In this document: in pieces, positions 1-64,000 of the stretch
Layout: the number at the start of each line of letters is the position of its first letter
How positions within the stretch are numbered: position 1 is the stretch's first letter
NCBI GenBank assembly: GCA_040878325.1
Contig: JBBDMM010000006.1
Span: 35,012 to 99,011 of the forward strand
DNA from: Acidimicrobiia bacterium
GTDB taxonomy: Bacteria; Actinomycetota; Acidimicrobiia; Spongiisociales; UBA11373
Length of the DNA stretch: 64,000 bases
Reading direction: 5' to 3'
Notes under the pieces: generated by a model
What the model saw: the letters and a program-made list of their open reading frames with translations, nothing else
Databases searched by the model: none
Told to the model about the DNA's origin: nothing
Program-made: the position numbers and the translations under genes

Positions 1-377
1 ACTTCATCGTTTCCCCCTTCGACCCATCGGAGCTGGCTGCTCGGGCGAATCGCCTGGCAGTGCCTGCGTTGGGCACCGGCTCAGAAGAGGTCATCTGTTT
101 CAAGGACCTGGCCTTGAACCTCGCCACCTACCAGGCGACCGTGGGCGCCGAACCGGTCGACCTGACCTACATGGAATACGAACTGCTGCGGTTCTTCGCC
201 ACCAACCCGGGCCGGGTGTGGTCTCGTGAGCAATTGCTAAGCCGGGTCTGGGGCTACGACTACTTCGGCGGCGCCCGCACCGTCGATGTTCATGTGAGGC
301 GACTGCGGGCGAAACTCGGCGAGGAACGCTCATCGTGGATCACAACCGTCAGGAGCGTTGGCTACCGGTTTGGTTGA
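1..377 (+). CDS. OmpR-family response regulator, C-terminal winged-helix DNA-binding domain (5' partial, starts before the window)
   Basis: Translation contains the trans_reg_C pattern ...YEYELLRFF...TVDVHVRRLRAKLG...VRSVGYRF; stop at 375-377. Confidence 0.7.
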   Translation, partial: FIVSPFDPSELAARANRLAVPALGTGSEEVICFKDLALNLATYQATVGAEPVDLTYMEYELLRFFATNPGRVWSREQLLSRVWGYDYFGGARTVDVHVRRLRAKLGEERSSWITTVRSVGYRFG

Positions 378-1090
378 CCGGGGTGGTGGGGGACGAAGGT
401 CCAGTGAACTACGCCGGAGCCGTTGCGCATCCCGTCCCCCGACCCGCGCCACTTGAATCCAGGTATCTCCGAGTGGAACCGAAACCATTCGGCGGCCCTC
501 ACGCTGAACTTCCATTGCCTGCCATCGCCGAACAACACCCACACTCCACTCGACCCCGTCGAGCCCACCACCGAGGCAAGAAGGGCGAGCAGGATGACAC
601 CGACCAGCAGCAGATTCACCGAGAAGGCAACGAATTCGGACGCCACCACCACCGCCGCTCCAGCGAAGGTGAGCAGCCACCTCAGCCAATCCCATCCGCC
701 GTTGTCGACCCGAATCGCCACCACCTCGTCGAGCGGTGCCGACGCCACCACATGGATCGCCCGACCGCCGATCCCCGGGCGCCGGAACACCACCAGATGA
801 GATTGGGTGATGCCGAGTGCCTTGCGGCCTCCGCGAGGGTGGGGGGAAGCCCGACGAATGATCCGCCACTCCAGAACCCTCCCGACGACGAGGGCTATCG
901 CCGCCCCCGCCACGGCCAGCAGCCGGCCCGAGCCCACGTCGAACATGCTGTGGATCGCCAGGCCGCCGAACAGCCCTCCGACCAGCCATGCCCAGTTGTT
1001 GTGAAACCGGTCGGGCGAAACGGTCCGCACCGAGATACCCGCCAGCAGGGCACCGAGACCACCGGCCAACTCCCGAGGCCGCGCCATCAC
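362..1090 (-). CDS. hypothetical integral membrane protein
   Basis: Several hydrophobic helices (LLLVGVILLALLASVVG, LVGGLFGGLAIHSMF). Competing antisense ORFs in the same span are R/P-rich junk. Confidence 0.35.
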   Translation of the reverse strand: MMARPRELAGGLGALLAGISVRTVSPDRFHNNWAWLVGGLFGGLAIHSMFDVGSGRLLAVAGAAIALVVGRVLEWRIIRRASPHPRGGRKALGITQSHLVVFRRPGIGGRAIHVVASAPLDEVVAIRVDNGGWDWLRWLLTFAGAAVVVASEFVAFSVNLLLVGVILLALLASVVGSTGSSGVWVLFGDGRQWKFSVRAAEWFRFHSEIPGFKWRGSGDGMRNGSGVVHWTFVPHHPGQPNR

Positions 1091-1770
1091 GGGAACACCT
1101 CGACCTTCGCGCCGTCGAGTCGGCGAAGACGGTCACGATGCATCCGCACCCCGTAGAAGAACGCCAGCAGCATCAGCACAAGGTAAGTGACCGTGACCCC
1201 GGGGCGAATCGAGTCGAAGGGATCGAATTCAGGCAAGGACGCGAGCTGTGCGTCGAAGATCTCACCGACTAGATCGTGGGATACGCCCTCGAATCCGATT
1301 CCGAATACGTACGCCCGATTTGCGCCGTAGACCCACTTCTTCACGCCGGAGTCGGATGCCACCTCGAGGGTCACCGACGCGCTCGCCACTTCCTCGAACT
1401 CCCGCGTCCAGCTCAATCTCCACTCTTCCATGGTTCTCCGCAGTCGTCGGGCACCCGCGAGCGGATTCGCCAGCTCGTTCCCGGTATAGAAGAGGCCCAC
1501 CGCCACCCTCGCCGAATCCTTCTCCCAGACGTGGACCCAGCCCGATACCGATGGAAGCACTGAGAAGTTCGGTCGAACCAGGTCGGCGTTCGCTCCGACC
1601 AGGGCATCGTCCAGGGGCCCCTCGAACACCAGTACCCAACCCGGCTCCCCGAGGTCCTCGATGATCTCCTGGCTTGGTTGACGCGTCTCGGCACATCCCG
1701 AAAGCAGGGCGGACATGGCAACGAGACCCGCCAGAAGGCGGACTCCTTGACCCTTGGTCGCCAGTCTCAT
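1087..1770 (-). CDS. putative lipoprotein with C-terminal TM segment (hypothetical)
   Basis: Internal ATG gives MRLATKGQGVRLLAGLVAMSALLSGC (lipobox). Hydrophobic tail at the C-terminus. Confidence 0.5.
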   Translation of the reverse strand: MRLATKGQGVRLLAGLVAMSALLSGCAETRQPSQEIIEDLGEPGWVLVFEGPLDDALVGANADLVRPNFSVLPSVSGWVHVWEKDSARVAVGLFYTGNELANPLAGARRLRRTMEEWRLSWTREFEEVASASVTLEVASDSGVKKWVYGANRAYVFGIGFEGVSHDLVGEIFDAQLASLPEFDPFDSIRPGVTVTYLVLMLLAFFYGVRMHRDRLRRLDGAKVEVFP

Positions 1771-2015
1771 CAGCAAAGGGTACCGACCGTTTCGCCCTCC
1801 GCAGATGGTGCGCTGGTCATGGGGGAATCCGCCTGGCGGATGGGCACTGTGGCGGGATCGGGGTACGGTGAACCCATGGATATCCAGCGGTTCTTGACGC
1901 GGGCAGCCCCCAGGCCCGACGCCGTCGCGATGGCTCGAGACCACTGGTCGGGGTATCGACGGTGATCGTGGCCATCATCGGCCCGATCTTCGCCGTCACC
2001 TGACCTGCCGGGTGG

Positions 2016-2477
2016 TCAGCCGCCCGTCGTGCGGAGCATCCAGGCGGTCTTCTCGTGGATCTCGACGCGCCCGGTCGCGAGATCGACGGTGGCGATATCT
2101 CCGGCCGGTTCGGCCCTGTCGACCACAGCCCGGGCGGTACGAGCCACAGTCTCGTGGCCGGCGGCGAGGTCCCGCACCATGTCGAGCGCCTCGGGGATCT
2201 TCTCGGCCTCCTCGATCGAGGTGAGCTCGCCAAATGCCTTATACGACGCCGGAGCGGGCCGCCCGAGAGCGCGGATGCGCTCGGCGATCACGTCGACGGC
2301 ATCCCGCAACTCGAGGTACTCGGTCTCGAACATGGCATGAAGTGCAGGGAACATCGGCCCGGTGACGTTCCAGTGATAGTTCTGAGTCTTCAGATATAGG
2401 GTGTAGCTGTCTGCCAACAGCACCGAGAGCGCATCGGCTATCTCGATCCTCGCGCCCTCCTCGATGTCGAAGCTCAT
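2016..2477 (-). CDS. dps: Dps family DNA-binding ferritin-like protein
   Basis: MSFDIEEGARIEIADALSVLLADSYTLYLKTQNYHWNVTGPMFPALHAMFETEY is a canonical Dps/ferritin-like pattern. Confidence 0.85.
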   Translation of the reverse strand: MSFDIEEGARIEIADALSVLLADSYTLYLKTQNYHWNVTGPMFPALHAMFETEYLELRDAVDVIAERIRALGRPAPASYKAFGELTSIEEAEKIPEALDMVRDLAAGHETVARTARAVVDRAEPAGDIATVDLATGRVEIHEKTAWMLRTTGG

Positions 2478-2710
2478 GAAACCTCCCCCGTTGCTTGGGC
2501 TCAACCTATCTCACCCCGGCCTCCGGGGGGGGAGTACGGGAACCCTCCGGGTTCCTTGGGAAGGGGGGCGGCTGACCCTGCGAGCAGGACTGGTCCCGTG
2601 TCTTGAAGAGGGTGGTTTGACCGCACGCTGCCTCCGGGCCCCCTCCGTCACCGCCGAAGACGGCAGGGGAGGACGCCCTTGTTCGCCCAATCCGCCGGTA
2701 AGGTCGGCCC

Positions 2711-3070
2711 ATGAGCGAGAACGCCGATGGCGGGCCCCTCAGCAGTGAGGACATGATCGAACGCGCCAGGGGCCGACAGACTGCATCGAGCGAGAGCCTG
2801 ATCGAGCAGGCGAAGAACGCAGTCGCCGAGACGCCGGACATCGGTCTCGAAGAGATCGAGATTTCGATCCCGGTCGCCGAGAACTTCCCGAAGCCGCGGC
2901 CAACCATCCAGACCGGTCGGCCGCGCCGGGTCGTGCGTCCACCCGCCCGGCTGCCCCAGGGCCCGATCTCGACGGACAAGGCACCCCGTGCCCTGGTGAT
3001 CGCGGTTGCAGTGTTGATCCTGCTGATCGCGGTCGGAGTCGTCGTCGCCGCACTGACCGCCGTGCCGTAA
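2711..3070 (+). CDS. hypothetical protein with C-terminal transmembrane anchor
   Basis: Acidic N-terminus followed by LVIAVAVLILLIAVGVVVAALTAV at the C-terminus. Confidence 0.45.
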   Translation: MSENADGGPLSSEDMIERARGRQTASSESLIEQAKNAVAETPDIGLEEIEISIPVAENFPKPRPTIQTGRPRRVVRPPARLPQGPISTDKAPRALVIAVAVLILLIAVGVVVAALTAVP

Positions 3071-3073
3071 GGC

Positions 3074-4072
3074 CTAGTGCAGGCCGTCCGACGGGGCGGT
3101 GTACTCGATCTCGATCTCGTCCCAGACGTGGATCGGCATCCCCACCTTCACCCGCGCCGCCTCGAGGTCGTACCCGCCCTCTTCGGCCCATGGCCGCAAA
3201 AAGTCCATGTCCCAGGTGGGCACTCGTATGCAACCGTGCGACGCCGGGTAGTTGGGGACGCTGGGATATCCATGGATTCCGTAGTTCCACTCACCGTGCT
3301 GCCCGCGGTACCAGATGAACTTGTAGATCGACCACTCACCGGGCCGGGGCGACCAGCCTCGGCCATACCGATGCTCCCCGATGAAGGCGCTTCCCTCCTC
3401 GAGCCTGGCCGTGCGCGGAGTCACGCTGGAGTTGCAGCCATCTTCGGTCCGGCAACCCACCGTGCCGCGGCCGGCCCCGGTACTCACCGGCATGATCGCT
3501 TCGACCTTCCCTTGCTCGACCAGATAGAGCACCTGATGGCCGATGTCGACCTCCACCCGATCGGGTTGATCCTCACGCAAGGTCGGGGGGCGGGGGACGA
3601 ACGCCCGGAGGAGGTCCCAGTCCTCGGCAACCCAGTCCAACGGCGGGGGATTGGCGATCCAATCTGCTCGGGCGGTGGCCGGATTGGTGTGTGCCGGGCC
3701 GGTCAGTTTGTGAAAGGTGACGACGGCGTACTGGGTCTTGGCGTCGTACACCCCGCTCATCGGCCCGCGATAGAGCTTCCGCTCGGTCAACAGCCATTGG
3801 AGGGTGAACACCGACCAGGTGGCGTCGCCGGGGCACAGGTCGCCGTCGCGACGAACCTCGGCGGGAACCTCACACGGGTTGCGTCGCTCGGTCCAGTCGA
3901 TCGGGAGCGTTCTGCCGGCCAGGGTGGAACCGGGGTGAAGCCCGTTCGAGTAGACAGCAACCGCCCCGAGGTCGCCCGAAGCGGGGGCAGGCACCAGGGT
4001 GATAGCCAGCATGGCGACGGCGACGACGATCCCGCCGCGGGAGGTAGCCGCCTCTAGACGCCTCGCCGCCAA
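3074..4072 (-). CDS. L,D-transpeptidase (YkuD domain) with peptidoglycan-binding-like region and signal peptide
   Basis: Catalytic motif SHGCIRV near the C-terminus. N-terminal signal/TM segment. PG-binding-like stretch LYRGPMSGVYDAKTQYAVVTFHKL. Confidence 0.8.
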   Translation of the reverse strand: MAARRLEAATSRGGIVVAVAMLAITLVPAPASGDLGAVAVYSNGLHPGSTLAGRTLPIDWTERRNPCEVPAEVRRDGDLCPGDATWSVFTLQWLLTERKLYRGPMSGVYDAKTQYAVVTFHKLTGPAHTNPATARADWIANPPPLDWVAEDWDLLRAFVPRPPTLREDQPDRVEVDIGHQVLYLVEQGKVEAIMPVSTGAGRGTVGCRTEDGCNSSVTPRTARLEEGSAFIGEHRYGRGWSPRPGEWSIYKFIWYRGQHGEWNYGIHGYPSVPNYPASHGCIRVPTWDMDFLRPWAEEGGYDLEAARVKVGMPIHVWDEIEIEYTAPSDGLH

Positions 4073-4130
4073 TTGAACCTCCTCGAAAAGCTGAGGGTAA
4101 TCGATCGGCCCTCACCCCAACCAGGTTGAG

Positions 4131-5372
4131 TCACAACGGCACGACGTTGGCCGCAACGATGCCTCGCCGACGATAAGCACCCCGCGTGTCGAAAACGACG
4201 TCGACGGCTCCAGCGATCGCCTGCAGGTCGAACAAGTCGTGATCGGCGAGAATCACCGCAAGTGCGCATCCCTCGGGGAGGGCATCGACCCGGGCGATTC
4301 CGAGGCCCTCGATCTCGGCGTCCTCCACCAAAGGGTCCCACGCGACCACCTGTGCCCCCCGGCGGGTCAACTCGCCGATCACGTCGAGGGCCGGCGACTC
4401 ACGGGCATCGCCCACCCCGGACTTGTAGGCCAGGCCCACCGCGAGCACCTTTGTCGAGTACACCGGCAGACCACGATCGTTGAGGATCTCTGAGATCCGG
4501 TTGGCGACGTACTCGGGCATGCGGGCATTGACCTCCTCGGTGAGGTCGATGAATCGCGTGGCGAATCCGGCCTCCTTTGCCCGCCAGGCGAGATACTGCG
4601 GGTCGAGCGGGATGCAATGGCCGCCTACGCCGGGCCCGGGATAGAAGGGTTGGAAGCCGAATGGCTTGGTGGCCGCCGCATCGATCACTTCCCAGATGTC
4701 CACATCGATCTCATGGGCCAGCGCAGCCATCTCGTTGACGAGGCCGATGTTGACTGCGCGATAGGTGTTCTCGAGCAGCTTCGCCATCTCGGCGACCCTG
4801 GCCGATGAAACCGGGTGGACCGCATCGACCATCCGCCGGTACGCCGCGGCGGCGACCCTGCCCGACTCGGCACTGACCCCGCCGACCAGCTTCGGGATCG
4901 ATCCGATGCCATGACCTGACCCCGGGCTGACGCGCTCGGGTGAAAACGCGACAAAGACGTCGGAGTCGAGAACCAGGCCCCCCTTAGTGGCCGCCGGCAC
5001 CAGCAGGTCCTCGGTGGTACCCGGGTAGGTGGTGGACTCCAGCGCGACGAGGGTTCCGGCATGGACCACTCTGCTCACGGTCCCGGCGGCTGCCTCGATG
5101 AAGGAGAGATCGGGCTGACGATGCCGGTTGAGCGGGCTGGGGACGCAGATGAAGAGTGCATCGGCTTCCCGCAGACGAGACTCGTCGTCGGTGATTTCGA
5201 GCCCCCCGGCAAGGGCGGCCGCCAGCGATTCGGCGGATACATCCTCCACGGGCGAGTCGCCGGCTCGAATCCGCTCGACCACCTTCGTCGAGATGTCGAA
5301 TCCGATCACGCGCAGGCCTCGCTCGACGGCGTTCACCGCCAAAGGGAGCCCCACGTAGCCGAGGCCGATCAC
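4131..5372 (-). CDS. nucleotide-sugar dehydrogenase (UDP-ManNAc / UDP-GlcNAc 6-dehydrogenase family)
   Basis: N-terminal Rossmann VIGLGYVGLP, catalytic GGHCIPLDP, C-terminal UDP-binding region. GTG start. Confidence 0.85.
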   Translation of the reverse strand: MIGLGYVGLPLAVNAVERGLRVIGFDISTKVVERIRAGDSPVEDVSAESLAAALAGGLEITDDESRLREADALFICVPSPLNRHRQPDLSFIEAAAGTVSRVVHAGTLVALESTTYPGTTEDLLVPAATKGGLVLDSDVFVAFSPERVSPGSGHGIGSIPKLVGGVSAESGRVAAAAYRRMVDAVHPVSSARVAEMAKLLENTYRAVNIGLVNEMAALAHEIDVDIWEVIDAAATKPFGFQPFYPGPGVGGHCIPLDPQYLAWRAKEAGFATRFIDLTEEVNARMPEYVANRISEILNDRGLPVYSTKVLAVGLAYKSGVGDARESPALDVIGELTRRGAQVVAWDPLVEDAEIEGLGIARVDALPEGCALAVILADHDLFDLQAIAGAVDVVFDTRGAYRRRGIVAANVVPL

Positions 5373-5532
5373 ACCGGCGGTCCACGCCTGCTGCTCGAAG
5401 AAATCGACTCGGTCGGAAATGGCCCGCTCCTCCTCGCCGTGACTCTACGGGACATCTCGGAGGAGCCCTTCGGGCTCCCGCTTCCTGATTCCCGCCTCCG
5501 GCAAGACCGCCCTGCCCCTATGAGCGGCGCAG

Positions 5533-6390
5533 TCAGACGATCGGGGGGCGGCCGAGGCGGAGCATCCGCCACGCCGTCCGCCACCTCATCGGGGCGCGCG
5601 CTCCCGCCGGGTCCGTGAACCCCGCCCGATATCCGCGGCGCAGGGCGCCGAGATCGCTCCACGATCGGACGGTGCCGAGCGACAGAAGCCCTCGCACCAT
5701 CAGATACACGACAGCCAGCGGCACCGGCAGTCGGCGGCGTGACAGCAGCACCCGGTTGCGGGCAGTGCTGTAGATCGCACCGCTTCGCTGGCTCAAAGAA
5801 ACGACCGGGTGGACCACCTCGAGGTTCCCGGAGTACCGGATGTCGTAGCCGGCATCGAGCAGACGCCAGGCGAGGTCGGTCTCTTCGAGGGCGTAGAAGA
5901 ACTCCTCCGGAAACCCACCGACTTCGTCGATCACCGACCGGCGGATTGCGCAGGCCCCTCCCAGGAAGGTGGTCACGCGCGCCGTCCGCCGCGACCGCGC
6001 CTTCCACAGCATGGGAATGTGCTTCGAGATCACCCGCCCGGACTCGTCGACGATGCGGAATGAGATGACGGCGAGTCGAGGGTCGGCTTCGAAAGCGGCC
6101 GCCGCCTCGCTGATGACACTCGTCGCGCCATAGCGGGCGTCGTCGTCGAGAAAGAACACGACATCTTCGTTGGCCGCACCCCAACCCAGATTCCGCCCGG
6201 AAGCAACGCCGACGTTCTCCGGCGACACGACCACGGTGGCGTGACCGCGGTCCGGGGTTGGAATGCAGCCATTTCCCACGAGGATGAGCTCGGCCTGGGG
6301 GCCGGTCTGCGTCCGAATCGATTCGATCGCCGATCGCAAGGCGTCAGGGCGATCACACATCGTGAGCACGACCACGGATGCGCTGGTCAT
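5533..6390 (-). CDS. family 2 glycosyltransferase
   Basis: GT-A fold pattern VVVLTMCDRPDAL...ELILVGNG...DDDA. ATGA overlap with the upstream gene. Confidence 0.75.
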   Translation of the reverse strand: MTSASVVVLTMCDRPDALRSAIESIRTQTGPQAELILVGNGCIPTPDRGHATVVVSPENVGVASGRNLGWGAANEDVVFFLDDDARYGATSVISEAAAAFEADPRLAVISFRIVDESGRVISKHIPMLWKARSRRTARVTTFLGGACAIRRSVIDEVGGFPEEFFYALEETDLAWRLLDAGYDIRYSGNLEVVHPVVSLSQRSGAIYSTARNRVLLSRRRLPVPLAVVYLMVRGLLSLGTVRSWSDLGALRRGYRAGFTDPAGARAPMRWRTAWRMLRLGRPPIV

Positions 6391-7157
6391 CGGAGGCGGT
6401 CGGAGGCAAGCACCGACACCAGATGGCCCACCGCGACGAGGGCCGCCACTGTCACCATCGCCGTCACCAGCCACTGGCTCGCCGCCAGATCGGATCTCAC
6501 CGCGTCGAACACCGCCGCCACCAGGATGAGCGTGCTCGCCTCGACGGCTCCGGTGATCCGATGCAGGGGAACGAAGTCGGCGATCCGCCGCAGAAGCCTG
6601 AGAGCAGGCGCCCGGATGCGGGACCCCTCGTCACCGATAGCCGGCATGCCCGATTTCGCCCGGGCGGCGTCGACCAGGTCCGTTTCGATCCGGGCGAGCA
6701 CCGCGGCGAGGGCGGCTCCCAGACCCACGGCCAACCAGACGGAGTCGTCACCTCCACCCGCACGCCAGCCGAGGCCAACGAGAAGCGTCGCCTCGACCAG
6801 GTAGTGGGAGATGCGGTCGAGGTACACGCCGCGCGGGCTCTCGGTCGAGTTCCAACGGGCTACCTCGCCATCGACACAATCGAGCAACAGATACAACTGG
6901 ACGCCGACGAACGCCCCGATGGCCGGCCACACCCCGCCGACGAACAGGAGGGTGGAACCCGCCAGGCCCACGGCCAGCATCAGGAGGGTGACTCCATCGG
7001 CGCTCAAGCCAAGGGAGAGCGCCGCCCGGGTGAAGTAGATCGACAGCCCCCGCATGTACAAGCGGCCTGCCCAGTGTTCGTCGCTCCGCCGGCCGACGAT
7101 GCTCGCCGGCTGGCAGACGCGGCGCAGCTCAGCGATCGAAGGCTTCGATGAACGCAT
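6387..7157 (-). CDS. CDP-alcohol phosphatidyltransferase family protein (start uncertain between 7055 and 7184)
   Basis: Signature DCVDGEVAR (D-x2-D-G-x2-A-R) within multi-helix hydrophobic protein. Confidence 0.7.
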   Translation of the reverse strand: MRSSKPSIAELRRVCQPASIVGRRSDEHWAGRLYMRGLSIYFTRAALSLGLSADGVTLLMLAVGLAGSTLLFVGGVWPAIGAFVGVQLYLLLDCVDGEVARWNSTESPRGVYLDRISHYLVEATLLVGLGWRAGGGDDSVWLAVGLGAALAAVLARIETDLVDAARAKSGMPAIGDEGSRIRAPALRLLRRIADFVPLHRITGAVEASTLILVAAVFDAVRSDLAASQWLVTAMVTVAALVAVGHLVSVLASDRLR

Positions 7158-8181
7158 CGACTCGCTGCCTTGTCTCGACGGCATCCAATTCCAGTCTTTC
7201 GAGGATGGTGAACCTTCCCGGCCGGGTCTCCGGTGCGGCAAGGACGACCGCGGTGAATTGCTCCGCGTCGAGTCCGATGTCCGCGGGCAGCCGGGGCACC
7301 TGATTGCGGGTGAAGCATTCATCGATGTCCTGCAGCCGGGCGTCGTCACGGAGGAACGAAGCGAACATCGCGCCGACCGCGGCCTGCTCCCCGTGGAGCG
7401 CCAGTCCCGGGTGCAGCCGGTCGATCGAATGGCTGATCTCGTGGCACGCCCCGCTGCACGGCCTGCTGGTGCCGGCCGCCGTCATCGCCAGCCCGCTGAC
7501 GATGAGGGCGTCTGCGAGGGCCTCGAGCCCCACCTGGTCCGGTGGGGTACGCGGCTCGTGCAGGATCGACAGAGCGGCCGCAGTTGCCATCGCGGCTGCC
7601 AGCCCGTCAAACGGCTCGTCGGTCACGTCCCGGGCCATGACCCAGTCGGCGACTGCAGACAGATTGGAGACCACCTCTCCGATGCCGGACCTCGCATGGC
7701 TCAGGGGGGCGGACCGCACGAGGTCGAGATCCACCACGACCGCGATCGGGGGTTGCACCCCGTAGGACCCCTTCCACCCGTTGTCCTCGAGCGCCGCCAC
7801 CGGTGAGGCAAGTCCGTCGTGGGTCAAGGTCGTCGCCACCGAAACGAAGGGGAGGCCCACCGCGGTGGCGGCCCACTTGGCGACATCCAGGGATCCGCCG
7901 CCGCCGATGCCAACGAGAGCCTCGAACTGCTTTCCCCTGAGCAGGTCGGACAGTTCCCGGGCGGACGCCAGGCTTCCACCGTCGACTTCGAAGACTGGGG
8001 CCGACAGGGAGGCCTCGACGCTCGATCGGACCTCCGCCCCGACTCCGGAACCCACCGCCACCGCGATCCGGCCGGTGGTCGCGATACGCCGGTCAGCCAG
8101 CAAGTCGGCCAACCCGGCGACGGCGCCGGCCCGCACATCCACCATCAGCGGCCCGGCGAGGACGCGCGCTAAGAGTGCCAT
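7129..8181 (-). CDS. sn-glycerol-1-phosphate dehydrogenase (AraM/EgsA family, iron-containing ADH superfamily)
   Basis: GIGGGGSLDVAKWAA and VSVATTLTHDGLASP match G1PDH family signatures. Start at MALLARV overlaps upstream stop. Confidence 0.75.
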   Translation of the reverse strand: MALLARVLAGPLMVDVRAGAVAGLADLLADRRIATTGRIAVAVGSGVGAEVRSSVEASLSAPVFEVDGGSLASARELSDLLRGKQFEALVGIGGGGSLDVAKWAATAVGLPFVSVATTLTHDGLASPVAALEDNGWKGSYGVQPPIAVVVDLDLVRSAPLSHARSGIGEVVSNLSAVADWVMARDVTDEPFDGLAAAMATAAALSILHEPRTPPDQVGLEALADALIVSGLAMTAAGTSRPCSGACHEISHSIDRLHPGLALHGEQAAVGAMFASFLRDDARLQDIDECFTRNQVPRLPADIGLDAEQFTAVVLAAPETRPGRFTILERLELDAVETRQRVDAFIEAFDR

Positions 8182-8927
8182 TTCATCATCTTCGCCCGTT
8201 CGAGGTCTTCCGGCGTGTCTATTTCGATCCAGGGGAGATCGCCCACCTCTACCCCGTACACCCCGTGGGCGCGGGCAAAGTCGCCGATGCCATCCTCGTA
8301 GTAGAGCGAGCCGTCCTTTCTCCATGCCTGCTCGAGGCACGCCACAAACGGGGCGATCGCTTCAGGGGCGAGCCGAGCGATGCCGACGTACTCACCGTGG
8401 GCCTGCTCCGGATGGAGGCCCTTCGAAATGCCGGTGAGCCACCCGGATGAGTCGAAGGTGACTTTCATCTCCTCGTCGGCCAGCGCCTTCTTCGAGTCGA
8501 TCGCCAGCGCTAGGCCGGCGGGCGGGGCGTCTATCAGCCGCCGCATTGCGGTATCGGTGACGAGGGTGTCGCCATTGGCCACCAAGCAGTCCCCACTGAT
8601 CCCACCCAAGCCCAGCCACAGCGAATGGGCGTTGTTGAGGACCGCATGATCGGGGTTGTCGATCAACTCGATCTCGAGCCCGTAGTGCGACTCGAGGCTG
8701 CTACGGCGCCGGCCCACCTCCTCGGACGCGTGCCCGACGACCAAACGGACCCTTGAAACTCCAGACTCGGCGAGCACCCCCAGCACGTGGTCGAGCACCG
8801 TCCGCCCGCCGCCTAGATCGAGAAGGGTCTTGGGGAGGTCGCGGGTGAACGGCAGAAGTCGCCGCCCCTGACCGGCGCAAAGGACTACCGCCTGCGAAAT
8901 CGACTCGATTCGGGGCTCCTCGGTCAC
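8169..8927 (-). CDS. sugar/alcohol-phosphate nucleotidyltransferase (cytidylyltransferase-like)
   Basis: N-terminal AVVLCAGQGRRL (GxGxRL nucleotidyltransferase motif). About 250 aa, typical for GlmU/LicC/IPCT-like NTPases. Confidence 0.75.
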   Translation of the reverse strand: MTEEPRIESISQAVVLCAGQGRRLLPFTRDLPKTLLDLGGGRTVLDHVLGVLAESGVSRVRLVVGHASEEVGRRRSSLESHYGLEIELIDNPDHAVLNNAHSLWLGLGGISGDCLVANGDTLVTDTAMRRLIDAPPAGLALAIDSKKALADEEMKVTFDSSGWLTGISKGLHPEQAHGEYVGIARLAPEAIAPFVACLEQAWRKDGSLYYEDGIGDFARAHGVYGVEVGDLPWIEIDTPEDLERAKMMKWHS

Positions 8928-8933
8928 GGCAAG

Positions 8934-9019
8934 AGGCTAGGGCAGGGCAGGGGGCAGGTCGCAGGTGGCAGGTGGCAGGTGGCTCCTGATCGGCTCTTGG
9001 TTCTTGACTCTTGGCTCTC
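8934..9019. repeat. intergenic heptamer tandem repeats: G-rich (GGCAGGG)n then (GCAGGTG)x4, followed by (CTCTTGG)-like x3
   Basis: Direct reading: gggcagggcagggggcaggtcgcaggtggcaggtggcaggtgg ... ctcttggttcttgactcttggctctcc. Lies between ABC ATPase stop and NTase start. Confidence 0.8.
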
Positions 9020-9021
9020 CT

Positions 9022-9780
9022 TCAGTCGTCGTCCTCGTCGCCCCCGCCCGTCCAATCGATGTACGCCCTGACGACGTCATCGGGGGTTCCGTCCGCCATG
9101 AGCCGTCCCTCGTCGAGCCATATGGCCCGGGTGCACACCCGATCGATCTGCTTGAGGTTGTGACTCACGAGGACCACGACCTTGGCGTTCGCGCGTAGCT
9201 CTTCGATGCGCTTCAGGCTCCGCCGCCTGAAGTCGCGGTCCCCGACCGCAAGCACCTCATCGACCAGCAGGATCTCGGGTTCCATCGATGTCGCGATCGC
9301 GAAATGAAGGCGCGAACGCATGCCGGACGAATAGGTTCGGAGTGGCCGGTCGATCGCCCGACGCAACCCGGCGAAGTCGACGATGGAATCGAAGCGAGAC
9401 TCGGATTCGGCGCGGGTCATTCCCAGCGCCATGCAGCCGAGGAGGATGTTGCGCGCTCCAGACAGCTGACCATCGAGCACCGCCCCCACGCCCAATAGAG
9501 TCGGCTCACCCCGCACCCGGATCGACCCCGCCGACACGGGCTGCAGACCAGCGATGGCACTCAGCAATGAGCTCTTCCCCGACCCGTTGGCTCCGATGAG
9601 ACCCAGGATCTCACCGGTCTCGACCGTGAAGGACACGTCTTTCACGGCCTCGACCTGGGTGTGCTCACGCCGCCGACGACGCACGGTGATCTGCTCACGC
9701 AGGCTGGGGCGGCGGTCGAGGTACACCCGGTAGGTCACGCTGGCGTCCTTTACCTCGATGGCCGTCATCGGCTCATTCAC
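9022..9780 (-). CDS. ABC transporter ATP-binding protein, polysaccharide/teichoic-acid exporter type (TagH/Wzt-like)
   Basis: Walker A GANGSGKSS, signature YSSGMRSRL, Walker B ILLVDE. Pairs with ABC-2 permease. Confidence 0.85.
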   Translation of the reverse strand: MNEPMTAIEVKDASVTYRVYLDRRPSLREQITVRRRRREHTQVEAVKDVSFTVETGEILGLIGANGSGKSSLLSAIAGLQPVSAGSIRVRGEPTLLGVGAVLDGQLSGARNILLGCMALGMTRAESESRFDSIVDFAGLRRAIDRPLRTYSSGMRSRLHFAIATSMEPEILLVDEVLAVGDRDFRRRSLKRIEELRANAKVVVLVSHNLKQIDRVCTRAIWLDEGRLMADGTPDDVVRAYIDWTGGGDEDDD

Positions 9781-10645
9781 GGCCGTAGTCCCGCTCGCGT
9801 CGCTGGAACCAGACGTAGCCGACGACGGGCGTGATCAACGCCCAGGAGAAAGCGCTGATGACGAGCAGGCGGGTCACCGGCATGTCCATCACCGCCCACC
9901 GATACAGCGAGATGTAGTCGAGCAGGGGATTCAGGTTCGCCAGCGCCCGTACGGTCCCATCCTGGACGAATCGCTCGACCAGAAACAGGACTCCCGAGAA
10001 GTAGAAAGCCATCCGGAACAGGAAGTCGAGAATGTTCTCGAAGTCACGGAAGTAGAAGGTGATGCGTGCGGCGATGAAGGCGGCCCCCACCACGAACAGG
10101 GTCTGGAGCCCGAAGATCGGCAGTATCAGGAGCCATCGCAGCGACAGCGTTTCCCCGGTGAGGAGCGCTACTGCCAGCATCACGATTGCCGGGGCCAGGA
10201 ACGCCGCAGCTTCCGACGCGGTGACCGCTATGGGAAGCGTGGCCCTGGGGAAGGCGATCGACTGGATCAGTCCGCGGTTGCTGATCAGAGATCGCGCCGC
10301 ACCGACTATCGACTTGCGCATGTACTGGAAGGCGAAGATGCCGATGGCGAGGAAAGGCAGAAAGTTGCCCACCCCGCGGTCGATCTCCAGTATCAGGCCG
10401 AAGATGATGTAGTAGACGAGCACCTGCCAGGCCGGGTTGAGCAGGTGCCAGACGTTTCCGAGCACCGTGTCCATCTGCTGGCTGTGCAGATTCGACACCG
10501 CCGCAAACATCACGAAGTGGCGGCGAGACCACAGCCGAAGCAGGTCCTCCCGGATCGGTCGGCGCCGCGACGGATCTTGTAGCTCGCCGCCGAGCAACCC
10601 CCCGTCCGATGGCCCGTCCGACGACTGCCCGATCGGTTCGCTCAT
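9773..10645 (-). CDS. ABC-2 type transporter permease (TagG/Wzm-like)
   Basis: Six-helix ABC-2 permease profile. 8-nt overlap with the ATPase gene. Confidence 0.8.
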   Translation of the reverse strand: MSEPIGQSSDGPSDGGLLGGELQDPSRRRPIREDLLRLWSRRHFVMFAAVSNLHSQQMDTVLGNVWHLLNPAWQVLVYYIIFGLILEIDRGVGNFLPFLAIGIFAFQYMRKSIVGAARSLISNRGLIQSIAFPRATLPIAVTASEAAAFLAPAIVMLAVALLTGETLSLRWLLILPIFGLQTLFVVGAAFIAARITFYFRDFENILDFLFRMAFYFSGVLFLVERFVQDGTVRALANLNPLLDYISLYRWAVMDMPVTRLLVISAFSWALITPVVGYVWFQRRERDYGRE

Positions 10646-12169
10646 CTAGCCGAACTCGATGCCCTGGGCGAGCGGCAGGTCGCTGCTCCAGTTGACCGTG
10701 TTGGTCTGGCGACGCATGTACGCCTTCCAGGAGTCCGACCCCGCTTCCCGACCCCCACCGGTCTCCTTCTCACCGCCGAAGGCGCCACCGATCTCGGCGC
10801 CGGAGGTGCCGATGTTGACGTTGGCAATTCCGCAATCCGATCCCTCGGCCGAGAGGAACAACTCCGATGCCCGCAAGCTGTTGGTGAATATGGCCGAAGA
10901 CAAGCCCTGCCGAACCCCGTTGTGGACTGCAATCGCATCGTGAACGTCGGTCGCTTCGATGACGTAGAGGATGGGGGCAAAGGTCTCCTCCTGAACGATC
11001 GGCGCATCGCGGTCGATCTCGATGATGGTCGGCTCCACGAAGTGGCCGTTCAACCCAGGCACTTCGGCCCGGCCCCCACCGTGGAGGACCTTGCCGCCCT
11101 GGTCCTTGGCGATCTCGACGGCCGCCAGCATCTCGTCAACCGCGCCCTTGTTGACCAGCGGACCCATCACCGTCGAGGGGTCGAGGGGGTCGCCGATGCG
11201 CACCTGGGAGTAGGCATCGACAAGGCGTTTGATGACGTCGCCCTTGATCCCTGACTCGACGATCATCCGCCGGATCGAGGTGCACCGCTGCCCGGCGGTA
11301 CCGACTGCCCCGAACAACACCGCCCTGGTCACCAGCCCCGGGTCGGCGTCTTCGAGCACGACCACCGCATTGTTCCCCCCCAACTCGAGTAGCGACCTCC
11401 CGAGACGCTTGGCGACCGCGATTCCCACCTTCTCGCCCATGTTGCACGATCCGGTAGCCGAGATCAGCGGGATCCGTCGGTCGTTGATGAGCAAGTCGCC
11501 GACCTCGCTCCCCTTGCCGACCGCGAGGTTGAAGACGCCTTCGTAACCGGAGCCGGCCATGACCTCATCACAGATTCGGGTGACGGCGATCGCCGTCAGC
11601 GGGGTATGCGACGACGGCTTCCAGATCATCGTGTCGCCGCACACCGCAGCGACGAAGGCGTTCCACGACCACACCGCCACCGGGAAATTGAAGGCCGAGA
11701 TCACGCCGATCGGGCCGAGCGGGTGCCACTGCTCGAACATCCGATGGCGTGGCCGCTCCGACGCCATGGTCAGCCCGTAGAGCTGCCGCGAAAGGCCGAC
11801 GGCGAGGTCGGCCATGTCGATCATCTCCTGCACCTCGCCCTCACCCTCGGCGCGGATCTTCCCCATCTCCAGGGAAACCAGCGCAGCCAGGTGCTCCTTC
11901 TTGTGGCGGAGGGCGTTGCCAATCAGGCGCACGTACTCACCGCGCTTGGGAGCAGGCAGCATCCGCCAGCGCAGGAACGTCTCCTGGGCCGACGCAACGA
12001 TCTGGTCGTAGTCGGCGGCCGAGGTCTGCACGACGGTGGCGATCTCGGTGGCCGTCGTCGGGTTCTCGACCGACAGGTCGGTGCCGGACGGAGCGATCCA
12101 CCCGCCGGCGTACCCACCCGGATTGCTGTCGCCCAAACCGAGGGCGGCGAAGATCTCGTCTCTCGTCAC
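10646..12169 (-). CDS. piperideine-6-carboxylate / alpha-aminoadipic semialdehyde dehydrogenase (ALDH7 family)
   Basis: Near full-length collinearity with ALDH7/antiquitin signatures (GEYVRLIG..., [48 protein letters not shown]-like). Confidence 0.9.
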   Translation of the reverse strand: [507 protein letters not shown]

Positions 12170-12180
12170 AGGAACTCCAA

Positions 12181-12561
12181 TCAGCGTGCGGCGATTACTT
12201 CGATCTCGACCTGGAAGCCGGCAGGGAGGGCGCCCACTTGGAAAGTCGAGCGAGCAGGGGGTTCTTCGCCGATGAATCGGACATACACCTCGTTCACCGC
12301 GGCGAAGTCGGCAATGTCGGCCAGGAATATCGTCGTCTTCACGATGTCGGCGAATCCAAGCCCGACGTCACCGAGGATCGCGCCGATGTTCTGCAGTACC
12401 TGCTCGGTTTCCGCGACGACGCCACCCTCGACCCGGTCGGTCGTGCCGTGCATGAAAGCGACCTGACCCGAGACGAACACGAACCCATTCGCCTCGGTGG
12501 CGATCGAGTACGCCCCGATTGCCTTGGGACCGCTGGTGATGTCGAGGATCTTCTTGGGCAT
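12181..12561 (-). CDS. RidA/YjgF family reactive-intermediate deaminase
   Basis: 126 aa with PKAIGAYS...ANGFVFVSGQ and C-terminal TTIFL..DIADFAAVNEVY signature. Confidence 0.85.
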   Translation of the reverse strand: MPKKILDITSGPKAIGAYSIATEANGFVFVSGQVAFMHGTTDRVEGGVVAETEQVLQNIGAILGDVGLGFADIVKTTIFLADIADFAAVNEVYVRFIGEEPPARSTFQVGALPAGFQVEIEVIAAR

Positions 12562-12660
12562 GGTGGGCTCTCCGGGATCGTGTCGGGAACTGAAGCGTAG
12601 ACCGCGGCAAAATGATCGACCCCAGCGTGCGGCAAAGTCGACAGGGCCCGATCCGACGAC

Positions 12661-13053
12661 TCAGGGGCCAAGCAGATCCCAGCGGTTCCCGCAGATGTCG
12701 ACGAAGACGGCCACCCGACCGTAATCCTCAGTGCGGGGTGAGGTCACGAATTCCACCCCTTCGGCAACCATTCGATCGTACGTCGCCCCGAAGTCCTCGA
12801 CTCTGAGAAAAAAGCCAACTCGTCCGGCGACCTGCCCTCCCACCACGCGTCGTTGATGGTCACCGTCCGCACGAGCAAGCAGCAGACCTGTCTGGCCTCC
12901 GGCAGGTCGCACAACAACCCACCGTTTCGGTCGACCGTCGTTGGTAACGGAGGGCGAATCCTCCACTAGTTCGAAGTTGAGCACACTCACGAAGAACTCG
13001 ATCGCAGGGTCGTAGTCGTCAACGACGATCGTGGCGAGATCCAAGAACGACAT
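12661..13053 (-). CDS. VOC (glyoxalase/bleomycin-resistance) family protein
   Basis: 130 aa, beta-alpha-beta-beta-beta pattern with RVEDF...Y. Confidence 0.65.
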   Translation of the reverse strand: MSFLDLATIVVDDYDPAIEFFVSVLNFELVEDSPSVTNDGRPKRWVVVRPAGGQTGLLLARADGDHQRRVVGGQVAGRVGFFLRVEDFGATYDRMVAEGVEFVTSPRTEDYGRVAVFVDICGNRWDLLGP

Positions 13054-13279
13054 CGACGCAGTCTGCCACTACGCATACGAGCTCGTCGGCGTGATCACCG
13101 CCAAACCTAGGGCCGATCGTCGCACCTGGCATCAACACGGTCCCCAATCCTGAGACATTCAGACTCCCGGCGGACTTCCCGTTCGGATCTGTCTGAAACT
13201 GGGACCTCGCAGGCATTGGTGCTGTCCCTCGGCCAGCGTGGGGAAATATCATCAGTGCAGTCTGCGATAACCTCACCTC

Positions 13280-13657
13280 GTGCAACCTCACCTAGGTGCC
13301 CTGGTGTTGTTCACATCTGATCTCGAACGCACCCTCGCCTTCTACAGATGCATCGGCCTACCCCTGGAGGTCGATGATCATCAGGATGACGCAGGTCCCC
13401 TCCACTACGCCTGCGAGATTCAGGGCGTTCATTTCGCGCTCGTACCGGGCCTTGAGGACGGCCCAGCCCGCGGGTTTCGCACTTCAGGCTCTTCGTTTCC
13501 GGGCTTTGCCGTCAAGTCTGTAGGCGAGGTTGTCGAGGCCTTACGAGCAGGAGGAGCACGAGTGATCCAGGAACCGGCGCAGTATCCATGGGGACTCCGA
13601 GCCGTCGTGCAGGATCCCGACGGGCGCGCCATCGAGGTCTACACGCCTAGGTCCTGA
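13280..13657 (+). CDS. VOC family protein
   Basis: LVLFTSDLERTLAFYR...GVHFAL...RDPDGRAIEVY is a glyoxalase-fold pattern. GTG start. Confidence 0.7.
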   Translation: MQPHLGALVLFTSDLERTLAFYRCIGLPLEVDDHQDDAGPLHYACEIQGVHFALVPGLEDGPARGFRTSGSSFPGFAVKSVGEVVEALRAGGARVIQEPAQYPWGLRAVVQDPDGRAIEVYTPRS

Positions 13658-13754
13658 CCAAGAGACCGTCGAGGCTGGAATCTTCCCCTCGGCGGTCTTC
13701 ATCGAGTCCCGACTGCGTGCACTCGATGCGGACCCGACCTGCCACCGCGTCGGT

Positions 13755-14216
13755 CTATCGCTGGACTCGGAGGGCCTCTCGGACGCGCTCGATGACGGCC
13801 CTGATCGCTACCTCGCTCCCGCGCAGCGCGTCTGGCCACTCCCTGACCCTCAGCCCCCAGAACTCGCGGGGTGTGAAGGGATAGCGCGGAATCAGGTGAA
13901 CGTGCAGGTGGGGGACCTCGTCGCCGATGGTGACCGTATACACGTGTTCCGCGCCCTCCGAATGTCGGAGGGCGGCAGCAACACTGTTGATGGTCTTGCC
14001 GAGCGCGGCCGCCTCGTCGTCTCCGAGTTGGCCCCATCCAGCCACGTGCCGCTTGGGCTCGACGATCAGGTAGCCGAGGTACACATCCTCGAGGGCTGGC
14101 GGAAGGATGTGGCCCACGAAGACCAGACCATCTTCGAACGCCACGCCACCGGGAGCGGCCGCGCCCTGTCGATGCTTCTCGCAGACCAAACAGCCGTTGT
14201 CCGTTGGAGAGTCCAC
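13755..14216 (-). CDS. HIT family hydrolase
   Basis: Histidine triad HLHVHLIPR near the C-terminus. CxxC zinc motif CLVC at the N-terminus. Confidence 0.8.
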   Translation of the reverse strand: MDSPTDNGCLVCEKHRQGAAAPGGVAFEDGLVFVGHILPPALEDVYLGYLIVEPKRHVAGWGQLGDDEAAALGKTINSVAAALRHSEGAEHVYTVTIGDEVPHLHVHLIPRYPFTPREFWGLRVREWPDALRGSEVAIRAVIERVREALRVQR

Positions 14217-14329
14217 TCTGGTTCAAATCGTCGCAGACATCGGAGCGAACTGTCGACCAGGAGACAAGGTGCTCCCTTCGGCCAGCGTCCGTAAATGTCA
14301 CCCGAGCCCCGTGTGCCCGCCGCGATTCG

Positions 14330-14770
14330 CTAGTCGACGGCAATCACGAACGCGGCTCCGAGCGCGAGGACCACGGTCACGCCAGCGGGCCACAGGTGTG
14401 CCGACTTCGAGTACGGCAAGGGCGGCTTGAGCCGTGTCTGTGGCAGACCGAGATGGGCTCGCACTGCATTGTCAAGTGCGACACCACGATCGCGATTCAC
14501 TCGGGCTGTTTCGTGCCTAACTGAGTGAGTCCACAGCCACCACAGGTGACCGGCTGCAAACAGCCCTGCTCCGACAAACAGCAAGGCAACTTGGCCTGGT
14601 GTCGGGCTTAGGTCGCGTCCGGCGTTCGCCACAACGGCGAAGGAGGCCCAGACCGCCAGTGAGACACGCCATTCGATGTCGCGGCGCGCGAAGAACCGCT
14701 CCATCTCTTGTTGCTTCAGCCGAAGGGCTGCATCGACGCTTCGGCCAATATCCGCGCTGATCCCTTTCAC
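14330..14770 (-). CDS. hypothetical membrane protein
   Basis: Hydrophobic helices (VSLAVWASFAVVANA; ALLFVGAGLFAAGHLWWLW). Sits in a lower-GC patch. Confidence 0.35.
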   Translation of the reverse strand: MKGISADIGRSVDAALRLKQQEMERFFARRDIEWRVSLAVWASFAVVANAGRDLSPTPGQVALLFVGAGLFAAGHLWWLWTHSVRHETARVNRDRGVALDNAVRAHLGLPQTRLKPPLPYSKSAHLWPAGVTVVLALGAAFVIAVD

Positions 14771-14877
14771 GAACCACTCCCTTGCTTCCGACGATCATGG
14801 CACCCTCGCATCGCTCTCTGCTGAAAGGTCCTCGTTACGGCAGCGCCCCCTCGGAAAGGGCATGGCGCAACTCACAT

Positions 14878-14917
14878 CTCGCTCCCACCTCCCACCTCCC
14901 GCCTCCCGCCTCCCGCG
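14878..14917. repeat. (CTCCCRC)x5 heptamer tandem repeat, intergenic
   Basis: ctcccacctcccacctcccgcctcccgcctcccgcg. Confidence 0.8.
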
Positions 14918-15034
14918 AGTGAAGACGCCAACGACGACCGGGACGCGTTCTGTCGTATTGCGAATTGCGAACCGCGGGTCGAGCGCATCGAGGACCCCGA
15001 ATTGCTGGCGACTGATTGCGGTATGGTCCCGCCC

Positions 15035-15883
15035 ATGGACCCGGTTCGGCGTTCCGCTCGGCCAGCACTCCGCAGCCCGCGAGCACTGCTGGCATGGGAA
15101 GGGTGGAACGACGCCGCCGATGCCGCCTCGGGAGCGGCCTCCTTCCTCCTCGGCCAGTTCGACGACGTCGAACCCTTTGCCACCATCGAACCCGAGGAGT
15201 TCTACGACTTTCAGGTACGCCGTCCGCAGGTCGAGGTCAGTGAAGGCGGTACCCGCCGCCTCGCCTGGCCGACGACCCGGGCGTATTCGCTCGAGATGGA
15301 TCAGGGCGAGCACGACGCCATCGTCGTGGTCGGCGAAGAGCCCAGCCTGAGGTGGAAGACATACACCAGGTCGATCGGCCGCCTGCTCGCCGATGCCGAC
15401 GCCGAGATGGTGGTGACGCTCGGGGCATTCATCGGGCAGGTCGCCCACACTCGCCCTGTCCCCCTCATCGGAGTGGCGACCGACCCGGCGCTCGTCGACC
15501 GTTATGGCCTGATCGCCTCGCGGTACGAAGGCCCCACCGGAATCATCGGGGTGATGCTCGAGGCCTGCCGGGAGATCGGCATCCCCGCCGTGAGCGTGTG
15601 GGCGGCAATCCCCCACTACCTGGCGGCGAATCCCAACCCGAAAGCGATGCTCGCCCTGCTCGGCAAGGCCTCGGAGATCATGGACATCCCATTCGACACC
15701 TCGGAACTCGAGGCCGTGTCGAGCGACTTCGAGGAGAAGGTCGATGAGGCAATGGCTGAGAACACCGAGTTCGTCGACTACGTGAACCGCCTGGAAGGCC
15801 AGGACGAAGACGCCGCCCCGATCGACCCCACCCGAAGCGACCACCTGATCTCGGAGATCGAGGACTTCCTGAAAGAGCGCTGA
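15035..15883 (+). CDS. PAC2 family protein
   Basis: Collinear with actinobacterial PAC2-family (proteasome assembly chaperone 2-like) proteins. Acidic C-terminus. Confidence 0.65.
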   Translation: MDPVRRSARPALRSPRALLAWEGWNDAADAASGAASFLLGQFDDVEPFATIEPEEFYDFQVRRPQVEVSEGGTRRLAWPTTRAYSLEMDQGEHDAIVVVGEEPSLRWKTYTRSIGRLLADADAEMVVTLGAFIGQVAHTRPVPLIGVATDPALVDRYGLIASRYEGPTGIIGVMLEACREIGIPAVSVWAAIPHYLAANPNPKAMLALLGKASEIMDIPFDTSELEAVSSDFEEKVDEAMAENTEFVDYVNRLEGQDEDAAPIDPTRSDHLISEIEDFLKER

Positions 15884-15931
15884 TCGCTCGATGCCCCCTA
15901 CCATGCCCGGCCGCAACACCCTGGAGGAACC

Positions 15932-16495
15932 GTGAAACTCCGCCTCTCAGCTCTCATCTGTTGCATCGCCCTTCTCGCCGCCGCCTGCGGCGATGACGAT
16001 GCCACCGTGACTACGACCACCTCCGGTGGCGACATCGGGCCCATGGTCAGGTTCGGCAGCGGGGATCACCCGTTCTCGATCTCGTTCCCGGAGGACTGGG
16101 ACAACGAGCGTGACAGCTTCGGTGCGGTCATCATCGTGTTCTCACCGCTGGCGGGGGACGACGACCAGTTCTCCGAGAATGTCAACGTCGTGGTCGAAGA
16201 CCTTGCCGGCGCCGATCTGGACCTCGACGGGTATTTGGAGCTCGCGACCGAGCAACTGATCGACTTCATCCCCGACATCGATTTCGTGGAGCGTTTCACC
16301 GATCAGATGGACGAACAGCCGTCATGGGTGGTCGTGTACACCGGCTCTCAAGACGGCATCGAGTACAAGTGGATGCAGGAGATCGCCCTGTTCGAGGGCA
16401 GCGCCTACATCATCACCTACACCGGCGAGGCCGAGTTCGACACCTACCGCGCCCACGCTACGGCGATCTTCGACTCGTTCGACTTCGACGATTAG
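15932..16495 (+). CDS. putative secreted lipoprotein (hypothetical, acidic)
   Basis: MKLRLSALICCIALLAAACG is a lipobox signal. Asp/Glu-rich mature part. Confidence 0.6.
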   Translation: MKLRLSALICCIALLAAACGDDDATVTTTTSGGDIGPMVRFGSGDHPFSISFPEDWDNERDSFGAVIIVFSPLAGDDDQFSENVNVVVEDLAGADLDLDGYLELATEQLIDFIPDIDFVERFTDQMDEQPSWVVVYTGSQDGIEYKWMQEIALFEGSAYIITYTGEAEFDTYRAHATAIFDSFDFDD

Positions 16496-16505
16496 CCGCG
16501 GAGCG

Positions 16506-17246
16506 TCAGGGAGCGGAGGAATCCGTTTCCCGGCTGGACCGATATCGAGCTGCGCCGGCCACGGCGTCGCGCAGGACGCCGTGGCCAAAGCGGTTCTCGG
16601 ACGCCAAACCTGTGGTGATGGAGAGCCCGACCGCGGCGTAGACGGAGGCCCGATCGCTCCTCACCGTTGCCTGCGGGAAGGCCGCGATCATCTCTGCCAG
16701 GTCGAGAGTGGCCGCCAGCTCGGCGTCGGGGCTCACCACTCGATCCACCAGCCCGATCCGATGAGCTTCGGCCGCGTCGATCGGACGCCCGGTGAGAATC
16801 AGGTCGAGCGCCCGCGACAGGCCCACGACGAGAGGCAACCGCACGGTCCCGCCGTCCACCAGCGGAACGCCGAACCGCCGCTCGAAACACCCGAACACCG
16901 CGTCCTCACCAGCCACCCGCAGGTCGCACCAGAGTGCCAACTCGAGACCGCCGGCAACGCAATGCCCGGCGATCGACGCGATGGTCGGCTTGGTGACCTG
17001 GAGGCGCGACATCCCCAACCATCCACCTGGACCGTCGGCCAGGTCCATCGCCTTGAGGTCCGCGCCCGAGCAGAAGGTGCCGCCCGCCCCGGTGAGAATC
17101 CCCACGACCGCCTCGGCGTCGCTCTCGAAGCGCTGCCATGCACCCGCCAACTCGATCGCCGTCGCCCGGTCGACCGCATTGCGGGTCTTGGGGTTCGAGA
17201 TCGTTATGACCGCAGCGTTGCCGATGTTTTCGTAGTGAACGGGCAT
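16506..17246 (-). CDS. enoyl-CoA hydratase/isomerase (crotonase) family protein
   Basis: Crotonase fold signatures ITISNP...RNA, GAGGTFCSGADL, CVAGGLELALWCD. Confidence 0.85.
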   Translation of the reverse strand: MPVHYENIGNAAVITISNPKTRNAVDRATAIELAGAWQRFESDAEAVVGILTGAGGTFCSGADLKAMDLADGPGGWLGMSRLQVTKPTIASIAGHCVAGGLELALWCDLRVAGEDAVFGCFERRFGVPLVDGGTVRLPLVVGLSRALDLILTGRPIDAAEAHRIGLVDRVVSPDAELAATLDLAEMIAAFPQATVRSDRASVYAAVGLSITTGLASENRFGHGVLRDAVAGAARYRSSRETDSSAP

Positions 17247-17280
17247 GGCCGCGATGGTGGTTCATCGGCACCACGTGCGC

Positions 17281-17400
17281 AATTGCTCTGGGCCGGAGCC
17301 GGATCTGGGTGGGGCCGGAGGAGGAGCAGGAGCCGAATCTGGCTGGAGCCGGAGCTGGCTAGCGCTTGCTGGGGCTGGGGCGGTAGCCGGAGCTGTCTTC
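17281..17400. repeat. intergenic GGAGCCG-rich repeat patch with two copies of ggagccgRatctgg
   Basis: gggccggagccggatctgggtggggccggaggaggagcaggagccgaatctggctggagccggagctggct. Confidence 0.6.
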
Positions 17401-18522
17401 CAGCACGTTCAGGAGCCGATCGATGTCGGCCTCGTCGTTGTAGAGGTGTGGAGCCACCCGCATCGCGTTGGCCCGAAGGCTCACGAACACGCCATTCTCG
17501 GAGAGCCGCTGTCGCAGGCCCACCGGTTCTCCGGCAGGAAATCGGACACCGATGAGATGTGGAACCCGATCCGCCGCGGCGACCGGCTCGAGTCCCAGTC
17601 GGCGTGCCCCCTCCTCGACCCGAGCGGTCAATGGTGCCAACGCCGCGGACACTCGTTCGGGCCGCCACCCGGCGATCAACTCCAGAGCAGCCGACGCCAT
17701 CGGAAGCAGCACAAAGTTGCTCCATTCACCGGCGTCATACCGACGGGCACCGTCGCGCAGCTCGTCGGTGTAGTCGACGAGTCGGTTGAAGTCGTCCGAG
17801 CCCTTCCGCCCCGTCCAGGTCGACTCGATGCCGCGCCCTCCACGATGCTGCTCCGCTACCCACATGTAGCCGAAGGCGTAAGGCCCCATCTGCCACTTGT
17901 AGCCCACGGTCACCAGAAAGTCGGGCCGGATCACCGAGACGTCGATCGGTAGGGCCCCGACGGATTGGGACATATCGAGGACGAGCGCGGCCCCCACCGA
18001 ACGGGCTGCCGACCCAACGGCCTCGAGGTCGACCGCACTGCCATCGGTCCAATGGCAGGCCTGGGCGACCACCACCGCGGTGCGCTTGTCGATCGCGTCG
18101 AGAAATGCCGCTGTCCTCGAACCGCTCCGAGGAACCACGACGATCTCCCCGCCCTCGGCGGCCGTCTTCTCCCGCCACGGGTACACGTCGGAGGGGAACT
18201 CGTCCTCGACCATCACCACGGTGCGACCCGGGCCCACCGCGAGATTGCGAGCGGCGACGCCAACGCCGTACGAAGCCGACGGGACGAACGCCACCCCGTC
18301 GGCGTCGCCACCGATCAGCTCGGCGAACTGCTGCCTGAGGCGCTCACCCGGTTCAAAGAAGTCGACCGGGGTGACGTGCCAGGGGAACGCGGCCGACTCG
18401 AGGGCGCGTCGACCCGCCTCGCGCACCGGATGCGGCATCGGAGGAAAGTACGCGCAGTTGAGGTAGGTGACGTCCCCAGGGATGTCGAACAGGTGGCGTT
18501 GCGACGAGAGCGGTTCGTCCAC
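17359..18522 (-). CDS. class V aminotransferase-fold PLP-dependent enzyme
   Basis: About 387 aa with YLNCAYF...fold-type I pattern, similar to cysteine desulfurase / isopenicillin-N epimerase-like family. Confidence 0.75.
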   Translation of the reverse strand: MDEPLSSQRHLFDIPGDVTYLNCAYFPPMPHPVREAGRRALESAAFPWHVTPVDFFEPGERLRQQFAELIGGDADGVAFVPSASYGVGVAARNLAVGPGRTVVMVEDEFPSDVYPWREKTAAEGGEIVVVPRSGSRTAAFLDAIDKRTAVVVAQACHWTDGSAVDLEAVGSAARSVGAALVLDMSQSVGALPIDVSVIRPDFLVTVGYKWQMGPYAFGYMWVAEQHRGGRGIESTWTGRKGSDDFNRLVDYTDELRDGARRYDAGEWSNFVLLPMASAALELIAGWRPERVSAALAPLTARVEEGARRLGLEPVAAADRVPHLIGVRFPAGEPVGLRQRLSENGVFVSLRANAMRVAPHLYNDEADIDRLLNVLEDSSGYRPSPSKR

Positions 18523-18532
18523 CGGCCGGGAG

Positions 18533-18625
18533 CTACTTCTTACGCTTGTGACGATTGGCGCGCAAGCGCTTGCGGTACTTGTGCTTGCTCATCTTCTTGC
18601 GCCGCTTCTTGACCAGAGAACCCAT
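18533..18625 (-). CDS. ribosomal protein bS22 (actinobacterial 30-aa highly basic protein, AURKAIP1/COX24 domain family)
   Basis: Minus-strand translation MGSLVKKRRKKMSKHKYRKRLRANRHKRKK* matches the MGSVIKKRRKRM...KHRKLL signature of actinobacterial bS22. Not in the ORF track because it is under 60 aa. Confidence 0.8.
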   Translation of the reverse strand: MGSLVKKRRKKMSKHKYRKRLRANRHKRKK

Positions 18626-18670
18626 GGAATCTTTCGTGTGAGTCGGCCGCGTAGGTTGGTAGGTAGAACC

Positions 18671-18840
18671 GCGATTCGCAATTCGGGAGGGGGCCTCGCT
18701 CCCGCTCGGCCCGCGATTGGCGATTGGCGATTGGCGATTGGCGATTAGCCAAAACGCGTGGTGGCAGGTCGCGCGCGTCTTGTCTTGCGGAAGGCGGATG
18801 GCGGACGGCGGACGGCCTTCCTGCTGGAGGCTGGAGGCGG
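18671..18840. repeat. composite intergenic repeat patch: cgcgattcgcaattcgg, (GCGATTG)x5, (GGCGGAY)x3, (GCTGGAG)x2
   Basis: cgcgattggcgattggcgattggcgattggcgattagcc ... ggcggatggcggacggcggacggcc ... ctgctggaggctggaggcgg. Confidence 0.85.
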
Positions 18841-18866
18841 GTGGCCGGCGCTAGCCTCTAGCGCCT

Positions 18867-19595
18867 ATGTCTCGCCCCCTGATTGGCATCACTACCGGCT
18901 TGCGCAAAGTGCGCGCCAGTGTCGGCGTGGAGTTGGCCCATGTGCTCTGGCCGAATTACGTGGCCATGGTTCGCGCCGCCGGCGGGATCCCGGTGGCGCT
19001 GGTCCCCGGCGATCCGGCTGAGGCCGACGAGATCCTCGGCCGCCTCGACGGCTTGCTGTTCACCGGGGGCGGTGACGTCGACCCCGCCCTCTACGGCGGC
19101 AGCCTCCGGCCCCGGGTCTACGGAATCGACCCTGCCCGCGACGAGTTCGAGCTCGCCCTCGCCAAAGCAGCCGAGCTCGCGCACTTCCCGACACTGTGCG
19201 TGTGCCGGGGAATGCAGTTGATGAATGTGGCCCTTGGCGGAACCCTCATCGAGGATCTGGTCGACGAGGACCCGTCGCTGCTGGCCCATTGGGTGGATGG
19301 AGAGGGCCTCCCCCAAGACGCCGAGCACGAAGTGGCGGTGGACCCCGGATCAACCGTCGCGAAGGCGTTAGGCATCGACAACCTTGTCGTCAACTCGATC
19401 CACCATCAGGCGATCCGGACCTGTGCGCCCGGTCTCACTGTCAGCGGCACCGCCCCCGACGGCGTGATCGAAGCCATCGAGCCCGTGGATTCGGACTGGC
19501 CGATGTGGGCCGTGCAATGGCACCCGGAAGTCCTCGGCGAGTCGCACGATCCGTCCATCCGGCTCTTCAAGGCCCTCGTCGACGCCGCCCGATAG
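18867..19595 (+). CDS. gamma-glutamyl-GABA hydrolase-like class I glutamine amidotransferase (peptidase C26 family)
   Basis: Catalytic triad context LCVCRGMQLMN ... WAVQWHPE. Confidence 0.8.
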   Translation: MSRPLIGITTGLRKVRASVGVELAHVLWPNYVAMVRAAGGIPVALVPGDPAEADEILGRLDGLLFTGGGDVDPALYGGSLRPRVYGIDPARDEFELALAKAAELAHFPTLCVCRGMQLMNVALGGTLIEDLVDEDPSLLAHWVDGEGLPQDAEHEVAVDPGSTVAKALGIDNLVVNSIHHQAIRTCAPGLTVSGTAPDGVIEAIEPVDSDWPMWAVQWHPEVLGESHDPSIRLFKALVDAAR

Positions 19596-19605
19596 TCTCG
19601 GGTCC

Positions 19606-20364
19606 ATGCCAGCAGACTTCAGCCTCACAGATCGCGTCATTGTCGTCACCGGTGCCAGTCGCGGAATCGGTGAAGCCATCGCCCGCGCTGCCGCCGCCGC
19701 CGGAGCCGCCGTCGTCCTCGCCTCCCGTAAACAAGACGCTCTCGACCAGGTGGCCGCATCGATCCGCCAGGACGGCGGAATGGCCCTGCCCATCGCAGCC
19801 CATGTCGGTCGGCCAGAAGAGGTGGCTGCCCTGTTCTCCCGGGCGACCGCCGAATTGGGGACCATCCACGGCTTGGTGAACAACGCCGCCACCAACGTCT
19901 ACTTCGGCCCCATGCTCGGAATCGACGATGCTGCCTGGGACAAGATCTTCGAAGTGAACCTCAAGGGCTACTTCTACCCAACCCGGGAATTCGTCAGCGC
20001 CTCACCGGGCGGCGGATCGATCGTCAACATCGCCAGCGTCAACGCGCTGCGGGCGTCCCCGCTGCAGGGGGTCTACGCGATGACCAAGGCGGCGGTGGTC
20101 TCTATGACCCAGACGCTCGCCGCCGAGCTCGGCGGGGCCGGAGTGCGAGTCAATGCCATCGCCCCCGGCCTGGTGGAGACTCGCTTCGCGGCCACCCTCG
20201 TCGAGGACGAGGAACTCCGGGGGCGATTCGTCGACCGCGCCCCACTCGGGCGCCACGCCCAGCCCGATGAGATAGCCGGAGCCGCCATGTTCCTGCTGTC
20301 CGATGCCTCGTCCTACGTCACCGGCCAGGTGATCGTGGTCGACGGGGGGATGACGGCGACGTGA
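19606..20364 (+). CDS. SDR family oxidoreductase
   Basis: TGASRGIGEAIA glycine-rich motif, NNAA, YAMTKAA (YxxxK). Confidence 0.85.
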   Translation: MPADFSLTDRVIVVTGASRGIGEAIARAAAAAGAAVVLASRKQDALDQVAASIRQDGGMALPIAAHVGRPEEVAALFSRATAELGTIHGLVNNAATNVYFGPMLGIDDAAWDKIFEVNLKGYFYPTREFVSASPGGGSIVNIASVNALRASPLQGVYAMTKAAVVSMTQTLAAELGGAGVRVNAIAPGLVETRFAATLVEDEELRGRFVDRAPLGRHAQPDEIAGAAMFLLSDASSYVTGQVIVVDGGMTAT

Positions 20365-20441
20365 GCGCTCCCTCGCTCGCTGCCACCCGCCTCCCGCGAG
20401 AGAGGAAGGCGGTGCACAGAAGTCAGGTTCCCCGGACTCTC

Positions 20442-21569
20442 CTACTCGCACTCGTGGTCGCGCAACGGCCTGAGGAACAGGTTACGGGGACCGTCGATCA
20501 GTGAGCGAGGGCTCTCGCAGCGCAGAATCGTGACGCGCTTCGACCCGGCGAGGCGCCCGATCAGGGCTGCTTCCTCCTCGATCGCGGTCCACTTCTTCGG
20601 GGTGAACCGGGTGAAGGGCGCCACCCGGATCTCCAGTTTGTCGTCGTCAGAACCCAGGCTCCACACTCCTGCGACCGTCCCGCCGTCGAGTACCACCGAG
20701 GTGGCGTTGCCATCGCGGTCGTAGACGAACGGGCCGACCTCCTCGGCCAAGAACCGACTGCGGTCTTTCCAGGTGACCATCAGTGCGTCCCACACGGGCA
20801 ACAGACGGAGGGGTGGAACCTTGCCACGGGTGGGTCCGTCGCCCTTGAAATTGCCGTCGCCCAGGTCCACCGCGTCGCAACCGTCGATCGCCTCCCGGGC
20901 CTGGCCCAGGGTCATCCCTGACCACCACGCCAGATCGTCGACCGTGGCCGGGCCATGAGAACGCAGGTAGAGCCGGGCCACCTCGATCCGCGCCTCGCCG
21001 GGATCGGGGGACCACACGTCCACGTCGGGCAGCCAGTCACTCCACAGGGTCACCGCGTTGCGGCCCGAACGCCATGACTTCGGCTCCCCCGTCCCCACCA
21101 GCCGGCATTCGGTGGACATCTGGTTGATCACGAAGTTGAGGCCCTTGGCGTCTTCCTCGGGCACGTCGAGGGCCGCCTTGATCTCGGGGACCGTGCGGTG
21201 CACCTCATCCGATAGGAGGTCTTCGATTCGCGACGCCCAGGTCTCGTAGTCATCGACGACGAGCACCCGATCGACGTAGTTGCTGAACGCCCGCTCGTTT
21301 CGCTCGCGTGTCGCCGGCACGACGATGGGAAGCAGATCCACCGGCATGAGGAACGCACTACCCCGCAGGGTCCGCAACCCCACCACCTTGCGCTTGGAGT
21401 ACAGATCGTCGAGCTGCTTCTTCTTGAAGTTCGGTACTCGCGCCGCCAGTTCCAGGTACGAGACGGGGGGCGTGGCGTAACAGCCGATCGAGTCGTGGAG
21501 AACCTCGAGCACTGTGGCCTTGCGGCGATCGAGGTGCGTCGATGCCCAGGGAAGGGTGGTCGCAGTCAT
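20442..21569 (-). CDS. winged-helix DNA-binding domain protein of the YcaQ/AlkZ (DUF1006) family, putative DNA glycosylase
   Basis: 375 aa. Collinear with crosslink-repair glycosylase family (RLYLRSHGPATVDDLAWWSG...). Confidence 0.65.
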   Translation of the reverse strand: MTATTLPWASTHLDRRKATVLEVLHDSIGCYATPPVSYLELAARVPNFKKKQLDDLYSKRKVVGLRTLRGSAFLMPVDLLPIVVPATRERNERAFSNYVDRVLVVDDYETWASRIEDLLSDEVHRTVPEIKAALDVPEEDAKGLNFVINQMSTECRLVGTGEPKSWRSGRNAVTLWSDWLPDVDVWSPDPGEARIEVARLYLRSHGPATVDDLAWWSGMTLGQAREAIDGCDAVDLGDGNFKGDGPTRGKVPPLRLLPVWDALMVTWKDRSRFLAEEVGPFVYDRDGNATSVVLDGGTVAGVWSLGSDDDKLEIRVAPFTRFTPKKWTAIEEEAALIGRLAGSKRVTILRCESPRSLIDGPRNLFLRPLRDHECE

Positions 21570-22033
21570 TTCCCCCGCGAGGCCATGATCTCACCCAGCT
21601 GGCCACGGTGCTCGGATTCGTGCTGCATCAGATGATGGAAAACCCACTCGGGTGTCACGGTGAAGTCGCCCGAGACCCGGATCGCATCGAGGTCGTCGTC
21701 GCTCAACGATTTCAGCTCCTCTCGCATCCGCTCGCGCACCCAGGCGAGTCGGGCGAGGTGTCTCTCTAGCGAGTCGCCCACGGCAGGGGTGAGCCGACCG
21801 TTCTCCTCGCGCACGTCATGGGGGAACCAGGCCTCGGCTTCCTCGGGGAAATCCTTCACCATCACCTCGGCGTAGAGCCAGTCGAGTTCGATTGCGGCCA
21901 CGTGGTAGAGCAGCGATCCCGCAGTGTTCCCATTCCACTCGGTGGGTTGATCGACCGTCGCAGGGTCCAGGTCAGACACCAGCCGCAGCGTCCGCTCGCG
22001 GCATTCCTCGGTGAGGGCCAACAGGAAAGCCAT
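21566..22033 (-). CDS. DinB/YfiT-like (DinB_2) family metal-dependent protein
   Basis: WVFHHLMQHESEHRGQL is a four-helix DinB pattern. ATGA overlap with the upstream gene. Confidence 0.7.
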   Translation of the reverse strand: MAFLLALTEECRERTLRLVSDLDPATVDQPTEWNGNTAGSLLYHVAAIELDWLYAEVMVKDFPEEAEAWFPHDVREENGRLTPAVGDSLERHLARLAWVRERMREELKSLSDDDLDAIRVSGDFTVTPEWVFHHLMQHESEHRGQLGEIMASRGK

Positions 22034-22074
22034 CCGAGGTGAATAGCCATCTGGTCGTCGAATCGATTCGTGGG

Positions 22075-22911
22075 TCACGAGAGCACCGTCCCCTGGCGGT
22101 CGATTTCGAGGCGTAACACTTCGCCATCCTCGCCGACAGCGCCTCGCAGTGCCTGCTCGACCACCCGCGCCGACGAGTCCGTCGCCAGCGCCACCGCCGA
22201 CGGTCCCGCGCCACTCCACGCTGCATGAAGCGCTCCGGCACCCCTCGCCGCCTCGATCAATTTCGCGGTGATCGGCGACAGTTCGCTCCGCGGCAGTTCA
22301 TGAATCTCGTCCCCGGCTGCGGCCGCCAACGCCACCGGGTCGGCCGTCCGCAGGCCTTCGATGAGCGCCGCCACCCGGGCAGCGGTCCGCACCGCCACCG
22401 CACGAGGCACCGTGTCGTCGAGTGCGGCGCGGGCGGTGTGCGTCGACATCGCCTCGGCCGGAACGCCGACCATGATCCGAAGGGAAGGATGGACCCCCAG
22501 CCGGAGAATCTCCCCCGTGGCGGTAACAGCCACCAAGCCGCCGTAGGCGGCGGCGGCTGCATTGTCGGGGTGGCCCTCGGCCGCGGCGGCCGCACGAAAC
22601 ACCGAGCCGAGGTCATATGAGCCGGCCGCGGCGTCCACCGCGGCCCGAACTGCCACCCGCAGCGCGGCGCTCGAACCGAGACCCTTGCCGACCGGGATCT
22701 TCGAGCGGATGTAGATCGCGTGCGGCTGATCCCCCGCTACTCCCTGGACCAACCGGGCGGTCGACTCCGCCACCGGGCGGCCATCGCTGGTGACCGACCA
22801 CGATGCTGCCGGCTCGGCCTCCACCTCCAGCCGGATCGACACCGCCAGGGCGAGCAGGTCGAACCCGGGTCCCAGGTTGGCGATCGACCCAGGTGCAGAA
22901 GCAGTAGACAC
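22075..22911 (-). CDS. thrB: homoserine kinase
   Basis: GHMP kinase motifs PGSIANLGPGFD and IPVGKGLGSSAA. GTG start. The 534-aa ORF-track entry is an upstream artefactual extension. Confidence 0.8.
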   Translation of the reverse strand: MSTASAPGSIANLGPGFDLLALAVSIRLEVEAEPAASWSVTSDGRPVAESTARLVQGVAGDQPHAIYIRSKIPVGKGLGSSAALRVAVRAAVDAAAGSYDLGSVFRAAAAAEGHPDNAAAAAYGGLVAVTATGEILRLGVHPSLRIMVGVPAEAMSTHTARAALDDTVPRAVAVRTAARVAALIEGLRTADPVALAAAAGDEIHELPRSELSPITAKLIEAARGAGALHAAWSGAGPSAVALATDSSARVVEQALRGAVGEDGEVLRLEIDRQGTVLS

Positions 22912-22930
22912 GCGCCGAGATTCTAAGAGG

Positions 22931-23135
22931 CGGCTCGCTTCGCTCGCCGCCGCAATTCGCAATTCGCAATTCGCAATACGACAGAACGCGGCCCCTCGGG
23001 GCCTGCCTCTCGTCGGGGCGGGCGGGGGCTTCGCTTCGCTCGCCGTCGTCACCTGGCCCGAGGGAGCCGGGATTGCGCGCCGATCGCTTCCGAGAATTTC
23101 TGTCGTATCGCGTATCGCGTATTGCGTATCGCCCT
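22931..23135. repeat. divergent-promoter repeat patch: ggcTcgcttcgctcgccg x2, (CGCAATT)x3+, (CGTATCG)x4
   Basis: cgcaattcgcaattcgcaattcgcaatacg ... gtcgtatcgcgtatcgcgtattgcgtatcgcc. Confidence 0.85.
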
Positions 23136-23184
23136 CCGCATCGTCGCGCCCGAACCTCACAGAAATACCTAGCCTGGACCCCAT

Positions 23185-24087
23185 ATGGCCGCGATCCGCC
23201 TCGAGAGACTCAGCAAGTTCTACGGGAAGGCCCGGGGGGTGGTCGAGGTCGATCTCGAGGTGCAGACCGGGGAGGTGTTCGGGTTTCTCGGTCCCAATGG
23301 GGCCGGCAAGACGACGACAATCCGGGCGCTGCTCGACCTGATTCGCCCCACCTCGGGCAAGGCCACCGTGCTCGGCCTCGACTCGGTCGCCGACTCCCTC
23401 GAAATCCGCAAACGAGTCGGGTATCTGCCCGGCGAACTCGCCCTCTGGGAGTGGATGACCGCCCGCCAGGTGCTCGACCATCTTGCGAACCTTCGGGGCG
23501 GCGTCGACCAGGCGTACCGCGACCGGCTGACCGAACGCTTCCAGGTCGAGATCGACCGCAAGGTGAGTGACCTCTCTACCGGCAACAAGCAGAAGATCGG
23601 CCTCGTGCAGGCGTTCATGCACAAACCCGAACTGATCGTCCTCGACGAGCCCACCAGCGGCCTCGATCCTCTGATGCAACAGGTCACCTACGAGGTCATC
23701 GACGAGGCGCAGCGCGACGGCCGAACCGTCTTCCTCTCATCACACGTCCTCCCGGAAGTCGAACGGATCGCTCAGCGGGTTGCCATCATCCGCAAGGGCC
23801 GGGTCATTGAGGTTGCGACCGTCGACAGCCTGAAGGAGCGAGCGGTCCGTGTCGTCGAGCTCAGGTTCGGCTGGCCGGTACCCGACTCCGCCGCCCTGTC
23901 GGTCATCCCCGGGGTGACCGAAGCGAGCGTGAGCGGCTCCGTCGCCACCCTGCGTGTCGAAGGCTCGATGGATCCGCTGGTCAAGGCGCTCGCCGGCTAC
24001 GAGACCCTGCTGATCCGCACCCACGACACGCCCCTCGACGAGATCTTTTTCCAGCTCTACCGCGACGGAGAAGACGATGAGGGCTGA
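23185..24087 (+). CDS. ABC transporter ATP-binding protein (ABC-2 subfamily)
   Basis: Walker A GPNGAGKTT, signature LSTGNKQKIGL, Walker B LIVLDEPTSGLD. Confidence 0.85.
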   Translation: MAAIRLERLSKFYGKARGVVEVDLEVQTGEVFGFLGPNGAGKTTTIRALLDLIRPTSGKATVLGLDSVADSLEIRKRVGYLPGELALWEWMTARQVLDHLANLRGGVDQAYRDRLTERFQVEIDRKVSDLSTGNKQKIGLVQAFMHKPELIVLDEPTSGLDPLMQQVTYEVIDEAQRDGRTVFLSSHVLPEVERIAQRVAIIRKGRVIEVATVDSLKERAVRVVELRFGWPVPDSAALSVIPGVTEASVSGSVATLRVEGSMDPLVKALAGYETLLIRTHDTPLDEIFFQLYRDGEDDEG

Positions 24088-24880
24088 GGTCTTTCGCCGG
24101 GTGGTCGTCGGGCGCCGCAAGTCCATCATCGGCTGGGCCCTCGGCTTTCTAGCGACCATGGCGTTCATCGTGCTGCTCTACCCGGCGGTCCGCGACCAAC
24201 CCAGCTTCGGCGACCTGATCGAGGACTACCCGGAGTTCGTCCAGCAGATCCTCGGTCTCGGCGGGGGCCTCGAGTTGGGTTCACCGGAGGGGTACCTGAA
24301 CAGCCAGCTGTTCGCCAACACCCTGCCCATCCTCTTCCTGATCTACCTCTTGGCCTTCGCGGTGCGCGAAACGGCAGGCGAGGAAGGTGACAAGACGATG
24401 AACCTTGCCCTCGCTCACCCAATCAAGCGCGAGCGCTTCATACTCGAGAAGTTCGCCGCGATGACGGTCACCGGGTTCGGACTCGCCATGGTGGCGGTAG
24501 CCGGACTCCTGATCACCGGGCCCCTGGTCGACATGGACCTCACCGTCGCCGGCTACTTCGGCGCCACCGTGTCCGTGTTCCTCATCGCCCTGGCATTCGC
24601 GACCCTGGCGTTGGCCGTGGGCGCCTGGACCGGGAAGAAGTCCCTGGCCTACGGGGTGACCTCCACCCTCGCCGTAGCCTTCTTCCTGTTGTGGGGACTC
24701 GCCCCGATCGTCGACGCCCTCGGATGGACCAACGCGATCAACCCCTTCTTCTGGGGCCTGGCCGGCACCCCGGTGGTCAGCGGCCTCCAGGTCGGCAACG
24801 CCCTGCTACTGGTCGGCGCCGTGGTAATGCTGGTAGCCGCGGCAATCGCCGGCTTCCGAAGGCGAGACATCGGGGTTTAG
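24077..24880 (+). CDS. ABC-2 family transporter permease
   Basis: Six predicted TM helices. Overlaps the ATPase stop by 11 nt. Confidence 0.7.
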   Translation: MRAEVFRRVVVGRRKSIIGWALGFLATMAFIVLLYPAVRDQPSFGDLIEDYPEFVQQILGLGGGLELGSPEGYLNSQLFANTLPILFLIYLLAFAVRETAGEEGDKTMNLALAHPIKRERFILEKFAAMTVTGFGLAMVAVAGLLITGPLVDMDLTVAGYFGATVSVFLIALAFATLALAVGAWTGKKSLAYGVTSTLAVAFFLLWGLAPIVDALGWTNAINPFFWGLAGTPVVSGLQVGNALLLVGAVVMLVAAAIAGFRRRDIGV

Positions 24881-24899
24881 GGCCTCGCCTCGCTCGGCC

Positions 24900-24990
24900 C
24901 GCAATTGGCAATTCGCAATTCGTAGGACGCGTGGTGGGCCGTCAGCCGCGTCTTCTCTTGCGGGAGGCGGGAAGCGGGAGGCGGGAGGCG
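24900..24990. repeat. (GCAATTS)x3 and (GGGAGGC/GGGAAGC)x4 heptamer arrays, convergent intergenic
   Basis: gcaattggcaattcgcaattcg ... cgggaggcgggaagcgggaggcgggaggcgg. Confidence 0.85.
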
Positions 24991-24999
24991 GATGGCTCC

Positions 25000-25797
25000 C
25001 TACCTTTCCAGCACCCTCACCTCGTCGCGGCGGACGGTGCCGCCGAGGCCGACCACGGGGCCGTCCCAGGAGACCTTGATGGTGGAGGGGTGGCCGATGG
25101 CGTCGCCCTGGCTGATGGTCAGCCGCCCCGAGGCTTCGCCTCGATGGTGCCTGATCGCGGCGAGGGCAGCAGCCGCACTTCCGGTGGCCGGGTCCTCGGC
25201 CACGCCGGTGCCGGGAGAGAAGAACCGGGCAGTGATCTCACCGCCCGCACCGGCGAAGACGTAACACATGCCCGCCCCTTGGGCCTCCAGTGCCTCCAGG
25301 TCCGGGGCGGCCGCGGCCACCGCCTCGGGTGAGCCAACGTCGACCACCAGATAGGGCAGTGGCATCTGCACCCACCAAGCGTGGACCGGATCTGGCAGAC
25401 CGGCGGCTACCGCTACCGCCTCCGCCTCAGGGGTGGCGCGGATTTCGGTCGCCATCGGAGTGTCCACCCAGATCTCGTCGCCGTCCTTCCAGAACGGGAT
25501 CTCTCCCACCTGGCAGGTCATCCGGTCGACCGTCCCCGGGCCGATCATCCCCAGCACCCAGGCTGCGCCGACCAGCGGGTGCCCCGCGAAGGGCAGCTCC
25601 CGGGTGGGGGTGAAGATCCGCACCGAGGGAATCCCCTCCTGTCGCCAGTCGATGAACACGGTCTCGGAGAAGCCGAGCTCAGCCGCGATCTCTTGCATCC
25701 CCGGCTCCGGCAGTCCCGTCACGTCGGGGATGACCCCGAGATGGTTCCCGCCGGCATCCCCCCGGGTGAACACTCGAAGCACGTAACAGTGGCGCAT
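25000..25797 (-). CDS. PhzF family phenazine-biosynthesis-like isomerase
   Basis: VFTRGDAGGNHLGV ... FSETVF ... DPATGSAAAAL is a PhzF/DAP-epimerase-like fold pattern. Confidence 0.8.
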   Translation of the reverse strand: MRHCYVLRVFTRGDAGGNHLGVIPDVTGLPEPGMQEIAAELGFSETVFIDWRQEGIPSVRIFTPTRELPFAGHPLVGAAWVLGMIGPGTVDRMTCQVGEIPFWKDGDEIWVDTPMATEIRATPEAEAVAVAAGLPDPVHAWWVQMPLPYLVVDVGSPEAVAAAAPDLEALEAQGAGMCYVFAGAGGEITARFFSPGTGVAEDPATGSAAAALAAIRHHRGEASGRLTISQGDAIGHPSTIKVSWDGPVVGLGGTVRRDEVRVLER

Positions 25798-25820
25798 TGG
25801 CGCAACGGTAATTCAGTTGA

Positions 25821-26040
25821 CAGCCCACAGCCGACAGCCCACGGCCAGAGATCCCGCTCCGGCACCGACCAACGAGGCTTCACCTCGAGCCTGGCAGTTT
25901 GGACCTGGAGACTGGAGACTGGAGACTGGGCCGGCCAGCGGCCAGCCTAAGGCGGCCGAAGGCCGCCCGGAGACTGGAGACTCGGCCGGTCAGCGGCCGG
26001 CCTAAAGGCGGCCGAAGGCCGCCCGGAGACTGGAGCCTGA
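25821..26040. repeat. 5'-leader repeat block: (CAGCCSA)x3, (GGAGACT)x3, then two ~54-bp direct repeats each containing hairpin GGCGGCC-GAA-GGCCGCC
   Basis: Unit 1 ~25929-25980, unit 2 ~25983-26037. Both end in cccggagactggag. Unit 2 abuts the ATG at 26041. Confidence 0.8.
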
Positions 26041-26313
26041 ATGGACATCTTCGACCTCGATTCTCTGCTGGCTCAGCTGATCCTCGGGCTCGGTGCCGCC
26101 CTGGTGTTCGGGAACGGGTTTGCGCTAGTTCAGGCAAAGCGGGGCGTGAAGCCAAAGGGGGCCGAAGGGAACCTACGTCGCGGGCGGGCGTGGTTCCTGC
26201 TCGCCGTCGGCCTGGTCATCGCGGTGTGGGGGGCGACGAGCCTGATTGCGGGTGGCAGCGACCCCGAGCCCACCACCACGTCGACCACAGCCGGGGCGTC
26301 CCGGGACGCTTGA
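26041..26313 (+). CDS. small hypothetical membrane protein (2 TM)
   Basis: LILGLGAALVFGNGFALV and FLLAVGLVIAVWGATSLIAG helices. Thr-rich tail. Confidence 0.4.
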   Translation: MDIFDLDSLLAQLILGLGAALVFGNGFALVQAKRGVKPKGAEGNLRRGRAWFLLAVGLVIAVWGATSLIAGGSDPEPTTTSTTAGASRDA

Positions 26314-26369
26314 CTGCCCAGCTGGGGGCAGGAAACCGCTCCCCGCGGTGCGGTACCATCGCCAGCCTC

Positions 26370-26440
26370 GCGGGCGTAGTTCAATGGCAGAACACGAGCT
26401 TCCCAAGCTCGGAGTGAGGGTTCGATTCCCTTCGCCCGCT
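26370..26440 (+). tRNA. tRNA-Gly (anticodon CCC)
   Basis: Manual cloverleaf: acceptor GCGGGCG/CGCCCGC, D-arm GTTC...GAAC, anticodon stem CGAGC/GCTCG with loop TTCCCAA, T-arm GAGGG-TTCGATT-CCCTT, discriminator U. No encoded CCA. Confidence 0.85.
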
Positions 26441-26465
26441 CAGTCGGCTGCCCTGCGGGCGGCCT

Positions 26466-26565
26466 CCCGCGATTGGCGATTGGCAAGAGGAGCCTCGCTT
26501 TGCTCAGCCCCATCGAGATCGATCCTGACGCTTTGCGTGGTGGCCAATCGCCAATTGCCAATTGC
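26466..26565. repeat. inverted heptamer arrays flanking ~55 bp: (GCGATTG)x2 ... (CCAATYG)x3 (palindromic composite, MITE-like)
   Basis: cgcgattggcgattggcaa at 26468 and ggccaatcgccaattgccaattgcg at 26543 are reverse complements. Confidence 0.7.
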
Positions 26566-26598
26566 GAGTCCGGGGCCCTGAAGGGGCCCCGGACTCTC
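26566..26598. terminator. perfect GC-rich hairpin, likely bidirectional terminator (tRNA-Gly on + and CDS 26603-27193 on -)
   Basis: gagtccggggcccc tgaa ggggccccggactc: 14-bp perfect stem with a 4-nt loop. Confidence 0.6.
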
Positions 26599-26602
26599 TC
26601 AA

Positions 26603-27193
26603 TCAGGCTCCGGGGCCGGGGCCGAAGCGACGGCCACCGGGGCCCCGTCCGCGGAAGGGACGGCGCTCGCCGGGCTCGGGGAGCGGGCTGTTCACCGACT
26701 TGGTGATCCGTTCCTCGGCATTCTCGAGCAGCGCCGCCTTCTCGACCTCGGTGATCCGGCCGTTCTCGACCCCCAGGTCGAGGCGCTGCCCGGTCAACTC
26801 GACCAGGTGAGCGATCACTTCATCGGCAGACGATCCGTTGGCCTCGGCGATCTCGGCGATCGTGTCGTACTCACCGAGCGCCTCGCGCATCTCGGCACCG
26901 TCGAGTCCGAGGAAGTCAGCCACAGCCACCAGGCCCATGAAGGCCCGGACATGCCCCCGGCCCGGCTCCCGGAAGGAGCCGACCAAATGCTTGGCCACGG
27001 CTGCTGCCTGGGTGTCGTCAATGGTCCCGTCCTCGACGAGCGGGGCGAGTTGCTCCAGGATCCGGCTGTATGCCGGTGCGTCGGTCACGTCGGCGGTGTC
27101 GTCGTCGCTGGTCTGGGCGGCCAGGGCGATGCCTGACATCGCCAGGGCGGCGACCACCACCAGCGTGATCCCGATCTTGAGCGTGTGCTTCAC
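26603..27193 (-). CDS. hypothetical secreted protein
   Basis: N-terminal signal MKHTLKIGITLVVVAALAMSGIALAA. Acidic helical body, Gly/Arg-rich tail. Confidence 0.5.
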   Translation of the reverse strand: MKHTLKIGITLVVVAALAMSGIALAAQTSDDDTADVTDAPAYSRILEQLAPLVEDGTIDDTQAAAVAKHLVGSFREPGRGHVRAFMGLVAVADFLGLDGAEMREALGEYDTIAEIAEANGSSADEVIAHLVELTGQRLDLGVENGRITEVEKAALLENAEERITKSVNSPLPEPGERRPFRGRGPGGRRFGPGPGA

Positions 27194-27261
27194 GAGAGAA
27201 CCTCCATTCGATTACTGAGGCCACTCTCCGGGAGCCTTGTTCGGGAATTGTGAAGCGGAGG

Positions 27262-27405
27262 TAGTAATTCGCAATGCGCAATAAGCAATGCGCGGCGCGC
27301 GAGAGTTCTCCGATCAGATCACGCTCGGACCGCATTGCCGCGGCGCGAGAAGGTTCTCCGATCCGATCGGGCTCACCGCGTTGCGCATTGCTCATCGCGC
27401 ATTGC
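27262..27405. repeat. divergent-promoter composite: (GCAATRM)x3, two ~50-bp tandem units (cgcggcgcgAGArkTTCTCCGATCmGATC...gcattgc), then (GCGCATT)-type inverted array
   Basis: Unit A 27291-27338, unit B 27339-27391. Left and right flanks are reverse complements (gcaatgc / gcattgc). Confidence 0.75.
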
Positions 27406-27451
27406 GAAGCCACCGAGCGACGCCTACACGCCCTCCCTAACCTGTCGCGCA

Positions 27452-28018
27452 ATGATCCTCTCCGATGTCTCCATCCGGGCAGCGATCGAGTTGGGCCGCA
27501 TCGAGGTCGACCCCTTCGACCCGGCGATGGTGCAGCCGTCCAGCATCGATGTTCGCGTCGACCGCTACTTCCGGGTGTTCCAGAACCACCGGTACCCCTA
27601 CATCGACCCGAAGCAGTCCCAGCCCGACCTGACCAAGGAAGTGGAGACCGACATGGAGGTCCCCTTCGTGCTCCACCCTGGGGAGTTCGTGCTCGGTTCG
27701 ACGCTGGAGGTGGTCCGCCTCGACAACGACATCGTGGCCCGGCTCGAAGGGAAGTCCAGCCTCGGACGGCTCGGGCTCCTTATCCACTCCACCGCCGGGT
27801 TCGTCGACCCCGGGTTCGAGGGGCACCTAACCCTCGAGCTCTCCAATGTCGCCACTCTTCCGATCGCCATCTACCCGGCGATGCGTATCGGCCAGCTGTC
27901 GTTCTACGAGCTGACCACACCGGCGGAGAACCCCTACGGCTCCCTGCGGGCGGGCTCGAAGTACCAGGGGCAACGCGGGCCGACCGCCAGCCGGATCCAT
28001 GAGGACTTCGACACCTAG
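27452..28018 (+). CDS. dcd: dCTP deaminase
   Basis: [23 protein letters not shown] ... SSIDVRV ... [10 protein letters not shown] are canonical Dcd motifs. Confidence 0.9.
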
Positions 28019-28043
28019 TGCACCCAATGGTCGACCGGGCCTG

Positions 28044-28820
28044 ATGACGACGCCAGGTTCCGGAGCCACCGCCGATTCGTCCCGCCATCCCCTGCTCTTT
28101 GTGCACGGTGCCTGGCATGGGGAGTGGTGCTGGAAGCGACATTTCGTACCCTGGTTCGCCGAGCGCGGGTGGGCCTGCCACTCGCTCGACTTCCGCCACC
28201 ATGGGGCAGCCGGGGGTCCCGGCAGTCTCCGGCGCAGCCGGATCAAGCACTATGTCGACGATCTCGCTTCCGCCGTCGACGGCTTCGACCGCTCACCGAT
28301 ACTCGTCGCCCACTCGATGGGAGGCCTGGTGGCGCAGCGACTGCTCGAGAGTCGACTGCTGCCCGGAGCGGTGCTGCTCGCCACCGTTCCGGTCGGCGGC
28401 GTGTGGCGGGCGACGGGCCGGACGATCCGGCGACACCCGCTCAAATTCCTCGAGGCAAACCTTCGGCTCGACCTCGGTCCGCTGGTCGACTCGACCCGCA
28501 TGGCCCGATCGATGCTTTATGACCCCGACATCGCGCTCGCCGAGGTGGAACGACTTCAGCCGATGCTCCAGAGCGAGTCATATCTCGCCTACCTCGACAT
28601 GCTGTTAGTCACCCGGCCCCGGCCGCCGCTGGTGCACACGCCCGTCGCCCTGATCGTCGGCGACCAGGATCGCCTCTTCTCCGTGCGCGCCACCGAGCGA
28701 ACGGCGAGGGCGTACGGCACCGAGGCGACCGTGATACCCGGTGCGGGCCACGATCTGATGCTCGGCCCGAGGTGGGAGCAGGCGGCAGCCGCGGTGCTGT
28801 TCGCAGCCGAGGACTTCTGA
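28044..28820 (+). CDS. alpha/beta hydrolase
   Basis: LLFVHGAWHG, nucleophile elbow AHSMGG, C-terminal GAGHDLML. Confidence 0.75.
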   Translation: MTTPGSGATADSSRHPLLFVHGAWHGEWCWKRHFVPWFAERGWACHSLDFRHHGAAGGPGSLRRSRIKHYVDDLASAVDGFDRSPILVAHSMGGLVAQRLLESRLLPGAVLLATVPVGGVWRATGRTIRRHPLKFLEANLRLDLGPLVDSTRMARSMLYDPDIALAEVERLQPMLQSESYLAYLDMLLVTRPRPPLVHTPVALIVGDQDRLFSVRATERTARAYGTEATVIPGAGHDLMLGPRWEQAAAAVLFAAEDF

Positions 28821-28824
28821 CGGC

Positions 28825-29985
28825 CTAACGGTTCGCCCGGGCGCGCTCCCAGATCCGCTCGAGTGCTTCGGCCGAGGCATCCCACCCGAAGTGCTCCTCG
28901 ACGAACAGCCGCGCCCGCTCGGCCATCAGCCGCGCCTCGGCGGGATCATCGATGAGGGCAAGGGCCGCCGCAGCGATCGCCGTTGCGTCCTCGCCCACGA
29001 GCAGGTGGGTGCCGGGGACCGCCCCCACCGCCTCCGCCGCTCGCGGGGTGGTCACCACGGGGGTTCCGACCGCCATCGCCTCGAGCACCTTGTTCTGCAT
29101 CCCGGTGCCGGCGCGCATCGGGACGATCGCCACCCCCGCCCGGGCGACGATCGCTCCGAGGTCTTCAGGGCCTGGAATCAGGGCCACCCCTGGAGCCTGA
29201 GCCAGCCGCTTGATCGCATTCGAGGGACGGGCGCCGGCGAGGACGAGACTGGCGGTGGGGATGGTGCGGCGGAGGACGGGCAGCACCTCGGTGGCGGCGA
29301 TTCGGGCGGCGTCCACATTGGGGAAGTACCCGAGGTTCCCCGCAAACACCAGGGTGTACGGGTCGCGACCTTCAGCCCGGAACGAAAAGTGTTCTAGATC
29401 GACGCCGTTGGGGATGACCTCCACCCGGTCCCCCAGGGCGGTGGCGTCGGCTGCAGTGGCGGCGACCACCGACACCCCCCGGCGCATCAAGCCGCTCTCG
29501 TATAGGAAGACGCGCCGCGCCTCCCACCGGGCCGCCAGACCGCGGACGCCACGATCATGATCGGCACGGCGGTGGAGATTCACCGACATTGCATCGATCA
29601 GATCGACCACCACCGGGGGCCCTGCTTCCGGGAGCAGCGGAGCCGTCCTGATCAGCTGAGTATGGATGAGGTCGACTGAGCCGCCCAGCTGCTCGATCCG
29701 CCGCCGCGCTGCCCTCCCGGTGTACGGAAGCGACTGTGCGGGACGTCGGTCCAGCGGCGCCCGGCCCATCCGGGCGACGGCTCCCGAAGACGACATCGGC
29801 ACCACCTCGAGCCTCACCCCCAGGCCTTCCACCTTCGCTCGATCGGCAGGCGACGGCACCCGGCCGACAAGGCAAACGGTTATGTCGTGGCGGGGTGCCA
29901 GCTGGCGCAATTGGTGATAGGCCCGCACCTGATCGCCCCGCCACGGCGGGTAGGGGAGCCGGCTGACCACGAAGAGAACACGCAC
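28825..29985 (-). CDS. family 4 glycosyltransferase (GT-B)
   Basis: MRVLFVVSRLPYPPWRGDQVR N-terminus. C-terminal EX7E-like region. About 386 aa. Confidence 0.8.
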   Translation of the reverse strand: MRVLFVVSRLPYPPWRGDQVRAYHQLRQLAPRHDITVCLVGRVPSPADRAKVEGLGVRLEVVPMSSSGAVARMGRAPLDRRPAQSLPYTGRAARRRIEQLGGSVDLIHTQLIRTAPLLPEAGPPVVVDLIDAMSVNLHRRADHDRGVRGLAARWEARRVFLYESGLMRRGVSVVAATAADATALGDRVEVIPNGVDLEHFSFRAEGRDPYTLVFAGNLGYFPNVDAARIAATEVLPVLRRTIPTASLVLAGARPSNAIKRLAQAPGVALIPGPEDLGAIVARAGVAIVPMRAGTGMQNKVLEAMAVGTPVVTTPRAAEAVGAVPGTHLLVGEDATAIAAAALALIDDPAEARLMAERARLFVEEHFGWDASAEALERIWERARANR

Positions 29986-30006
29986 ATCCAGAGGTTACGG
30001 TCGGCG

Positions 30007-31011
30007 TCAGGCCAAACCGAGGGCGGGGATGACCTCGCGGCCGTAGGCATCGAGGGTGGCTTCCTTGGCGTCGTGCATCAGGTAGATGGCGAACTGGTCG
30101 ACGCCTAGGTCGCGCAGCTCCTCCATCCGGGCGATGTGATGTTCGACCGGTCCGAGGATGCAGAAGCGGTCGACCACCTCGTCGGGGACGAAGTCGGTGT
30201 AGGGATTGCCCGCCTTGCCGTGGTGGTCGTAGTCGTACCCCTGACGCGCGGCGATGTAGTCGGACAGTGCCGCCGGGACCATCGTCGAATCGGACCCGTA
30301 GCGAGAGACCAGGTCGGCAACATGGTTCCCGACCATCCCCCCGAACCATCTGACTTGATCGCGCTGGTGGGCGATGTCGTCGCCGACATACGCCGGGGCG
30401 GCCACGCAGATCTTGACGGCCTCGGGATCGCGGCCGGCCTTCCGGGCGGCATCCTTGACGAACTTGGTCGTCCACTCCACCAGATAGGGATCGGCCAGCT
30501 GGAGGATGAATCCATCGCACTCCTCCCCGATCAGGGTGAGCGCCTTGGGCCCATAGCCGGCGCCCCACATGGGGAGGTGCCACCCCTCAGCCCACGGGAT
30601 TCGCAGCGTCTTGTCGTTGTATTCGACCTCGCCACCGGCGACCAGCTCCTTGATCACCCGCATCGACTCCGACATCGTCTGCAGGGTGGTTGGCTTTTGG
30701 TTGATGTAGCGGAGGGCCGAGTCGCCCCGCCCCATCCCGCAGATCGTGCGCGGTCCGTACATCTCGTCGAGGGTGGCGAACAGCGAGGCGATCACCGTCC
30801 AATCGCGGGTACCCGGATTGGTCACCATCGGGCCGACGACGATTTCGGGGTTCTCGGCCAGCATCCGGCTGAAGATGACGAAGGGCTCCTGCCATAGGAC
30901 ATGGGAGTCGAACGCCCAGGCGTGGGTGAACCCACGATCGGCGGCGTACCTCGTCAGTTCGAGGACGCGGGAAGCCGGCGGATTGGTCTGCAGGACGACT
31001 CCGAAGTCCAT
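30007..31011 (-). CDS. LLM-class F420-dependent oxidoreductase (luciferase-like monooxygenase family)
   Basis: 334 aa. TIM-barrel LLM pattern collinear with F420-dependent G6PDH-family enzymes. Consistent with an actinobacterial host. Confidence 0.8.
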   Translation of the reverse strand: MDFGVVLQTNPPASRVLELTRYAADRGFTHAWAFDSHVLWQEPFVIFSRMLAENPEIVVGPMVTNPGTRDWTVIASLFATLDEMYGPRTICGMGRGDSALRYINQKPTTLQTMSESMRVIKELVAGGEVEYNDKTLRIPWAEGWHLPMWGAGYGPKALTLIGEECDGFILQLADPYLVEWTTKFVKDAARKAGRDPEAVKICVAAPAYVGDDIAHQRDQVRWFGGMVGNHVADLVSRYGSDSTMVPAALSDYIAARQGYDYDHHGKAGNPYTDFVPDEVVDRFCILGPVEHHIARMEELRDLGVDQFAIYLMHDAKEATLDAYGREVIPALGLA

Positions 31012-31118
31012 GGGTCAACCACTCCTAGGTGGAGAACGAACCTATAGGTCTAGCAAAGAACAGAAGAGCGAAGGGCGAAAGGCGAAACCCGGTCAGAGCC
31101 TTGTAGCGGGCAGCGGGC

Positions 31119-31409
31119 CTAAGTCGCTGCCTCGCGCGCCCTTACCGTTTCGCCTAGATCGGTGATGGGGCGGGTGGTGGCGTGGCCCCGGTCGACGATC
31201 GGGTCGAGGCCGGCGTTCACCTGTTCGGCCCGTTCTGCCTCGACCACCCAGAAAAACGTGTGCGAAGCGGCGTCGACCCATGATCCGACCACTCGGGCCC
31301 CGGCGGACTCCATGGCGGCGTCGACGCTCCCGAATGTGGCCGCAAGCGTGGCCGGGTCGCGGTACAGGCACCGCTCCGGAGCGTGGGTGTGGGTGATGTG
31401 AAACAGCAC
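31119..31409 (-). CDS. small hypothetical protein (start tentative, GTG)
   Basis: ORF with VLFHITHTHAPERC N-terminus. No recognised domain. Confidence 0.3.
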   Translation of the reverse strand: MLFHITHTHAPERCLYRDPATLAATFGSVDAAMESAGARVVGSWVDAASHTFFWVVEAERAEQVNAGLDPIVDRGHATTRPITDLGETVRAREAAT

Positions 31410-31419
31410 AGAAAGGAGG

Positions 31420-31445
31420 CTACCCGCTACCCGCCACCCGCTTCC
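31420..31445. repeat. (CTACCCG)x3 heptamer repeat, intergenic
   Basis: ctacccgctacccgccacccg. Confidence 0.75.
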
Positions 31446-31592
31446 GGCATGAGGCGCGGTCGCTACCGGCAAGCGATCGGGTGACTAGTCCCTCTGTGCA
31501 TCACTAGATGACCCCTCCCTGGAAGATCCTCCGCCTCGAGGCGCCGGTGGCTCGGTCGATCAATCGGGACACGAATCAAAGGGGACAACACG

Positions 31593-32159
31593 ATGAACAG
31601 CAACGGAATCAAGATCCTCGCTGCCGTGCTGGCCGTCGCCGGTGCCTCGTTCGTGACCGTACGGGCGACGGCCGCGGCGTTCTCGGACCAGACCGACAGC
31701 GCAGCCAACCAATTCGCCGCAGGCACCGTCCAGCTCAGCGACAACGATGCCGGGTCCGCCCTCTTCGACGGATCCTCTCTCTTCGTCCCCGGGGACTCAG
31801 TGGTGGGATGCATCGAGGTGACCTACTCGGGCTCGGTGGATGCCGGGGTCCGACTCTTCGGAGCCACCACCGGCGGCGACGGCCTCGAGGCCTATCTCGA
31901 TGTGACGATTGAGCGAGGCACCGGTGACTGCACCACCTTCGGCACAGCGACCGAGGTCTGGGGCGCGACGGATGGCGATCTCGCCGAATTCCTCGCCGCA
32001 GCCTTCTCATACGCATCCGGCGTCGACAGCTGGGCACCGGTCGGCGGGGGAGCCGACGACACGGTCCCCTACCGGATCACGGTTACCCAGCAAGACGACA
32101 ATGCCGCTCAGGGTCTGTCGTCCATGGTCAGCTTCACCTGGGAAGCCCAGAGCAGCTGA
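31593..32159 (+). CDS. secreted protein with SipW-cognate class signal peptide (TasA/camelysin-like small type)
   Basis: N-terminus KILAAVLAVAGASFVTVRATAAAFSDQTDSAANQFAAGTVQL matches the SipW-cognate signal consensus (...AyFsD...N.FaAGt). Mature part about 150 aa, beta-rich. Confidence 0.7.
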   Translation: MNSNGIKILAAVLAVAGASFVTVRATAAAFSDQTDSAANQFAAGTVQLSDNDAGSALFDGSSLFVPGDSVVGCIEVTYSGSVDAGVRLFGATTGGDGLEAYLDVTIERGTGDCTTFGTATEVWGATDGDLAEFLAAAFSYASGVDSWAPVGGGADDTVPYRITVTQQDDNAAQGLSSMVSFTWEAQSS

Positions 32160-32403
32160 TAAGCATCGGGAGGGGACCCGGCCCCCCCCGGGGCCCCGGG
32201 TCTCTCACCTCGGTCCGACCATGAGCAACCCGTCGATCGCGACACCGCGCCTCGATGCGACCGCCGGGCCGCTCGACCATCTGGCGTACGCCCGCAGCAC
32301 ACCGAGCTCCGCCGATCCGTTCGCCCGTGACGGAGTTCGGGTCGTTGCTGTGGGCAGGAGAGACTCCACCGCCAAACCACCCGACGACGGTCAGACCCTC
32401 GCG

Positions 32404-33990
32404 ATGAAGGTGCGCCGATCACGGGCCCCCTGGCTGTTTTACCTCGGGATGCTGGTGGCGGCATCATTCGTCTACTTCGTGCTCGCCACCGCGTTCGTTT
32501 CCCGCGCCATCCCGCTGCTGGCAGGGTGGGACACCTCTGCGATCATCAGCGGGTCGATGGCCCCCTCGCTGCTGCCCGGCGACATCGTGGCGTTCAAGCG
32601 CTACGACGGCTCCCCCCTCCATCCCGGCACGATCATCTCGTTCGACGACCCCTCCCGGCCCGGAACGCTCACGGCACATCGGATCGTTTCCGCCGCGCCG
32701 GACGGCTCCTTCATCACCAAGGGCGATGCCAACGCCGCGCCGGATTCCAGCCCGGTCCGCGCCGAGATGGTTCGCGGGGTGGCCCGACTCGTAGCGCCCA
32801 ATGGAGCCTTGCCGTTGTATTGGTGGAGGACCCACCAACTGAGCCCCCTGCTCGGGTTCGCCACCACCACGCTCGCCGCAATCTTCGTACTCAATCTGCG
32901 AGACCCGGCAGAACGGCGTCTGCTGCGCCGGCCCGGTCGTCAGGCCCGGTCGCGCCTGGCCCGGGCGGTCATCGTGGTCCCGACGGTCGGTGTGGTGGCC
33001 ACCCTGGCACTCGTTGGAGTGACGCTCGCATCGTTCGGCGACCTGGCGGACAACTCCACCAACGCGTTCGCCGCGGCCTCTTCGTTCGGCCCCGAGCCGC
33101 CCTCGAGCCTCATGGCCACGCCCATGTGTGCGCCGGACACGATCATCTTCTTGGCGTCGGCGAGCAACGGAGGCGACGCGGCGTCGGTGTCACTCGGCCG
33201 GCCAACCGGAGTGGCGGTGGGCGACGTCCTCATCGCTGCGTTCCTGACCCGGAACGTGACCACGGTCAATCAGGCGCCAGCTGGTTGGTCGCTCCTCACG
33301 ACCATCGGTTCGATGCGGGTGTACCACCGGATTGCTGGCGAATCGGAGCCGATTACGTACACGTGGACGCTGGGGTCGCAACAGCGCTGGGCTGGGGGAA
33401 TCGCCGCGTACCGAGGCGCCGCCGCCAACCCGATCGACGCAGTTGCCGCCTCGTCGTCTAGCGGCACGCCGTCACTACTGGCCCCCTCGGTGACGACCTC
33501 GGTCGATCAAACGATGCTCATCGCCCTCTTCGGCAGCCACCACCGCGGGGCGATCACCGAACCCAACGGGATGACGGAGCGGTGGGACCTTTCAGACGGG
33601 GGCCAGGGCGGGCCTACCCAGGGAGTTCGTTCCGAGGCCGCCGACGAGGCGTTCGGATCGGCGGGCGCCACCGGTGGCCGGATCGCCACCGCCGGGGGCG
33701 CAGTACTCGGGTATGGCGTCCTCGTGGCGATCGCACCTGATTCGTTGGTCGCCGCGGTCGTGCTCGACTGGCTGCCCACGCCCACGGGGACGGCGGATGG
33801 GTACGCCCTCGAGCGCTGGGTCGGCGGATTCTTCGACGCAGGATGGACGGTGAACGGTGCCACCGCGACCAGCTTCTCGGACGAGACGGCGGTCGAAGGC
33901 CTGGCCTACACCTACCGGATCCGCACCATCGAGGGCACCGAGGAGTCGGCGCCGATCGAGATCGCCATCGTCCCTTCGTGCGGTGACTGA
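32404..33990 (+). CDS. SipW-type (archaeal/ER-type, Ser-His) signal peptidase I fused to a C-terminal secreted domain that carries its own SipW-cognate-type signal and an FN3-like end (alternative start 32221)
   Basis: SPase boxes SGSMAPSLLPGDIV, TAHRIV, ITKGDAN. After the second TM comes n-region RRLLRRPGRQARSRLAR, h-region AVIVVPTVGVVATLALVGVTLA, then SFGDLADNSTNAFAAAS. Single continuous ORF. Confidence 0.7.
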   Translation: MKVRRSRAPWLFYLGMLVAASFVYFVLATAFVSRAIPLLAGWDTSAIISGSMAPSLLPGDIVAFKRYDGSPLHPGTIISFDDPSRPGTLTAHRIVSAAPDGSFITKGDANAAPDSSPVRAEMVRGVARLVAPNGALPLYWWRTHQLSPLLGFATTTLAAIFVLNLRDPAERRLLRRPGRQARSRLARAVIVVPTVGVVATLALVGVTLASFGDLADNSTNAFAAASSFGPEPPSSLMATPMCAPDTIIFLASASNGGDAASVSLGRPTGVAVGDVLIAAFLTRNVTTVNQAPAGWSLLTTIGSMRVYHRIAGESEPITYTWTLGSQQRWAGGIAAYRGAAANPIDAVAASSSSGTPSLLAPSVTTSVDQTMLIALFGSHHRGAITEPNGMTERWDLSDGGQGGPTQGVRSEAADEAFGSAGATGGRIATAGGAVLGYGVLVAIAPDSLVAAVVLDWLPTPTGTADGYALERWVGGFFDAGWTVNGATATSFSDETAVEGLAYTYRIRTIEGTEESAPIEIAIVPSCGD

Positions 33991-33994
33991 CCGC

Positions 33995-34582
33995 CTACTT
34001 GTCGCTTGCCGCAAGCACCCCGGTGAGGGCGTCCCACAGGGCAACGCTCATCTCGGCGCATGCCGCCACCGCGGCGTCGGCGGATGTTCCGTCGAGCGTA
34101 TCGACGATCTCGTCGGCCTCGTGGTAGTCGGCGGCGTGGACCCGGAAGTACTCGGCCGCGTCCTCTGCTTCAACGAAGCCGTAGTGCTCGACGAGACCCT
34201 TTAGCTTCTCCTCCGAGGTGCTCGGCTGCTGCGCCTCGAATGCGTAAAGGGCGCCCCAGGCGTTGGCTGGATCGGCGAACAAGCGGCGGGCCGTGTCGAG
34301 CAGGGCCGCCACCTCCGGAAGCCGGGGCTCGCCGATCTCGGTTCCGAGCCGGCCGGCGAACACTCCCCACATCCCGGCGTGGGTGACTTCCTCGGCGGCG
34401 TGTTCGTGGTTACCCACGGTCGACCACCCCTGCGGCACCGCGGCGATGAACGCGCCGTACTCGGCCGCATAGGTCGCCAGCGCCGTGACCGGAAGCGTCC
34501 CCTCGCGCCAAGCCACATAGAACGGATGCTCGAGCAACCGATGCTCCCCGATCGCCTCTTCCAGTCGTCCCCTGATCTCCAT
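33995..34582 (-). CDS. TenA/PQQC/heme-oxygenase-like fold iron-containing redox enzyme family protein
   Basis: HPFYVAWREGTL ... AVPQGW ... is a PqqC/TenA-like helical pattern. Confidence 0.55.
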   Translation of the reverse strand: MEIRGRLEEAIGEHRLLEHPFYVAWREGTLPVTALATYAAEYGAFIAAVPQGWSTVGNHEHAAEEVTHAGMWGVFAGRLGTEIGEPRLPEVAALLDTARRLFADPANAWGALYAFEAQQPSTSEEKLKGLVEHYGFVEAEDAAEYFRVHAADYHEADEIVDTLDGTSADAAVAACAEMSVALWDALTGVLAASDK

Positions 34583-34599
34583 GCCCCCTCCTCTTCCTC

Positions 34600-34630
34600 C
34601 GTATTGCGTATCGCGCATCGCGCATCGCGG
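34600..34630. repeat. (CGTATYG)x2(CGCATCG)x2 heptamer array
   Basis: cgtattgcgtatcgcgcatcgcgcatcgcgg. Confidence 0.8.
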
Positions 34631-34648
34631 GCCGCCGCAGGCGGCCCC
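34628..34648 (-). terminator. hairpin terminator downstream of mmsA
   Basis: gggccgcc gca ggcggccc: 8-bp perfect stem. mmsA stop lies 1 nt away. Confidence 0.5.
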
Positions 34649-36136
34649 TCACTTCATCTGCGGAAAACCGAGATTCACCCCGCGGTGTTCCGGATCGGGC
34701 CACCGGGAGGTGATCACCTTCATGCGGGTATAGAAGTTGACACCCTCCATCCCGTACATCCGGGCATCCCCGAAGAGTGAATTCTTCCACCCGCCGAACG
34801 AGTGGTAGGCCATCGGCACCGGGATCGGGACATTGATCCCCACCATCCCCACCGGCACCTCGTTCTGGAACTTGCGGGCGGCGCCCCCGTCGTTGGTGAA
34901 GATGGCGACACCGTTGGCGTACGGGTTGTCGCCGATCAGCCGCATCGCCTCGTCGTACGTGTCCACCCGAACGGTCGAGAGCACCGGGCCGAAGATCTCG
35001 TCCCGATAGATGGCCATATTCGGGGTGACGTCGTCGAAGAGGGTGGGCCCGACGAAGAAGCCTTCCTGCTCTCCGATGAGGTTGCGGCCGTCGGCAATCA
35101 GGGTGGCCCCCTCGGCGACGCCCTGGTCGATGTATCCGACCACCCGGTCGCGGTGCTGAGCGGTGACCAACGGTCCCATCTCGGCGCCCTCCTCGAGCCC
35201 GGACCCGACCTTGATCTTCTCCAGCCGCTCCACCACCTTGGGCATGAGCGCGTCGGCGGCGCCGCCCACCGTCACGAGCACCGAAATCGCCATGCACCGC
35301 TCCCCGGCCGACCCGTAGGCCGCCGACACCGCGGCATCGGCTGCCAGATCCATGTCGGCATCGGGGAGGACCACCATGTGGTTCTTGGCCCCGCCGAGAG
35401 CCGCCACCCGCTTGCCGGCGGCGGTGCCGGTCTCGTAGACGTAGCGGGCGATCGGGGTCGAGCCGACGAACGAGACGGCGCCGATGTCGGGATGCTCCAG
35501 GATCCGGTCGACGGCGACCTTGTCCCCATGGACCACATTGAGGACGCCTTCGGGCAGCCCGGCCTTGGCGAAGAGTTCGGCTGCGAAGTTCGCAGCAGAA
35601 GGATCCTTCTCCGAGGGCTTGAGGATGAAGGTGTTCCCGCAGGCGATGGCGATCGGGTACATCCACATCGGGACCATGGCCGGGAAATTGAACGGCGTGA
35701 TACCGGCCACCACTCCCACCGGCTGGCGGATCGAATAGGTGTCGACCGCGGTGGACACGTTCTCGTTGAACTCACCCTTGATCAGTTGCGGGATCCCACA
35801 GGCGAACTCGACCACTTCCAGACCCCGCTGCACCTCACCCGACGCGTCAGAGAAGACCTTGCCGTGCTCGGATACGAGCAGCTTGGCGATGTCGTCTTTG
35901 TGACGCATCACCAGATCGCGGAACTCGAAGAGAATGGCGGTGCGCCGGGAGAGGGAGACGTCCTTCCACAGATTCCACGCCTGCTTGGCGGATGCCACCG
36001 CCCGGTCCACTTGCTCGACCGTCGCCAGGGCCACCTGCGCCTGCACCAGACCGGTGGCCGGGTCGTACACGTCGCCCCACCGTTCGACCTTGCCGTCGAA
36101 CTCCTTGTTGTCGATCCAGTGGGTGATCTGCCGCAT
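34649..36136 (-). CDS. mmsA: CoA-acylating methylmalonate-semialdehyde dehydrogenase
   Basis: ALDH fold with MmsA-specific N-terminus MRQITHWIDNKEFDG...; catalytic GERCMA; about 495 aa. Confidence 0.9.
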   Translation of the reverse strand: MRQITHWIDNKEFDGKVERWGDVYDPATGLVQAQVALATVEQVDRAVASAKQAWNLWKDVSLSRRTAILFEFRDLVMRHKDDIAKLLVSEHGKVFSDASGEVQRGLEVVEFACGIPQLIKGEFNENVSTAVDTYSIRQPVGVVAGITPFNFPAMVPMWMYPIAIACGNTFILKPSEKDPSAANFAAELFAKAGLPEGVLNVVHGDKVAVDRILEHPDIGAVSFVGSTPIARYVYETGTAAGKRVAALGGAKNHMVVLPDADMDLAADAAVSAAYGSAGERCMAISVLVTVGGAADALMPKVVERLEKIKVGSGLEEGAEMGPLVTAQHRDRVVGYIDQGVAEGATLIADGRNLIGEQEGFFVGPTLFDDVTPNMAIYRDEIFGPVLSTVRVDTYDEAMRLIGDNPYANGVAIFTNDGGAARKFQNEVPVGMVGINVPIPVPMAYHSFGGWKNSLFGDARMYGMEGVNFYTRMKVITSRWPDPEHRGVNLGFPQMK

Positions 36137-36177
36137 CGGGGGCCTCCAGAAGGATGAGGGTACCGGAGGCGGCGCGG

Positions 36178-38805
36178 TCAGGCTGTTGCGGAGGCTCCGT
36201 CGGTTGCGAGGGCGAAGGCGACGGCCTCGTCGGGGGTCATAGCCCGCCCGGCGCGGTAGGCCTCCGCCAGGTCACCGGTGAACGCTTCCAGCGTCTCCTT
36301 CTCCACGCCCTCGATGCGGGCGGAGTCGATGGATACGAGGTCGACACCGCTCCGCTCCCCCAGCGCCCACGCCGCCCCACCCAGCCGAGCCCCCCGGAGC
36401 TCGTCGCCCTCGAGAACCGACAGCGCGGCAAACGCCAACAAGAAGAAGACCGCCGCCGAGATCTCGCCGGTGCCGTAGAGGATCTCGATACCCCGGGTGA
36501 AGTGGAGTCGCGACTCGGCGTAGTCGCCGAGGCGCCGGTAAATCTCACCCAACTCGAACCGGCCCCAACCCTCTCCAAAGACGTTGCCTACCGCCCGGTA
36601 CAAGTCGATGCACTTCTCCAGGTGGGGGACACCGTCCCTCGGGTCATTCGAGCCGATGAGTGCCATGTTGCCCTTACCCCAATGGACATCGGCGAGACCC
36701 CCTTCGTCGCCCAGCCTGGTGTAGATCGCCATGGCCTCCTCGAGGAACTCATCCCCGCGATCGAAGTCCTGGCGGAAGAACGCCTCCATCAGCCCGGCGT
36801 TGTACAGCGCATTGGCGATCTCCCGGTCGTCACCCATCTCCCGCTGCAGTCGCAGCGCCTCGTCGTAGGCGGCGGTGCACGCGTCGCGGTCGCCTTGCCA
36901 CCAGGTGATCCCCCCCAGGGCCTCGATCGCCTTGGCGCGTCGCCGCGGGTCGCCCCCCGCCATCGCCAATGCCTCGTCGACTCGTCGCCGCGCCTCGTAG
37001 AGGTGCCCCCGGATCTGCCAGTAGCGCCACATCGACCAGGCGAAACGCAGCGCACTATCGGCGTCGCCCGCCGCCACGCAACGGGCCATCGCCGCGCGGA
37101 GGTTGTCGTGGTCGGCGTCGAGCGCCTCGGCCCAAGTCTTCCGGTCGCGCCGGGTGAGCTCCGGGGCAGCGGTCTCGATCAGGTCGAGATATCCGAAAGT
37201 GTGTCGCCGGCCGATCTCCTCTGCCTCGCCGGACTCAGCGAGGCGCTCGGTGGCGTACTCCCGGATCACCTGGAGCATTCGAAACCTCCCTCTGGCCCGG
37301 TCCGCCACAAGAAGACTGCTGTCCACCAGAGTCGATAGGCCGTCGAACAACTCGAGTCCGAGGTCAGGTGCACACACCTTCTCGATCTCCTCCAGCCGGG
37401 CGCCGCCCACGCACACGGACAAGCGGGCGAACAGCCGACGGCATGGGTCGGAGAGGGCTTCTTCGCTCCAGGCGATGGCATTCCACATCGTCTGATGCCG
37501 TTCAGGAGCATCGCGAGGCCCTCCGGTCAGCGACCGGGCGTCGAGCCGTTCGACCAGCGCCTCCACCGAGAGCAGTTTCAGCTTCGAAACGACGAGTTCG
37601 ATCGCCAGCGGCAGGCCGTCGAGACGACGCACCAACTCCACCACCGCGCCGGCGTTTCCGGCCGTGAGGGCGAACCCGGGCTGTACTGCCTGAGCCCTCT
37701 CCACGAACAGATGCACCGATTCGTTCTTCATCAGCGCGTCCACGTCCGAGTCGGGCGACGCCACTTCGAGTGGGGCAATGGCGAGCTCCTGTTCCCCCCG
37801 AACGCGCAGTGGGATGCGCGACGAAACCAGGAATCGTGAGTGGGTCGACGCCGCCGACAGGTCGCCGATCAGCCCCGCACCCTCAACGAGCTGCTCGAAG
37901 TTGTCCAGCACCAGCAGCATTTCCTTGTCCGACATGAATCGGACGAGTTGATCCCGTGGGGGAACCGCGGCGGAGGCAGGGGCCACGCCGAGGGTCGACA
38001 GGATGGTGGGGGCAATCAGGTCTGGGTCGGTCACGGGCGCCAGAGGCACGAAGAAGACCCCGTCCTTGAAACGGTCGGCGGCCTCGGCGGCCACCTGAAT
38101 GGAGAGCCTGGTCTTGCCCGTTCCACCCGGGCCGAGCAAGGTGAGGATGCGGCTCGACTCGAGCGTCCCGAGGGCGGCCGCCACATCGTCCTCTCGCCCA
38201 ACGAAGCTGGTGATCTGCACCGGCAGGTTGTTGGGGATCGCCTCAAGGGTGCGGGGCGGGGGAAACTCGTCGGAAACGCCGGGGATCACCAGTTGGAAAA
38301 GTGCCTCGCGCTCCAGGAGATCCTTGAGGCGATGCTTGCCGAGGTCTCGCAGGCTGGTGTCCTTTGGCAGCAGCCGCTCGCTCAGCGCCGCCGAGGTCTC
38401 CGAGAGGATCACCTGTCCGCCGTGTGCCGCCGCGGCGATCCGGGCCGCCCGATGCACGTCGAGCCCGACATAATCCGACCCCCCCAGGGCACCGATACCG
38501 GTGTGGACCCCGATGCGGATACGGACGGTGCAGCCGCCGGGCCACTCGTGATCCTGAATCGCCCGCTGCGACTCGGCCGCGACCGCGACAGCATCCGCCG
38601 CCGACGCGAACACCACGAAGAACGAGTCCCCCTCGGTACGCACCTCCACTCCCCCAGCGCGATGGACTGCCGTCCGTACCAGCCGGTCGTGGTCGGCGAG
38701 GAGTTCGGGCCAGACCTCACCGAGTTCTTGAACAAGCCTGGTGGACCCCTCCATGTCGGAGAAGAAGAAGGTGACGGTTCCGGTGGGCAGGTCGGCGCGT
38801 GTCAT
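36178..38805 (-). CDS. class III adenylate/guanylate cyclase domain - AAA/STAND ATPase - TPR repeat protein
   Basis: N-terminal CHD (VTFFFSDMEGST ... EGDSFFVVF), P-loop GPGGTGKTRL, C-terminal TPR-like repeats. Confidence 0.8.
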   Translation of the reverse strand: MTRADLPTGTVTFFFSDMEGSTRLVQELGEVWPELLADHDRLVRTAVHRAGGVEVRTEGDSFFVVFASAADAVAVAAESQRAIQDHEWPGGCTVRIRIGVHTGIGALGGSDYVGLDVHRAARIAAAAHGGQVILSETSAALSERLLPKDTSLRDLGKHRLKDLLEREALFQLVIPGVSDEFPPPRTLEAIPNNLPVQITSFVGREDDVAAALGTLESSRILTLLGPGGTGKTRLSIQVAAEAADRFKDGVFFVPLAPVTDPDLIAPTILSTLGVAPASAAVPPRDQLVRFMSDKEMLLVLDNFEQLVEGAGLIGDLSAASTHSRFLVSSRIPLRVRGEQELAIAPLEVASPDSDVDALMKNESVHLFVERAQAVQPGFALTAGNAGAVVELVRRLDGLPLAIELVVSKLKLLSVEALVERLDARSLTGGPRDAPERHQTMWNAIAWSEEALSDPCRRLFARLSVCVGGARLEEIEKVCAPDLGLELFDGLSTLVDSSLLVADRARGRFRMLQVIREYATERLAESGEAEEIGRRHTFGYLDLIETAAPELTRRDRKTWAEALDADHDNLRAAMARCVAAGDADSALRFAWSMWRYWQIRGHLYEARRRVDEALAMAGGDPRRRAKAIEALGGITWWQGDRDACTAAYDEALRLQREMGDDREIANALYNAGLMEAFFRQDFDRGDEFLEEAMAIYTRLGDEGGLADVHWGKGNMALIGSNDPRDGVPHLEKCIDLYRAVGNVFGEGWGRFELGEIYRRLGDYAESRLHFTRGIEILYGTGEISAAVFFLLAFAALSVLEGDELRGARLGGAAWALGERSGVDLVSIDSARIEGVEKETLEAFTGDLAEAYRAGRAMTPDEAVAFALATDGASATA

Positions 38806-38947
38806 CTTTCGGCCCTAGGCTCCCAGAATTCCGGGCCAGGAGCGACCGAAACTACCGGATCGGTCGGCAAGGTGTGCCGTCAATCCGCGGCATTCAACCG
38901 CAGGGGCGATCGCGGGGGTCGCAGCACCCCGGCGTACCATCACTCCG

Positions 38948-39124
38948 ATGGCGAGCACCCCCGAGCTACATCGCTGCGACGATTGCGGTCTCCACTACGA
39001 GGACAAGGGGCTGGCTGCGGCCTGTTACACGCACTGCACCACCCACCACGCGTGCAGTATCGAGATCACCGCCCAATCGGTCGAACGCCGAAGCAGGGCC
39101 AACCCCGACCTCCCACTCCGATAG
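38948..39124 (+). CDS. small Cys-rich hypothetical protein (58 aa)
   Basis: MASTPELHRCDDCGLHYEDKGLAAACYTHCTTHHACSIE... has CxxC...C...C...C spacing. Stop 11 nt before the amidohydrolase ATG. Confidence 0.3.
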   Translation: MASTPELHRCDDCGLHYEDKGLAAACYTHCTTHHACSIEITAQSVERRSRANPDLPLR

Positions 39125-39135
39125 CCTCGACCGCG

Positions 39136-40308
39136 ATGCGCACGCTCTATCGCGACGCCGCGTTCGCCGACGGCCGGTCACCCACCCTGGTACACGGTCA
39201 ATCGGTGCTGGTGGTCGATCACCGCATCGAGTTCCTCGGCCCCGACGGCGAAGCCCCCCACGCCCCGAACGCCAAAATCATCGACGCCGGCGGATCGACG
39301 ATCGTGCCCGGAATGATCGACGCCCACAGTCACATCACCTTGCCCGGAGGCTCGCACTGGATCGAGCGGATCGGCGACGACACCGAACGCCTCCTGGACA
39401 CCGCCGAGCACAACGGCGGCCTGATGGTGCGGTCGGGCACTCGCTGGGCCCGAGACGTCGGGTCACCTCGCCGCATCCATGACCACCGGGAGCGAGCCCT
39501 CGCATTGGCAGTCCGCGATTCCTGGCACGGGCGGCGGGATCGGCCGTACATCAGGGCTGCGGGCACCTGGATCACCAAGGAGGGCGCCCTTCCCCCGGGC
39601 GTCTCCGTCGAGGCGGCCGATGCCGACGCCCTGGTGGCCGCGGTCGAGCGCGAACTCGACGACGGTGCCGACCACGTGAAGCTGTATCTCGACGGCCCCG
39701 ACCTCGACACTCCTCCGTGGACCGCCCACGAGGTGGGGCGGGCGGTCGCCGCGGCCGCGGATCGGGGAGCCACCGCCACCGCCCACGCCACCCAACTGTC
39801 CGGAGCGAGAGCCGGGGTCGAGGGCGGGGTGGCGTGCATCGAGCACGGCACCCGGCTCGATGCCGATCTCGTCAGCCTGATGGCCGCCAAGGGCGCCTTT
39901 GTGGTGCCCACACTCACCGTCCTCGCCTCGTGGCAGACCTTCGGCGCGACCACCCGGATCGAACGGTTCACCGCGGAAGAGTCGGTCGGCCGGATCGCCG
40001 AGCGGAAAGAGGCCGCCTTCGAGAGCGTACGCCTCGCCCGCCAGGCCGGGGTTCGCATCGCCGCAGGCACCGATTTCGGCGGGGGTTCGGCGCGTGCCAA
40101 CCAGATGCCGTGGGAGGTGGCTCAGCTGGTCGAAGCCGGTCTCGAGCCCTGGGAGGCATTGGCGGCCGCGACCTGGGTGGGCGGTGAGCTGCTGGGCGAG
40201 CCTGACGCCGGTGTCGTCAGGCAGGACGGCCCGGCCGACTTCTTCCTGGTCCATGGAAACCCGTTGGACGACCCTGCTGCCCTGTGGCGGGTGTGGCGAG
40301 TCGCCTGA
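39136..40308 (+). CDS. metal-dependent amidohydrolase family protein
   Basis: GMIDAHSHITLPGG metal-binding motif. C-terminal HG..D pattern. The ORF-track entry 37840-40308 is an artefactual 5' extension. Confidence 0.8.
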   Translation: MRTLYRDAAFADGRSPTLVHGQSVLVVDHRIEFLGPDGEAPHAPNAKIIDAGGSTIVPGMIDAHSHITLPGGSHWIERIGDDTERLLDTAEHNGGLMVRSGTRWARDVGSPRRIHDHRERALALAVRDSWHGRRDRPYIRAAGTWITKEGALPPGVSVEAADADALVAAVERELDDGADHVKLYLDGPDLDTPPWTAHEVGRAVAAAADRGATATAHATQLSGARAGVEGGVACIEHGTRLDADLVSLMAAKGAFVVPTLTVLASWQTFGATTRIERFTAEESVGRIAERKEAAFESVRLARQAGVRIAAGTDFGGGSARANQMPWEVAQLVEAGLEPWEALAAATWVGGELLGEPDAGVVRQDGPADFFLVHGNPLDDPAALWRVWRVA

Positions 40309-40317
40309 GGCGAACGG

Positions 40318-40623
40318 TCACGCCACCGGCATCTGGATCTCGGTGACGAAATCCGCATCACGCGATGCCAGGTAGGCCTCGGGCAGCGCCAACTCGGGCT
40401 CCGCCCCGAAGCGGAGGTAGATCATTCGCATCGGTCCCTCGACTTCGGCGCCCGATGTCGTGACCCACCGCTGGAGTCCGTCGACCACCGGTTGCATCTC
40501 CTCGTAACGACCGTGGTGGATCGCGGAAGCGAAGCGGCCTCCGGGCAGCCGACGGGTCGCCACCCTGCCCGAAGTCACGGTCCCGGTGACCGGAACGAAC
40601 ACCTCGACCGACCCATCCCCCAA
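40318..40623 (-). CDS. GyrI-like small-molecule-binding domain protein
   Basis: 101 aa. Pattern resembles the effector-binding half of AraC/GyrI-like domains. Confidence 0.45.
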   Translation of the reverse strand: MGDGSVEVFVPVTGTVTSGRVATRRLPGGRFASAIHHGRYEEMQPVVDGLQRWVTTSGAEVEGPMRMIYLRFGAEPELALPEAYLASRDADFVTEIQMPVA

Positions 40624-40706
40624 CGCCAGCGACCCTGGCGGCCAGCCTGCCCGCAGGATGATGAACCTTCCCCTAACGGTAAGGTGGAGGTCAAGCCCCC
40701 TGCCTC

Positions 40707-41360
40707 TTACACGGGAGGCCGACGCGTCTGCTGGCGCTTCTGCGCGAGAAGAGCCGCCTGCAACCGGGTTCGAACCTGGAGTTTCTGGAGGACGTTCGTC
40801 ATGTAATGCTTGACGGTCTTCTCGGCGATGAACAGACGCTCACCGATCTCTCGATTTGTCAGGCCTTCGGCGAGCAGCTCGAGTATTTCCTGTTCGCGGG
40901 TCGTCAGCTGGTCCATCGGATCGTCGGCATCGTGGTGAGTCATGTCGTAGAGCATGGCCCCGGCGAGTGCTGGCGATACGTAGGCGTCCCCACCCGCCAC
41001 GATCCGGACGGCGTACACCAAGCCAAGGGCCGACGCACCTTTCAGCACATATCCCCGGGCCCCGCTCGCCAGCGCATTCATGAGATCGGCAGGGTCCTCG
41101 GAGACCGTGAGCACGAGGATCTGGATGGCGGGACAGGCTCGAGCGATCTCCCTGATCGCCACGAGCCCACCCCCGCCAGGCATCCCGAGGTCGATTACGA
41201 CGAGATCCGGGAGCTCCGCGACCGCCAGCCGAAGCGCCTCTTCACCGGTTCCGGCTTCTCCAATGACGGTGAGGTCCGGTTCGGCGGAGAGGACTTGGAC
41301 AACACCCTGGCGGAACAGCGGATGGTCGTCGGCGACGAGGACCCGGATCGAGTCAGGCAT
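40707..41360 (-). CDS. LuxR/NarL family response regulator
   Basis: Receiver domain IRVLVADDHPLFRQG...D; C-terminal HTH LTTREQEILELLAEGLTNREIGERLFIAEKTVKHY. Confidence 0.85.
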   Translation of the reverse strand: MPDSIRVLVADDHPLFRQGVVQVLSAEPDLTVIGEAGTGEEALRLAVAELPDLVVIDLGMPGGGGLVAIREIARACPAIQILVLTVSEDPADLMNALASGARGYVLKGASALGLVYAVRIVAGGDAYVSPALAGAMLYDMTHHDADDPMDQLTTREQEILELLAEGLTNREIGERLFIAEKTVKHYMTNVLQKLQVRTRLQAALLAQKRQQTRRPPV

Positions 41361-42738
41361 CCGTCGGGCCCTCCGCCGGAATCGGGAGGTGCACCGTGAT
41401 CCGGGTTCCGGCTCCACTGCCACTGTCGACCTCGAACGTTCCCCCGAGCATTTCGATCCGCTCCCGCATCCCGGCGAGGCCGAGGGACCCCTGCTCGATC
41501 GCGGTGGTCACGTCGAAGCCGGGACCCGCGTCGGTCACCGTAATTGCGATCGATCCGGTGAGGCCCTCAAGACGCACCGTCGCCGACGCCCCCCCGGCAT
41601 GCCGGTAACTGTTTGCCAGAGCCTCATGGAGGACCCGGTAGAGCGTGATCTTGATGGACCCCGGCGCGTCGTCCGGAAGCTCACGACATTCGAGGTTCGG
41701 GGTCACACCGGTGAGGCGGCCGAAGTCCTCGACCACCCTCCGTGCGATCTCCTCGGTCGACAGGTCGTCGATCGCAGGGAGCCGCAATCCGCGGGCGATG
41801 CCCCGAAGGTCGGTCAGTGCTGAATCAAGGGCGATTCGAACCGCACCGAGTTCCTCGTGACGATTGCTCGAGCCTGCAGCGTCACCCTCGGTCGTGACCG
41901 ACTCCATCCGAAGAAGAGCCAGGGCGATGTCCTGAGCTGGTCCGTCATGGAGGTCCGCCGAAATGCGATGGAGGTACCGCTCGTTGAGGGCCGTGGTCCT
42001 TTCGGCAGCTCGGCGAGTGCGCTCGTGGAGGCGCCGGTTCTCGTCGAGGGTCTCGCTGAGTTCTGTGACGTTGCGCTGTAGTTTTGATCGCTGCGCGGTG
42101 ATCGTGCTACTCGCCCTCCGGACGATGCCGGCGAGCATGAGATACATCACGATCGTCGCGATGCCGACGATCGCCCAGCTCGTGGACTGCGCACTGCGAA
42201 TGTCGCGCAGCAACTCGTCGGGCAGCTGGTAGAACTCAGCCACCGCCACCACCCGCCCGCTGCCTTCGACCCGAACGGGGGCGTACGTTTCGATCAGCCG
42301 ATCCCACCTACCCCGCTCGTACTCGTTCTCGGGATCGGCCAGATCGGTCAAGTGCGACACAACTTCACCGTCGGCCGCACGGGCGAGGCCGTCGGACAGC
42401 TCGAAGCGTTGTCCAATCAATTCCGGAGCGACGCTGTAGGCGATCGTTCCGTCGAGGAGCCACACCTTGAACGAGACGATCTGCCTGCCCAGCGGTGTCC
42501 CGCTGAGCAGGCGATCCAACGCAGTACGCATGTCGGCCGTCACCTCGCCCACCCGATCGAGGTCCTGCAGCACCGGCGAAACGAAACTGTCCACATAGAG
42601 CGCGGTGACGCCGGCGGTACGACCGATGACGGCCCGCTTGACCTCGGCCTGGATCCAGATGCCGATCGTCAGCATGCCGGCCACGAGAATGACGAGGCTG
42701 AAAACGAAGAATTGGCGGGCGAAGCTCAGCTCGCTCAT
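41353..42738 (-). CDS. sensor histidine kinase (HisKA_3/NarX-like family); start uncertain (42738 or 42876)
   Basis: H-box LHRISADLHDGPAQ. HATPase_c at the C-terminus. Two TM segments flank a periplasmic domain. 8-nt overlap with the RR gene. Confidence 0.8.
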   Translation of the reverse strand: MSELSFARQFFVFSLVILVAGMLTIGIWIQAEVKRAVIGRTAGVTALYVDSFVSPVLQDLDRVGEVTADMRTALDRLLSGTPLGRQIVSFKVWLLDGTIAYSVAPELIGQRFELSDGLARAADGEVVSHLTDLADPENEYERGRWDRLIETYAPVRVEGSGRVVAVAEFYQLPDELLRDIRSAQSTSWAIVGIATIVMYLMLAGIVRRASSTITAQRSKLQRNVTELSETLDENRRLHERTRRAAERTTALNERYLHRISADLHDGPAQDIALALLRMESVTTEGDAAGSSNRHEELGAVRIALDSALTDLRGIARGLRLPAIDDLSTEEIARRVVEDFGRLTGVTPNLECRELPDDAPGSIKITLYRVLHEALANSYRHAGGASATVRLEGLTGSIAITVTDAGPGFDVTTAIEQGSLGLAGMRERIEMLGGTFEVDSGSGAGTRITVHLPIPAEGPTDA

Positions 42739-43035
42739 CCGGGCCGGCCGCGCCTTCGACAAGGCAACCTGAGGATCCTCGGCGAACGGGCGAGCAAGGC
42801 TCAATGGAATGGCCGTGACTCCCGGCCAACGAAGGCGAACTGTGGCATTGGGGCGCCTCCCGGCATCGACGGTCATCCTATCGGTAGGGCCGGTCGAACG
42901 GCTCGGACCTTGGTCTGATTCCTCTACGCCCTCGGTACCGTCGCGTCGCGACCCCGGTCCGTGGTCTCGCTCCCTCTCTCGCCATAGGTTGAGCAAGGCA
43001 AAGGAGAACGCTCTGACGACGGAAGGGTTCAAGAC

Positions 43036-43536
43036 ATGTCACGGAAACGCTGGTCGGCGATAGCGATAGTGCTCGCGATGGTTGCGGCGGCGTGCGGGGG
43101 TGACGCCGTAGCGACCGACCCGGGCGAGGTCACTTTCGACATCGAACTTATCGAGATCAAGGGCGGCACCGACGGGATTGACCCACCGGATGTGGACCCC
43201 GCTTCGATCTCGTTGGGATACCGCTACAAGGCCCCGGGAACCGTCGACCCCGCAAACCCTGCCAAGTGGGAGGTGTCGACCTACCTGTTCAGCCCGGGAG
43301 CCATGTCGGTCGTCGAGGGCGAATCGGTGACGCTCCGAATGTTCGGCGTCAACGGTGACGAGCACGATGTCTGGGTACAAGCACCCGACGGCACTGTCTC
43401 GGTCGAGGCGTTCACCGTCAACCGTGGCAGGGAGTACTCGGTCACCTTCGAAGCCAGCCAGGCGGGGCACTACAAGTTGTGGTGCACCACGCACGGCCCG
43501 ACGATGACGGCCGACATCCTGTCCGTCGGAGGTTGA
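43036..43536 (+). CDS. cupredoxin-like (type-1 copper) lipoprotein
   Basis: Lipobox LAMVAAACGG. C-terminal HYKLWCTTHGPTM gives a Cys-x2-His-x3-Met copper ligand arrangement plus an upstream His. Confidence 0.6.
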   Translation: MSRKRWSAIAIVLAMVAAACGGDAVATDPGEVTFDIELIEIKGGTDGIDPPDVDPASISLGYRYKAPGTVDPANPAKWEVSTYLFSPGAMSVVEGESVTLRMFGVNGDEHDVWVQAPDGTVSVEAFTVNRGREYSVTFEASQAGHYKLWCTTHGPTMTADILSVGG

Positions 43537-43551
43537 GCTCGCCAGGGTGAG

Positions 43552-43595
43552 CCGGGAAGAGGAGGCGGCCGTGCCGGCCGGCCGCCTCCTCTTGG
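43552..43595 (+). terminator. long GC hairpin terminator after the cupredoxin gene
   Basis: aagaggaggcggcc ... ggccgcctcctctt: 14-bp perfect stem. Confidence 0.6.
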
Positions 43596-43713
43596 AACCC
43601 TCAATGCCCCGGGCGTGGGCGGCGGTCGCCGGACCGGCTCGGCCATGGATCTCCGCGATGGCCGCACCGGGCAGTTCAGTAGGCGGCGGCACCTGCCCCG
43701 CTCGCCACTCGAC

Positions 43714-44187
43714 CTAGACGCCCGGCTTGACCACCATCGCCAGCACCACTGCGAATAGCACCAGTAGTTCGAGGTTGCCCGCAAGTCTGACCTTCGCGCG
43801 CGCAGCAGCCGCCGCCGGGGAATCGAAGCCGTCCGATTCGATCGCTGCCACCAGCCGCTTGGTCGCAGGGTCGGCAACGGCACCGTTCATCGCCCCCGAG
43901 AAGCCAATTCCGACGAAGCCCAGGATGATGAATAGGTCGGAGAAGTCGAATGTCGGGGTGTCGAACACCATGGCGACCCCGAAGGCCAGGGTCACCAGCA
44001 CCGCCGGGCCGAACACCTTCGCGCTCAAAGCCTTGTTCTGGGTGCCGATCGCACGGATCGCGTCGGCCTCTTTGGCCTTGGTCAAACCGCGCCACAAGAC
44101 GGTGAGGCCGACACCGGCGCCCAGCCACACAATGGCGCCGGCCACATGCATGAACTTGAAGAACTCGTAGCGGGTCACAGTCTCCAT
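43714..44187 (-). CDS. DUF2269-like integral membrane protein
   Basis: Four TM helices. N-terminal METVTRYEFFKFMHVAGAIVWLG. Confidence 0.5.
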   Translation of the reverse strand: METVTRYEFFKFMHVAGAIVWLGAGVGLTVLWRGLTKAKEADAIRAIGTQNKALSAKVFGPAVLVTLAFGVAMVFDTPTFDFSDLFIILGFVGIGFSGAMNGAVADPATKRLVAAIESDGFDSPAAAAARAKVRLAGNLELLVLFAVVLAMVVKPGV

Positions 44188-44259
44188 CCCCTCGTCGATC
44201 CGACGGCACGCTAGTTGGCGGGAGTCGCGGTGTCAGCGAACCTCCCTGCGGGGATTCAA

Positions 44260-44460
44260 CGGCTCAGGATCAACCGAGCGATGGGGAGCACGAGCTCGAC
44301 CCATTCCCCGTACATCGCCGCCGATGGATGGAGCCCATCGGCGGCGACGAGGGAGAGATCGGCAGCGGCACGCCGAGAGATCGGGGTGATGTCGAAGAAG
44401 TGGGCCGATCACCCGTAGTGTTCACCCATGTCGTTGCCTCCGGCGGAGACGGCGAGAGTC
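44260..44460 (-). pseudogene. degraded remnant of an SGNH/GDSL hydrolase paralog
   Basis: Two frames give TLAVSAGGNDMGEHYG and FDITPISRRAAADLSLVAADGLHPSAAMYGEWVELVLPIARLILSR*. These match LQIGVNDQFRGYG and VDVTPISRR...GDGLHPSAAMYALWVELVLPVALEIVG of the intact gene at 47477-48139, with about 70 codons missing between them. Confidence 0.55.
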
Positions 44461-44524
44461 GCGCGTGGTCGGGGGTGTCGAGGCACCGGCTTCCCATCAA
44501 CGGGAGCGGTCGCGAGCCCCCTGG

Positions 44525-45838
44525 TCAGCCCACGATGAGCAGATGTGCTGTGAACCCGGCGAGCGCCGACGCGGCCAACGTCCGCGTCACCGACCACTTC
44601 AGCCGGAACACCGCGTAGAGCCCGGCCAGCGCGAGGACCGCGGCGGCGATATCGAAGGTCGCCAATTCGGGCCTGTATAGGCGCAACCCCAGACCGTGCC
44701 GCAACTCGTCCACGGTCCCGAAGACGACGTGCAGGGCGAACCAGACTGCCAAATTGAGCATCACTCCAACGACCGCGGCCGTGATGGTGCTGAGCGCCGC
44801 ATTGATCGGCCGGTTGCCCCTGAGCCGCTCGATGTATGGCGCACCCAGGAAGATCCACAGGAAGCAAGGGACGAAGGTGACCCAGGTGGTGAGCAGGGCG
44901 CCCAGCACTCCGGCCAACATCGGGTCGATCCCGAGGTCCGCCCGGTAGGCGCCCATGAAGCCTACGAACTGGACCACCTGGATCAGCGGTCCCGGCGTGG
45001 TCTCGGCCATCCCCAGCCCATCGACCATCTCGCCAGGAAGCAGCCACTGATACGCCTCCACCGCCTGCTGGGCGATGTACGCCAGCACCGCGTAGGCCCC
45101 TCCGAAGGTGACCACCGCGGCGTTGGAGAAGAACAGGCCCTGCTGTGACCAGATGCTGTCTCGACCGGTCCACAGGATCAGGATCGCCACGGGGGTGAGC
45201 CAGAGGAGGAGGCCGATCGCCGCCGTCTTGAGAGTTCGAGCGATCCTCGGTCTGGCTGGAGCGGCATCCGAGACCCGGGCCGGGGCCTGGCCCGTGCCCT
45301 CGACAAGCTGGCCGGTGTCGAGGTCGAAGGGTCGCAGGTTGAGCCGGCCGCCCAGGTGTCCGAGCAAGCCCGCGACGAGGATGATCACGGGAAAGGGGAT
45401 GTCGAAGAAGAAGATGCTGACGAACGCCGCGGCGGCGACTCCATACATCAGCCGGTTCTGGAGTGCCCGCGATGAGATCCGCACGAGCGCCCCGGCGACG
45501 ATGGCGATCACCGCCGGCTTGATGCCGTAGAAGACCGCCTCCACCCAGGCGGTGTCCCCGAACCCGGCATAGAGGACGCTGAGCGCGAGGATCGCCACGA
45601 ACCCGGGAAGGATGAAGAGGACCCCGGCCACCAGCCCGCCCCTGGTTCCGTGGAGGGTCCACCCCAGGTAGGTGGCCAGCTGCTGGGCCTCCGGACCGGG
45701 AAGCAGCATGCAGTAGTTGAGCGAGTGGAGGAATCGCCGTTCGGAGAACCATTGCCGCTCCTCGACCAGGAGGCGGTGCATCACGGCGATCTGGCCAATG
45801 GGCCCACCGAAGCTGTTGAGGGCGACAGATACCCACAC
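44525..45838 (-). CDS. chrA: chromate transporter ChrA (CHR family, duplicated-domain long form)
   Basis: 437 aa, about 12 TM, two homologous halves, ChrA N-terminal pattern SFGGPIGQIAVMHRLLVE. Confidence 0.8.
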   Translation of the reverse strand: MWVSVALNSFGGPIGQIAVMHRLLVEERQWFSERRFLHSLNYCMLLPGPEAQQLATYLGWTLHGTRGGLVAGVLFILPGFVAILALSVLYAGFGDTAWVEAVFYGIKPAVIAIVAGALVRISSRALQNRLMYGVAAAAFVSIFFFDIPFPVIILVAGLLGHLGGRLNLRPFDLDTGQLVEGTGQAPARVSDAAPARPRIARTLKTAAIGLLLWLTPVAILILWTGRDSIWSQQGLFFSNAAVVTFGGAYAVLAYIAQQAVEAYQWLLPGEMVDGLGMAETTPGPLIQVVQFVGFMGAYRADLGIDPMLAGVLGALLTTWVTFVPCFLWIFLGAPYIERLRGNRPINAALSTITAAVVGVMLNLAVWFALHVVFGTVDELRHGLGLRLYRPELATFDIAAAVLALAGLYAVFRLKWSVTRTLAASALAGFTAHLLIVG

Positions 45839-46061
45839 CCGGGTGGCCTCGCCGAAGCCTATCCCGTGGCTCGAATCACCCTCGTGCAGGCCGCTGCCGT
45901 CGTTTGCCGCGATCGCGCCAAGCTACCGCAGGCCGGAAGACCCGGGCGGAGGGGGGATGCTTAGGCATTCGACTTGGCCGGTGGGTACCACTTGCGAACA
46001 CTTGTTCGGAGGCGTATCGTCTCCGCTCTTCCCCATGAGTCGGCCCCGGAAGGAAGGCCTC

Positions 46062-46217
46062 ATGGACATCGGTGTTCCCCGCCGCGTGATCATCGTCGAG
46101 CCCGAGCCCGTCGCCGCCCCGGCCCGGCGCGAGCTCGAGCCGGAGCCAGCGAACGCGCCGGAACCACCCGGGCGCGAGGACGCCCCCGCGCCGGTCCCCG
46201 CCGGAGCCGGGCTTTGA
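46062..46217 (+). CDS. small Pro/Glu-rich hypothetical protein (alt start 46035)
   Basis: MDIGVPRRVIIVEPEPVAAPARRELEPEPANAPEPPGREDAPAPVPAGAGL. TGA stop overlaps a TTG start of the next ORF (cTTGAg). Confidence 0.3.
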   Translation: MDIGVPRRVIIVEPEPVAAPARRELEPEPANAPEPPGREDAPAPVPAGAGL

Positions 46218-47026
46218 GCACGGTCACGGAGTCAGCGGAGCATCGCCTCGCTCGCCTCACCGCCGATCTGCGTGCCCTCCACGCGGGAGCGACACTGACC
46301 GCCCCACCGATCGACTCGCCGGCCACCCGGGCGCTGCTGGCCGGGCGGCGGATTTCGGAGGGGATCGCGGCCGCCCGCCGTGCCGAGTTCGAAGCGGGCC
46401 GCCGCACTCTCGAGGACGCCCTGGATCGGATGCTCGACAACGCTCCGGCGGCCCTTCCGACACCGGCCACCCCACCACGCTCCCTATGGGACTCACCGCT
46501 CGAAGCCGACCGGTACTGGTCGCCGGTGCCGGTGCTCGGGTTCCGAGCCTGGGAGGTGGGCGACCGGCTGCACGGGGCCAAGCGCCCGTGGCAGTCGCAC
46601 ACCTACGAGGCTGGATGCATCCTCCGTAACAAGGAGCGGTTCGACGAGGCGGTCCCCCACACCGACGGGTCTTGTGGCAGGCCACCGTGTGGGGTGTATG
46701 CCACCAAGAAGGCGTGGTCGCTGCTCGACGAGTGCTTCGACCCGACCCTCGCCTTCGGGATCGTGGAAATGAGCGGCAAGGTGGTCGAACACGACTTCGG
46801 ATACCGGGCACGCCGGGCCACCGCGGTGTTCATGGTGCTCGAGCACCAGGGGCAGGTGGTCACCGCGGCCGACCCCGGTGAGGTGGCCCGACTGTTCGCC
46901 GACCCGGCGGCCTACCTGGCGTCCCACCAGTCGACGGGCGTTCCATGGAATTCGGCGGAGGTGGAGCGGCGGTTGCTGACGGCGGCCAAAGAGCGGGAGA
47001 GGGCTCGATCAGGGGGTCCCGGCTGA
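46214..47026 (+). CDS. hypothetical protein with conserved Cys/His positions (no recognised family)
   Basis: Proposed TTG start. The R-rich N-terminal 80 aa of ORF 45974-47026 is treated as artefact. C-terminal body ...GFRAWEVGDRLHGAKRPWQSHTYEAGC...GSCGRPPCGVYATKK... Confidence 0.45.
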   Translation: MSTVTESAEHRLARLTADLRALHAGATLTAPPIDSPATRALLAGRRISEGIAAARRAEFEAGRRTLEDALDRMLDNAPAALPTPATPPRSLWDSPLEADRYWSPVPVLGFRAWEVGDRLHGAKRPWQSHTYEAGCILRNKERFDEAVPHTDGSCGRPPCGVYATKKAWSLLDECFDPTLAFGIVEMSGKVVEHDFGYRARRATAVFMVLEHQGQVVTAADPGEVARLFADPAAYLASHQSTGVPWNSAEVERRLLTAAKERERARSGGPG

Positions 47027-47400
47027 TGGATCTCCCCCGGGTGGTGTCGACCGACCGACTGCGTGAGCGAGGTTTCGACCTGCCCGGCCTCGCCCCGGAG
47101 GTGTTACGACAGCTCCACCCCTACGGACAGCACCTCGCCTATGAGACCACCACCTTCGGGGAGGTGGAGCCGATCGATATCACCTTGTGCACGGTGCTCG
47201 CCCTCACCGAGCAAGGCGACGTAATGCGGATCCTCCACCAGTTCCGGGACAAGGAGTGGGAGCAGTTGCCCACGGTCGACCGCCTGTTGCGCGACCACGC
47301 CCGCCTGGCGGAGGAGTCGGCGGTGCGCTCGGTGGTGGAGGGCCTGGAGGCCTGCCTCGGCGCCGACCGGGGCTACCAACAGGAGTTGCCGTTCGAGTAG
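47026..47400 (+). CDS. hypothetical protein, translationally coupled (TGATG) to the upstream gene
   Basis: MDLPRVVSTDRLRERGFDLPG... 124 aa. No recognised domain. Confidence 0.45.
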   Translation: MDLPRVVSTDRLRERGFDLPGLAPEVLRQLHPYGQHLAYETTTFGEVEPIDITLCTVLALTEQGDVMRILHQFRDKEWEQLPTVDRLLRDHARLAEESAVRSVVEGLEACLGADRGYQQELPFE

Positions 47401-47476
47401 GTCGCCGAGACCGACGGCTTGCGCGCCTCGTGCCCCAAAGGACGTCCAGGCTCGCACGCTGTCTCAGCCCCCGTCC

Positions 47477-48139
47477 TCATCCGACGATCTCGAGAGCCAC
47501 CGGCAGCACCAACTCCACCCAAAGCGCGTACATCGCCGCCGATGGGTGCAGCCCGTCCCCGGCGAGGAGCGCCGGGTCGTCGTCGGCGCGACGCGAGATC
47601 GGGGTCACGTCGACAAACGCCGCACCCTGCCGCGCCGCCTCCTCCGCCACCACCCGGTTGAAGGCGTCGATCTCGGCGGCGATCCCGCCGCGGTCCTGCC
47701 CCGCGGCAAAGGGGGTGACCCCCCAGTCGGGGATCGACAGCACGACCACCCGGCCCGGCTCCCCGCCGGCGAACCCGATCGCCCGTTCGAGCAGCGCCCC
47801 GAACTCACCGCGGAACCCCTCCACGCCGTAGCCGCGGAACTGGTCGTTGACCCCGATCTGGAGCGTGACCAGATCGAAGGGACCGACGGGAGCGGCCTGG
47901 TCGATCCCCGCCTCCAACTCGGCCACCGTCCATCCGGTGCGGGCGACGATGACCGGACCGTGGACGGTGATTCCCTCATCGCCGAGCCGTCGGGCGAGGA
48001 GCACCGGCCAGCGGTCGGCCGGGTCGACCCCTTCCCCGATGGTGTAGGAGTCGCCCAGGGCGAGCAACCGGGCCTCGCCGCCAGCCGGCGGCGCCGGGGA
48101 ACAGGCGGCGAGCAGGATTAGCACGGCGGCGAACCTCAT
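47477..48139 (-). CDS. SGNH/GDSL hydrolase family lipoprotein
   Basis: Lipobox LLAACS. Block I GDSYT, block III GVND, block V DGLHP. Confidence 0.75.
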   Translation of the reverse strand: MRFAAVLILLAACSPAPPAGGEARLLALGDSYTIGEGVDPADRWPVLLARRLGDEGITVHGPVIVARTGWTVAELEAGIDQAAPVGPFDLVTLQIGVNDQFRGYGVEGFRGEFGALLERAIGFAGGEPGRVVVLSIPDWGVTPFAAGQDRGGIAAEIDAFNRVVAEEAARQGAAFVDVTPISRRADDDPALLAGDGLHPSAAMYALWVELVLPVALEIVG

Positions 48140-49310
48140 CCCTCGAGCACGCCGGCCAGGATGTCGACGGCGTCCCAGACGTCGGTGAACGACACGTAGA
48201 GGGGGGCGAACCCGAAGCGCAGCAGGTCGGGAGGACGGACGTCTCCCTGCAGCCCTGCGGCCACCAGCCGCTCGTACACCCCTGACGCGTCGGGGTGGCG
48301 GAGCGACACCTGGCTCCCCCGCTTCTCGGAGTCACGAGGCGATGCGACCTCGAGCCCGAGCCGCTCGTCTACCAGGTCGATGAACAGCCCGGTGAGGGCG
48401 ATGCTCTTGGCCCGCACCGCGGCGATGTCGATGCCGTCGTAGGCGTCGAGGGCGGCGTCGAGGATCGACATCGAGACGATCGGCTGGGTGCCGGTGATGA
48501 ACCGGCGGATGCCGGGAGCGGGGCGATAGTCGGCTTCCATGAGGAACGGGTCGGCGTGACCGATCCAGCCGGGGATCGGGTCGCGGCTCGCTCAAGATGT
48601 GCCCCGTTGACGTACAGGTAGGCGGGCGCCCCCGGTCCGCCGTTGAGGTACTTGTAGGTGCATCCGACGGCGAGGTCGACGCCCCACCGGTCGAGTGAGA
48701 TCGGAAGCACCCCGGCGCTGTGGGAGAGATCCCAGATCGCCAGCGCCCCGGAGGCGTGGATCGTCTCGGTGATGGACCCCATGTCGACGATCTCGGCCGT
48801 ACGGAAGTCGACGTGGTTCATCACCACCGCCGCCACCTCCTCATCGAGGAGGTTGTCCACGGATTGGCCCCGGGGAATCACCCGGACCCGGCCTCCGATG
48901 AGGTGGGCGACGCTCGCGGCCACATAGCGGTCGGTGGGGAACGCCCCCTCCTCGATGACGACGGCGGTGCGGCCCGGTTGGAGGGTGGCCGCGGCCAGGA
49001 GCGCCTTGTAGAGGTTGGTGGTGGTGGTGTCGCACACCACCACCCGGCCGGGCTCTGCTCCGATCAGCCGGCCGATCCGGTCACCGAGCCGTAAAGGCAG
49101 CTCCCACCACCCCTCCTCCATCCAGCCCCGGATGAGCCGAAGGGACCACTGGTCGAGGATGGCGTCGGCCCGGTCGGGAACTCCGCGCGGCATCAACCCC
49201 AGGGAGTTTCCGTCCAGATACACGAGGCCATCGGTCACCACAAACCGGTTACGCGCCGCCGCCAGCGGGTCGGCGGCGTCGCGAACCTCGAACTCGGCGC
49301 GGGTCGTCAC
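48136..49310 (-). pseudogene. kynU: kynureninase with a single-nucleotide frameshift near 48591-48600
   Basis: The N-terminal 240 aa (LDGNSLG ... CTYKYLNGGPGAPAYLYV) are in the frame of ORF 48369-49310. The conserved continuation PIPGWIGHADPF-LMEADYRPAPGIRRFITGTQP...RFGFAPLYVSFTDVW is in the +1 frame (ORF 48136-48540). Confidence 0.75.
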
Positions 49311-49461
49311 CCTGGCACGCTAGCGAGAGGTGTCAGCCGACGGCCCGGCTGCCCACCTCCTGATCGATGAGCAAGATCGCCGAGGTGGTCACCACCCCCC
49401 ATCACCTCCTTTGGGCTCAACCGCGGTTAATTTGGCCGGTAGCACTCCCCGAAACGGACCC

Positions 49462-50667
49462 ATGAAGAGCACCGTTCTTCTCCTGACACTCGCCCTGGTC
49501 GCCGCCTCATGTGGCGGTACGACCGCCGACACCACCACTACCACCGAGGCGACAACCACCACCGCCATCACGGTGCCGGCGACCACCACCTCCACCGGAC
49601 CGACGACCACGACCACCACTCTGCCTCCGTCGCCGGTGCTGGCGACCGAGGGTGACGACAACGAGATCGTCGCCGCCTTCCAGTTCCTCCTCAACTGCGG
49701 GGGTTATGGGGAGCTGACGGTCGACGGCGAGTTCGGTGCGGGGACCACCACCGCGGTCACGGAGGCTCAGGAGGCGCTGGGATTCGACCCGACCGGCGAA
49801 CCGACGGAGAACTTCTTCATCGCCCTCAACCAGTTGTGTCCCCAGACCCGTGCCGTCGAATTCGGCGAGGACGAGATCGCGGTGCGAGTGTTCGGCCACA
49901 CCTCGGCGCTCGACCCGGAGAACTTCTCCATCCCGCTGATCTTCGGCAGCACGCTGATGGTGACACTGGTCTCCGGTGACGGCGCGATCGCCACGGTGTG
50001 GGATGCGCAAGGGACGCCCCTCGAGTCGGAGGACGGAACCACCTTCCTGATCGAGGAAACCGGTGACTACCGAATCGAGGTGAGCACCGCCGACGACCCG
50101 ACCGTGTTCACCATCGAAGTCGAGGTCACTTCGATCGCCGAGGCCGGCGAGTGGATCATCACCACCGACGGGATCTCCCACGATGACACCGAGTTCCTCC
50201 TCGGCACCGCCGCCGGGCCGATGATCACCAAGATCTTCGAATTCCTCGGCCACGGAGTGCGAAGCGACTTCGACGAGTTCGACACCGGATGGGACGCCGC
50301 CGGACAGGAAGGTTTCCGGGGGATCTTCATCGAAGGCCTCGCCTTCCTCTTCACCGGCCCCAACGCCGAGAACCCGGGGCGCCCGGAAGTCTTCGCCCGG
50401 GTGAGGTATGTCGGCCCCTCCTTCGACGCCGATGGCGAGCCCAGGCCGGCCGGGTTCGTCCAGACCCTGTCCGGAATCACGGTGGGCCACACGCTCGAAG
50501 ACCTGATCGACACCTACGGGTCGTCAGTGCGGTCCGGCAGCAACAGCGAAGAGCACTACTACCGCTACGGCGCCGCCGACGGTTCAGAAGTCTGCTTCTA
50601 CTTCGGCGAAGACGAGCCGGATGATGACGACCAGATCCTCGAGATCTCTACGGAGTGCCGGGGGTAG
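49462..50667 (+). CDS. secreted lipoprotein with Thr-rich linker and peptidoglycan-binding (PG_binding_1-like) domain
   Basis: MKSTVLLLTLALVAASCGG. TTTTTEATTTTA linker. EIVAAFQFLLNCGGYGELTVDGEFGAGTTTAVTEAQ resembles a PGBD. Confidence 0.6.
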   Translation: MKSTVLLLTLALVAASCGGTTADTTTTTEATTTTAITVPATTTSTGPTTTTTTLPPSPVLATEGDDNEIVAAFQFLLNCGGYGELTVDGEFGAGTTTAVTEAQEALGFDPTGEPTENFFIALNQLCPQTRAVEFGEDEIAVRVFGHTSALDPENFSIPLIFGSTLMVTLVSGDGAIATVWDAQGTPLESEDGTTFLIEETGDYRIEVSTADDPTVFTIEVEVTSIAEAGEWIITTDGISHDDTEFLLGTAAGPMITKIFEFLGHGVRSDFDEFDTGWDAAGQEGFRGIFIEGLAFLFTGPNAENPGRPEVFARVRYVGPSFDADGEPRPAGFVQTLSGITVGHTLEDLIDTYGSSVRSGSNSEEHYYRYGAADGSEVCFYFGEDEPDDDDQILEISTECRG

Positions 50668-50788
50668 GCGCGCGGAGCTAGCTGGTGGCGCCCGACCCAC
50701 CTTCGGAGCGCCACCGACCACGACCCGCGGCACGGAATTCTGTCGGTCGTGATGGGTAGTCTCTCCAGCGGTTCAACCGGGGGGAGAC

Positions 50789-53257
50789 TTGAGCGAAGCA
50801 TTCTGGGAGCAGGGCGATACGGTCGATCGTGTCCCCGTCCACATCAGCATGCGGATCATCGAGCTCTTTTCAGAGGGCTTGTACGCCAGTCCGAACAAGG
50901 CACTTGAGGAGTTGGTCGCTAACGCGTTCGATGCGGGGGCGACCAGGACTCACGTTGCACTCTCTGTGGACCTCTCGGCTGACGATGCGCTTATCGTCGT
51001 CATCGACAACGGCGTAGGCATGGACGCGGCCGGTCTGAAGAAGCACTGGATCATCGGTGAGAGCGACAAGCGCACGACAGCGGATTCTCGCAAACGAGCT
51101 CCGATCGGGAAATTCGGAATCGGGAAGCTCGCAACATTCGTACTTGCTAGTCGCCTGACACATATCTCAAAGGCTGGCGGGAAGTACTGGTCAACCAGCA
51201 TGGACTTCTCGACCCTCCCTACCGGGAAAGGGGCTGAGACCGACCAAGTCGACCTCGACCTCCGAGAGCTTACGCTTACCGAGGCGAAGGCTGCCGTCTC
51301 CCAAATTCTCGAGACCGCCGGGCTAGGCATGAAGAGCGTTCCCCTTTTCGGTCGTGGCGCGGACGAGTCGTGGACTGTCGCCGTTATGTCCGACCTGAAA
51401 CCGATGGCGACGGAGATCACCATCGGGCGCCTCGGCTGGGTGCTAAGAACTGGAATGCCGCTCCGCGATGATTTCGTGTTGGTGCTCAATGGCACCGAGT
51501 TGACACCAGCAAAGGGTTCGAAGCATCGGATCGCGCGCCTCAGGCTCGGGGATGACGTCAAGTCAGTCCCGAAACCGGCAACCGACGACTACGAAGTCTC
51601 GGTTGATAAGAAACGCGGAGCGGACGACGGGCGATTCGGCCTCGTGGGTGCTCAACTCGGGCGAGTTACCGGCTACCTCGAGGTTTACGAGAATCCCATT
51701 GATACTGGGAAGGCGTGGGAACGATCGAATGGCTTCTTTGTGTATGTGCGAGGACGGCTGATCAACGGCGCAGATCCGGGATTCGGACTCGACCGAAACC
51801 TGCTTCGACACGGTACGTTTTCTCGGATGCGAGCCGTCGTCCACATGGACCGCCTTGACGACGAATTGCGCTCCTCGCGCGAGTCTGTTCGCGAGGGACC
51901 CACCCTTTTCGAAGCCCGCCACTTCCTCCACGGACTCTTCAACCTCGCCCGCAACACCTTGACCGGTTTTGAGGAAGAGCATGACCCGAGTAGACGTGTC
52001 GGCGACCGATTCGCCGCGGGACCTGCAAGTCTGACAGTCGCGCCGATACTTCGACTAGCAGCCGCAGCGATCCGAGGAGATGCAGTGCCGCTTCTCCTTG
52101 AAGTCGCGCTGCCAGCTGGGGTCTCCGCAGATGACTTCATCACCGACTTGAACAGGGCGGCCGAGGAGGCCGGTGGAATCCTCCGGGGGACTTCGCTAAC
52201 GGACCTTGGCCCCAGATCGGGTATCGCTCGCCTCAACCTCAGCGAGGGATTACTTCAGATCAATCTGGCTCACCCTTTTGTTGCCAGCTTCGTAGATGAC
52301 TTCTCGGATCCAAAGAGGAGTCTCCCACTAGAGCTACTGGCGATGGCCGAAGTCGTGCTCGAAGCGCAACTTTTCGACCAAGGGATGTCGACCGCCGACG
52401 CCCGTGAAGTACTCCGACAAAGGGATGACACCCTACGTGTTCTTGCGAGAGAACACGCTGAGCCGAATGCGATCACGATTGCCCAAGAGCTCTTGGATAG
52501 CGTATCGGACAAGGCAGCGCTTGAGACGGCTGTAGTCGCCTGCTTCGACTCGCTCGGATTCGAGGCTGTCCATGTGGGTGGGAAGGAAAAGCCCGACGGG
52601 TACGCCGATGCCCACCTCGGGGTTGAGAGCGATCTCAGCAAGGCGGCCTATAGGGTCACACTCGAGGCGAAGAGCAAGGAGCGGCCCGGGGCGAAAGCCG
52701 CTTCGAAGGCAGTCGGGGTGTCAGCCATTGAACGCCACATGACCGACTTCGGGGCAAAACACTGTGTTGTCGTCGCTCCCGACTTCGAGAAGGGCGTATT
52801 GAGCAAGGAGATCACTGCGGTTCGCGAGAAGACCGGTAGGTCCATAACCCTGGTGCGAGCGATCGACCTAGCCCGCCTCGTGCGCTTGGCGCCTCGCAAG
52901 GGGATCAACCTCTCGGACCTCGAGGAGCTCTTCGAGTGTTCAACGTCTGATGAAGTGTCGGAGTTCGTAGACAGCATCGAGAAGCTGCCGGACCGCACGA
53001 ATACCTTCAGGACGATCCTCGAGGCAATCTGGCAGGAGCAACAGGAACAGCCGGACGCCGCGGTTCACTACTCGGCGCTTCGAGTAGCACTGCGGAAGTC
53101 GGCGAACATCAAACTGAGCGACGATGAAGTGAAGTCCGCGTGCATGGCGCTCTCGGCCATGGCGCCGACACACGTCTTCGCCCGTACCGATCGCGTGGAA
53201 CTAAGCATCCGACCCGATAAGGTTCTTGCCGCGATCGCCGCGTACATAGCAGCATGA
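50789..53257 (+). CDS. MORC-like GHKL ATPase fused to C-terminal Mrr-type PD-(D/E)xK restriction-endonuclease domain (TTG start)
   Basis: N-box ELVANAFDAGAT, G1 IDNGVGMD, G2 GKFGIGKLA, then a transducer-like middle domain. C-terminal KPDGYADAHLG ... YRVTLEAKSKE gives PD-x(n)-ExK. Locus GC is clearly lower than the rest of the window. Confidence 0.75.
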   Translation: MSEAFWEQGDTVDRVPVHISMRIIELFSEGLYASPNKALEELVANAFDAGATRTHVALSVDLSADDALIVVIDNGVGMDAAGLKKHWIIGESDKRTTADSRKRAPIGKFGIGKLATFVLASRLTHISKAGGKYWSTSMDFSTLPTGKGAETDQVDLDLRELTLTEAKAAVSQILETAGLGMKSVPLFGRGADESWTVAVMSDLKPMATEITIGRLGWVLRTGMPLRDDFVLVLNGTELTPAKGSKHRIARLRLGDDVKSVPKPATDDYEVSVDKKRGADDGRFGLVGAQLGRVTGYLEVYENPIDTGKAWERSNGFFVYVRGRLINGADPGFGLDRNLLRHGTFSRMRAVVHMDRLDDELRSSRESVREGPTLFEARHFLHGLFNLARNTLTGFEEEHDPSRRVGDRFAAGPASLTVAPILRLAAAAIRGDAVPLLLEVALPAGVSADDFITDLNRAAEEAGGILRGTSLTDLGPRSGIARLNLSEGLLQINLAHPFVASFVDDFSDPKRSLPLELLAMAEVVLEAQLFDQGMSTADAREVLRQRDDTLRVLAREHAEPNAITIAQELLDSVSDKAALETAVVACFDSLGFEAVHVGGKEKPDGYADAHLGVESDLSKAAYRVTLEAKSKERPGAKAASKAVGVSAIERHMTDFGAKHCVVVAPDFEKGVLSKEITAVREKTGRSITLVRAIDLARLVRLAPRKGINLSDLEELFECSTSDEVSEFVDSIEKLPDRTNTFRTILEAIWQEQQEQPDAAVHYSALRVALRKSANIKLSDDEVKSACMALSAMAPTHVFARTDRVELSIRPDKVLAAIAAYIAA

Positions 53258-54468
53258 CCTATCTGCACCCGTTTCCGGCGCGGATGGCCCCCGAATTGGC
53301 AGCGGCAGCCATCGACCACCTTGAAGGCCCCAGGCAGCGGGTCCTAGACCCGATGTGTGGCTCTGGAACGACACTGCTTGCAGCGCGCAGGGCTGGCCAC
53401 CATGCGATCGGTCTGGACCTTGATCCACACGCCGTGATGCTGTCGAAGGGCCTCCTGACGAGCTACGAATCGAACCTCCTCCGCGACGCCAGCGAAGAGG
53501 TCCTCCAACTCGCAAGAAGCATCAAAGGCCGGATTACGCAAGGGACCGCGTATCCCGAAAGCTCGGATTTCGCCACGCGCGAGTTTCTCCGGTATTGGTT
53601 CGACCCGGCGACGCGTATCCAACTCACAGCACTGATACGGGTAATCGACGAGCAGCCTCGCGACGAGCTTTGGAGGCTCCTACGAATCGCATTCTCGCGA
53701 ATGATCATCGTTAAAGAGAATGGCGTGTCACTGGCGATGGACGTCGCTCATAGTCGCCCGCATCGAACTTACGACAAGTCCCCAACTCACCCTTTTGACC
53801 TGTGGCCAGTCTCGATCGCGACGGTAGCGCGAGCCATCGAGGTATCCCGAGTCCCGGACGATCACCCGTTGGCGTCTGTCATGTTGGGCGACGCGCGGGC
53901 GACCGGCCTCCCCGACTCGTCGATCGATGCAATCGTCACCTCACCCCCATACCTCAACGGAATCGACTACATCCGGGCTTCCAAGTTTGCTCTCGTGTGG
54001 TTTGGGCACAACGTGGGTGAACTGCGCGAGTTGCGAGCGTCGTTGGTGGGAGCAGAGAGAGGACTGGCAGCCAGCGAACTCAGCGGCCTGGTCGCTGAGT
54101 TTGACGACGCCCATTGGTATCGCGAGCTCCCAAGTCGGCAACGGGGTCTGGTGCACCGGTACCTGGCGGATATGAGAAGCGTACTTGCAGAGTCGGCGAG
54201 GGTATTGAAGCTTGGGGCGACAGCCGTGCTCGTTGTTGGAGACTCAAGGCACCGGGGAGTCACAATCCCCAACAGCGAGATCCTTCAGCGTCTGGCGAGT
54301 CTTGCTGGCTTCAAGATCATCAAGAAAGTAGCGAGGCCCCTTCCGACGAAACACCGATACCTCCCACCGCCGCAGTCAACGGCGACGTCCGACCTGGATC
54401 GGCGACTGTCTTCCGAGTGGGTGCTCACTTTCAAGAAGACGAGTGGGTGCTCACCTTCAAGAAGATAG
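53254..54468 (+). CDS. DNA methyltransferase (amino-MTase, N6-adenine or N4-cytosine), translationally coupled (ATGA) to the GHKL-nuclease gene
   Basis: Motif X/I HPFPARMAPELAAAAI...VLDPMCGSGTT near the N-terminus and motif IV IVTSPPY about 200 aa downstream. Confidence 0.85.
   Translation: MTYLHPFPARMAPELAAAAIDHLEGPRQRVLDPMCGSGTTLLAARRAGHHAIGLDLDPHAVMLSKGLLTSYESNLLRDASEEVLQLARSIKGRITQGTAYPESSDFATREFLRYWFDPATRIQLTALIRVIDEQPRDELWRLLRIAFSRMIIVKENGVSLAMDVAHSRPHRTYDKSPTHPFDLWPVSIATVARAIEVSRVPDDHPLASVMLGDARATGLPDSSIDAIVTSPPYLNGIDYIRASKFALVWFGHNVGELRELRASLVGAERGLAASELSGLVAEFDDAHWYRELPSRQRGLVHRYLADMRSVLAESARVLKLGATAVLVVGDSRHRGVTIPNSEILQRLASLAGFKIIKKVARPLPTKHRYLPPPQSTATSDLDRRLSSEWVLTFKKTSGCSPSRR
54415..54466 (+). 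repeat. 26-bp imperfect tandem duplication (2 copies, 24/26 identical) spanning the MTase stop codon
   Basis: gagtgggtgctcactttcaagaagac | gagtgggtgctcaccttcaagaagat. Removing one copy puts the MTase in frame with the downstream kinase ORF. Confidence 0.9.
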
Positions 54469-54665
54469 GACGAGCCTTCAATCAAACAGCCCCGCTCTCC
54501 GACGCAGCGCAGGGGCTAGCCGATTCACGCTCTGGGCCTGCCGCACCATCCCGCACCATCAGGGTTGAAGTCACCACGTCGAAGACGCCACGAGGATGGC
54601 CACCTCGATTCGCGGTCGCGAAGTCTAGTGTCCCTCTCTATGCGACCGTTACCTGGGAGGCCAAG

Positions 54666-55454
54666 GTGGGTGCAGAGTTCGGTCCCCTGATTGCCGGCGG
54701 ACCCGATCGGGTCGTCCGGCGAGGCAAATACGTTCTTAGGAAAACGGGTCCCTGGACGCCGACGGTCCATGCCCTGTTGGCGCACTTCGAGCGCTTGGGA
54801 GTGCGGGGCGCGCCGCGCGCGCGAGGCCTTACGGCTGGTGGGTGTGAACGGGTCAGCTTCGTCGAAGGCACCACGATTGTCTGGCCCGAGAAGTGGCCGA
54901 GTGGGATGCAAAGCGACGAGTATCTGCGAGATGTGGCCCAGCTTGTCCGACTGCTGCACGACGCCAGCGAAACTTTCCGTCCCCCGAGCGATGCCATCTG
55001 GCAGGAGCAGCCGCTGACTCTGTCGCACGGTGACATTATCTGTCACAATGACCTCGGGCCTTGGAACACCGTTACGCGCGGGAACAGGCCAGTTGCCATA
55101 ATCGACTGGGACATGGCAGCTCCCGGCACGAGGGATTGGGACGTCGCCTTAGCTCTGTGGCACTGGGTGCCGCTATACGACGATAACGAAATACTCGAGT
55201 GGGGATGGGCGACAGTGCCTGATAGGCGGCACCGAATTGAGGTCTTCTCGGCTGCCTATGGGATCGAGACTCCTCGTGACCAACTTCTGAAGACCATAAG
55301 GAAGAGGCAAGTCGCGACTCTTCGCACTATTAGGTGGGCCCAGTCGAATCCGAACCTCCCGGGAGCAGACGTCTGGGTGGACTGCGTTCCCCCTCACGTG
55401 GTGCGTCGCCAGCTCAGGTGGCTCGACTCTAACGCTGAGACACTCCTCCCATAG
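54666..55454 (+). CDS. APH/ChoK-fold phosphotransferase (aminoglycoside-phosphotransferase-like kinase); GTG start tentative, frame open upstream to the repeat
   Basis: Catalytic loop ICHNDLGPWN (HxDxxxxN) and IDWDMAAPGTRDWD (D-W-D metal-binding segment). Confidence 0.7.
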   Translation: MGAEFGPLIAGGPDRVVRRGKYVLRKTGPWTPTVHALLAHFERLGVRGAPRARGLTAGGCERVSFVEGTTIVWPEKWPSGMQSDEYLRDVAQLVRLLHDASETFRPPSDAIWQEQPLTLSHGDIICHNDLGPWNTVTRGNRPVAIIDWDMAAPGTRDWDVALALWHWVPLYDDNEILEWGWATVPDRRHRIEVFSAAYGIETPRDQLLKTIRKRQVATLRTIRWAQSNPNLPGADVWVDCVPPHVVRRQLRWLDSNAETLLP

Positions 55455-55669
55455 TGCAAGGGCATGCTGCCGCCATCCTGTGGCGATGCGGTCCTGCAAG
55501 TTCTGACCAACGCTGAACGGCCGGCCCTTTCTCCCCGAATCCCATCAACGGGCACCGCTAACTTGGACGCACGAGCTACGAACTGATCCGCGCACTTACG
55601 CCGAGAACACTACCTCCGCGTGTCCTGATAGGACAGGAAGCTGGGAGCAAGAGGCCACCAAAAGGGGTT

Positions 55670-57061
55670 TCAATGTAGCCGCTCGCTGACCACTTTCAAC
55701 TGGGTAAACTCCTCCAACCCAAGTTGTCCATACTCAACGCCCATACCCGACGATTTCACGCCGCCGAACGGGACGTCATGAGAAAGTTCGCCATGAGTGT
55801 TTACCCACACTGTGCCGACCTTTAGGCGCGACGCGACCTTCTGTGCTAAGGCGCCGTTGCCCGTCCAAACCGATGCCCCGAGGCCATACGAGGTGGCGTT
55901 CGCCCTTGATACGGCCTCATCGAGGTCAACAAACTCCATCACCGGAAGTGCGGGTCCGAACTGCTCAGTGACCTCTAGCGCTGTGTTTGTGGATGGCTCA
56001 AAGACAATAGTCGGGCGGTAGAAGAACCCGGGCGCGTCGATACGATATCCACCCGCCAGCACTTGACCCCCGGCACTGCGAGCGGTCGCCACTAGCGCGT
56101 CGACCCTGAGGACTTGTCCCTCGATCGTCAGTGGACCCATTTGAGTCCGTGCATCAAGGCCATTGCCTACGATGGTCGCGTCGGCCCGCATCGCCAGACG
56201 GTCGGCCAAACTGCGAGCAATTGATTTGTGGGCATACACTCGCTTCACAGCCGCGCAGAATTGCCCGGCATTGACAAAGGCTGCTGCGAACAGCGCCTCG
56301 GCGACACCGTCGATGTCGACATCTGGAAAGACGATCGCAGCATCATTACCTCCAAGCTCAAGGATCGCCTTCTTCAGATCCCGAGCTGCCGAGACCGCTG
56401 CCGACCGCCCAGCACTTACAGATCCAGTGAGCGACACCATGTCACAGAACCCATGGCTCACAAGACGCTCGCCGAGGGTGTCGCCACCGCTCAGTACGTT
56501 CAGGACACCTGCGGGTAGAAGAGGTGCCAAGGTCTCGCCCATCAATAGCGGCGATAAGGGAGCATGAGGAGATGGCTTTAGCACGACAGTATTGCCTGCG
56601 AGCAAGGCAGGGGCGATTTTGACTACAGCCAGAATGATTGGGTAGTTCCACGGTGTAATCGCACCTACGACCCCCAAGGGCACTCGAAGCATCCGCACGT
56701 ATGAGTCGGGCGTCTTCCGAGCAATTGCAGCTTCCAATTCGAGTCCAGCAATCCAGCCAAACCACTGCGCTGCCAACGTCACCTCGTCCATGGCCTCTCT
56801 CAGTGGCTTACCATTCTCCCTTGTCAGGACTGTGGCAACTTCATCAGCTCGAGCAGCTAGTCCTTCTCCGAGTTCGACTAGTACTGAGCGTCGCTCGTCG
56901 ATTGGCTGCGCAGCCCAGGCGGGCTGTGATGACCGGGCAGAGCGCAGGGCTTCGTCAAGCACTGCCTCGCTAGCCAGCGGCGCTTCTGCGAACGTCTCCC
57001 CGGTTGCCGGGTCGACCACGGGCAGACCCGTACCGCCAACGGACTTGCCGCCGACCGTCAT
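55670..57061 (-). CDS. aldehyde dehydrogenase family protein (low-GC)
   Basis: ALDH signatures ELGGNDA, catalytic FVNAGQFCAAVKRVY, EPTIV... About 463 aa. Confidence 0.85.
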   Translation of the reverse strand: MTVGGKSVGGTGLPVVDPATGETFAEAPLASEAVLDEALRSARSSQPAWAAQPIDERRSVLVELGEGLAARADEVATVLTRENGKPLREAMDEVTLAAQWFGWIAGLELEAAIARKTPDSYVRMLRVPLGVVGAITPWNYPIILAVVKIAPALLAGNTVVLKPSPHAPLSPLLMGETLAPLLPAGVLNVLSGGDTLGERLVSHGFCDMVSLTGSVSAGRSAAVSAARDLKKAILELGGNDAAIVFPDVDIDGVAEALFAAAFVNAGQFCAAVKRVYAHKSIARSLADRLAMRADATIVGNGLDARTQMGPLTIEGQVLRVDALVATARSAGGQVLAGGYRIDAPGFFYRPTIVFEPSTNTALEVTEQFGPALPVMEFVDLDEAVSRANATSYGLGASVWTGNGALAQKVASRLKVGTVWVNTHGELSHDVPFGGVKSSGMGVEYGQLGLEEFTQLKVVSERLH

Positions 57062-57813
57062 ACCTAGAACTAGGTCGAAGCCCACGCCTATGCCCTCCGC
57101 CGCTGCGAGTGTCCCTGAGATTCTCTTCGAACGATGCTACGCGATCCGGCCACCTGGTTGATCGCTGACCGACGGATGGCCGACCTCGAGCGAGCGCACG
57201 CAGGTGAGTGGTTGGGTACCTTGAATGAGGTGGCAATCAGTCTTGTGATTGCGCCCAAGACCGCGTCCATGCGCCCCCGGCGCGTCGGGCGGGAGAACGA
57301 CAGGGAATGCGGCGGGGAGCGGCGTGCCCTGACGTTGGCCCGGAGGCCATGGCCAATACTGGTAGCGTTTTCGGTGATGCGAGGAAGCTCCACGCAAATC
57401 ACCAAACAGGGGACGGACGCCGAGTCGGACTTGGCACGCCGTCGGGATGTGCAGCGAGGCACCAACTTCTGCCGGGCGGTGAAAGCCGCTCTCTGGGTGA
57501 GGCAGCTAGACGAAACAATGCTGCGTGGATCGCGGAAGGAGACCTTCCCGAGGGATGCAACCTGGAGTGCACGGCGGGCCACGGTTGCAGAATCCTCAAC
57601 CCCGACATCCGAAAAGAGTCTGTTCGGAGTAGTCGGTTGTACAAGTTGGCTTTCCCGGGCACCAATCTCGGCGGTGCCGACAGAGATGGCGGCACGTACA
57701 CGTCACCCGCCTTCCGTAACGGCGTCGTTCGATGCGATGCCGTTCTGGACCGAGAGCCGCCCGGGGCTGAGGGTCCGAGCGGAGTGGGCGCTCGATGCCG
57801 GATTGGCCGCCCC

Positions 57814-59286
57814 GTGACGGCCACAGCGTTCCAACGGCTCCAAGGACTGGCTGCCAGCCGGCCCGGCGCAACTGCGATAACTGCCGGCTCGACGCCGGGG
57901 CAGACCATGACCTTTCGAGATCTGGCCGCCACCACCGATAGAATGCGGGACGGGCTCTTTGGTGCCGGAGTGCGAGATGGCGATGCGGTCGTGCTGGTCA
58001 TGGACCGGTCAGCGCAAGCCATCTCTGCATTGCTAGCCATCATGGCATCAGGCATGCGGCCCCTCGCCTTGGACGCCGCGTTCGCCGCTGGGACCGCGGA
58101 CCTCCTCGGAGGAGCCGCCGGGCCGCTCAGGCCCCAGTTAGCGATCGTCCCAGACACTTCGTCCGAGCCAGCCGACCCGGGCCATGTGCGGTACTCGCAG
58201 CTGTCAGCAGGATCGAGGGGCCGCGCCCCGGAGGCCGGCGGCGAGACGATCCTGTACCAACTCACTAGCGGCTCGACGGGCCCTCCGCGTGTGGCCATAA
58301 TCCCCGAGGGAGCTCTGGTGCGCGGCGGCGACCTGTACGCGTCCGCCATCCGAGCGGAGCCGCACGATCAGATCGCCGTCGCGGTGCCTCTCGCCCACTC
58401 CTACGGGTTGGTCGGTTCGCTTTTTACGATGCTCGCGACCGGTGCAGGCATTGTGATTGTCGACGAACCAGGCCCAAGCGCTCTGCTTAGAGCAATCGAC
58501 GACCTTGGCGCCACGGTGCTCTTCGCGGCGCCGATGCTGTATCAGTTACTCGCTGCCACTGGGGAGCGGTCGCGGCCCGGCCTGCGAGCGGCCGTGTCGT
58601 CTGGGGCGACCATGTCCGAAGACGTTGCCGCAGGCGCTCGAGCGAGCCTGGGGACACCGGTGGTCCAGCTGTACGGCACGACGGAGACCGGGTTGATTGC
58701 ATGCCAGCCGCTCGACTCAGCCGTGGGGCGCGACGTGGGGCCGCCCGCGCCTGGCGTCGAGATCGAGCTGGTTACCGACCACCAAACCGGACGCCGACTC
58801 CACGTCCGCACGTCGACGATGTTCCGCGGCTATGTGGGCTACGACCGAGCGGCCGCCCGGTTGCGGCTGGATGGCTTCTATGACACCGGGGACCGGGTAC
58901 TCGTGGAGCCTTCTGGTTCCCTCGTGGTCCTGCCGCGCCAGGACACCTTCATCAATGTGTCCGGAAACAAGGTCAATAGGGCCCGCATCGAGGAGGTGTT
59001 GCGCTCCCAACCTGGCGTAGCGGACGCAATCGCATACGCCGTTCCGGCACCGTTCGGGGCCGGGCAGCAGGCATGGGCCGCGGTCGAACTGATCGACCCA
59101 GCGTGTGCCGATGAAGCGCTCCTTACAGCCGGGTGCCGCGATCGCCTCGCCGCCTTTGAGGTGCCCACAGCGATCTGGATACTCCCGAGCCTGCCCCGCA
59201 CCTACACGGGAAAGGTCGACGTGAACCGTCTGCCCGCGCCCGGCGCGAGCCAGATCACATCCGAGCCGCTGGGGAAGTCGCCGTGA
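57814..59286 (+). CDS. AMP-dependent synthetase/ligase (adenylating enzyme); GTG start inferred
   Basis: A3 motif LTSGSTGPPRV, A5 YGTTETG, A8-like FRGYVGYD, A10 PRTYTGKVD. Confidence 0.8.
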   Translation: MTATAFQRLQGLAASRPGATAITAGSTPGQTMTFRDLAATTDRMRDGLFGAGVRDGDAVVLVMDRSAQAISALLAIMASGMRPLALDAAFAAGTADLLGGAAGPLRPQLAIVPDTSSEPADPGHVRYSQLSAGSRGRAPEAGGETILYQLTSGSTGPPRVAIIPEGALVRGGDLYASAIRAEPHDQIAVAVPLAHSYGLVGSLFTMLATGAGIVIVDEPGPSALLRAIDDLGATVLFAAPMLYQLLAATGERSRPGLRAAVSSGATMSEDVAAGARASLGTPVVQLYGTTETGLIACQPLDSAVGRDVGPPAPGVEIELVTDHQTGRRLHVRTSTMFRGYVGYDRAAARLRLDGFYDTGDRVLVEPSGSLVVLPRQDTFINVSGNKVNRARIEEVLRSQPGVADAIAYAVPAPFGAGQQAWAAVELIDPACADEALLTAGCRDRLAAFEVPTAIWILPSLPRTYTGKVDVNRLPAPGASQITSEPLGKSP

Positions 59287-60440
59287 GCAAGGGCCGCATC
59301 TCCCTCGCCGACCCGGACGTGGGGAAAGCCGAAGCGCGGGCCGTGTACAAAGTGGTCTCGTCCGGGTGGATCTCGGCAGGCCGAATCACTGCGGGAATGG
59401 AAGAGGATCTGGCCTTGAAGATCGGGGCCCCCGGAGTCGTGCTGGTCAGCAGTGGCACCGCAGCTCTCCACCTGGCGCTACTCGTCGCCGGTGTCGGGCC
59501 GGGCGACGAGGTCCTGGTGCCGTCGATGTCGTTTGTCGCCAGCGCGTCCACGGTCGTGATGGTCGGAGCGACCCCCCGGTTCGTCGACGTGGCAGGCCTC
59601 GCCGAGCCGAACCTCGATCCGACGGCGGTGGCCGAGGCCATCACCGAGCGCACCAGGGCGGTTCTCGTCACGCATCTCGCCGGGTTCCCGGCCCGGGTCG
59701 ACGCCCTGCGCAACATCACCGACGAGGCCGGCGTCGAATTGATAGAGGATTGCGCACATGCGCCGCTCGTGTCCTACGGCGGCCGCCAACTCGGCACGTT
59801 CGGGCGCCTCGGCGTACTCAGCTTCCACACGACAAAGTCAATCAGCATGGGAGAGGGGGGAGCGATCGTGTGTCGAGACACCAGCGACGCTGACCATGCC
59901 CGTCTGCTGCGAAACCACGGCCTCCAGCGCGATGACGCCACTTTCGCATACGACGTCGCAACCCTGGGCTTCAACTACAGGCCCAGCGAGGTCGCCGCTG
60001 CCGTCGGCAGGGTCCAGCTGGACCGGCTTGCCGACGACCGGGACCACCGCAGAGAGTTACGCACGCTCTACGAGTCGCGTCTCGGCGTCCTTCCAGGAGT
60101 CAACCTGCCCTTCGCCGGCTGGCAGGGCGACTCCGCCCACCATCTGCTCCCAGTAGTCCTACCACCCTACGTGGACCGCGATGCCGTCCGTCGCCATCTC
60201 CTAGCCGTCGGCATAGAGAGTGGTGTTCATTACCCACCGATCCACGAATTAACCCAATACCGGCAGGCTCCTCAGGAACCACTCGCCGCCACGGTGGCGT
60301 ACGGCAGGCAGCACCTCACCCTACCCCTCCATCGCCGGGTGACACGTTCCGACGTGGCCACCGTCGCTGACGCCCTCGGTGTCGCCCTGAAGCTTGAGTC
60401 CGGTGGCCGCGAAGCCCCGGTGCGGGGTCCAGCGGTATGA
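59283..60440 (+). CDS. DegT/DnrJ/EryC1/StrS family sugar aminotransferase (PLP-dependent)
   Basis: Collinear with DegT family. Lys in SFHTTKSISMGEGG. GTGA overlap with the ligase gene. Confidence 0.85.
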   Translation: MSKGRISLADPDVGKAEARAVYKVVSSGWISAGRITAGMEEDLALKIGAPGVVLVSSGTAALHLALLVAGVGPGDEVLVPSMSFVASASTVVMVGATPRFVDVAGLAEPNLDPTAVAEAITERTRAVLVTHLAGFPARVDALRNITDEAGVELIEDCAHAPLVSYGGRQLGTFGRLGVLSFHTTKSISMGEGGAIVCRDTSDADHARLLRNHGLQRDDATFAYDVATLGFNYRPSEVAAAVGRVQLDRLADDRDHRRELRTLYESRLGVLPGVNLPFAGWQGDSAHHLLPVVLPPYVDRDAVRRHLLAVGIESGVHYPPIHELTQYRQAPQEPLAATVAYGRQHLTLPLHRRVTRSDVATVADALGVALKLESGGREAPVRGPAV

Positions 60441-60464
60441 TTTGCCAGAACACCACGCAGGCAG

Positions 60465-61271
60465 GTGCCAATGTCCGGGCCAATCGAGGTTACGTCAAGA
60501 GAAGGAGTCCGCTCGGAGTTGGGGGAACGCGGCTTCGCCTTCGTGGACGCCGCCCGCTACCACGTGCCGCCGTCTCTCCAGCCATCACTCGCGGAGTTGG
60601 CGGGTGCCTTCGACCGGCTTGAGCCGGACGCCTATCTCCGCGACGGTGCTCGCTTCCGGCAGCGCCGGTACGGGCGCTTCTTGCTGGGTCACGAGGGGTG
60701 GCTGCAAGACCTCCCGACTGCCCCCTACTTCCAAACAGCCGAGCACAACTCGTACGCTGGGGGCATCCCGCGCCGGATCGCCGATCTCGAACCAGCGACG
60801 AGACGCAACGAAATGCTCGCCCGCTTGATCCGCTTCGACGCATCGGTCTTCGAGACCCAGATCCAAGGGCCATTCGATCACTGGCGGGTTGAGGTGCACC
60901 TGTTTCGGGTCTGGGCCCGCTGGGACGAGCCGGGCCTGCCCACGCCCGAAGGCGTGCATCGCGACGGGAACGACTTCTTCGCCGTGCACCTCCTGCGTCG
61001 GGAAGCGGTGCGGGGCGGCGAGACGACCGTCTACGACCCCAGCTCACACCCTCTCCGGACACGGACCCTTCGCGAGCCTCTCGACACGCTCCTGGTCAAC
61101 GACCGCGAGGTGCTGCACGGCGTGAGCCCAATCGTCCCAGCGGACGACCGGAAGCCCGGCCACCGCGACGTTGCGGTCATCGACTTCTTTGTGATCCGGG
61201 ACCCACGCCGACTTCGATCGGGACTGGCAACCGATCCGACGGCACAGGTACCCACGAGTCATGCGCAGTGA
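60465..61271 (+). CDS. 2OG-Fe(II) dioxygenase family protein (PF10014-like)
   Basis: HxD in GVHRDGNDFFAVHLL and a distal His in VLHGVSP. About 268 aa, typical of this family. Confidence 0.5.
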   Translation: MPMSGPIEVTSREGVRSELGERGFAFVDAARYHVPPSLQPSLAELAGAFDRLEPDAYLRDGARFRQRRYGRFLLGHEGWLQDLPTAPYFQTAEHNSYAGGIPRRIADLEPATRRNEMLARLIRFDASVFETQIQGPFDHWRVEVHLFRVWARWDEPGLPTPEGVHRDGNDFFAVHLLRREAVRGGETTVYDPSSHPLRTRTLREPLDTLLVNDREVLHGVSPIVPADDRKPGHRDVAVIDFFVIRDPRRLRSGLATDPTAQVPTSHAQ

Positions 61272-62590
61272 GAGGACTGCGCGACGACCAAGGGGGCGCA
61301 AGTGCCAACTCCTCGCCTGACGCGCTCGTGGTCGGCCTCGGATACGCGGGGCTCGCCTTCACGGCGGCGCTCCTCGACGCAGGCCTCAGAGTCGCGGGGC
61401 TGGATATCGACGCTGAGCTTGTCGGCCGGCTCCAGGAGGGCAGGGAAGGACACGAGCCTGGCGTGTCCCGAGCGCTTGAGAGCGGAAGGGGGCGGCTTGC
61501 CCTGGACACCTCTCTCCCGGACAGTCCGCCGCCCGTGGTCGTCGTTTGCGTCGGGACCCCTTTTGACCGCGCCCGCGGTGTGCCCGACCTCTCCGACCTC
61601 CACTCGGCAATAGACGTGCTCGCACCGAGGCTAACGCCGGAGCACCTGGTGGTACTGCGGTCGACGCTACCTATCGGCGGATCCGACGCCATCGGAGGTC
61701 GACTCGAGGCCGCGGCTGGCGTTGCGCCGCTCCTGGCCTACTGCCCTGATCGAAGCATTCAGGGAACCGCCGTCGCCGAGATCCGGAACCTGCCGCAAGT
61801 AATCGGTGGTTCCTCTCCGGCCGCCGTAACCGCCGCGACACGCTTTTTCGCGCGACTGACCCCGTCAGTGTTGCCGATGTCCTCGCTTCGTGCTGCCGAG
61901 TTCGTCAAGCTCGCCAACAACAGCCACACCGACGTCCTCTACGCGTTCGGGAACGAGATGGCCTTCGCCGCAGAGGGTCTCGGCCTGGACGTGGGCGAGA
62001 TCCTGAACGCAACCAACCGCGACTACCCGCGACCCGACCTGGCTGGCCCGGGATGGGTGGGAGGAAGCTGTCTCACGAAGGATCCCCTCGCCTTCGGCTG
62101 GAGCGCCCAGGAGGCGGGGGTGCAGCTGACGCTGGTCCCTACGGCGCGAGCAATCAACGAGCAGCTCGCAACTAGGGCGGCCGACTTCGTCACGAGCCGG
62201 TTGGGCAACCTGAACCGCGGCGGCACCGTGCTTCTCGCCGGAGTCGCCTACAAGGGCCGGCCCGAGACCGATGACACTCGCGGGGGTGCCGCCGCGGCCA
62301 TCAAGGCCGTGATGGCCGACGCCCCGTGGTCCTTCCTGGGTCACGACTTCGTCGTTCCGCCGCTGCGGCTCCAAGCGCTTGGCCTTGTACCCGTCCCGCT
62401 TGAGGAAGGCGTCGCCAAGGCGGACGCCGTCATCTTCTGTAACGACCACCCACGCTACGCGGAACGACTTGACGTCCGCGACGCCAGCGAGTGGCTGGTG
62501 GGCAAGCCCGTGTACGACGTGTGGGGAGTGGTTCCCGACGGGCTGACCGCCCGCCTCGGCAGCGACTACCGAAGGCTCGGCCATGGCTAA
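61268..62590 (+). CDS. nucleotide-sugar dehydrogenase (UDP-glucose/GDP-mannose dehydrogenase family)
   Basis: ALVVGLGYAGL Rossmann. Catalytic GGSCLTKD. C-terminal UDP-binding AYKG...DDTR. Confidence 0.85.
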   Translation: MRGLRDDQGGASANSSPDALVVGLGYAGLAFTAALLDAGLRVAGLDIDAELVGRLQEGREGHEPGVSRALESGRGRLALDTSLPDSPPPVVVVCVGTPFDRARGVPDLSDLHSAIDVLAPRLTPEHLVVLRSTLPIGGSDAIGGRLEAAAGVAPLLAYCPDRSIQGTAVAEIRNLPQVIGGSSPAAVTAATRFFARLTPSVLPMSSLRAAEFVKLANNSHTDVLYAFGNEMAFAAEGLGLDVGEILNATNRDYPRPDLAGPGWVGGSCLTKDPLAFGWSAQEAGVQLTLVPTARAINEQLATRAADFVTSRLGNLNRGGTVLLAGVAYKGRPETDDTRGGAAAAIKAVMADAPWSFLGHDFVVPPLRLQALGLVPVPLEEGVAKADAVIFCNDHPRYAERLDVRDASEWLVGKPVYDVWGVVPDGLTARLGSDYRRLGHG

Positions 62591-63551
62591 GCCGGTACTG
62601 GTGACCGGAGGCGCCGGGTTCATCGGCCTCCACCTCGTCGACCGCCTCGTCGCAGAGGGTGCCGAGGTCGTAGTCGTGGACGACTTCCGGAGAGGTCGCC
62701 AGGATCGCCTCTTCGAGGCGGTAGCGGCCCCGTGCCGGGTCGTTGAGGCGGACCTAGCCGACCGCCACTCGCTCGCCCCGCTTGGCGAGTTCGGCGACGT
62801 CTACCACCTGGCCGCCTCGGTCGGCGCCGCGCTCGTCACCTGGAACCCCGCGGAGGTCCTGCGCAACAACGTGTTGTCGACGGTGCACGTCCTTGACCAC
62901 GCCGCGGCAGGCGGCGCTGACCGGGTCTGGTTAGCCTCGACGAGCGAGGTATACGCGGCGTCGGTGGAGCGCGGCTTGGCCTCGGTCCCGACGGCGGAGA
63001 CCGTCCCCGTTCTGTTCGAAGCGAGGTATCAGCCGCGCTCGGCGTACGCGGTCAGCAAGCATGTCGGCGAGCAGCTGGCTCACGCCTTCCGCCATCAGCA
63101 CGGCCTCCAGGTGGTGGCTTGCCGTTTTCACAACGTCTACGGGCCGCGTATGGGCCACGACCACGTCATCCCCCAGCTCGTAGCCCGGATCCTGGACCGG
63201 GTGGATCCGTTCCCCGTGTACGGCGACCAGCGACGGTCATACTGCTATGTCGACGATGCGCTCAACATGCTCCTCCAGCTCCGCGACGTTCCGAACCCGC
63301 CTGTTGTAGTAAACATCGGCAACGGCGACGAAGAGATCTCCGCTGCGGATCTCGCTCGCCGCTTGTTTGTGGTTGCAGGGTGGTCGGCATCGGTCGAGGT
63401 GCACCCGGCGCCGCCCGGGTCGCCCGATCGGCGCTGCCCCGACATCGGGCTTGCTGCAGAGCTGACGGGCCTTAGGCCGGCCTGGCCCCTCGACAAGGGT
63501 CTCGAAGAGACATTCGCCTGGTATCGGCACGAAGCGGGAGCGCCTGCATGA
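62583..63551 (+). CDS. NAD-dependent epimerase/dehydratase (extended SDR)
   Basis: VLVTGGAGFIGLHLVDRL and YAVSKHVGE (YxxxK). Confidence 0.85.
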   Translation: MAKPVLVTGGAGFIGLHLVDRLVAEGAEVVVVDDFRRGRQDRLFEAVAAPCRVVEADLADRHSLAPLGEFGDVYHLAASVGAALVTWNPAEVLRNNVLSTVHVLDHAAAGGADRVWLASTSEVYAASVERGLASVPTAETVPVLFEARYQPRSAYAVSKHVGEQLAHAFRHQHGLQVVACRFHNVYGPRMGHDHVIPQLVARILDRVDPFPVYGDQRRSYCYVDDALNMLLQLRDVPNPPVVVNIGNGDEEISAADLARRLFVVAGWSASVEVHPAPPGSPDRRCPDIGLAAELTGLRPAWPLDKGLEETFAWYRHEAGAPA

Positions 63552-64000
63552 AGGTGCTCATCGGCACCGCGGGCTACGGGACCATCCGGTCGGGCGCCGA
63601 CCGGATGGTCGGCGACTTGGCACGCTTTCTTGCGGCGCGAGGGAACAGGGTTCTCGTCGCCTGCCGCAACGGAACAGTACTGCACTTGGACCTCGAGGCC
63701 ACCGCGGTCGAGTGGGTCGAGGGCACGGCCGTCGACTGCGCTGAGGCCGGTCTAGCGTGGCAGCCAGACGTCTGGCATCTGCTCGACCTCGCCCACGCCC
63801 GCTTCCTCGATGCCATGTTGGAGGTCGGACGGTCGTTGGTAGTGCCGGTCGTGGTGACGCCTGCATCGGATCCGGCAGTGTGGGACGACGAGAACGCCGC
63901 GTGCCGGGTCCTCGGCCGCGCCGATCGGGTGCTGGCGCTCACCCGGGCGGAGGCGGCAGCCGTCAGCCAGCTGTGCCAACCGGCCTCGGAGCCGCAGATC
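63548..64000 (+). CDS. glycosyltransferase (GT4-like N-terminal domain), 3' partial at window end; ATGA overlap with the upstream gene
   Basis: MKVLIGTAGYGTIRSGADRMVGDLARFLAARGNRVLV is a typical GT-B N-terminus. Absent from the ORF track because no stop lies in the window. Confidence 0.5.
   Translation, partial: MKVLIGTAGYGTIRSGADRMVGDLARFLAARGNRVLVACRNGTVLHLDLEATAVEWVEGTAVDCAEAGLAWQPDVWHLLDLAHARFLDAMLEVGRSLVVPVVVTPASDPAVWDDENAACRVLGRADRVLALTRAEAAAVSQLCQPASEPQI

Follow-up and report, generated by a model that had tools for sequence, protein, structure and literature searches.

The window (the whole stretch of DNA analysed, 64 kb) carries an operon that is conserved across hundreds of actinobacterial species, and the balance tips modestly towards its encoding a TagD/TagF-independent route from DHAP via sn-glycerol-1-phosphate (Gro1P) and CDP-glycerol to an exported, glycerophosphate (GroP)-containing cell-envelope glycopolymer. 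All of the chemistry is our inference: the substrates and products of each step, the stereochemistry, the acceptor and what becomes of the polymer. The initial annotation had proposed a non-canonical glycerophosphate pathway, which is supported by the family placement of the enzymes and by the gene neighbourhoods, and had set the locus apart from classical TagD/TagF wall teichoic acid synthesis; indeed, neither the window nor eight related neighbourhoods with annotation contained a TagD- or TagF-type gene.

Coordinates were revised from the gene calls on the identical public contig and from our own sequence checks. The minus strand carries every gene initially named, and their family assignments hold in Pfam and NCBIfam. 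Six of them indeed lie within 5533-10645, the interval first given for the cluster: an ABC-2 type permease (TagG/Wzm-like, 9773-10645, 290 aa, about six hydrophobic segments by hydropathy), an ABC ATPase (TagH/Wzt-like, 9022-9780, 252 aa, without a C-terminal carbohydrate-binding domain), a nucleotidyltransferase of the LicC/IPCT/PntC type (NTase, 8169-8927, 252 aa, Pfam NTP_transf_3 and NTP_transferase), an sn-glycerol-1-phosphate dehydrogenase (G1PDH) family protein (EgsA/AraM-like, 7129-8181, 350 aa instead of the 351 reported), an AF2299-like CDP-alcohol phosphotransferase of a 'His-type' clade (6387-7157, 256 aa, six TM segments) and a GT2 glycosyltransferase (5533-6390, 285 aa, Glycos_transf_2 52.9 bits). 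The NDP-sugar 6-dehydrogenase (4131-5372, 413 aa) falls outside that interval, and the co-directional YkuD L,D-transpeptidase (3074-4072, YkuD 53 bits) comes next, as had been described. The junctions had been called overlapping or near-overlapping, which applies to four of seven (permease/ATPase, 8 nt; NTase/G1PDH, 13 nt; G1PDH/phosphotransferase, 29 nt; phosphotransferase/GT2, 4 nt, ATGA) and not to the gaps of 94 nt (ATPase to NTase), 160 nt (GT2 to NDP-sugar dehydrogenase) and 58 nt (NDP-sugar dehydrogenase to L,D-transpeptidase). The four overlaps tie together the permease and ATPase on the one hand and the NTase, G1PDH, phosphotransferase and GT2 on the other, and the locus is confirmed as a genuine, tightly packed operon. 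The permease ATG abuts the stop codon of an aldehyde dehydrogenase gene upstream (TAGATG). The 94-nt gap, the only sizeable one within the six-gene core, contains two short heptamer repeat arrays (8946-9018; 5.4 copies of GGCAGGT at 8946-8983 and 3.9 copies of GGCTCTT at 8992-9018, found with TRF) and is a possible internal regulatory region; promoter and terminator scans of the locus gave uninformative output.

The conservation of the gene neighbourhood, proposed initially as a check, turned out to be very strong. Among 80 loci from different species, all Actinomycetota, the NTase gene immediately preceded that of the G1PDH homologue in every case and a CDP-alcohol phosphotransferase gene followed in 69 (most of the misses being truncated contigs), an arrangement far beyond chance, while the GT2 gene was present in 45 loci and the ABC-2 exporter pair in 25. 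The conserved core thus consists of NTase, G1PDH and phosphotransferase, with GT2 and exporter as add-ons, and a search begun from two His-type phosphotransferase homologues led back to the NTase-G1PDH pair. Carriers include Micromonospora, Nocardiopsis, Actinomadura, Actinoplanes, Kribbella and Streptomycetaceae, as well as members of the Solirubrobacterales, Gaiellales and Nitriliruptoria. Related loci also carry genes for an LCP ligase (25-32 loci), a GDPD glycerophosphodiesterase (24 loci), Bac_transf, Wzy_C, PMT, GT4, a TarS-linker GT2, polyprenyl synthase, CW_binding_2 and Stealth; within the 64-kb window we found no initiating transferase, LCP ligase, GDPD or large CDP-alcohol phosphotransferase/DUF5941. 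The block had also been noticed, independently, in a pan-genome study of Streptomyces, where it was connected with teichoic acid genes (PMC13118837). In the literature we found no functional study of the block, only a 2026 synteny paper that noted it.

In the proposed route, the G1PDH-family enzyme would reduce DHAP with NAD(P)H to the 'archaeal-handed' Gro1P, and the translationally coupled NTase would convert Gro1P and CTP to the sn-1 enantiomer of CDP-glycerol. The membrane-embedded phosphotransferase would then place glycerophosphate from CDP-glycerol on a hydroxyl acceptor at the cytoplasmic face, most likely a sugar put on a lipid-linked chain by the coupled GT2, with a uronic-acid donor provided by the NDP-sugar dehydrogenase. 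GT2 and phosphotransferase may alternate to build a poly(glycosyl-glycerol-phosphate)-like polymer, or the phosphotransferase may decorate a glycan; the product would be exported by the TagGH/Wzm-Wzt-type ABC-2 transporter and attached to peptidoglycan (by an LCP ligase) or to a lipid anchor by genes outside the window. Gro1P could also serve as the acceptor instead of the activated donor.

The initial proposal of export by a TagGH-like pump is borne out as far as the TagH/Wzt- and TagG/Wzm-like genes go, but the low count of the pair makes the exporter an accessory. The ATPase (ABC_tran 78 bits) has TagH (184 and 176 bits) and galactan Wzt (170 bits) as its best NCBIfam models, all under the equivalog cut-offs, and the permease scores 58 bits with the galactan Wzm/RfbD model and 24.8 bits with Pfam ABC2_membrane, slightly below the cut-off of 26.9, its orthologues in related loci being annotated as ABC2_membrane. 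The GT2, for which a PDB sequence search gave no match, is translationally coupled to the His-type phosphotransferase through the ATGA overlap and lies directly downstream of it in 37 of the 46 loci of that clade, 23 of which have the ABC pair; the canonical, Asp-type small phosphotransferase was found with neither GT2 nor ABC pair among the loci compared. The NDP-sugar dehydrogenase (TIGR03026 374 bits, over the cut-off; WecC-type models 251 and 227 bits and TviB 214 bits, all under the cut-offs) is nearest to UDP-ManNAc/UDP-GlcNAc dehydrogenases and probably supplies a uronic-acid donor; a homologue is found near the cluster in Nocardiopsis loci. The L,D-transpeptidase, with an N-terminal membrane anchor (TM segment at residues 13-31), was absent from the 80 related loci and is a lineage-specific neighbour outside the conserved system.

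The CDP-alcohol phosphotransferase (Pfam PF01066, 27.6 bits) belongs, by its sequence, to a distinct clade nearest to AF2299 of Archaeoglobus fulgidus: its family profile gave 65 bits with AF2299 and about 29 with PIPS and DIPPS, and the same three are the top Foldseek matches of its model (pLDDT 83). The DCVDGEVAR stretch noted initially is found within the signature motif DCVDGEVARWNSTESPRGVYLDRISH (minus strand, 6804-6881, from the translation), which reads D1xxD2GxxAR(x8)GxxxD3xxxH. In a gap-free alignment to AF2299, His118 replaces the catalytic fourth Asp (D4), a replacement that had gone unnoticed in the initial annotation. His occupies this position in all 46 loci of the clade and in 120 of 127 clade representatives (Asp in none), and it is invariant in two clade alignments (A3 and A4). 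D4 is the catalytic base, and a D-to-N mutant of MtPIPS is nearly inactive (PMC4634129), so with the Asp absent the mechanism and the acceptor class of the phosphotransferase may be unusual. Nevertheless, the predicted His-type enzyme must be active, because nothing else encoded in the window, or in Nocardiopsis-type loci, could consume the CDP-alcohol.

Phospholipid synthesis is the classical function of CDP-alcohol phosphotransferases, and the locus might instead specify a membrane-lipid head-group pathway, in which CDP-glycerol is used on a lipid acceptor (diacylglycerol, a glycolipid or polyprenol), yielding for example Kennedy-type phosphatidylglycerol (with the natural sn-1' head group) or a glycerophosphoglycolipid, with the ABC-2 pump as a flippase. 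In 22-23 loci the trio indeed occurs without GT2 or ABC genes, and among the related loci some encode a membrane GT2/GT21-like enzyme (31-53 loci) and a polyprenyl synthase nearby. The exporter is missing from most loci, and in Micromonosporaceae the trio stands alone, which would fit a product that is a lipid or a small molecule, at least in that family. However, the nearest solved relatives, AF2299 and DIPPS, use soluble donors in small hydrophilic pockets instead of CDP-DAG, and the His-type clade, to which the window enzyme belongs, goes together with a GT2 of soluble type and an ABC-2 exporter and occurs in polymer-type neighbourhoods (LCP, Wzy_C, Bac_transf). We therefore consider a lipid product unlikely for this locus.

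The dehydrogenase groups with G1PDHs, one of the three placements (G1PDH, GldA or DHQS) between which the initial annotation had asked for a decision. It scores 226 bits with the NCBIfam G1PDH model NF002022, compared with 55 for GldA and 25 for AroB, and its family profile gave 193, 167 and, for B. subtilis AraM, 111 bits with solved G1PDHs; PDB sequence and profile searches gave the same placement. A grouping with GldA or DHQS is contradicted by profile scores of at most 67 and 43 bits, respectively, against 193-215 for solved G1PDHs. The best folds for its AlphaFold model (pLDDT 90.4) are 3ce9 and the M. jannaschii G1PDH with DHAP (TM 0.81-0.87), followed, after the archaeal G1PDHs, by AraM (TM 0.76), narrowly before the GldA entries. 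The D/H/H motif residues are invariant across 15 homologues. The NTase likewise appears to group with the alcohol-phosphate cytidylyltransferases (LicC, IPCT, PntC) and not, as had been considered, with sugar-1-phosphate enzymes unrelated to polyol phosphates: its family profile gave 74.7 bits with LicC, 70.3 with the Thermotoga NTase 4jd0 and 68.7 with PntC, the next match being a sugar-1-phosphate enzyme at 47.5, although on NCBIfam two sugar-1-phosphate models (Arch_glmU 62 bits, AglF 48) rank above IPCT-DIPPS (41). We preferred the 252-aa call because an automatic call of 209 aa would drop the GxGxRL motif at residues 18-24.

The score of the dehydrogenase lies below the NCBI equivalog cut-off for G1PDH (226 versus 413 bits), leaving room for a different substrate or stereochemistry, and a second alternative is that it is no functional G1PDH and that the module activates another alcohol phosphate (glycerol-2-phosphate, as in pneumococcal Gtp1-3, or another polyol phosphate), carried by the polymer in place of Gro1P. 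Glycerol dehydrogenases have the same fold with TM-scores only slightly lower, LicC-type NTases take diverse phospho-alcohols (phosphocholine, inositol-1-phosphate, AEP), and CDP-2-glycerol pathways occur in capsule loci (PMC1391919). Against this, the profiles set the dehydrogenase clearly apart from GldA, it has the SRPxSGxxH and LHGEQ motifs of the G1PDH type in common with the M. jannaschii enzyme, published trees place the actinobacterial clade inside G1PDH (PMC5059525, PMC6431249), and the annotated related neighbourhoods show no conserved cluster kinase or phosphotransferase of the kind that a glycerol-2-phosphate route would need, which leaves this alternative decidedly doubtful. Far less probable still is a soluble phosphodiester osmolyte (diglycerol phosphate or a glycerophospho-X solute) with the ABC genes as unrelated neighbours: the pairing of an NTase with a CDP-alcohol phosphotransferase and the similarity to IPCT and AF2299 resemble what is found in the solute pathways of archaea and thermophiles, and the large CDP-alcohol phosphotransferase of related loci has an NTase-like N-terminal domain followed by the phosphotransferase domain, as in IPCT-DIPPS, but a phosphatase is not conserved in related loci, glycosyltransferases, ABC-2 exporters, LCP ligases, Wzy_C and Bac_transf consistently recur alongside the module, and its carriers are mostly mesophilic soil actinomycetes. 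A chance juxtaposition of genes without a common pathway is effectively refuted by the four overlapping junctions and by synteny kept across Actinomycetota classes.

The glycopolymer route that we favour resembles wall teichoic acid synthesis (TagD, TagB/TagF, TagGH) in its CDP-glycerol donor, cytoplasmic-face assembly and ABC-2 export, and through the LCP ligases of related loci. It differs in that GroP of wall teichoic acid comes from GpsA/GlpK (sn-3) and here would come from a G1PDH (sn-1), in the fold of the cytidylyltransferase (HIGH-motif in TagD, LicC/GlmU here) and in the transferase (Glyphos_transf in TagF/TagB, an integral-membrane CDP-alcohol phosphotransferase here). Phosphodiester-linked sn-Gro-1-P units, as in the proposed polymer, are also found in LtaS-dependent lipoteichoic acid, but LtaS acts extracellularly and takes phosphatidylglycerol as its donor. 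The Gro1P of bacterial surface polymers has been stated not to derive from CDP-1-glycerol (PMC8262930), and Actinobacteria that bear lipoteichoic acid lack LtaS (PMC3196553).

B. subtilis AraM (PDB 9h4x) is likewise a bacterial G1PDH family member, but there Gro1P is prenylated by PcrB to an ether lipid (heptaprenylglyceryl phosphate), whereas the conserved partners of the G1PDH described here are a cytidylyltransferase and a CDP-alcohol phosphotransferase; no GGGPS/PcrB homologue was seen among the Pfam annotations of the neighbourhoods. The LicC/LicD phosphocholine and Gtp1-3/WchX CDP-2-glycerol systems of S. pneumoniae also combine a LicC-fold cytidylyltransferase with a small phospho-alcohol that decorates a surface glycopolymer. 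Their transferases, LicD and WchX, are not recorded as CDP-alcohol phosphotransferases, and in both systems the alcohol phosphate is of other origin than in our locus. The IPCT/DIPPS pathway of di-myo-inositol phosphate has the same logic of a dedicated polyol-phosphate enzyme, a LicC-fold cytidylyltransferase and a CDP-alcohol phosphotransferase that uses a soluble CDP-alcohol; it differs in that the polyol comes from inositol-1-phosphate synthase instead of a G1PDH, in its cytoplasmic osmolyte product made without glycosyltransferase or exporter, and in that DIPPS keeps D4. AF2299, the best match in sequence and fold, was crystallised with CMP, CDP and CDP-glycerol, and the glycerol of the last of these sits in its donor pocket (PMC4634129). 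This archaeal six-TM protein with a small hydrophilic donor pocket keeps the fourth Asp where the whole clade of the window has His, and it has an N-terminal cytosolic domain that the window protein lacks; in this NTase-like domain ahead of the phosphotransferase domain it resembles the large paralogue of related loci.

All genes that the initial annotation had assigned to the locus were found on the minus strand, and each family was confirmed by Pfam and NCBIfam: an ABC-2 permease, a TagH/Wzt-like ATPase, an NTP-transferase (the nucleotidyltransferase, NTase), a dehydrogenase of the Fe-ADH_2 family (the homologue of sn-glycerol-1-phosphate dehydrogenase, G1PDH), a CDP-alcohol transferase (CDP-OH_P_transf), a family 2 glycosyltransferase (GT2), an NDP-sugar dehydrogenase and a YkuD L,D-transpeptidase. 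The reading proposed for these genes, in which sn-glycerol 1-phosphate (Gro1P) would be converted via CDP-glycerol into an exported glycerophosphate glycopolymer without TagD or TagF, survived every computational test available and is the one we lean towards, its chemistry being predicted.

A public contig of 15.5 kb with identical sequence (Logan SRR27977662), for which independent gene calls exist, and our own checks led to several corrections of the coordinates. The G1PDH-like dehydrogenase (7129-8181, minus strand) measures 350 aa and not 351 aa; the CDP-alcohol transferase (256 aa) is located at 6387-7157, the GT2 (285 aa) at 5533-6390 and the NTase at 8169-8927 (all minus strand), where the automatic call of 209 aa would drop the N-terminal GxGxRL motif, present as LCAGQGRRL. 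The NDP-sugar dehydrogenase (4131-5372), counted as the seventh gene of the set, is real but lies beyond the interval originally stated for the set. Overlapping or near-overlapping junctions, described for the whole set, were recovered for four gene pairs (permease/ATPase, 8 nt; NTase/G1PDH homologue, 13 nt; G1PDH homologue/transferase, 29 nt; transferase/GT2, 4 nt in the form of ATGA), whereas three junctions are gaps (94, 160 and 58 nt). The window is GC-rich, with a GC content of about 0.65-0.68 around the operon. A scan of 2500-13000 returned 0 promoters and 5 terminator-like sites, a number not above that in shuffled sequence, and an Rfam scan of the whole window returned one tRNA only, with no riboswitch near the operon.

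The upstream neighbour (10646-12169) scored above the equivalog cut-off for L-piperidine-6-carboxylate dehydrogenase and is therefore functionally unrelated to the operon. Its stop codon abuts the start of the permease gene (TAGATG at 10643-10648), and read-through co-transcription of functionally unrelated genes may occur here. The order RidA-aldehyde dehydrogenase-ABC was seen again in one related locus (L084, 2681-5436), there with a gap and with a dehydrogenase that is 70% identical. Two tandem arrays of heptamers are found in the 94-nt gap between the ATPase and NTase genes (GGCAGGT, 5.4 copies, 8946-8983; GGCTCTT, 3.9 copies, 8992-9018). The NDP-sugar dehydrogenase starts with GTG (5349-5372, MIGLGYVG), the first Rossmann beta-strand is apparently absent, and no further in-frame ATG, GTG or TTG was found upstream; an unusual start codon or a slight truncation of the gene may be involved.

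The assignment of the dehydrogenase to G1PDH rather than to GldA or DHQS was borne out by model, PDB, profile and fold searches alike. The archaeal G1PDH model NF002022 gave 226.4 bits, against 55.5 for GldA and 24.9 for AroB; since this falls short of the equivalog cut-off of the model (413 bits), we infer G1PDH activity for the protein. In a single-sequence PDB search the solved G1PDHs scored 122, 105 and 93 bits and glycerol dehydrogenases at most 45, and with a profile of 15 family sequences the G1PDHs scored 193, 167 and 111 bits (the last being AraM of B. subtilis, 9h4x), as compared to at most 67 for GldA and 43 for DHQS. The best fold matches of the AlphaFold model (pLDDT 90.4) were 3ce9 and the M. 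jannaschii G1PDH with NADPH and DHAP (TM 0.81-0.87), followed by the P. calidifontis G1PDH and AraM and then by GldA, the M. jannaschii enzyme outranking all characterised GldA structures. The motifs THDG, CHEISH, LHGEQ and SRPxSG have key residues that are invariant in the 15 homologues and identical in the alignment with M. jannaschii; presumably, the D of THDG, both H of CHEISH, the H of LHGEQ and the SRPxSG loop constitute the metal-ligand and active-site motifs, as in the superfamily. The best match in a genome was 57% identical and metagenomic relatives 70-97%, and homologues are named only 'iron-containing alcohol dehydrogenase family protein' at NCBI. In published phylogenies, actinobacterial (Streptomyces) sequences were placed within the bacterial G1PDH clan (PMC5059525, PMC6431249). 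The structural-genomics entry 3ce9 (NP_348253.1 of Clostridium acetobutylicum) carries the label 'glycerol dehydrogenase' but gave this family its best match in both sequence and fold. It groups with the G1PDHs, well above the characterised GldA, and the label is probably wrong.

A kinship of the NTase with sugar-1-phosphate transferases, which would have spoken against the pathway, was not favoured by the PDB searches and left ambiguous by NCBIfam, where the models Arch_glmU (61.7 bits) and AglF (48.4 bits) come before IPCT-DIPPS (41.0 bits), all with scores far under the cut-offs. In a single-sequence PDB search PntC, 4jd0 (which we take to be the inositol-1-phosphate cytidylyltransferase of Thermotoga) and LicC came first, and a profile of 14 NTases gave 74.7 bits for LicC, 70.3 for 4jd0 and 68.7 for PntC, the next match being a mannose-1-phosphate guanylyltransferase with 47.5 bits. 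These matches suggest, at the level of sequence, that the NTase belongs among the cytidylyltransferases of small phospho-alcohols.

The transferase scored 27.6 bits with PF01066 (gathering threshold 22), and the profile of its family scored 65 bits with AF2299, against about 29 with PIP synthases and DIPPS. The AlphaFold model (pLDDT 83, pTM 0.80) has the six-TM fold of the CDP-alcohol phosphotransferases (CDP-APs), and its top Foldseek matches were all CDP-APs, with AF2299 first and PIPS, DIPPS and PgsA1 among the others. The donor pocket of AF2299 is small and hydrophilic and fits the glycerol of CDP-glycerol (PMC4634129). The P(D/N)xx(T/S) nucleotide-binding motif defined in the same study (PMC4634129) is found at the start of TM1, as A-D-G-V-T in the window and as P/A-N/D-x-x-T in orthologues, with T57 invariant. 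Of the eight 'absolutely conserved' residues in the signature of the CDP-APs, seven are kept, and the fourth aspartate (D4), the putative catalytic base, of which replacement by asparagine in PIPS of M. tuberculosis nearly abolished activity and left binding unaffected (PMC4634129), is a histidine, His118 (6804-6806). The histidine is present in all 46 orthologous loci and invariant in two alignments. Among the 50%-identity representatives of a library of 1.84 billion proteins, the motif was present in 127 of the best 150, and 120 of these 127 carry His at D4 and none Asp, the remainder being mostly fragments; at the 90% identity level (E <= 1e-20) the family as a whole has at least 4,234 clusters. 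In the window and in the Nocardiopsis-type loci no enzyme other than the His-type one could consume the CDP-alcohol; it must therefore be active, and the His-for-Asp exchange must represent a functional variant and not decay. With a histidine at a supposedly essential Asp site in thousands of sequences, the family offers an experiment of nature on the mechanism of CDP-APs. Members are named either 'CDP-alcohol phosphatidyltransferase family protein' or, by the pipeline of JGI (most of the representatives P0272-P0390), 'phosphatidylglycerophosphate synthase'; because the catalytic Asp is absent, and in view of the gene context, the latter label is probably wrong, and the generic one probably so as well. 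A few metagenomic representatives (P0234, P0255) appear to be single polypeptides of a His-type transferase and a GT2 domain, which, if real, would be Rosetta-stone evidence for a polymerase with two activities; they were set aside as evidence, being too few and possibly frameshift artefacts.

Conservation of the neighbourhood was studied in relatives of the dehydrogenase, taking one genome per species; at least 577 loci were found, of which the best 80 were analysed by HMM searches of six-frame ORFs, with neighbourhood content also taken from Pfam-annotated gene calls. These best 80 all belong to Actinomycetota and include Micromonospora, Nocardiopsis, Actinomadura, Actinoplanes, Spirillospora, Kribbella and Wenjunlia (Streptomycetaceae), as well as Solirubrobacteraceae, Gaiellaceae, Nitriliruptoraceae and Nanopelagicales. 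The arrangement proved to be conserved: an NTase gene lies directly upstream of the G1PDH homologue in 80/80 loci and a CDP-alcohol transferase is present in 69/80, the loci that lack it being mostly short contigs. A GT2 was found in 45 of the 80 and the ABC pair in 25, so the exporter, which had been taken as part of the operon and is indeed present in the window, is accessory. The conserved core is the trio of NTase, G1PDH homologue and transferase, to which exporter and GT2 are add-ons. A reverse search from two His-type homologues (of Capillimicrobium parvum and of a MAG) again revealed NTase and G1PDH genes directly upstream.

The loci differ in the type of transferase. The His-type enzymes form a small, monophyletic clade with the signature DxxDGxxAR(x8)GxxxDxxxH (46 loci, including the window), and are followed directly by a GT2 in 37 and accompanied by the ABC pair in 23 of these loci. 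A small canonical Asp-type transferase is found in 22 loci of the Micromonosporaceae, never with a GT2 or ABC pair. In these loci (L018, 9243-11759, and 21 others from Micromonospora, Actinoplanes and relatives) the NTase and G1PDH genes are followed by the Asp-type gene, and the product may be a different one, e.g. a lipid. Many loci encode, upstream of the NTase, a large canonical paralogue of about 590 aa (range about 580-630 aa) that begins with an NTase-like domain and is either fused to the membrane domain DUF5941 or followed by it (e.g. L081, 6884-9285; L082, 6917-9279; L088, 5715-8261; L073, 7525-9279). It resembles AF2299 in its architecture of an NTase-like domain plus CDP-AP and is a candidate glycerophosphate polymerase. 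Related neighbourhoods also contain genes for an LCP ligase with LytR_C, a GDPD glycerophosphodiesterase, GT4, Bac_transf, Wzy_C and PMT/GT-C proteins, a TarS-linker GT2, a polyprenyl synthase, a membrane GT2/GT21-like enzyme, CW_binding_2 and a Stealth protein. No large CDP-AP/DUF5941, LCP, GDPD or membrane GT2 was found in the 64-kb window, which is a minimal, Nocardiopsis-like form. TagD-type (CTP_transf_like) and TagF/TagB (Glyphos_transf) proteins were absent from the nine window proteins scanned, and neither family was found within 10 kb on either side in eight Pfam-annotated related loci.

The ATPase was best described by models of TagH (184.5 and 176 bits) and of the galactan exporter component Wzt (169.8 bits), all under the cut-offs, and the permease scored just under the Pfam cut-off (24.8 against 26.9 bits) and 58 bits with galactan Wzm. 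The GT2 had no match among PDB sequences. In the pathway that we favour, the G1PDH homologue would reduce DHAP to Gro1P, the LicC-type NTase would form CDP-glycerol from Gro1P and CTP, and the AF2299-like enzyme would move glycerophosphate onto a hydroxyl acceptor, probably a sugar placed on a lipid-linked chain by the translationally coupled GT2. A uronic-acid donor may come from the NDP-sugar dehydrogenase, whose closest relatives are UDP-ManNAc/GlcNAc dehydrogenases, and the TagGH/Wzm-Wzt-like pump would export the product. If GT2 and transferase alternate, the result would be a poly(glycosyl-glycerol phosphate), a type of polymer made elsewhere in bacteria by TagF-like multidomain polymerases (PMC8262930).

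Other products were considered. A lipid head-group would fit the stand-alone trio of the Micromonosporaceae and is, for the system as a whole, unlikely. Use of an alcohol phosphate other than Gro1P is in our view quite unlikely. A soluble osmolyte made in the manner of IPCT/DIPPS is very improbable. That the genes lie together by chance is hardly credible. The analogy with CDP-2-glycerol (Gtp1-3) was considered and dropped, since a third enzyme (a phosphotransferase) is not among the conserved ones.

A further extension of the glycerophosphate polymer pathway is put forward tentatively, as a possibility of rather low probability: the trio might be an LtaS- and TagF-independent teichoic or lipoteichoic acid machinery of Actinomycetota, cytoplasmic, dependent on CDP-sn-1-glycerol and yielding the sn-Gro-1-P stereochemistry of LTA. 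TagF and LtaS would then be replaced by integral-membrane CDP-APs that prime or polymerise glycerophosphate, and this would cover both the large canonical paralogue with DUF5941 and the His-variant paired with GT2. If true, CDP-1-glycerol would have its first physiological role in bacteria, and the CDP-AP superfamily would gain a new catalytic variant and a new task.

Elsewhere in the window we observed a second nucleotide-sugar set on the plus strand (57307-63551; an AMP-binding enzyme, a DegT/EryC1 aminotransferase, a 2OG-Fe dioxygenase, a second UDP-sugar dehydrogenase and an NAD epimerase/dehydratase) and a GT4 gene (28825-29985, minus strand), which could provide donors either for this envelope polymer or for a different one. 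The region 50789-55454, probably an islet of restriction-modification or defence genes, has a GC content of 0.60-0.62 (about 0.67 elsewhere) and encodes an 822-aa HATPase_c_3 protein with weak matches to type II restriction enzymes and MzaB, a type II N6/N4 DNA methyltransferase and an APH-like kinase. A tRNA-Gly(CCC) gene (26370-26441) was found by both ARAGORN and Rfam, and a 103-nt tRNA-Glu(CTC) at 17560-17662 (minus strand), reported by ARAGORN and absent from the matches of the Rfam tRNA model at its gathering threshold, is probably a false positive.

In the literature covered, which excludes subscription-only work, the sole mention of the gene block that we found is a 2026 synteny survey of Streptomyces that lists araM, tagG, tagH, NTase, CDP-AP and GT2 together, with no functional analysis (PMC13118837); in the same literature nothing was found on DUF5941, a Gro1P cytidylyltransferase or a CDP-1-glycerol enzyme, and a search for glycerol chirality in actinomycete teichoic acids gave nothing relevant. 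The Gro1P units of LTA, PG, rhamnose polysaccharides and LPS come from other donors, and a cytidylyltransferase activity of A. fulgidus that prefers Gro1P still lacks an assigned gene (PMC8262930). Of glycerophosphate chains, the stereospecific phosphodiesterase GlpQ cuts those of sn-Gro3P type only (PMC7086022). The pathway, if true, would overturn the working assumption of bacteria having no CDP-1-glycerol and always drawing their Gro1P units from phosphatidylglycerol (PMC8262930). It would also provide a concrete gene set for the lipoteichoic/teichoic acids of poly(glycerophosphate) type in actinomycetes like Streptomyces and Thermobifida, which are made without LtaS (PMC3196553); Thermobifida fusca and Agromyces are among the species that have LTA and lack LtaS. 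Moreover, the bacterial G1PDH clade has figured in debates on the 'lipid divide' as a sign that bacteria may have archaeal-type lipids (PMC6431249, PMC5059525), whereas its conserved partners in these loci speak for the chemistry of envelope polymers.

Compared to known systems, the locus shares the logic of IPCT/DIPPS, with its pairing of NTase and CDP-AP, but is not a member: myo-inositol-1-phosphate synthase was found neither among the scanned window proteins nor in the Pfam-annotated related neighbourhoods, and a G1PDH homologue takes its place. The IPCT-DIPPS model gave 41 and 27 bits with a cut-off of 580. The logic is likewise that of TagD/TagF/TagGH, but TagD and TagF are lacking and the fold of the cytidylyltransferase is unlike that of TagD. 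The transferase itself fails one defining residue of the CDP-AP superfamily. The system, which is widespread, would thereby represent a type of CDP-polyol-dependent synthesis of envelope phosphodiester polymers.

Follow-up and report, generated by a model that had tools for sequence, protein, structure and literature searches.

The window, a 64,000-nucleotide stretch of DNA analysed at its full length, comes from an uncultured Acidimicrobiia bacterium and carries about 20 short arrays of tandem 7-base units between genes across 26 kb. Genes beside them include those for bS22, peptidase C26, a short-chain dehydrogenase (SDR), an ABC-2 permease, a PhzF-like protein and tRNA-Gly. TRF reported 20 period-7 arrays in the window, every one within 8946-34629 (Table 1; two have slightly narrower TRF limits, 31063-31086 and 34606-34629), and at least 13 different unit families occur in this 26-kb stretch. 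All intervals listed in a preliminary description were recovered within a few bases; 27376-27405, too imperfect for TRF, corresponds to the right arm of I15, an inverted repeat (27268-27299/27377-27408, 88% complementary). That list did not include the sites at 14957-14971, 18823-18838, 25820-25846, 25932-25946, 31063-31087 and 31105-31118, nor two longer tandem duplications built on arrays (25914-26039 and 27291-27384).

Table 1. Arrays, hairpins, linkers and relics, in window positions
Feature	Position	Strand	Evidence and context
Degenerate relic, (CTCCCGC)n-array-like	5467-5506		I6, D5
(GCAGGTG)n array, ~5 copies	8946-8983		TRF, scans; on minus strand abuts TAGCCT -10-like hexamer of gene 8169-8927
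(CTCTTGG)n array, ~3.9 imperfect copies	8992-9018		TRF; directly past stop of gene 9022-9780 (minus strand)
(CTCCCRC)5 array, module B of minus-orientation mosaic copy	14882-14916		TRF, scan, I1, I10; five GGG tracts on G-rich strand
Mosaic linker …GAAGACGCC…ACGCGTTCTGTCGT	14917-14956	-	Alignments A1, A2
(ATTGCGA)2.1 array, CGCAATT family, minus orientation	14957-14971		TRF, scan; D9, I4
Hairpin with variant loop, GGGTC-CTCGATGCGCTC-GACCC	14975-14997	-	Adjoins array
Hairpin GGGCC-TCGCTCCCGCTC-GGCCC	18691-18712	+	Directly 5' of array
(GCGATTG)4.9 perfect array	18713-18746		TRF, exact and scored scans; bS22/peptidase C26 intergenic region
Mosaic linker ACGCGTGGTGG…GCGTCTTGTCTT	18754-18786	+	D10; terminator-like stem and T-rich tail
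(GCGGAWG/GCGGACG)4.3 array	18787-18816		TRF, scored scan
(GCTGGAG)2.3 array	18823-18838		TRF, scan; 13 nt upstream of TAGCCT hexamer of C26 gene
Relic (CCACCCG CCTCCCG)	20370-20400		D5; 3' end of SDR gene
Hairpin GGCGGC-TCGCTTCGCTC-GCCGCC, 6-bp stem	22929-22951	+	
(CGCAATT)3.9 perfect array, left arm of inverted pair I11	22951-22977		TRF, exact and scored scans
(CGTATCG) array, about 3.7-4.1 copies, right arm of I11	23104-23132		TRF, inverted-repeat match
Hairpin GGGCC-TCGCCTCGCTC-GGCCC	24880-24900	+	Begins at ABC-2 permease stop codon
(GCAATTS)3.3 array	24900-24922		TRF, scan
Mosaic linker ACGCGTGGTGGG…GCGTCTTCTCTT	24927-24959	+	D10
(GCGGGAG)4.6 array, four GGG tracts	24960-24991		TRF, scored scan, I1
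(ACAGCCC)n array	25820-25846		TRF; 9 nt upstream of TACCGT hexamer of PhzF-like gene (minus strand)
(CTGGAGA)3.6 then (CGGCCAG)2.1	25905-25946 (25905-25929 + 25932-25946)		TRF, scans
55-56-nt tandem duplication, 2.3 copies	25914-26039		TRF; repeats array's end; no copy in L002
(GCGATTG)2.3, left arm of inverted pair after tRNA-Gly	26469-26484		TRF
(GCCAATY)3.3, right arm of inverted pair after tRNA-Gly	26543-26565		TRF; missing in L002
Imperfect (CGCAATG)4 array, left arm of I15	27266-27293		TRF
48-nt tandem duplication, core between I15 arms	27291-27384		TRF
Right arm of I15	27377-27408		Inverted-repeat match
(GAAGGGC)3.4 imperfect array	31063-31087		TRF, scan
(AGCGGGC)2	31105-31118		
(GCTACCC)3.4 array	31419-31442		TRF, scan; on minus strand overlaps TAGCCT hexamer of gene 31119-31409
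(CGTATYG/CGCATCG)4.3 array	34600-34629		TRF, scan, D9; between two minus-strand genes, adjoins GC hairpin

Period, copy number and location

Our own scan found period 7 to be the sole over-represented period in the window. Exact arrays of at least three copies numbered five at period 7 and none at periods 5, 6 and 8 to 15; a strict scored scan gave nine period-7 arrays and none at each other period from 4 to 14; and a looser scan gave 18, with one each at periods 8 and 9. Second-order Markov simulations (n = 200) produced a mean of 2.0 and a maximum of 7 at the looser threshold (versus 18 observed), and 0.04 expected versus 11 observed at a score threshold of 12. The period-7 arrays are therefore confirmed as real and far beyond chance. 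An origin in chance, base composition or misassembly, which the preliminary description had named as what might undo its claim, has next to no probability, being contradicted by these simulations and other-period controls, by arrays at the relatives' orthologous sites and by an independent Logan contig (from SRR27977662) that is 100% identical over 26376-32179, arrays included. The only artefacts seen were poly-G/poly-C runs adjoining N gaps in the scaffold of one relative, L002.

Two-copy duplications were likewise specific to period 7 (looser scan). Copy number (median 3.6) is not geometric; it forms a plateau at 2 to 5 with a sharp cut-off, which hints at a constraint of about 21-35 bp. The gene model assigns 18% of the window to non-coding DNA, and all 18 scanned arrays fall there (probability ~5e-14); no array was found inside any coding sequence of the window, in agreement with the earlier statement that none lies within a confident CDS. 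Array-bearing intergenic regions are also clustered (9 of 19 inside 8.9-34.7 kb versus 0 of 16 outside; P = 0.0015).

Within 8.9-34.7 kb, all six divergent intergenic regions carry arrays. These lie directly upstream (0 to about 40 nt) of TANNNT hexamers, which in turn precede start codons by 6-9 nt, so that the arrays fall outside those transcripts. Others lie between convergent genes, a mixture of settings that had been described before, and beyond stop codons; unit orientation relative to flanking genes is mixed.

Shared flanks and change between genomes

The CGCAATT/GCGATTG arrays have unique flanks in common, namely a small hairpin and a linker leading into (GCGGRAG)n. The modules of this mosaic are a hairpin with an invariant 11-nt loop (TCGCTYCGCTC), the CGCAATT/GCGATTG array, a linker (ACAGAACGCGTG…CTCTT), a GCGGRAG-family array and sometimes (CTGGAGA)n. 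It recurs in the window and on the unrelated metagenome contigs L010, L030 and L045 (alignments A1, A2). Repeat pairs D9, D10, I1, I4 and I5 share unique flanks, and modules have thus been copied between intergenic regions together with those flanks. The hairpin stem covaries: 77% of cells are paired versus 59% when shuffled (0 of 500 shuffles reach 77%), 6/6 pairs vary on both sides, and slid controls are lower. Arrays of ACAGCCC, GCAGGTG, CTCTTGG and GCTACCC have flanks common to no other array.

At 75-90% nucleotide identity, relatives have arrays in the same intergenic places, but with other copy numbers and often other units. Compared with L002 (~90% identical), the array at 22951 has 3.9 versus 4.3 copies, that at 26469 has 2.3 versus 4.3, that at 23104 is CGTATCG x3.7 versus CGAATTG/CGATTTG x4.9, and that at 25820 has 2.9 copies versus two arrays of ~2 and 2.7 units (ACAGCCG, AGCCAAC). 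Arrays thus gain and lose whole 7-nt units, and all copies within one array alter together; the suggestion of a variation hotspot holds in the sense that copy number and unit sequence differ between ~90%-identical genomes. In L003 (~77% identity) the positions are still array-bearing, with unrelated units (GCCATCG and CGGTYGC versus ACAGCCC and CTGGAGA in the window). At the site after the SDR stop codon (20370-20400), three genomes have three different arrays, among them a hairpin with (CGCAATT)4.4 in L013 and (CCCGCCA)3.6 in L129. Dominant units differ genome by genome, and whole genes have been gained or lost between arrays. CGCAATT after the ABC-2 gene is kept in 3/3 genomes while the surrounding intergenic DNA is unalignable, and identity to L002 is 98.4% across the intergenic region at 27194-27451, inverted arrays included, versus 88-94% for coding sequence.

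Syntenic relatives at ~65-72% identity have almost no arrays, which makes the trait clade-specific and the arrays dispensable for neighbouring genes. No array was present at 7 of 9 syntenic loci of 6 kb or at 4 of 9 of 20 kb; the remainder had one or two weak arrays each, apart from L129 (77-81% identity; five arrays in 6 kb) and L138 (75%; a few). Between bS22 and C26, L126 has a spacer of 44 nt and the window one of 241 nt, the extra length being arrays inserted between conserved promoter-proximal segments.

Interpretation and known relatives

We lean towards reading the arrays as modules of a clade-specific, non-coding mosaic repeat family, changed by slippage, copied between loci and mostly selfish or neutral. 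Units may be gained and lost by slipped-strand mispairing or unequal exchange. Any change by 7 nt shifts the frame, which would explain why reading frames lack arrays; they would instead accumulate where DNA is unconstrained, either shortly after stop codons or, where apparently leaderless genes diverge, between the two -10 elements. Copying between loci could proceed by recombination, gene conversion or a trans-acting enzyme, and most arrays would be selfish or neutral DNA, not required regulatory sites. Period specificity, avoidance of coding DNA, the copy-number shifts in L002, unit turnover at fixed positions, shared flanks, stem covariation, dominant units peculiar to each genome, clade restriction, the longer bS22-C26 spacer, location outside transcripts and mixed orientation all favour this account. 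Against it, slippage alone leaves the exclusive period 7 unaccounted for, even at two copies; the copy-number plateau, the retained CGCAATT array, the high identity of 27194-27451, the arrays in every divergent region and the regional clustering would likewise be easier to reconcile with selection or a dedicated mechanism than with neutral drift.

By analogy with the omega ribbon-helix-helix repressor, which occupies heptad arrays on pSM19035, the arrays could serve one clade-specific DNA-binding protein, or a few, as cooperative sites, with a subunit or dimer per 7-bp unit in direct or inverted register and a candidate role in organising or regulating promoter-upstream DNA. The strict period in direct and inverted arrangements alike, an array length of protein-footprint size, the position immediately upstream of -10-like hexamers in divergent regions, a trait switched on or off between clades, genome-specific dominant units (expected if protein and site co-evolve) and the conserved CGCAATT site are consistent with this. 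It is nevertheless rather unlikely: at least 13 unrelated unit families are too many for any one sequence-specific protein to recognise, orthologous sites show wholesale exchange of units, spacing to the hexamer varies, arrays also lie between convergent genes and past stop codons, and no candidate protein was identified. Action in RNA, as unstructured 5'/3' segments, sites for Rho loading, hairpins cut by RNase III, or non-canonical terminators from the stop codon, has a precedent in the H. influenzae hmw heptamer repeat, whose effect depends on RNase III cleavage of a long 5'-UTR hairpin (PMC12721329). In 5 of ~10 cases a sense-oriented hairpin-plus-array begins 4-9 nt past a stop codon, linker 18755-18775 fits a terminator-like pattern, and L013 has an array separating two co-directional genes, with the next start codon 18 nt away. 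The three inverted pairs (I11, I15 and 26466-26565) are real, the last two having been described before as flanking a core, and are predicted to form long hairpins (z per strand of -6.4 and -4.8 for 26466-26565, and of -7.2 and -9.0 for I15). An RNA role is still improbable, since many arrays precede the -10 hexamers of genes that look leaderless and would be missing from the mRNAs of those genes, orientation is mixed, mosaics in a single orientation fold no more than expected (z -2.0 to +1.75), Rfam searches as lax as E = 1 gave no match, shuffles contain more terminator-like sites than the real sequence (7.3 versus 3), and the same genes are expressed without arrays in syntenic relatives.

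The inverted pairs also bear on whether the arrays are ends of true MITEs, or REP-type hairpins spreading as inverted pairs (REPINs), moved by a transposase or RAYT (REP-associated tyrosine transposase) encoded elsewhere in the genome. This reading draws on the REP-like hairpin with its covarying stem and invariant loop, on the identical mosaic at non-orthologous sites and unrelated contigs, and on the five clear hairpin copies of the window, all on the plus strand. We consider it decidedly improbable: neither target-site duplications nor a clean insertion were seen at the inverted pairs, most mosaic copies are direct, in one orientation and without terminal inverted repeats, several arrays have no shared flanks, and the window encodes no transposase. 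At the tRNA-Gly locus only one inverted arm is missing from L002, which is not the all-or-none pattern of a clean insertion. The earlier suggestion of a MITE family is not supported as it stands; "dispersed repeat element" is correct because arrays are copied between loci with unique flanks.

The mosaic repeat family that we favour is probably closest in kind to the cyanobacterial STRR (short tandemly repeated repetitive) sequences, with a mosaic build like that of enterobacterial BIMEs. REP/BIME sequences are extragenic mosaics of a small hairpin unit and conserved linkers, reshuffled between loci; the hairpin-plus-linker build is shared, whereas BIMEs are not known to contain heptamer arrays. 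STRR heptanucleotides include the GGGGA(C/T)T arrays of Nostoc. STRR sequences are likewise tandem 7-nt repeats, strongly intergenic, at many loci per genome and clade-specific (PMC4692102 and its reference 39). The arrays described here belong to Actinomycetota (Acidimicrobiia), have other units with far greater diversity in a single region, and in several cases are combined with a hairpin and linkers in a mosaic that recurs. Such heptamer arrays are already known in cyanobacteria, Xanthomonas and Geobacter, and the density called unusual in the preliminary description is unusual but not unprecedented: it far exceeds that of most relatives (0-2 arrays per 20 kb in syntenic Acidimicrobiia), yet an excess of heptamers between genes has also been described for other phyla (PMC4692102, PMC4679880, PMC2700814).

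The Xanthomonas GGGAATC repeats (Rehm et al. 2015, PMC4692102) are also non-coding, in few copies (four preferred there; median 3.6 here), sometimes in inverted pairs, and kept beside the same genes in related species with widely variable length and sequence; no regulatory role was found for them. They comprise one G-rich, quadruplex-forming unit that is under-represented between divergent genes, whereas here there are many units, only two arrays of the window (14882-14916 and 24960-24991) have at least four GGG tracts, and every divergent region of the stretch bears arrays. Geobacter metallireducens likewise has multicopy dispersed elements with a core of 4-5 tandem heptanucleotides in conserved flanks, but with consensus GGACCGG and MTYCTGA, some copies inside genes and no hairpin-plus-array mosaic described (PMC2700814). 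TAACTGA direct repeats of Beggiatoaceae, cyanobacteria and Bacteroidetes are 2-6 tandem heptamers, intergenic and patchy in phylogeny; their single unit lies mostly a few nucleotides upstream of start codons, suggesting translational control (PMC4679880), whereas arrays here lie upstream of -10 hexamers or past stop codons in mixed orientation. The H. influenzae hmw ATCTTTC repeat is a 7-nt unit upstream of a gene, able to form a long hairpin with a complementary arm, at a single phase-variable contingency locus with at least 11 hypermutable copies controlling an adhesin (PMC12721329, PMC2651432); here many loci carry 2-5 copies beside housekeeping genes.

Period-7 arrays and their unit families

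Tandem heptamer arrays had been listed for this DNA, from 8934 to 34648, in a preliminary description that suggested counting them with a repeat finder. TRF recovered all of the listed intervals and returned 20 period-7 arrays in the window, spanning 8946 to 34629; six short arrays had been absent from the list (14957-14971, 18823-18838, 25820-25846, 25932-25946, 31063-31087, and 31105-31118). Exact arrays of at least three copies numbered five at period 7 and zero at periods 5, 6, and 8 to 15. A strict scored scan was exclusive to period 7 (nine arrays, against none at any of the remaining periods between 4 and 14), and a looser scan found 18 arrays at period 7 and one each at periods 8 and 9. 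Second-order Markov simulations gave a mean of 2.0 arrays at the loose threshold (18 observed) and 0.04 at a stricter score threshold of 12 (11 observed). Period 7 was thus the sole over-represented period, at a frequency far above chance. Arrays were excluded from coding sequence, as the preliminary description had proposed: 18 of 18 were non-coding under a gene model in which non-coding DNA makes up 18% of the window (P ~5e-14). Its concern about assembly artefacts was not borne out, as a separately assembled Logan contig was identical over 26376-32179, arrays included. The observation is real and statistically overwhelming.

Arrays occupied 9 of 19 intergenic regions within 8.9-34.7 kb and 0 of 16 outside (Fisher P = 0.0015), the array-free flanks (1-8900 and 34700-64000) holding 16 intergenic regions of 40 to 600 nt. 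At least 13 unit families were present (canonical form), most commonly CGCAATT/GCGATTG with its variants, followed by GCGGGAG/GCGGAAG; others included CTGGAGA, ACAGCCC, and GCAGGTG. Strand bias was not supported, with CGCAATT-family arrays divided 5 plus to 5 minus and G-rich strands patternless. Copy number had a median of 3.6 in the sub-clade set of 82 arrays, 76 of which had fewer than 5 copies (2-3 copies, 23; 3-4, 27; 4-5, 26; 5-6, 3; 6-7, 2; >8, 1). The longest array, a perfect (CCCGTCG)11.7, lies at 9478-9559 of L045, a Ga0214471 metagenome contig from the same repeat-rich lineage; the usual limit of 2 to 5 copies can therefore be exceeded. Two (GCGGGAG)n arrays (14882-14916 and 24960-24991) carry four or five GGG tracts 4 nt apart. 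They fit the usual G-quadruplex pattern, as do the GGGAATC repeats of Xanthomonas; as an explanation, the G-quadruplex was rejected because it fits these two arrays only.

Gene context, promoters, and mosaic elements

Arrays neighbour genes for PAC2, class-V aminotransferase, peptidase C26, short-chain dehydrogenase (SDR), GHMP kinase, an ABC transporter pair, a PhzF-like protein, tRNA-Gly, dCTP deaminase, a hydrolase, and a luciferase-like oxidoreductase. The actinobacterial ribosomal protein bS22 (30 amino acids) is encoded among them, and 277 blocks of a public collection list a protein identical to it. A 103-nt tRNA-Glu called by ARAGORN within the aminotransferase coding sequence (17560-17662, minus strand) had no Rfam support and is probably a false positive. 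Rfam searches of 8.9-34.7 kb, at the gathering threshold and at E values up to 1, matched tRNA-Gly only.

Seven genes carried a TANNNT hexamer with its first T 12 to 15 nt before the start codon (TAGCCT four times and TAGAAT, TAACCT, and TACCGT once each), and all five intergenic TAGCCT copies in the window were placed 6 to 9 nt before a start codon. We take this spacing to be the signature of leaderless transcription from actinobacterial promoters, and it suggests, from sequence, that the organism makes wide use of leaderless transcription and prefers one -10 sequence. The distance from array to hexamer was 0 to 13 nt for genes 8169-8927 and 31119-31409, PhzF, and C26, and 24 to 42 nt for GHMP, dcd, and ABC. 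Arrays upstream of these -10-like hexamers would therefore lie in promoter-upstream DNA, outside those mRNAs. Other arrays start 4 to 9 nt past a stop codon, behind a hairpin, or between convergent genes. Between 8.9 and 34.7 kb, each of the six divergent intergenic regions contained arrays; short intra-operon spacers were mostly array-free, and array orientation relative to genes was mixed. TTGCGA resembles an actinobacterial -35 element; a role of the arrays as tandem -35 hexamers was rejected, because the last unit lies a variable 24 to 42 nt from TANNNT and a -35 element needs about 17 nt. A Shine-Dalgarno or anti-Shine-Dalgarno role of GGAG or CCTCC-like units was rejected for inconsistent orientation to downstream genes. 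A promoter and terminator scan found no canonical promoters and three terminator-like sites (7.3 expected), one of them in a linker.

Features of the window discussed in the text
Feature	Position (nt)	Strand	Remark
bS22, MGSLVKKRRKKMSKHKYRKRLRANRHKRKK	18533-18625	-	Pfam COX24_C in the collection's calls
TAGCCT	8939, 18852, 23170, 31422, 39122		Hexamer end 6-9 nt before start codon
TAGAAT	22920-22925	-	TANNNT hexamer before start codon
TAACCT	27438-27443		TANNNT hexamer before start codon
TACCGT	25805-25810	-	TANNNT hexamer before start codon
Mosaic	18686-18838	+	Repeat search, alignments
Mosaic	24874-24991	+	Repeat search, alignments
Mosaic	14882-14997	-	Repeat search, alignments

A repeat search and two alignments showed unique flanking sequence common to several arrays, so the arrays are not independent: modules have been copied together with their flanks. 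Their order within a mosaic is GGGGCC-TCGCTYCGCTC-GGCCC, (GCAATTS)n, ACAGAACGCGTG…CTCTT, (GCGGRAG)n, and at times (CTGGAGA)n. Mosaics also occurred on three unrelated metagenome contigs (L010, L030, and L045), each of which matched the strict pattern, as did two sites in the window. The junction TTCTGTCGT-(ATTGCGW)n recurred at 14948, 23098, and 34594, with a reversed copy at 22986 (repeats D9 and I4 of the window search). The hairpin has an invariant 11-nt loop, TCGCTYCGCTC, and a stem of 4 to 8 bp with compensatory substitutions (GGCGGC/GCCGCC, GGGCC/GGCCC, AGGCCC/GGGCCT, and GGGTC/GACCC). Across 14 hairpin copies, stem pairing reached 77% of cells against 59% when shuffled, and 0 of 500 shuffles attained the observed pairing or the observed covariation score; all six pairs varied on both sides, and slid controls scored lower. 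Two features are shared with REP/BIME-type elements: a small conserved extragenic hairpin, and units joined to linkers in combinations that recur at loci unrelated to one another.

Most arrays stand singly or within one-orientation mosaics. Alongside these are three inverted pairs, as the preliminary description had noted: 22951/23104 (inverted repeat I11), 26469/26543 (within 26466-26565), and 27266/27377 (inverted repeat I15). Long hairpins were predicted from the latter two (z -4.8 to -9.0); one-orientation mosaics folded without excess (z -2.0 to +1.75). The divergent region upstream of dCTP deaminase (27194-27451) forms a predicted hairpin of about 140 nt with a perfect stem (z -7 to -9) and a core consisting of a 48-nt tandem duplication; the hairpin had no Rfam match. 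This region is 98.4% identical to L002, the closest relative's contig, with flanking coding sequence at 88-94%, and may owe this to conservation as a regulatory element or to recent exchange.

Relatives, metagenomes, and known heptamer families

The closest public loci were contigs of metagenome-assembled genomes (MAGs) labelled Acidimicrobiia and Actinomycetota, L002 at about 90% and L003 at about 75-80% nucleotide identity to the window. Both carried arrays at intergenic positions equivalent to those of the window. Arrays change length by whole units and are homogenised internally. Copy numbers in the window and L002 were 3.9 and 4.3, 2.3 and 4.3, and 2.9 and two arrays of about 2 and 2.7 units, and some arrays had every unit replaced (e.g., CGTATCG to CGAATTG/CGATTTG). 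Between the window and L003, positions were kept and units were unrelated (ACAGCCC + CTGGAGA to GCCATCG + CGGTYGC). Past the SDR stop codon, three genomes had three distinct arrays, and dominant units differed genome by genome; arrays kept in position and variable in length and sequence are also characteristic of heptamer families. Genes for a GNAT acetyltransferase, cytochrome c, and an open reading frame of about 300 amino acids are present in relatives and missing between arrays of the window (24881-24999 and 26298-26369); in L003, the cytochrome c gene is bounded by inverted arrays, (CCCGCTK)n and (GCGGGYA)n. In L002 (JBBEAX010000005), C/G homopolymer runs at 1100-1141 and 4163-4177 abut ten-N blocks, scaffolding artefacts, several of which stand beside arrays. 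This suggests that the arrays break short-read assemblies, and annotators and MAG assemblers should expect them as contig break points.

A scan of genome contigs yielded only two relatives; exact-protein look-up with the 30-amino-acid bS22, by which syntenic loci of many Acidimicrobiia assemblies were fetched, was far more productive. L129 (77-81% identity) had five arrays in 6 kb, and L138 (75%) had a few, all GCCCGTY. Among the 16 other fetched loci (65-72%), 11 had no arrays in 6-20 kb and 5 had one or two weak arrays, and distant syntenic relatives had 0 to 2 arrays per 20 kb. The bS22-C26 spacer measured 44 nt in one syntenic locus, L126, and 241 nt in the window; the bS22-proximal segment is conserved in L126, and the window arrays sit in between. 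This short spacer and the array-poor relatives indicate that the arrays are clade-specific additions, unneeded by the neighbouring genes and dispensable. Density was 2.8 to 10.4 arrays per 10 kb in the window, L002, L003, L129, and Ga0214471 contigs.

A metagenome scan for three GCRATTS units returned at least 120 contigs (G+C, 30-76%), with 231 period-7 arrays and at most 12 of any other period. Comparison of 120 of these contigs with the window genes found no orthologous regions, the matches being confined to two short stretches of repeat element and, in L013, 126 nt at a gene end; the contigs are therefore independent samples and not orthologous loci. The preference for seven is general among lineages with such arrays.

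Intergenic heptamer excess has been reported since 1990. Over-representation is documented for cyanobacterial STRR sequences and Nostoc GGGGAYT. The Xanthomonas GGGAATC repeat occurs as about four units, with inverted pairs, at the same intergenic positions and in variable length, and its function was not found (PMC4692102). The primary source for heptamer over-representation, Mrazek et al. 2007, and its polymerase-slippage idea are given here as relayed by PMC4692102. Beggiatoaceae have TAACTGA heptamers (PMC4679880), and multicopy elements of Geobacter metallireducens contain 4 to 5 tandem heptanucleotides (PMC2700814). As in the STRR, Xanthomonas, and Geobacter families, the tandem unit here is exactly 7 nt, biased to non-coding DNA, dispersed, clade-specific, and low in copies per array (about 2 to 6 in such families), and no published unit (STRR1-3, GGGAATC, TAACTGA, or GGACCGG) matched a window unit; the window arrays are of the known heptamer-repeat kind but of a different sequence family. 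They differ from the known groups in three ways: many unit families stand side by side, BIME-like mosaics are built from linkers and a covarying hairpin, and arrays are enriched, not depleted, between divergent genes. A search of the available library found no paper joining heptanucleotide repeats with Acidimicrobiia. This is a known, unexplained kind in a new phylum, in an unusually informative comparative setting: neither a function nor the reason for seven has so far been found for intergenic heptamers, and a constant period with free unit sequence points towards mechanism or geometry and away from any sequence motif. A trait of one sub-clade that is nearly absent from syntenic sisters lets the gene responsible be sought by a clean comparison, and arrays travelling with a covarying hairpin and linkers offer a handle on spread. 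The arrays could also serve as clade markers, comparable to STRR fingerprinting.

Origin of the arrays and other features of the window

We somewhat favour a mostly neutral or selfish family of mosaic repeats. Arrays would grow and shrink in 7-nt steps by slipped-strand mispairing or unequal exchange; selection would purge them from reading frames, seven not being divisible by three, and they would gather in unconstrained DNA; and modules would spread by recombination, gene conversion, or some enzyme. Four observations are unaccounted for by this neutral or selfish reading: even two-copy duplications are period-7-specific, copy number holds a plateau at 2 to 5 and then falls sharply, arrays cluster at 8.9-34.7 kb, and 27194-27451 is far closer to L002 than is coding sequence. 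A phase-variable contingency repeat, which would be long, hypermutable, and in control of a surface or virulence gene, was rejected, given arrays of 2 to 5 copies beside housekeeping genes (bS22, dCTP deaminase, PAC2, ABC transporter, and GHMP kinase).

Binding by a clade-specific protein, one unit per subunit in omega/RHH-like geometry, is unlikely: two or more contiguous 7-bp heptads, direct or inverted, match that geometry and only the geometry, but the many unit families leave no single conserved heptad, and a cognate gene was not identified. It is quite unlikely that a clade-specific trans-acting factor writes, copies, or uses the 7-nt arrays beside the REP-like hairpin; such a factor could be a nuclease or transposase acting on the TCGCTYCGCTC hairpin, a polymerase that realigns in 7-nt steps, or a one-unit-per-subunit binder. 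If there were such a factor, the mosaics would represent a self-propagating or functional element of a new class, phylogenetic profiling could use the on/off pattern across syntenic Acidimicrobiia to trace the factor, and the period-7 preference of bacterial long repeats could be explained. Action at the RNA level, as terminator, RNase III substrate, or Rho loading site, is very doubtful, with arrays upstream of leaderless promoters and in mixed orientation. The hairpin supports a true MITE or REP-hairpin (REPIN-type) element moved by a transposase, and the preliminary description had compared the inverted pairs to MITEs. That comparison was not supported as stated: target-site duplications and clean presence/absence of insertions were not found, no direct repeats were seen around the three inverted pairs, and at the tRNA-Gly locus L002 lacks the right arm only. 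A Pfam search with the proteins of 29 of the roughly 60 genes predicted in the window showed no transposase, and we regard this origin as very improbable.

Elsewhere in the window, an island at about 50.7-58 kb has a G+C content of 0.60-0.62 (about 0.67 otherwise), a poor codon-model fit, and no heptamer arrays. Its genes encode a HATPase_c_3 (MORC-like) protein, an N6/N4 DNA methylase, and an APH-family kinase, and the island is probably an acquisition linked to defence or restriction-modification. A 24-nt (8-codon) tandem repeat at 49525-49619 (about 3.9 copies, CAC/GAC-rich), near the 5' end of a peptidoglycan-binding-domain gene, is coding and unrelated to the heptamers. A 120-nt direct repeat (D1; 44276-44395 and 47494-47613), 75% identical and 3.2 kb apart, contains the internal palindrome TCGCCGCCGATGG…CCATCGGCGGCGA (I24).

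What the first reader, a model, noticed from the sequence alone, without database searches (positions are those of the whole stretch)
31593..33990. TasA-like fibre protein next to a SipW-type signal peptidase fused to its own cognate-signal substrate domain
Gene 1 has a clear SipW-cognate class signal (…AAAFSDQTDSAANQFAAGT…). Gene 2 has all boxes of a Ser-His, Sec11/SipW-type signal peptidase (SGSMAP, GDIV, AHRIV, TKGDAN) and the usual C-terminal TM. The same ORF then continues into a basic n-region, a long hydrophobic h-region and a second copy of the cognate motif (SFGDLADNSTNAFAAAS). A roughly 300-aa extracytoplasmic domain follows and ends in an FN3-like beta-sandwich signature. One polypeptide that combines the dedicated peptidase with a substrate implies cis self-processing. 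This differs from the separate tapA-sipW-tasA arrangement. A GC hairpin lies between the two genes.
Basis: partly seen in the sequence, partly recalled or inferred. Interest (0 to 1): 0.75.

Follow-up and report, generated by a model that had tools for sequence, protein, structure and literature searches.

The report
Signal peptidase fused to fibre-initiator-like substrate
An Acidimicrobiia genome has a two-gene cassette: a TasA-like biofilm-fibre subunit, then a dedicated SipW-type signal peptidase joined in one polypeptide to a second, internal copy of the subunit's signal-and-donor-strand segment and a binding-type domain; this enzyme-plus-substrate layout recurs in many bacteria, and I found no description of it in the papers I could search.

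Summary
Gene 1 (31593-32159) is a short TasA/camelysin-family protein. Gene 2 (32221 or 32404 to 33990) is one uninterrupted ORF. It reads: ER/archaeal-type Ser-His signal peptidase (TIGR02228 above cut-off), second TM helix, Arg-rich cytoplasmic loop, third hydrophobic helix, a 17-residue copy of the TasA-type cleavage-site/donor-strand motif, an unclassified beta-sandwich domain, then an FN3 domain.

TIGR04088 does not recognise the internal motif. A profile built from Acidimicrobiia TasA-like N-termini does: 12-18 bits, 0 of 2000 shuffles, and the only other hit in the six-frame window.

The fusion is not an artefact and not unique. Of 163 related peptidases, 82 have tails of at least 150 aa, and 52 of those carry the motif (0 of 82 reversed controls). 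Passengers vary (LamG, CBM96/DNRLRE, LTD, RCC1). In two proteins the passenger is a complete TasA-like domain. A TasA-like gene sits directly upstream in 40 of 47 long-tail genome loci.

Best reading: the peptidase cuts gene 1's product and its own passenger. The released passenger has a donor-strand N-terminus but no acceptor fold, so it would act like TapA/TafC as fibre initiator or tip adhesin. Cleavage, cis versus trans, and fibre formation are all untested. This is a new variant of the TasA-SipW system.

The parts
31593..32159 (+). Gene 1: TasA/camelysin-family fibre subunit, 188 aa. SD-like AAAGGGGA lies upstream.
   Evidence: PF12389 scores 23.6 bits against GA 22.5. There are 802 homologues of ~190 aa, mostly PF12389, some named 'TasA family protein'. 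A profile of 29 homologues gives weak PDB hits to TasA 5of1/8aur (E 0.24-0.29), aligned at the homologous N- and C-terminal motifs.
31593..31676 (+). Gene 1 signal peptide, aa 1-28. Predicted cut is A28|A29, with T at P3, A at P1 and F30 at P2'.
   Evidence: TIGR04088 scores 19.1 bits on the first 55 aa. Column statistics of 90 homologues: P1 Ala 84/90, P2' Phe 90/90. The cut site is placed by analogy with TasA A27|A28 (PMC10151520) and is an inference.
31677..31727 (+). Gene 1 predicted mature N-terminus AFSDQTDSAANQFAAGT, the putative donor strand.
   Evidence: It aligns to TasA residues 28-41, which form the intercalated strand beta0 in fibres (PMC10151520). Lineage profile scores 69.2 bits.
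32172..32205 (+). GC-rich stem-loop after the gene 1 stop codon. Possible attenuator or mRNA 3' stabiliser.
   Evidence: The 71-nt stretch 32155-32225 that contains it folds at -35.3 kcal/mol, z -1.08 against its own shuffles. No T tail. z -2.74 against local windows. An analogous hairpin follows the TasA-like stop in L008 (z -3.41) and in L003, L004, L012, L020, L023 and L048.
32221..33990 (+). Gene 2: fusion protein, 589 aa from ATG 32221 or 528 aa from ATG 32404. The stop codon is included.
   Evidence: The ORF is continuous. It is identical to P0001. Full-length relatives are P0002 (89% identity), P0004 (52%) and L008 (53%), all from independent assemblies.
32431..32499 (+). TM1, aa 10-32 in MKVRR numbering, N-in.
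   Evidence: Kyte-Doolittle 19-residue windows score 1.5 or more.
32521..32823 (+). ER/archaeal-type S26 signal peptidase domain. Ser box SGSMAP 32548-32565, His box AHRIV 32674-32688, TKGDAN 32716-32733.
   Evidence: TIGR02228 scores 59.8 bits against 51.85. Invariant S, M, P, H, R, GDAN and DS columns in 18 relatives.
32836..32898 (+). TM2, aa 145-165, returning the chain to the cytoplasm.
   Evidence: Hydropathy. It lies at the same position as the TM2 in 60+ long relatives.
32899..32964 (+). Arg-rich cytoplasmic loop (8 Arg in 22 aa), acting as the n-region of the internal signal.
   Evidence: Read directly from the sequence. No ATG, GTG or TTG lies in this loop, so the passenger cannot be translated as a separate preprotein with its own n-region.
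32965..33030 (+). TM3, the h-region of the internal signal peptide (aa 188-209). Predicted cut is A209|S210, with T at P3, A at P1 and F at P2'.
   Evidence: Hydropathy up to 2.49. It aligns to lineage profile positions 9-21. P3 is small in 52/52 and P1 is Ala in 50/52 motif-positive fusions (partly circular, because those segments were chosen by profile score).
33031..33081 (+). Internal TasA-type donor-strand-like motif SFGDLADNSTNAFAAAS.
   Evidence: It scores 17.9 bits as a fragment and 12.2-12.5 bits as a domain in context. 0 of 2000 shuffles reach the fragment score. It is the second best hit in the six-frame window, with the next at 3.1 bits. TIGR04088 gives no hit. It is disordered in the model.
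33097..33744 (+). Domain X: an unclassified all-beta domain of ~210 aa.
33745..33987 (+). C-terminal FN3 domain.

Best explanation
The cassette is a minimal TasA-type fibre module.

Gene 1 encodes the major subunit. Gene 2 encodes the dedicated SipW-type signal peptidase. After the second membrane helix and an Arg-rich cytoplasmic loop, the chain re-enters the membrane through an internal signal peptide (TM3) and exports a passenger.

The peptidase domain cuts gene 1's product at A28|A29. It also cuts the fusion itself at A209|S210, either within the molecule or between neighbouring molecules.

The released passenger (319 aa) then starts with the same 15-17-residue segment that TasA-family subunits insert as a donor strand. 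It has no TasA-like acceptor fold, only an unclassified beta-sandwich and an FN3 domain. It can therefore only cap one end of a fibre. There it would donate its strand to the first subunit and so prime or tip the fibre, like TapA in B. subtilis or TafC in haloarchaea, while presenting a binding-type domain.

The fusion would couple initiator release in space and in number to the enzyme that matures the subunits.

Shown: the domain architecture, its topology, the motif homology, and the recurrence of the fusion and of the gene pair. Inferred: cleavage, the donor-strand role, and fibre formation.
For: - Peptidase family threshold is met and the catalytic boxes are invariant.
- The topology obeys the positive-inside rule.
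- The internal motif matches the lineage TasA signal-plus-donor profile in register, including small P3, Ala P1 and Phe P2'.
- Similarity stops exactly at P15', where true subunits continue into the jelly-roll with an invariant G-T-V.
- The motif abuts the hydrophobic helix directly, so it could only act as a strand after cleavage (inference).
- No start codon allows separate translation of the passenger.
- 52 of 82 long-tailed relatives carry the motif, against 0 of 82 reversed tails.
- In P0176 and P0178 the passenger is a complete TasA-like domain (E ~1e-33, profile positions 14-191 of 191). So members of the family that SipW-type peptidases are known to process can occupy this position.
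- A TasA-like gene lies directly upstream in 4 of 4 inspected metagenome loci and in 40 of 47 long-tail genome loci.
- The passenger fold is not TasA-like.
- Passengers elsewhere are ligand-binding modules: LamG, CBM96/DNRLRE, LTD, RCC1.
- Literature: TasA 28-41 is the donor strand and TapA 44-57 is donated to TasA (PMC10151520). The TafC tip supplies the first strand (PMC11821415).
Against: - There is no experimental evidence of cleavage or of fibres.
- TIGR04088 does not recognise the internal motif here or in 8 of the 9 other fusions tested.
- In full-length context the motif's whole-sequence score is erased by composition-bias correction; only the domain score (12.5 bits, i-E 1e-3) survives.
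- The h-region is 22 residues long, closer to a stable TM helix than to a typical signal peptide.
- Motifs of neighbouring genes are no more alike than motifs from different loci (0.358 against 0.350, p 0.37). There is thus no co-evolution signal for a specific strand-groove pairing.
- 30 of 82 long tails score below 8 bits.
- The P1/P3 statistics come from segments chosen by the same profile, so they are partly circular.
Confidence: 0.5

Rival explanations
1. Uncleaved anchor. TM3 is a permanent third membrane helix, and the passenger stays attached to the peptidase on the cell surface. It would serve as a membrane anchor or docking platform for the fibre base or for substrates, or as a surface adhesin. 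The motif would be a relic of the gene that was fused.
For: - The h-region is 22 residues, of TM length.
- TafD of haloarchaea is a signal peptidase with four TM segments and a second extracellular domain of unknown function that is not reported to be released (PMC11821415).
- TapA co-localises with the membrane (PMC10151520).
- SipW-like peptidases tolerate other permanent C-terminal fusions, for example GGDEF-EAL in L025.
Against: - A relic would not keep P3 small, P1 Ala, P2' Phe/Tyr and the N/T/N/F pattern across 50%-identity cluster representatives with unrelated passengers.
- The motif starts immediately after the helix, which leaves no room for it to act as a strand while tethered.
- A complete TasA-like subunit as passenger (P0176, P0178) makes little sense if it is never released.
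Confidence: 0.22
2. Independent exoprotein. The passenger is cleaved and released, but it has nothing to do with the fibre. The motif is only the recognition determinant of SipW-type peptidases, and the fusion merely guarantees co-expression of a secreted binding protein with the one peptidase able to process a P2'-Phe site.
For: - P2' Phe makes TasA a poor substrate for the housekeeping peptidase LepB and dependent on SipW (PMC10269814, abstract).
- Passenger domains are very diverse.
- There is no locus-specific covariation of motifs.
Against: - Conservation extends 15 residues past the cut (T at P6', N at P8', N at P11', F/W/L at P13', A at P15'). That is far beyond what peptidase recognition usually needs, and it coincides with the TasA donor strand (PMC10151520).
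- A TasA-like gene is almost always directly upstream.
Confidence: 0.2
3. Artefact. Two separate genes, a peptidase and a downstream secreted protein, were merged by a sequencing or assembly frameshift or by a lost stop codon in this MAG.
For: The source is a metagenome-assembled genome. High-GC DNA gives long spurious open frames.
Against: - The same continuous fusion occurs in independent assemblies from Logan, ENA, JGI and NCBI (P0002, P0004, P0034, L008) and in cultured isolates: Agromyces sp. MMS24-JH15 (complete genome) and Actinokineospora diospyrosa DSM 44255.
- No start codon precedes TM3.
Confidence: 0.02

Closest known systems
B. subtilis tapA-sipW-tasA operon (TasA fibres, TapA initiator, SipW peptidase)
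   Same: - A dedicated ER/archaeal-type Ser-His signal peptidase sits next to a TasA/camelysin-family subunit.
- The subunit has a signal with Phe at P2', followed by a conserved segment that is the donor strand.
- An accessory protein carries the same N-terminal segment but a different, non-acceptor fold.
   Different: - Here the accessory is not a separate gene. It is fused to the C-terminus of the peptidase behind an internal signal peptide.
- The gene order is subunit then peptidase-accessory.
- The passenger (domain X + FN3) has no sequence or fold relation to TapA.
- The peptidase fails the Bacillus SipW equivalog model (42 bits against 190).
- The subunit is shorter: 188 aa as encoded, about 160 aa after the predicted signal cut, against TasA's 261-residue precursor, which matures at A28 (residue numbering in PMC10151520).
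Haloarchaeal Tat-fimbriae (tafA-G): TafD signal peptidase, TafC tip, TafF anchor (PMC11821415, PMC12337348)
   Same: - Donor-strand fibres with a dedicated S26 peptidase.
- TafD has extra TM segments and a second extracellular domain.
- A tip protein is proposed to provide the first donor strand and carries a variable outer domain.
- Some bacterial peptidases are reported fused to another system component (DUF5305/TafG).
   Different: - The second domain of TafD has unknown function and is not described as carrying a substrate-type signal or donor motif.
- Tafi subunits use Tat signals.
- No DUF5305 is detected here.
B. cereus sipW-calY1-calY2 and C. perfringens sipW-bsaA loci
   Same: SipW-type peptidase clustered with one or more camelysin/TasA-like subunits. 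One paralogue is proposed to act as initiator (PMC10151520).
   Different: All components there are separate polypeptides. The initiator candidates are themselves TasA-like, whereas here the passenger is a different fold. The exceptions are the relatives P0176 and P0178, where a TasA-like domain is the fused passenger.
SipW-like peptidase fused to GGDEF-EAL
   Same: The same peptidase family, the same TasA-like neighbours, and the same fusion point after TM2.
   Different: That tail is multi-TM plus cytoplasmic c-di-GMP domains, with no donor motif in the first 260 residues after the peptidase. It is a regulatory fusion, not an enzyme-substrate fusion.

Membership tests
ER/archaeal-type S26 signal peptidase I (SipW/Sec11 type; TIGR02228) | Profile score at or above the curated cut-off | tested here: met
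   TIGR02228 scores 59.8 bits against 51.85. Nine of ten fusion relatives also pass. Pfam PF10502 scores 20.1 against 22.9, just below.
ER/archaeal-type S26 signal peptidase I (SipW/Sec11 type; TIGR02228) | Ser nucleophile in an SM.P box, and His (not Lys) in an HR box, followed by GDAN...D | tested here: met
   SGSMAP, AHRIV and TKGDANAAPDS are present. S, M, P, H, R, G-D-A-N and D-S are invariant in 18 relatives.
ER/archaeal-type S26 signal peptidase I (SipW/Sec11 type; TIGR02228) | An N-terminal and a C-terminal membrane helix flanking the catalytic domain | tested here: met
   Hydropathy gives TM1 at 10-32 and TM2 at 145-165.
ER/archaeal-type S26 signal peptidase I (SipW/Sec11 type; TIGR02228) | Signal-peptide cleavage activity | not testable with these tools
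   This needs expression and Ser/His mutants.
Bacillus SipW orthologue (NF046067 equivalog) | Equivalog score of 190 bits or more | tested here: not met
   The score is 42 bits. It is SipW-like in type, not an orthologue by NCBI's criterion.
TasA/camelysin family (PF12389) - gene 1 | Pfam gathering threshold | tested here: met
   23.6 bits against 22.5, which is marginal. Most of the 120 listed homologues carry PF12389, and some are named TasA family protein.
TasA/camelysin family (PF12389) - gene 1 | SipW-dependent-type signal (TIGR04088, cut-off 19) | tested here: inconclusive
   16.9 bits on the whole protein and 19.1 bits on the first 55 aa.
TasA/camelysin family (PF12389) - gene 1 | Jelly-roll fold that polymerises by N-terminal donor-strand exchange | not tested
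There are only weak profile hits to TasA 5of1/8aur (E 0.24-0.29), aligned at the homologous motifs.
SipW-cognate signal - internal segment of gene 2 | Recognition by TIGR04088 | tested here: not met
   No hit at E up to 10. Among ten fusion motifs, only the low-GC P0032 reaches 19.0.
SipW-cognate signal - internal segment of gene 2 | In-register match to the signal and post-cleavage segment of the neighbouring subunit family | tested here: met
   The lineage profile comes from 90 sequences and excludes the window's own. Fragment score 17.9 bits; domain score 12.2-12.5 bits; 0 of 2000 shuffles reach the fragment score; next window hit 3.1 bits.
TapA/TafC-type fibre initiator or tip (functional class) | N-terminus after the signal cut resembles the major subunit's donor strand | tested here: met
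   SFGDLADNSTNAFAA against AFSDQTDSAANQFAA. The column pattern is shared across 52 fusions.
TapA/TafC-type fibre initiator or tip (functional class) | The body is a stable non-TasA fold that cannot accept a strand | tested here: inconclusive
TapA/TafC-type fibre initiator or tip (functional class) | Sequence homology to TapA or TafC | tested here: not met
   No Pfam or NCBIfam hit for the passenger. A TafC model hit occurs only in relative P0019, over its LamG region and far below cut-off (34.9 against 410).
TapA/TafC-type fibre initiator or tip (functional class) | Nucleates or caps fibres | not testable with these tools
   This needs biochemistry or imaging.
Fibronectin type III domain - C-terminus of gene 2 | FN3 fold | tested here: met
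TafD/DUF5305-type extended peptidase | DUF5305 or a TafD-like second domain | tested here: not met
   No such Pfam hit in gene 2.

The most novel reading that the evidence does not exclude
SipW-type peptidases fused to a passenger behind an internal, substrate-type signal peptide form a widespread class of self-priming fibre machines. Each enzyme molecule would cut itself once, in cis, to release exactly one donor-strand initiator or tip adhesin. It would then mature the major subunits that polymerise onto that initiator. Two genes would then suffice to build an adhesive TasA-type fibre, and the signal peptide would remain as the enzyme's own third membrane helix. I know of no described bacterial signal peptidase that processes an internal signal peptide within its own polypeptide.
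Probability: 0.25. Interest if true: 0.8.

Novelty: new variant of a known kind. Interest (0 to 1): 0.62.

Why it matters
TasA-type donor-strand fibres are a major biofilm scaffold in Firmicutes and archaea. How fibres are initiated and tipped outside Bacillus is largely unknown, because TapA is not conserved.

This locus and its many relatives suggest that in Actinomycetota and other phyla the initiator or tip is supplied as a passenger fused to the dedicated peptidase. That gives a concrete, testable two-gene model for fibre priming. It would also be an unusual case of a type I signal peptidase acting on an internal signal peptide of its own chain.

It explains a large set of 350-1100-aa proteins currently annotated only as 'signal peptidase I'. 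It also points to cultured organisms in which the model can be tested: Agromyces sp. MMS24-JH15 and Actinokineospora diospyrosa DSM 44255.

The modular passengers (LamG, CBM96, LTD, FN3, domain X) suggest a general way of putting different binding heads on the same fibre.

Tried and rejected
- TIGR04088 on the internal motif of gene 2 and of nine other fusions. It hit only the low-GC P0032, so the model appears too Firmicute-biased to decide.
- Whole-protein hmmsearch of P0001 with the lineage profile. The full-sequence score is cancelled by bias correction, so the domain score, a no-null2 run and shuffles were used instead.
- Locus-specific covariation between the subunit motif and the fused motif across 8 pairs. 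No signal: 0.358 against 0.350, p 0.37.
- Sequence search of gene 1 and of the passenger against the PDB. Nothing for gene 1 alone; only FN3con for the passenger.
It was repeated with 5 closer sequences.
- Internal translation start for a separate passenger. No ATG, GTG or TTG lies in the loop.
- Frameshift artefact. Rejected on recurrence of the fusion.
- Rho-independent terminator scan. No hit, because the hairpin lacks a T tail.
- Pfam on P0176 and P0178 did not call the TasA-like passenger. A lineage profile did, at E ~1e-33.
- Literature searches for a SipW-substrate fusion found nothing.
Full report
**What is in the window**

Two genes on the + strand lie between unrelated genes on the - strand. 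The neighbours are a GT4 glycosyltransferase, a luciferase-like oxidoreductase and a DUF3303 protein upstream, and a TenA/PqqC-like protein, an aldehyde dehydrogenase and a cyclase-NB-ARC-TPR protein downstream.

Gene 1 (31593-32159, 188 aa) passes the Pfam gathering score for Peptidase_M73, the TasA/camelysin family: 23.6 bits against 22.5. It has 802 detectable homologues of about 190 aa, mostly tagged PF12389, and a few are named 'TasA family protein [Acidimicrobiia bacterium]'.

Gene 2 is identical to an NCBI protein called only 'signal peptidase I' from an Acidimicrobiia MAG (P0001, 589 aa, start 32221). A second plausible start is ATG 32404 (528 aa). All residue numbers below count from that Met.

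**Anatomy of gene 2**

The peptidase part passes TIGR02228, the archaeal/ER-type signal peptidase I model, at 59.8 bits against 51.85. It fails the Bacillus SipW equivalog at 42 against 190, and is just below the Pfam S26 threshold. The Ser box SGSMAP, His box AHRIV and TKGDAN...DS are present, and the catalytic columns are invariant in 18 relatives.

Hydropathy gives TM1 at 10-32, the catalytic domain outside the membrane, and TM2 at 145-165. A 22-residue loop with eight Arg follows, then a third hydrophobic stretch at 188-209, and directly after it SFGDLADNSTNAFAAAS. This topology obeys the positive-inside rule and puts everything after residue 209 outside the cell.

The ~210-residue domain before it ('domain X') was modelled alone at pLDDT 94.4. 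It has no convincing solved relative:
- Foldseek best E is 3e-3.
- TasA is not among the hits.

Domain X has no Pfam or NCBIfam match, but it recurs in many secreted multidomain proteins.

**Is the second motif real?**

It also misses eight of the nine other fusion motifs I tried. It barely sees gene 1 itself: 16.9 bits whole, 19.1 bits on the N-terminal fragment, against a cut-off of 19.

I therefore built a profile from the signal-plus-N-terminus segments of 90 distinct gene 1 homologues, leaving out the window's own. The results were:
- The gene 2 fragment scores 17.9 bits, aligned in register from the h-region through the cut site to P15'.
- In the full protein the domain score is 12.5 bits (i-E 1e-3). 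The whole-sequence score is cancelled by composition-bias correction.
- None of 2000 shuffles of the residues after the h-region reaches the observed score; the maximum is 14.6.
- Across all 953 six-frame ORFs of the window, the profile finds gene 1 (64.8 bits), this segment (12.2 bits) and nothing else above 3.1 bits.

By alignment with TasA, the cuts would be A28|A29 in gene 1 and A209|S210 in gene 2. Both have Thr at P3, Ala at P1 and Phe at P2'.

**The fusion is real and common**

The same continuous ORF is found in independent assemblies: P0002 at 89% identity, P0004 at 52%, and L008 at 53% over the full length.

I searched 1.84 billion cluster representatives with residues 1-240. This gave 9210 hits at E 0.001 or better. 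Among the best 150, about half extend 150 aa or more beyond the peptidase, nearly always with a TM2, basic loop and TM3 arrangement.

Pooling both searches, 163 proteins have the peptidase domain and 82 of them have tails of at least 150 aa. Of those 82 tails, 52 contain a segment scoring 8 bits or more against the subunit profile, and 47 score 10 bits or more. No reversed tail reaches 5 bits.

Column statistics in those 52 segments mirror the subunits:
- P3 is Ser/Thr/Ala/Gly in 52.
- P1 is Ala in 50.
- P2' is Phe or Tyr in 46.
- P6' is Thr in 40, P8' is Asn in 41, and P11' is Asn in 42.
- P13' is Phe/Trp/Leu in 47, and P15' is Ala in 40.

The resemblance ends there. True subunits continue with an invariant Gly-Thr-Val into the fold, whereas passengers diverge. 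These statistics are partly circular, because the segments were chosen by profile score.

Passengers differ widely: domain X plus FN3 here, and elsewhere LamG, CBM96/DNRLRE, LTD, RCC1 and Ig-like modules. In P0176 and P0178 the passenger is a complete TasA-like domain (E ~1e-33, profile positions 14-191 of 191).

**Gene neighbourhood**

In every metagenome locus I opened, a ~190-210-aa Peptidase_M73 gene lies immediately upstream of the fusion gene. These were L001, L003 and L004, the last from a low-GC bacterium.

Among 80 loci from GTDB species genomes, 47 peptidase ORFs have long tails. Forty of these have a TasA-like ORF directly upstream, and 28 also have one downstream.

Not all long tails are substrate-like. 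A large Acidimicrobiales group carries ~820-900-aa tails with further TM helices and, in the one I checked (L025), cytoplasmic GGDEF and EAL domains.

Cultured organisms with the donor-motif type include Agromyces sp. MMS24-JH15 (complete genome, two copies) and Actinokineospora diospyrosa DSM 44255 (four LamG domains).

**How it most likely works**

In B. subtilis, the residues right after the SipW cut in TasA (28-41) become the strand inserted into the next subunit. TapA residues 44-57, its mature N-terminus, are donated to TasA to start a fibre. TapA has a stable fold that cannot accept a strand, so it sits at one end (PMC10151520). Haloarchaeal Tafi are modelled the same way, with TafC at the tip (PMC11821415).

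The gene 2 passenger has exactly these properties. It carries a subunit-like strand segment at its predicted new N-terminus, followed by a Pro-rich linker and non-TasA domains.

The motif abuts the hydrophobic helix, so it could act as a strand only after cleavage. No ATG, GTG or TTG precedes TM3 in the loop, so the passenger cannot be made separately with its own n-region.

I therefore think the peptidase cuts both gene 1's product and its own chain, and that the released passenger primes or tips the fibre and presents a binding-type head. Whether the cut is intramolecular is open.

Three rivals remain:
- An uncleaved anchor. TM3 is 22 residues long, and TafD keeps a second outer domain.
- An unrelated exoprotein that merely needs a peptidase tolerant of Phe at P2' (PMC10269814).
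- An assembly artefact, which the recurrence excludes.

Two points count against my reading. There is no locus-specific covariation of the two motifs (0.358 against 0.350 identity, p 0.37). And 30 of 82 long tails lack a detectable motif.

**The hairpin**

The stem-loop at 32172-32205 is real; the 71-nt stretch 32155-32225 that contains it folds at -35.3 kcal/mol. It is not exceptional against shuffles of its own GC-rich sequence (z -1.08), and it has no T tail. It is stronger than random windows of the same region (z -2.74).

The closest relative, L008, has a different perfect hairpin in the same place after the subunit stop (z -3.41). So do several more distant loci.

A role in lowering read-through, so that much subunit and little peptidase-initiator is made, is plausible but inferred.

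**Comparison and novelty**

The system works like tapA-sipW-tasA and like Tafi, but it is not a member of the TapA or TafC families. There is no sequence or fold relation. The peptidase is SipW-type, not a SipW orthologue.

The literature I could search describes the following:
- SipW operons with separate components.
- TafD with an extra domain of unknown function.
- Peptidase-DUF5305 fusions.

I found no description of a SipW-type peptidase fused to a passenger behind a substrate-type signal. From my own knowledge, B. subtilis SipW has been called bifunctional through its C-terminus (Terra et al. 2012). The search was run to find an identifier for that paper and did not return it. That case is a short tail, not a passenger.

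I rate this a new variant of a known kind. The architecture and its spread are robust. The mechanism is a well-motivated hypothesis.

Noticed in passing
L025:3845-6916 (uncultured Acidimicrobiales MAG). Similar tail lengths of ~820-900 aa occur in about 28 other loci among L010-L080.: The SipW-like signal peptidase in L025 is fused, after further TM helices, to cytoplasmic GGDEF and EAL domains (Pfam 143.5 and 196.7 bits). TasA-like genes flank it on both sides. This would be a direct physical link between c-di-GMP signalling and maturation of fibre subunits. Only L025 was checked by Pfam; for the other loci only tail length and flanking genes are known.
   Followed up: partly
P0176 (locus L007:1785-2912) and P0178: In these two proteins the passenger fused to the peptidase is a complete TasA-like subunit (lineage profile E ~1e-33), so enzyme and major-type substrate are one polypeptide. 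In L007 a LamG protein follows, whose N-terminus also has a donor-like motif (ALYATTTNGVNTITSAASF).
   Followed up: partly
window 33097-33744; also P0011-P0031 and P0033: Domain X is a confidently modelled ~210-aa beta domain with no Pfam or NCBIfam match and no convincing PDB fold match. It is conserved (GDVLIA, APAGW, SEP..Y.W, GGIAAY.G, PIDA, APS.TT, GMTERWD). It is repeated or C-terminal in many secreted proteins that carry cadherin-like, Ig, FN3 or subtilase parts. It looks like an undescribed domain family.
   Followed up: partly
L001:1281-3710: A GGDEF-EAL protein (809 aa) is encoded on the opposite strand close to the TasA-like and fusion gene pair of P0007. This again associates c-di-GMP with these modules.
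   Followed up: no
window 36178-38805 (-): An 875-aa protein combines an adenylate/guanylate cyclase catalytic domain, an NB-ARC/AAA ATPase and TPR repeats, a STAND-type signalling architecture.
   Followed up: no
window 50001-58000: GC content drops to 0.60-0.62, against 0.65-0.71 in the rest of the window. This may be a horizontally acquired segment.
   Followed up: no
L018 (Agromyces sp. MMS24-JH15, NZ_CP171358.1): 3290-5053 and 6944-8188: A complete genome of a cultured actinomycete carries two peptidase fusions within 5 kb. Each has a donor-like motif and a small C-terminal domain (one reached through a Pro-Thr linker, with a weak CBM2-like hit), and TasA-like ORFs lie around them. It is a convenient experimental system.
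   Followed up: partly
L040:3203-7504: One stop-free frame contains a TasA-like domain, the peptidase, a long tail and a second TasA-like domain. This may only be in-frame adjacency in high-GC DNA rather than a triple fusion. It was not resolved.
   Followed up: no
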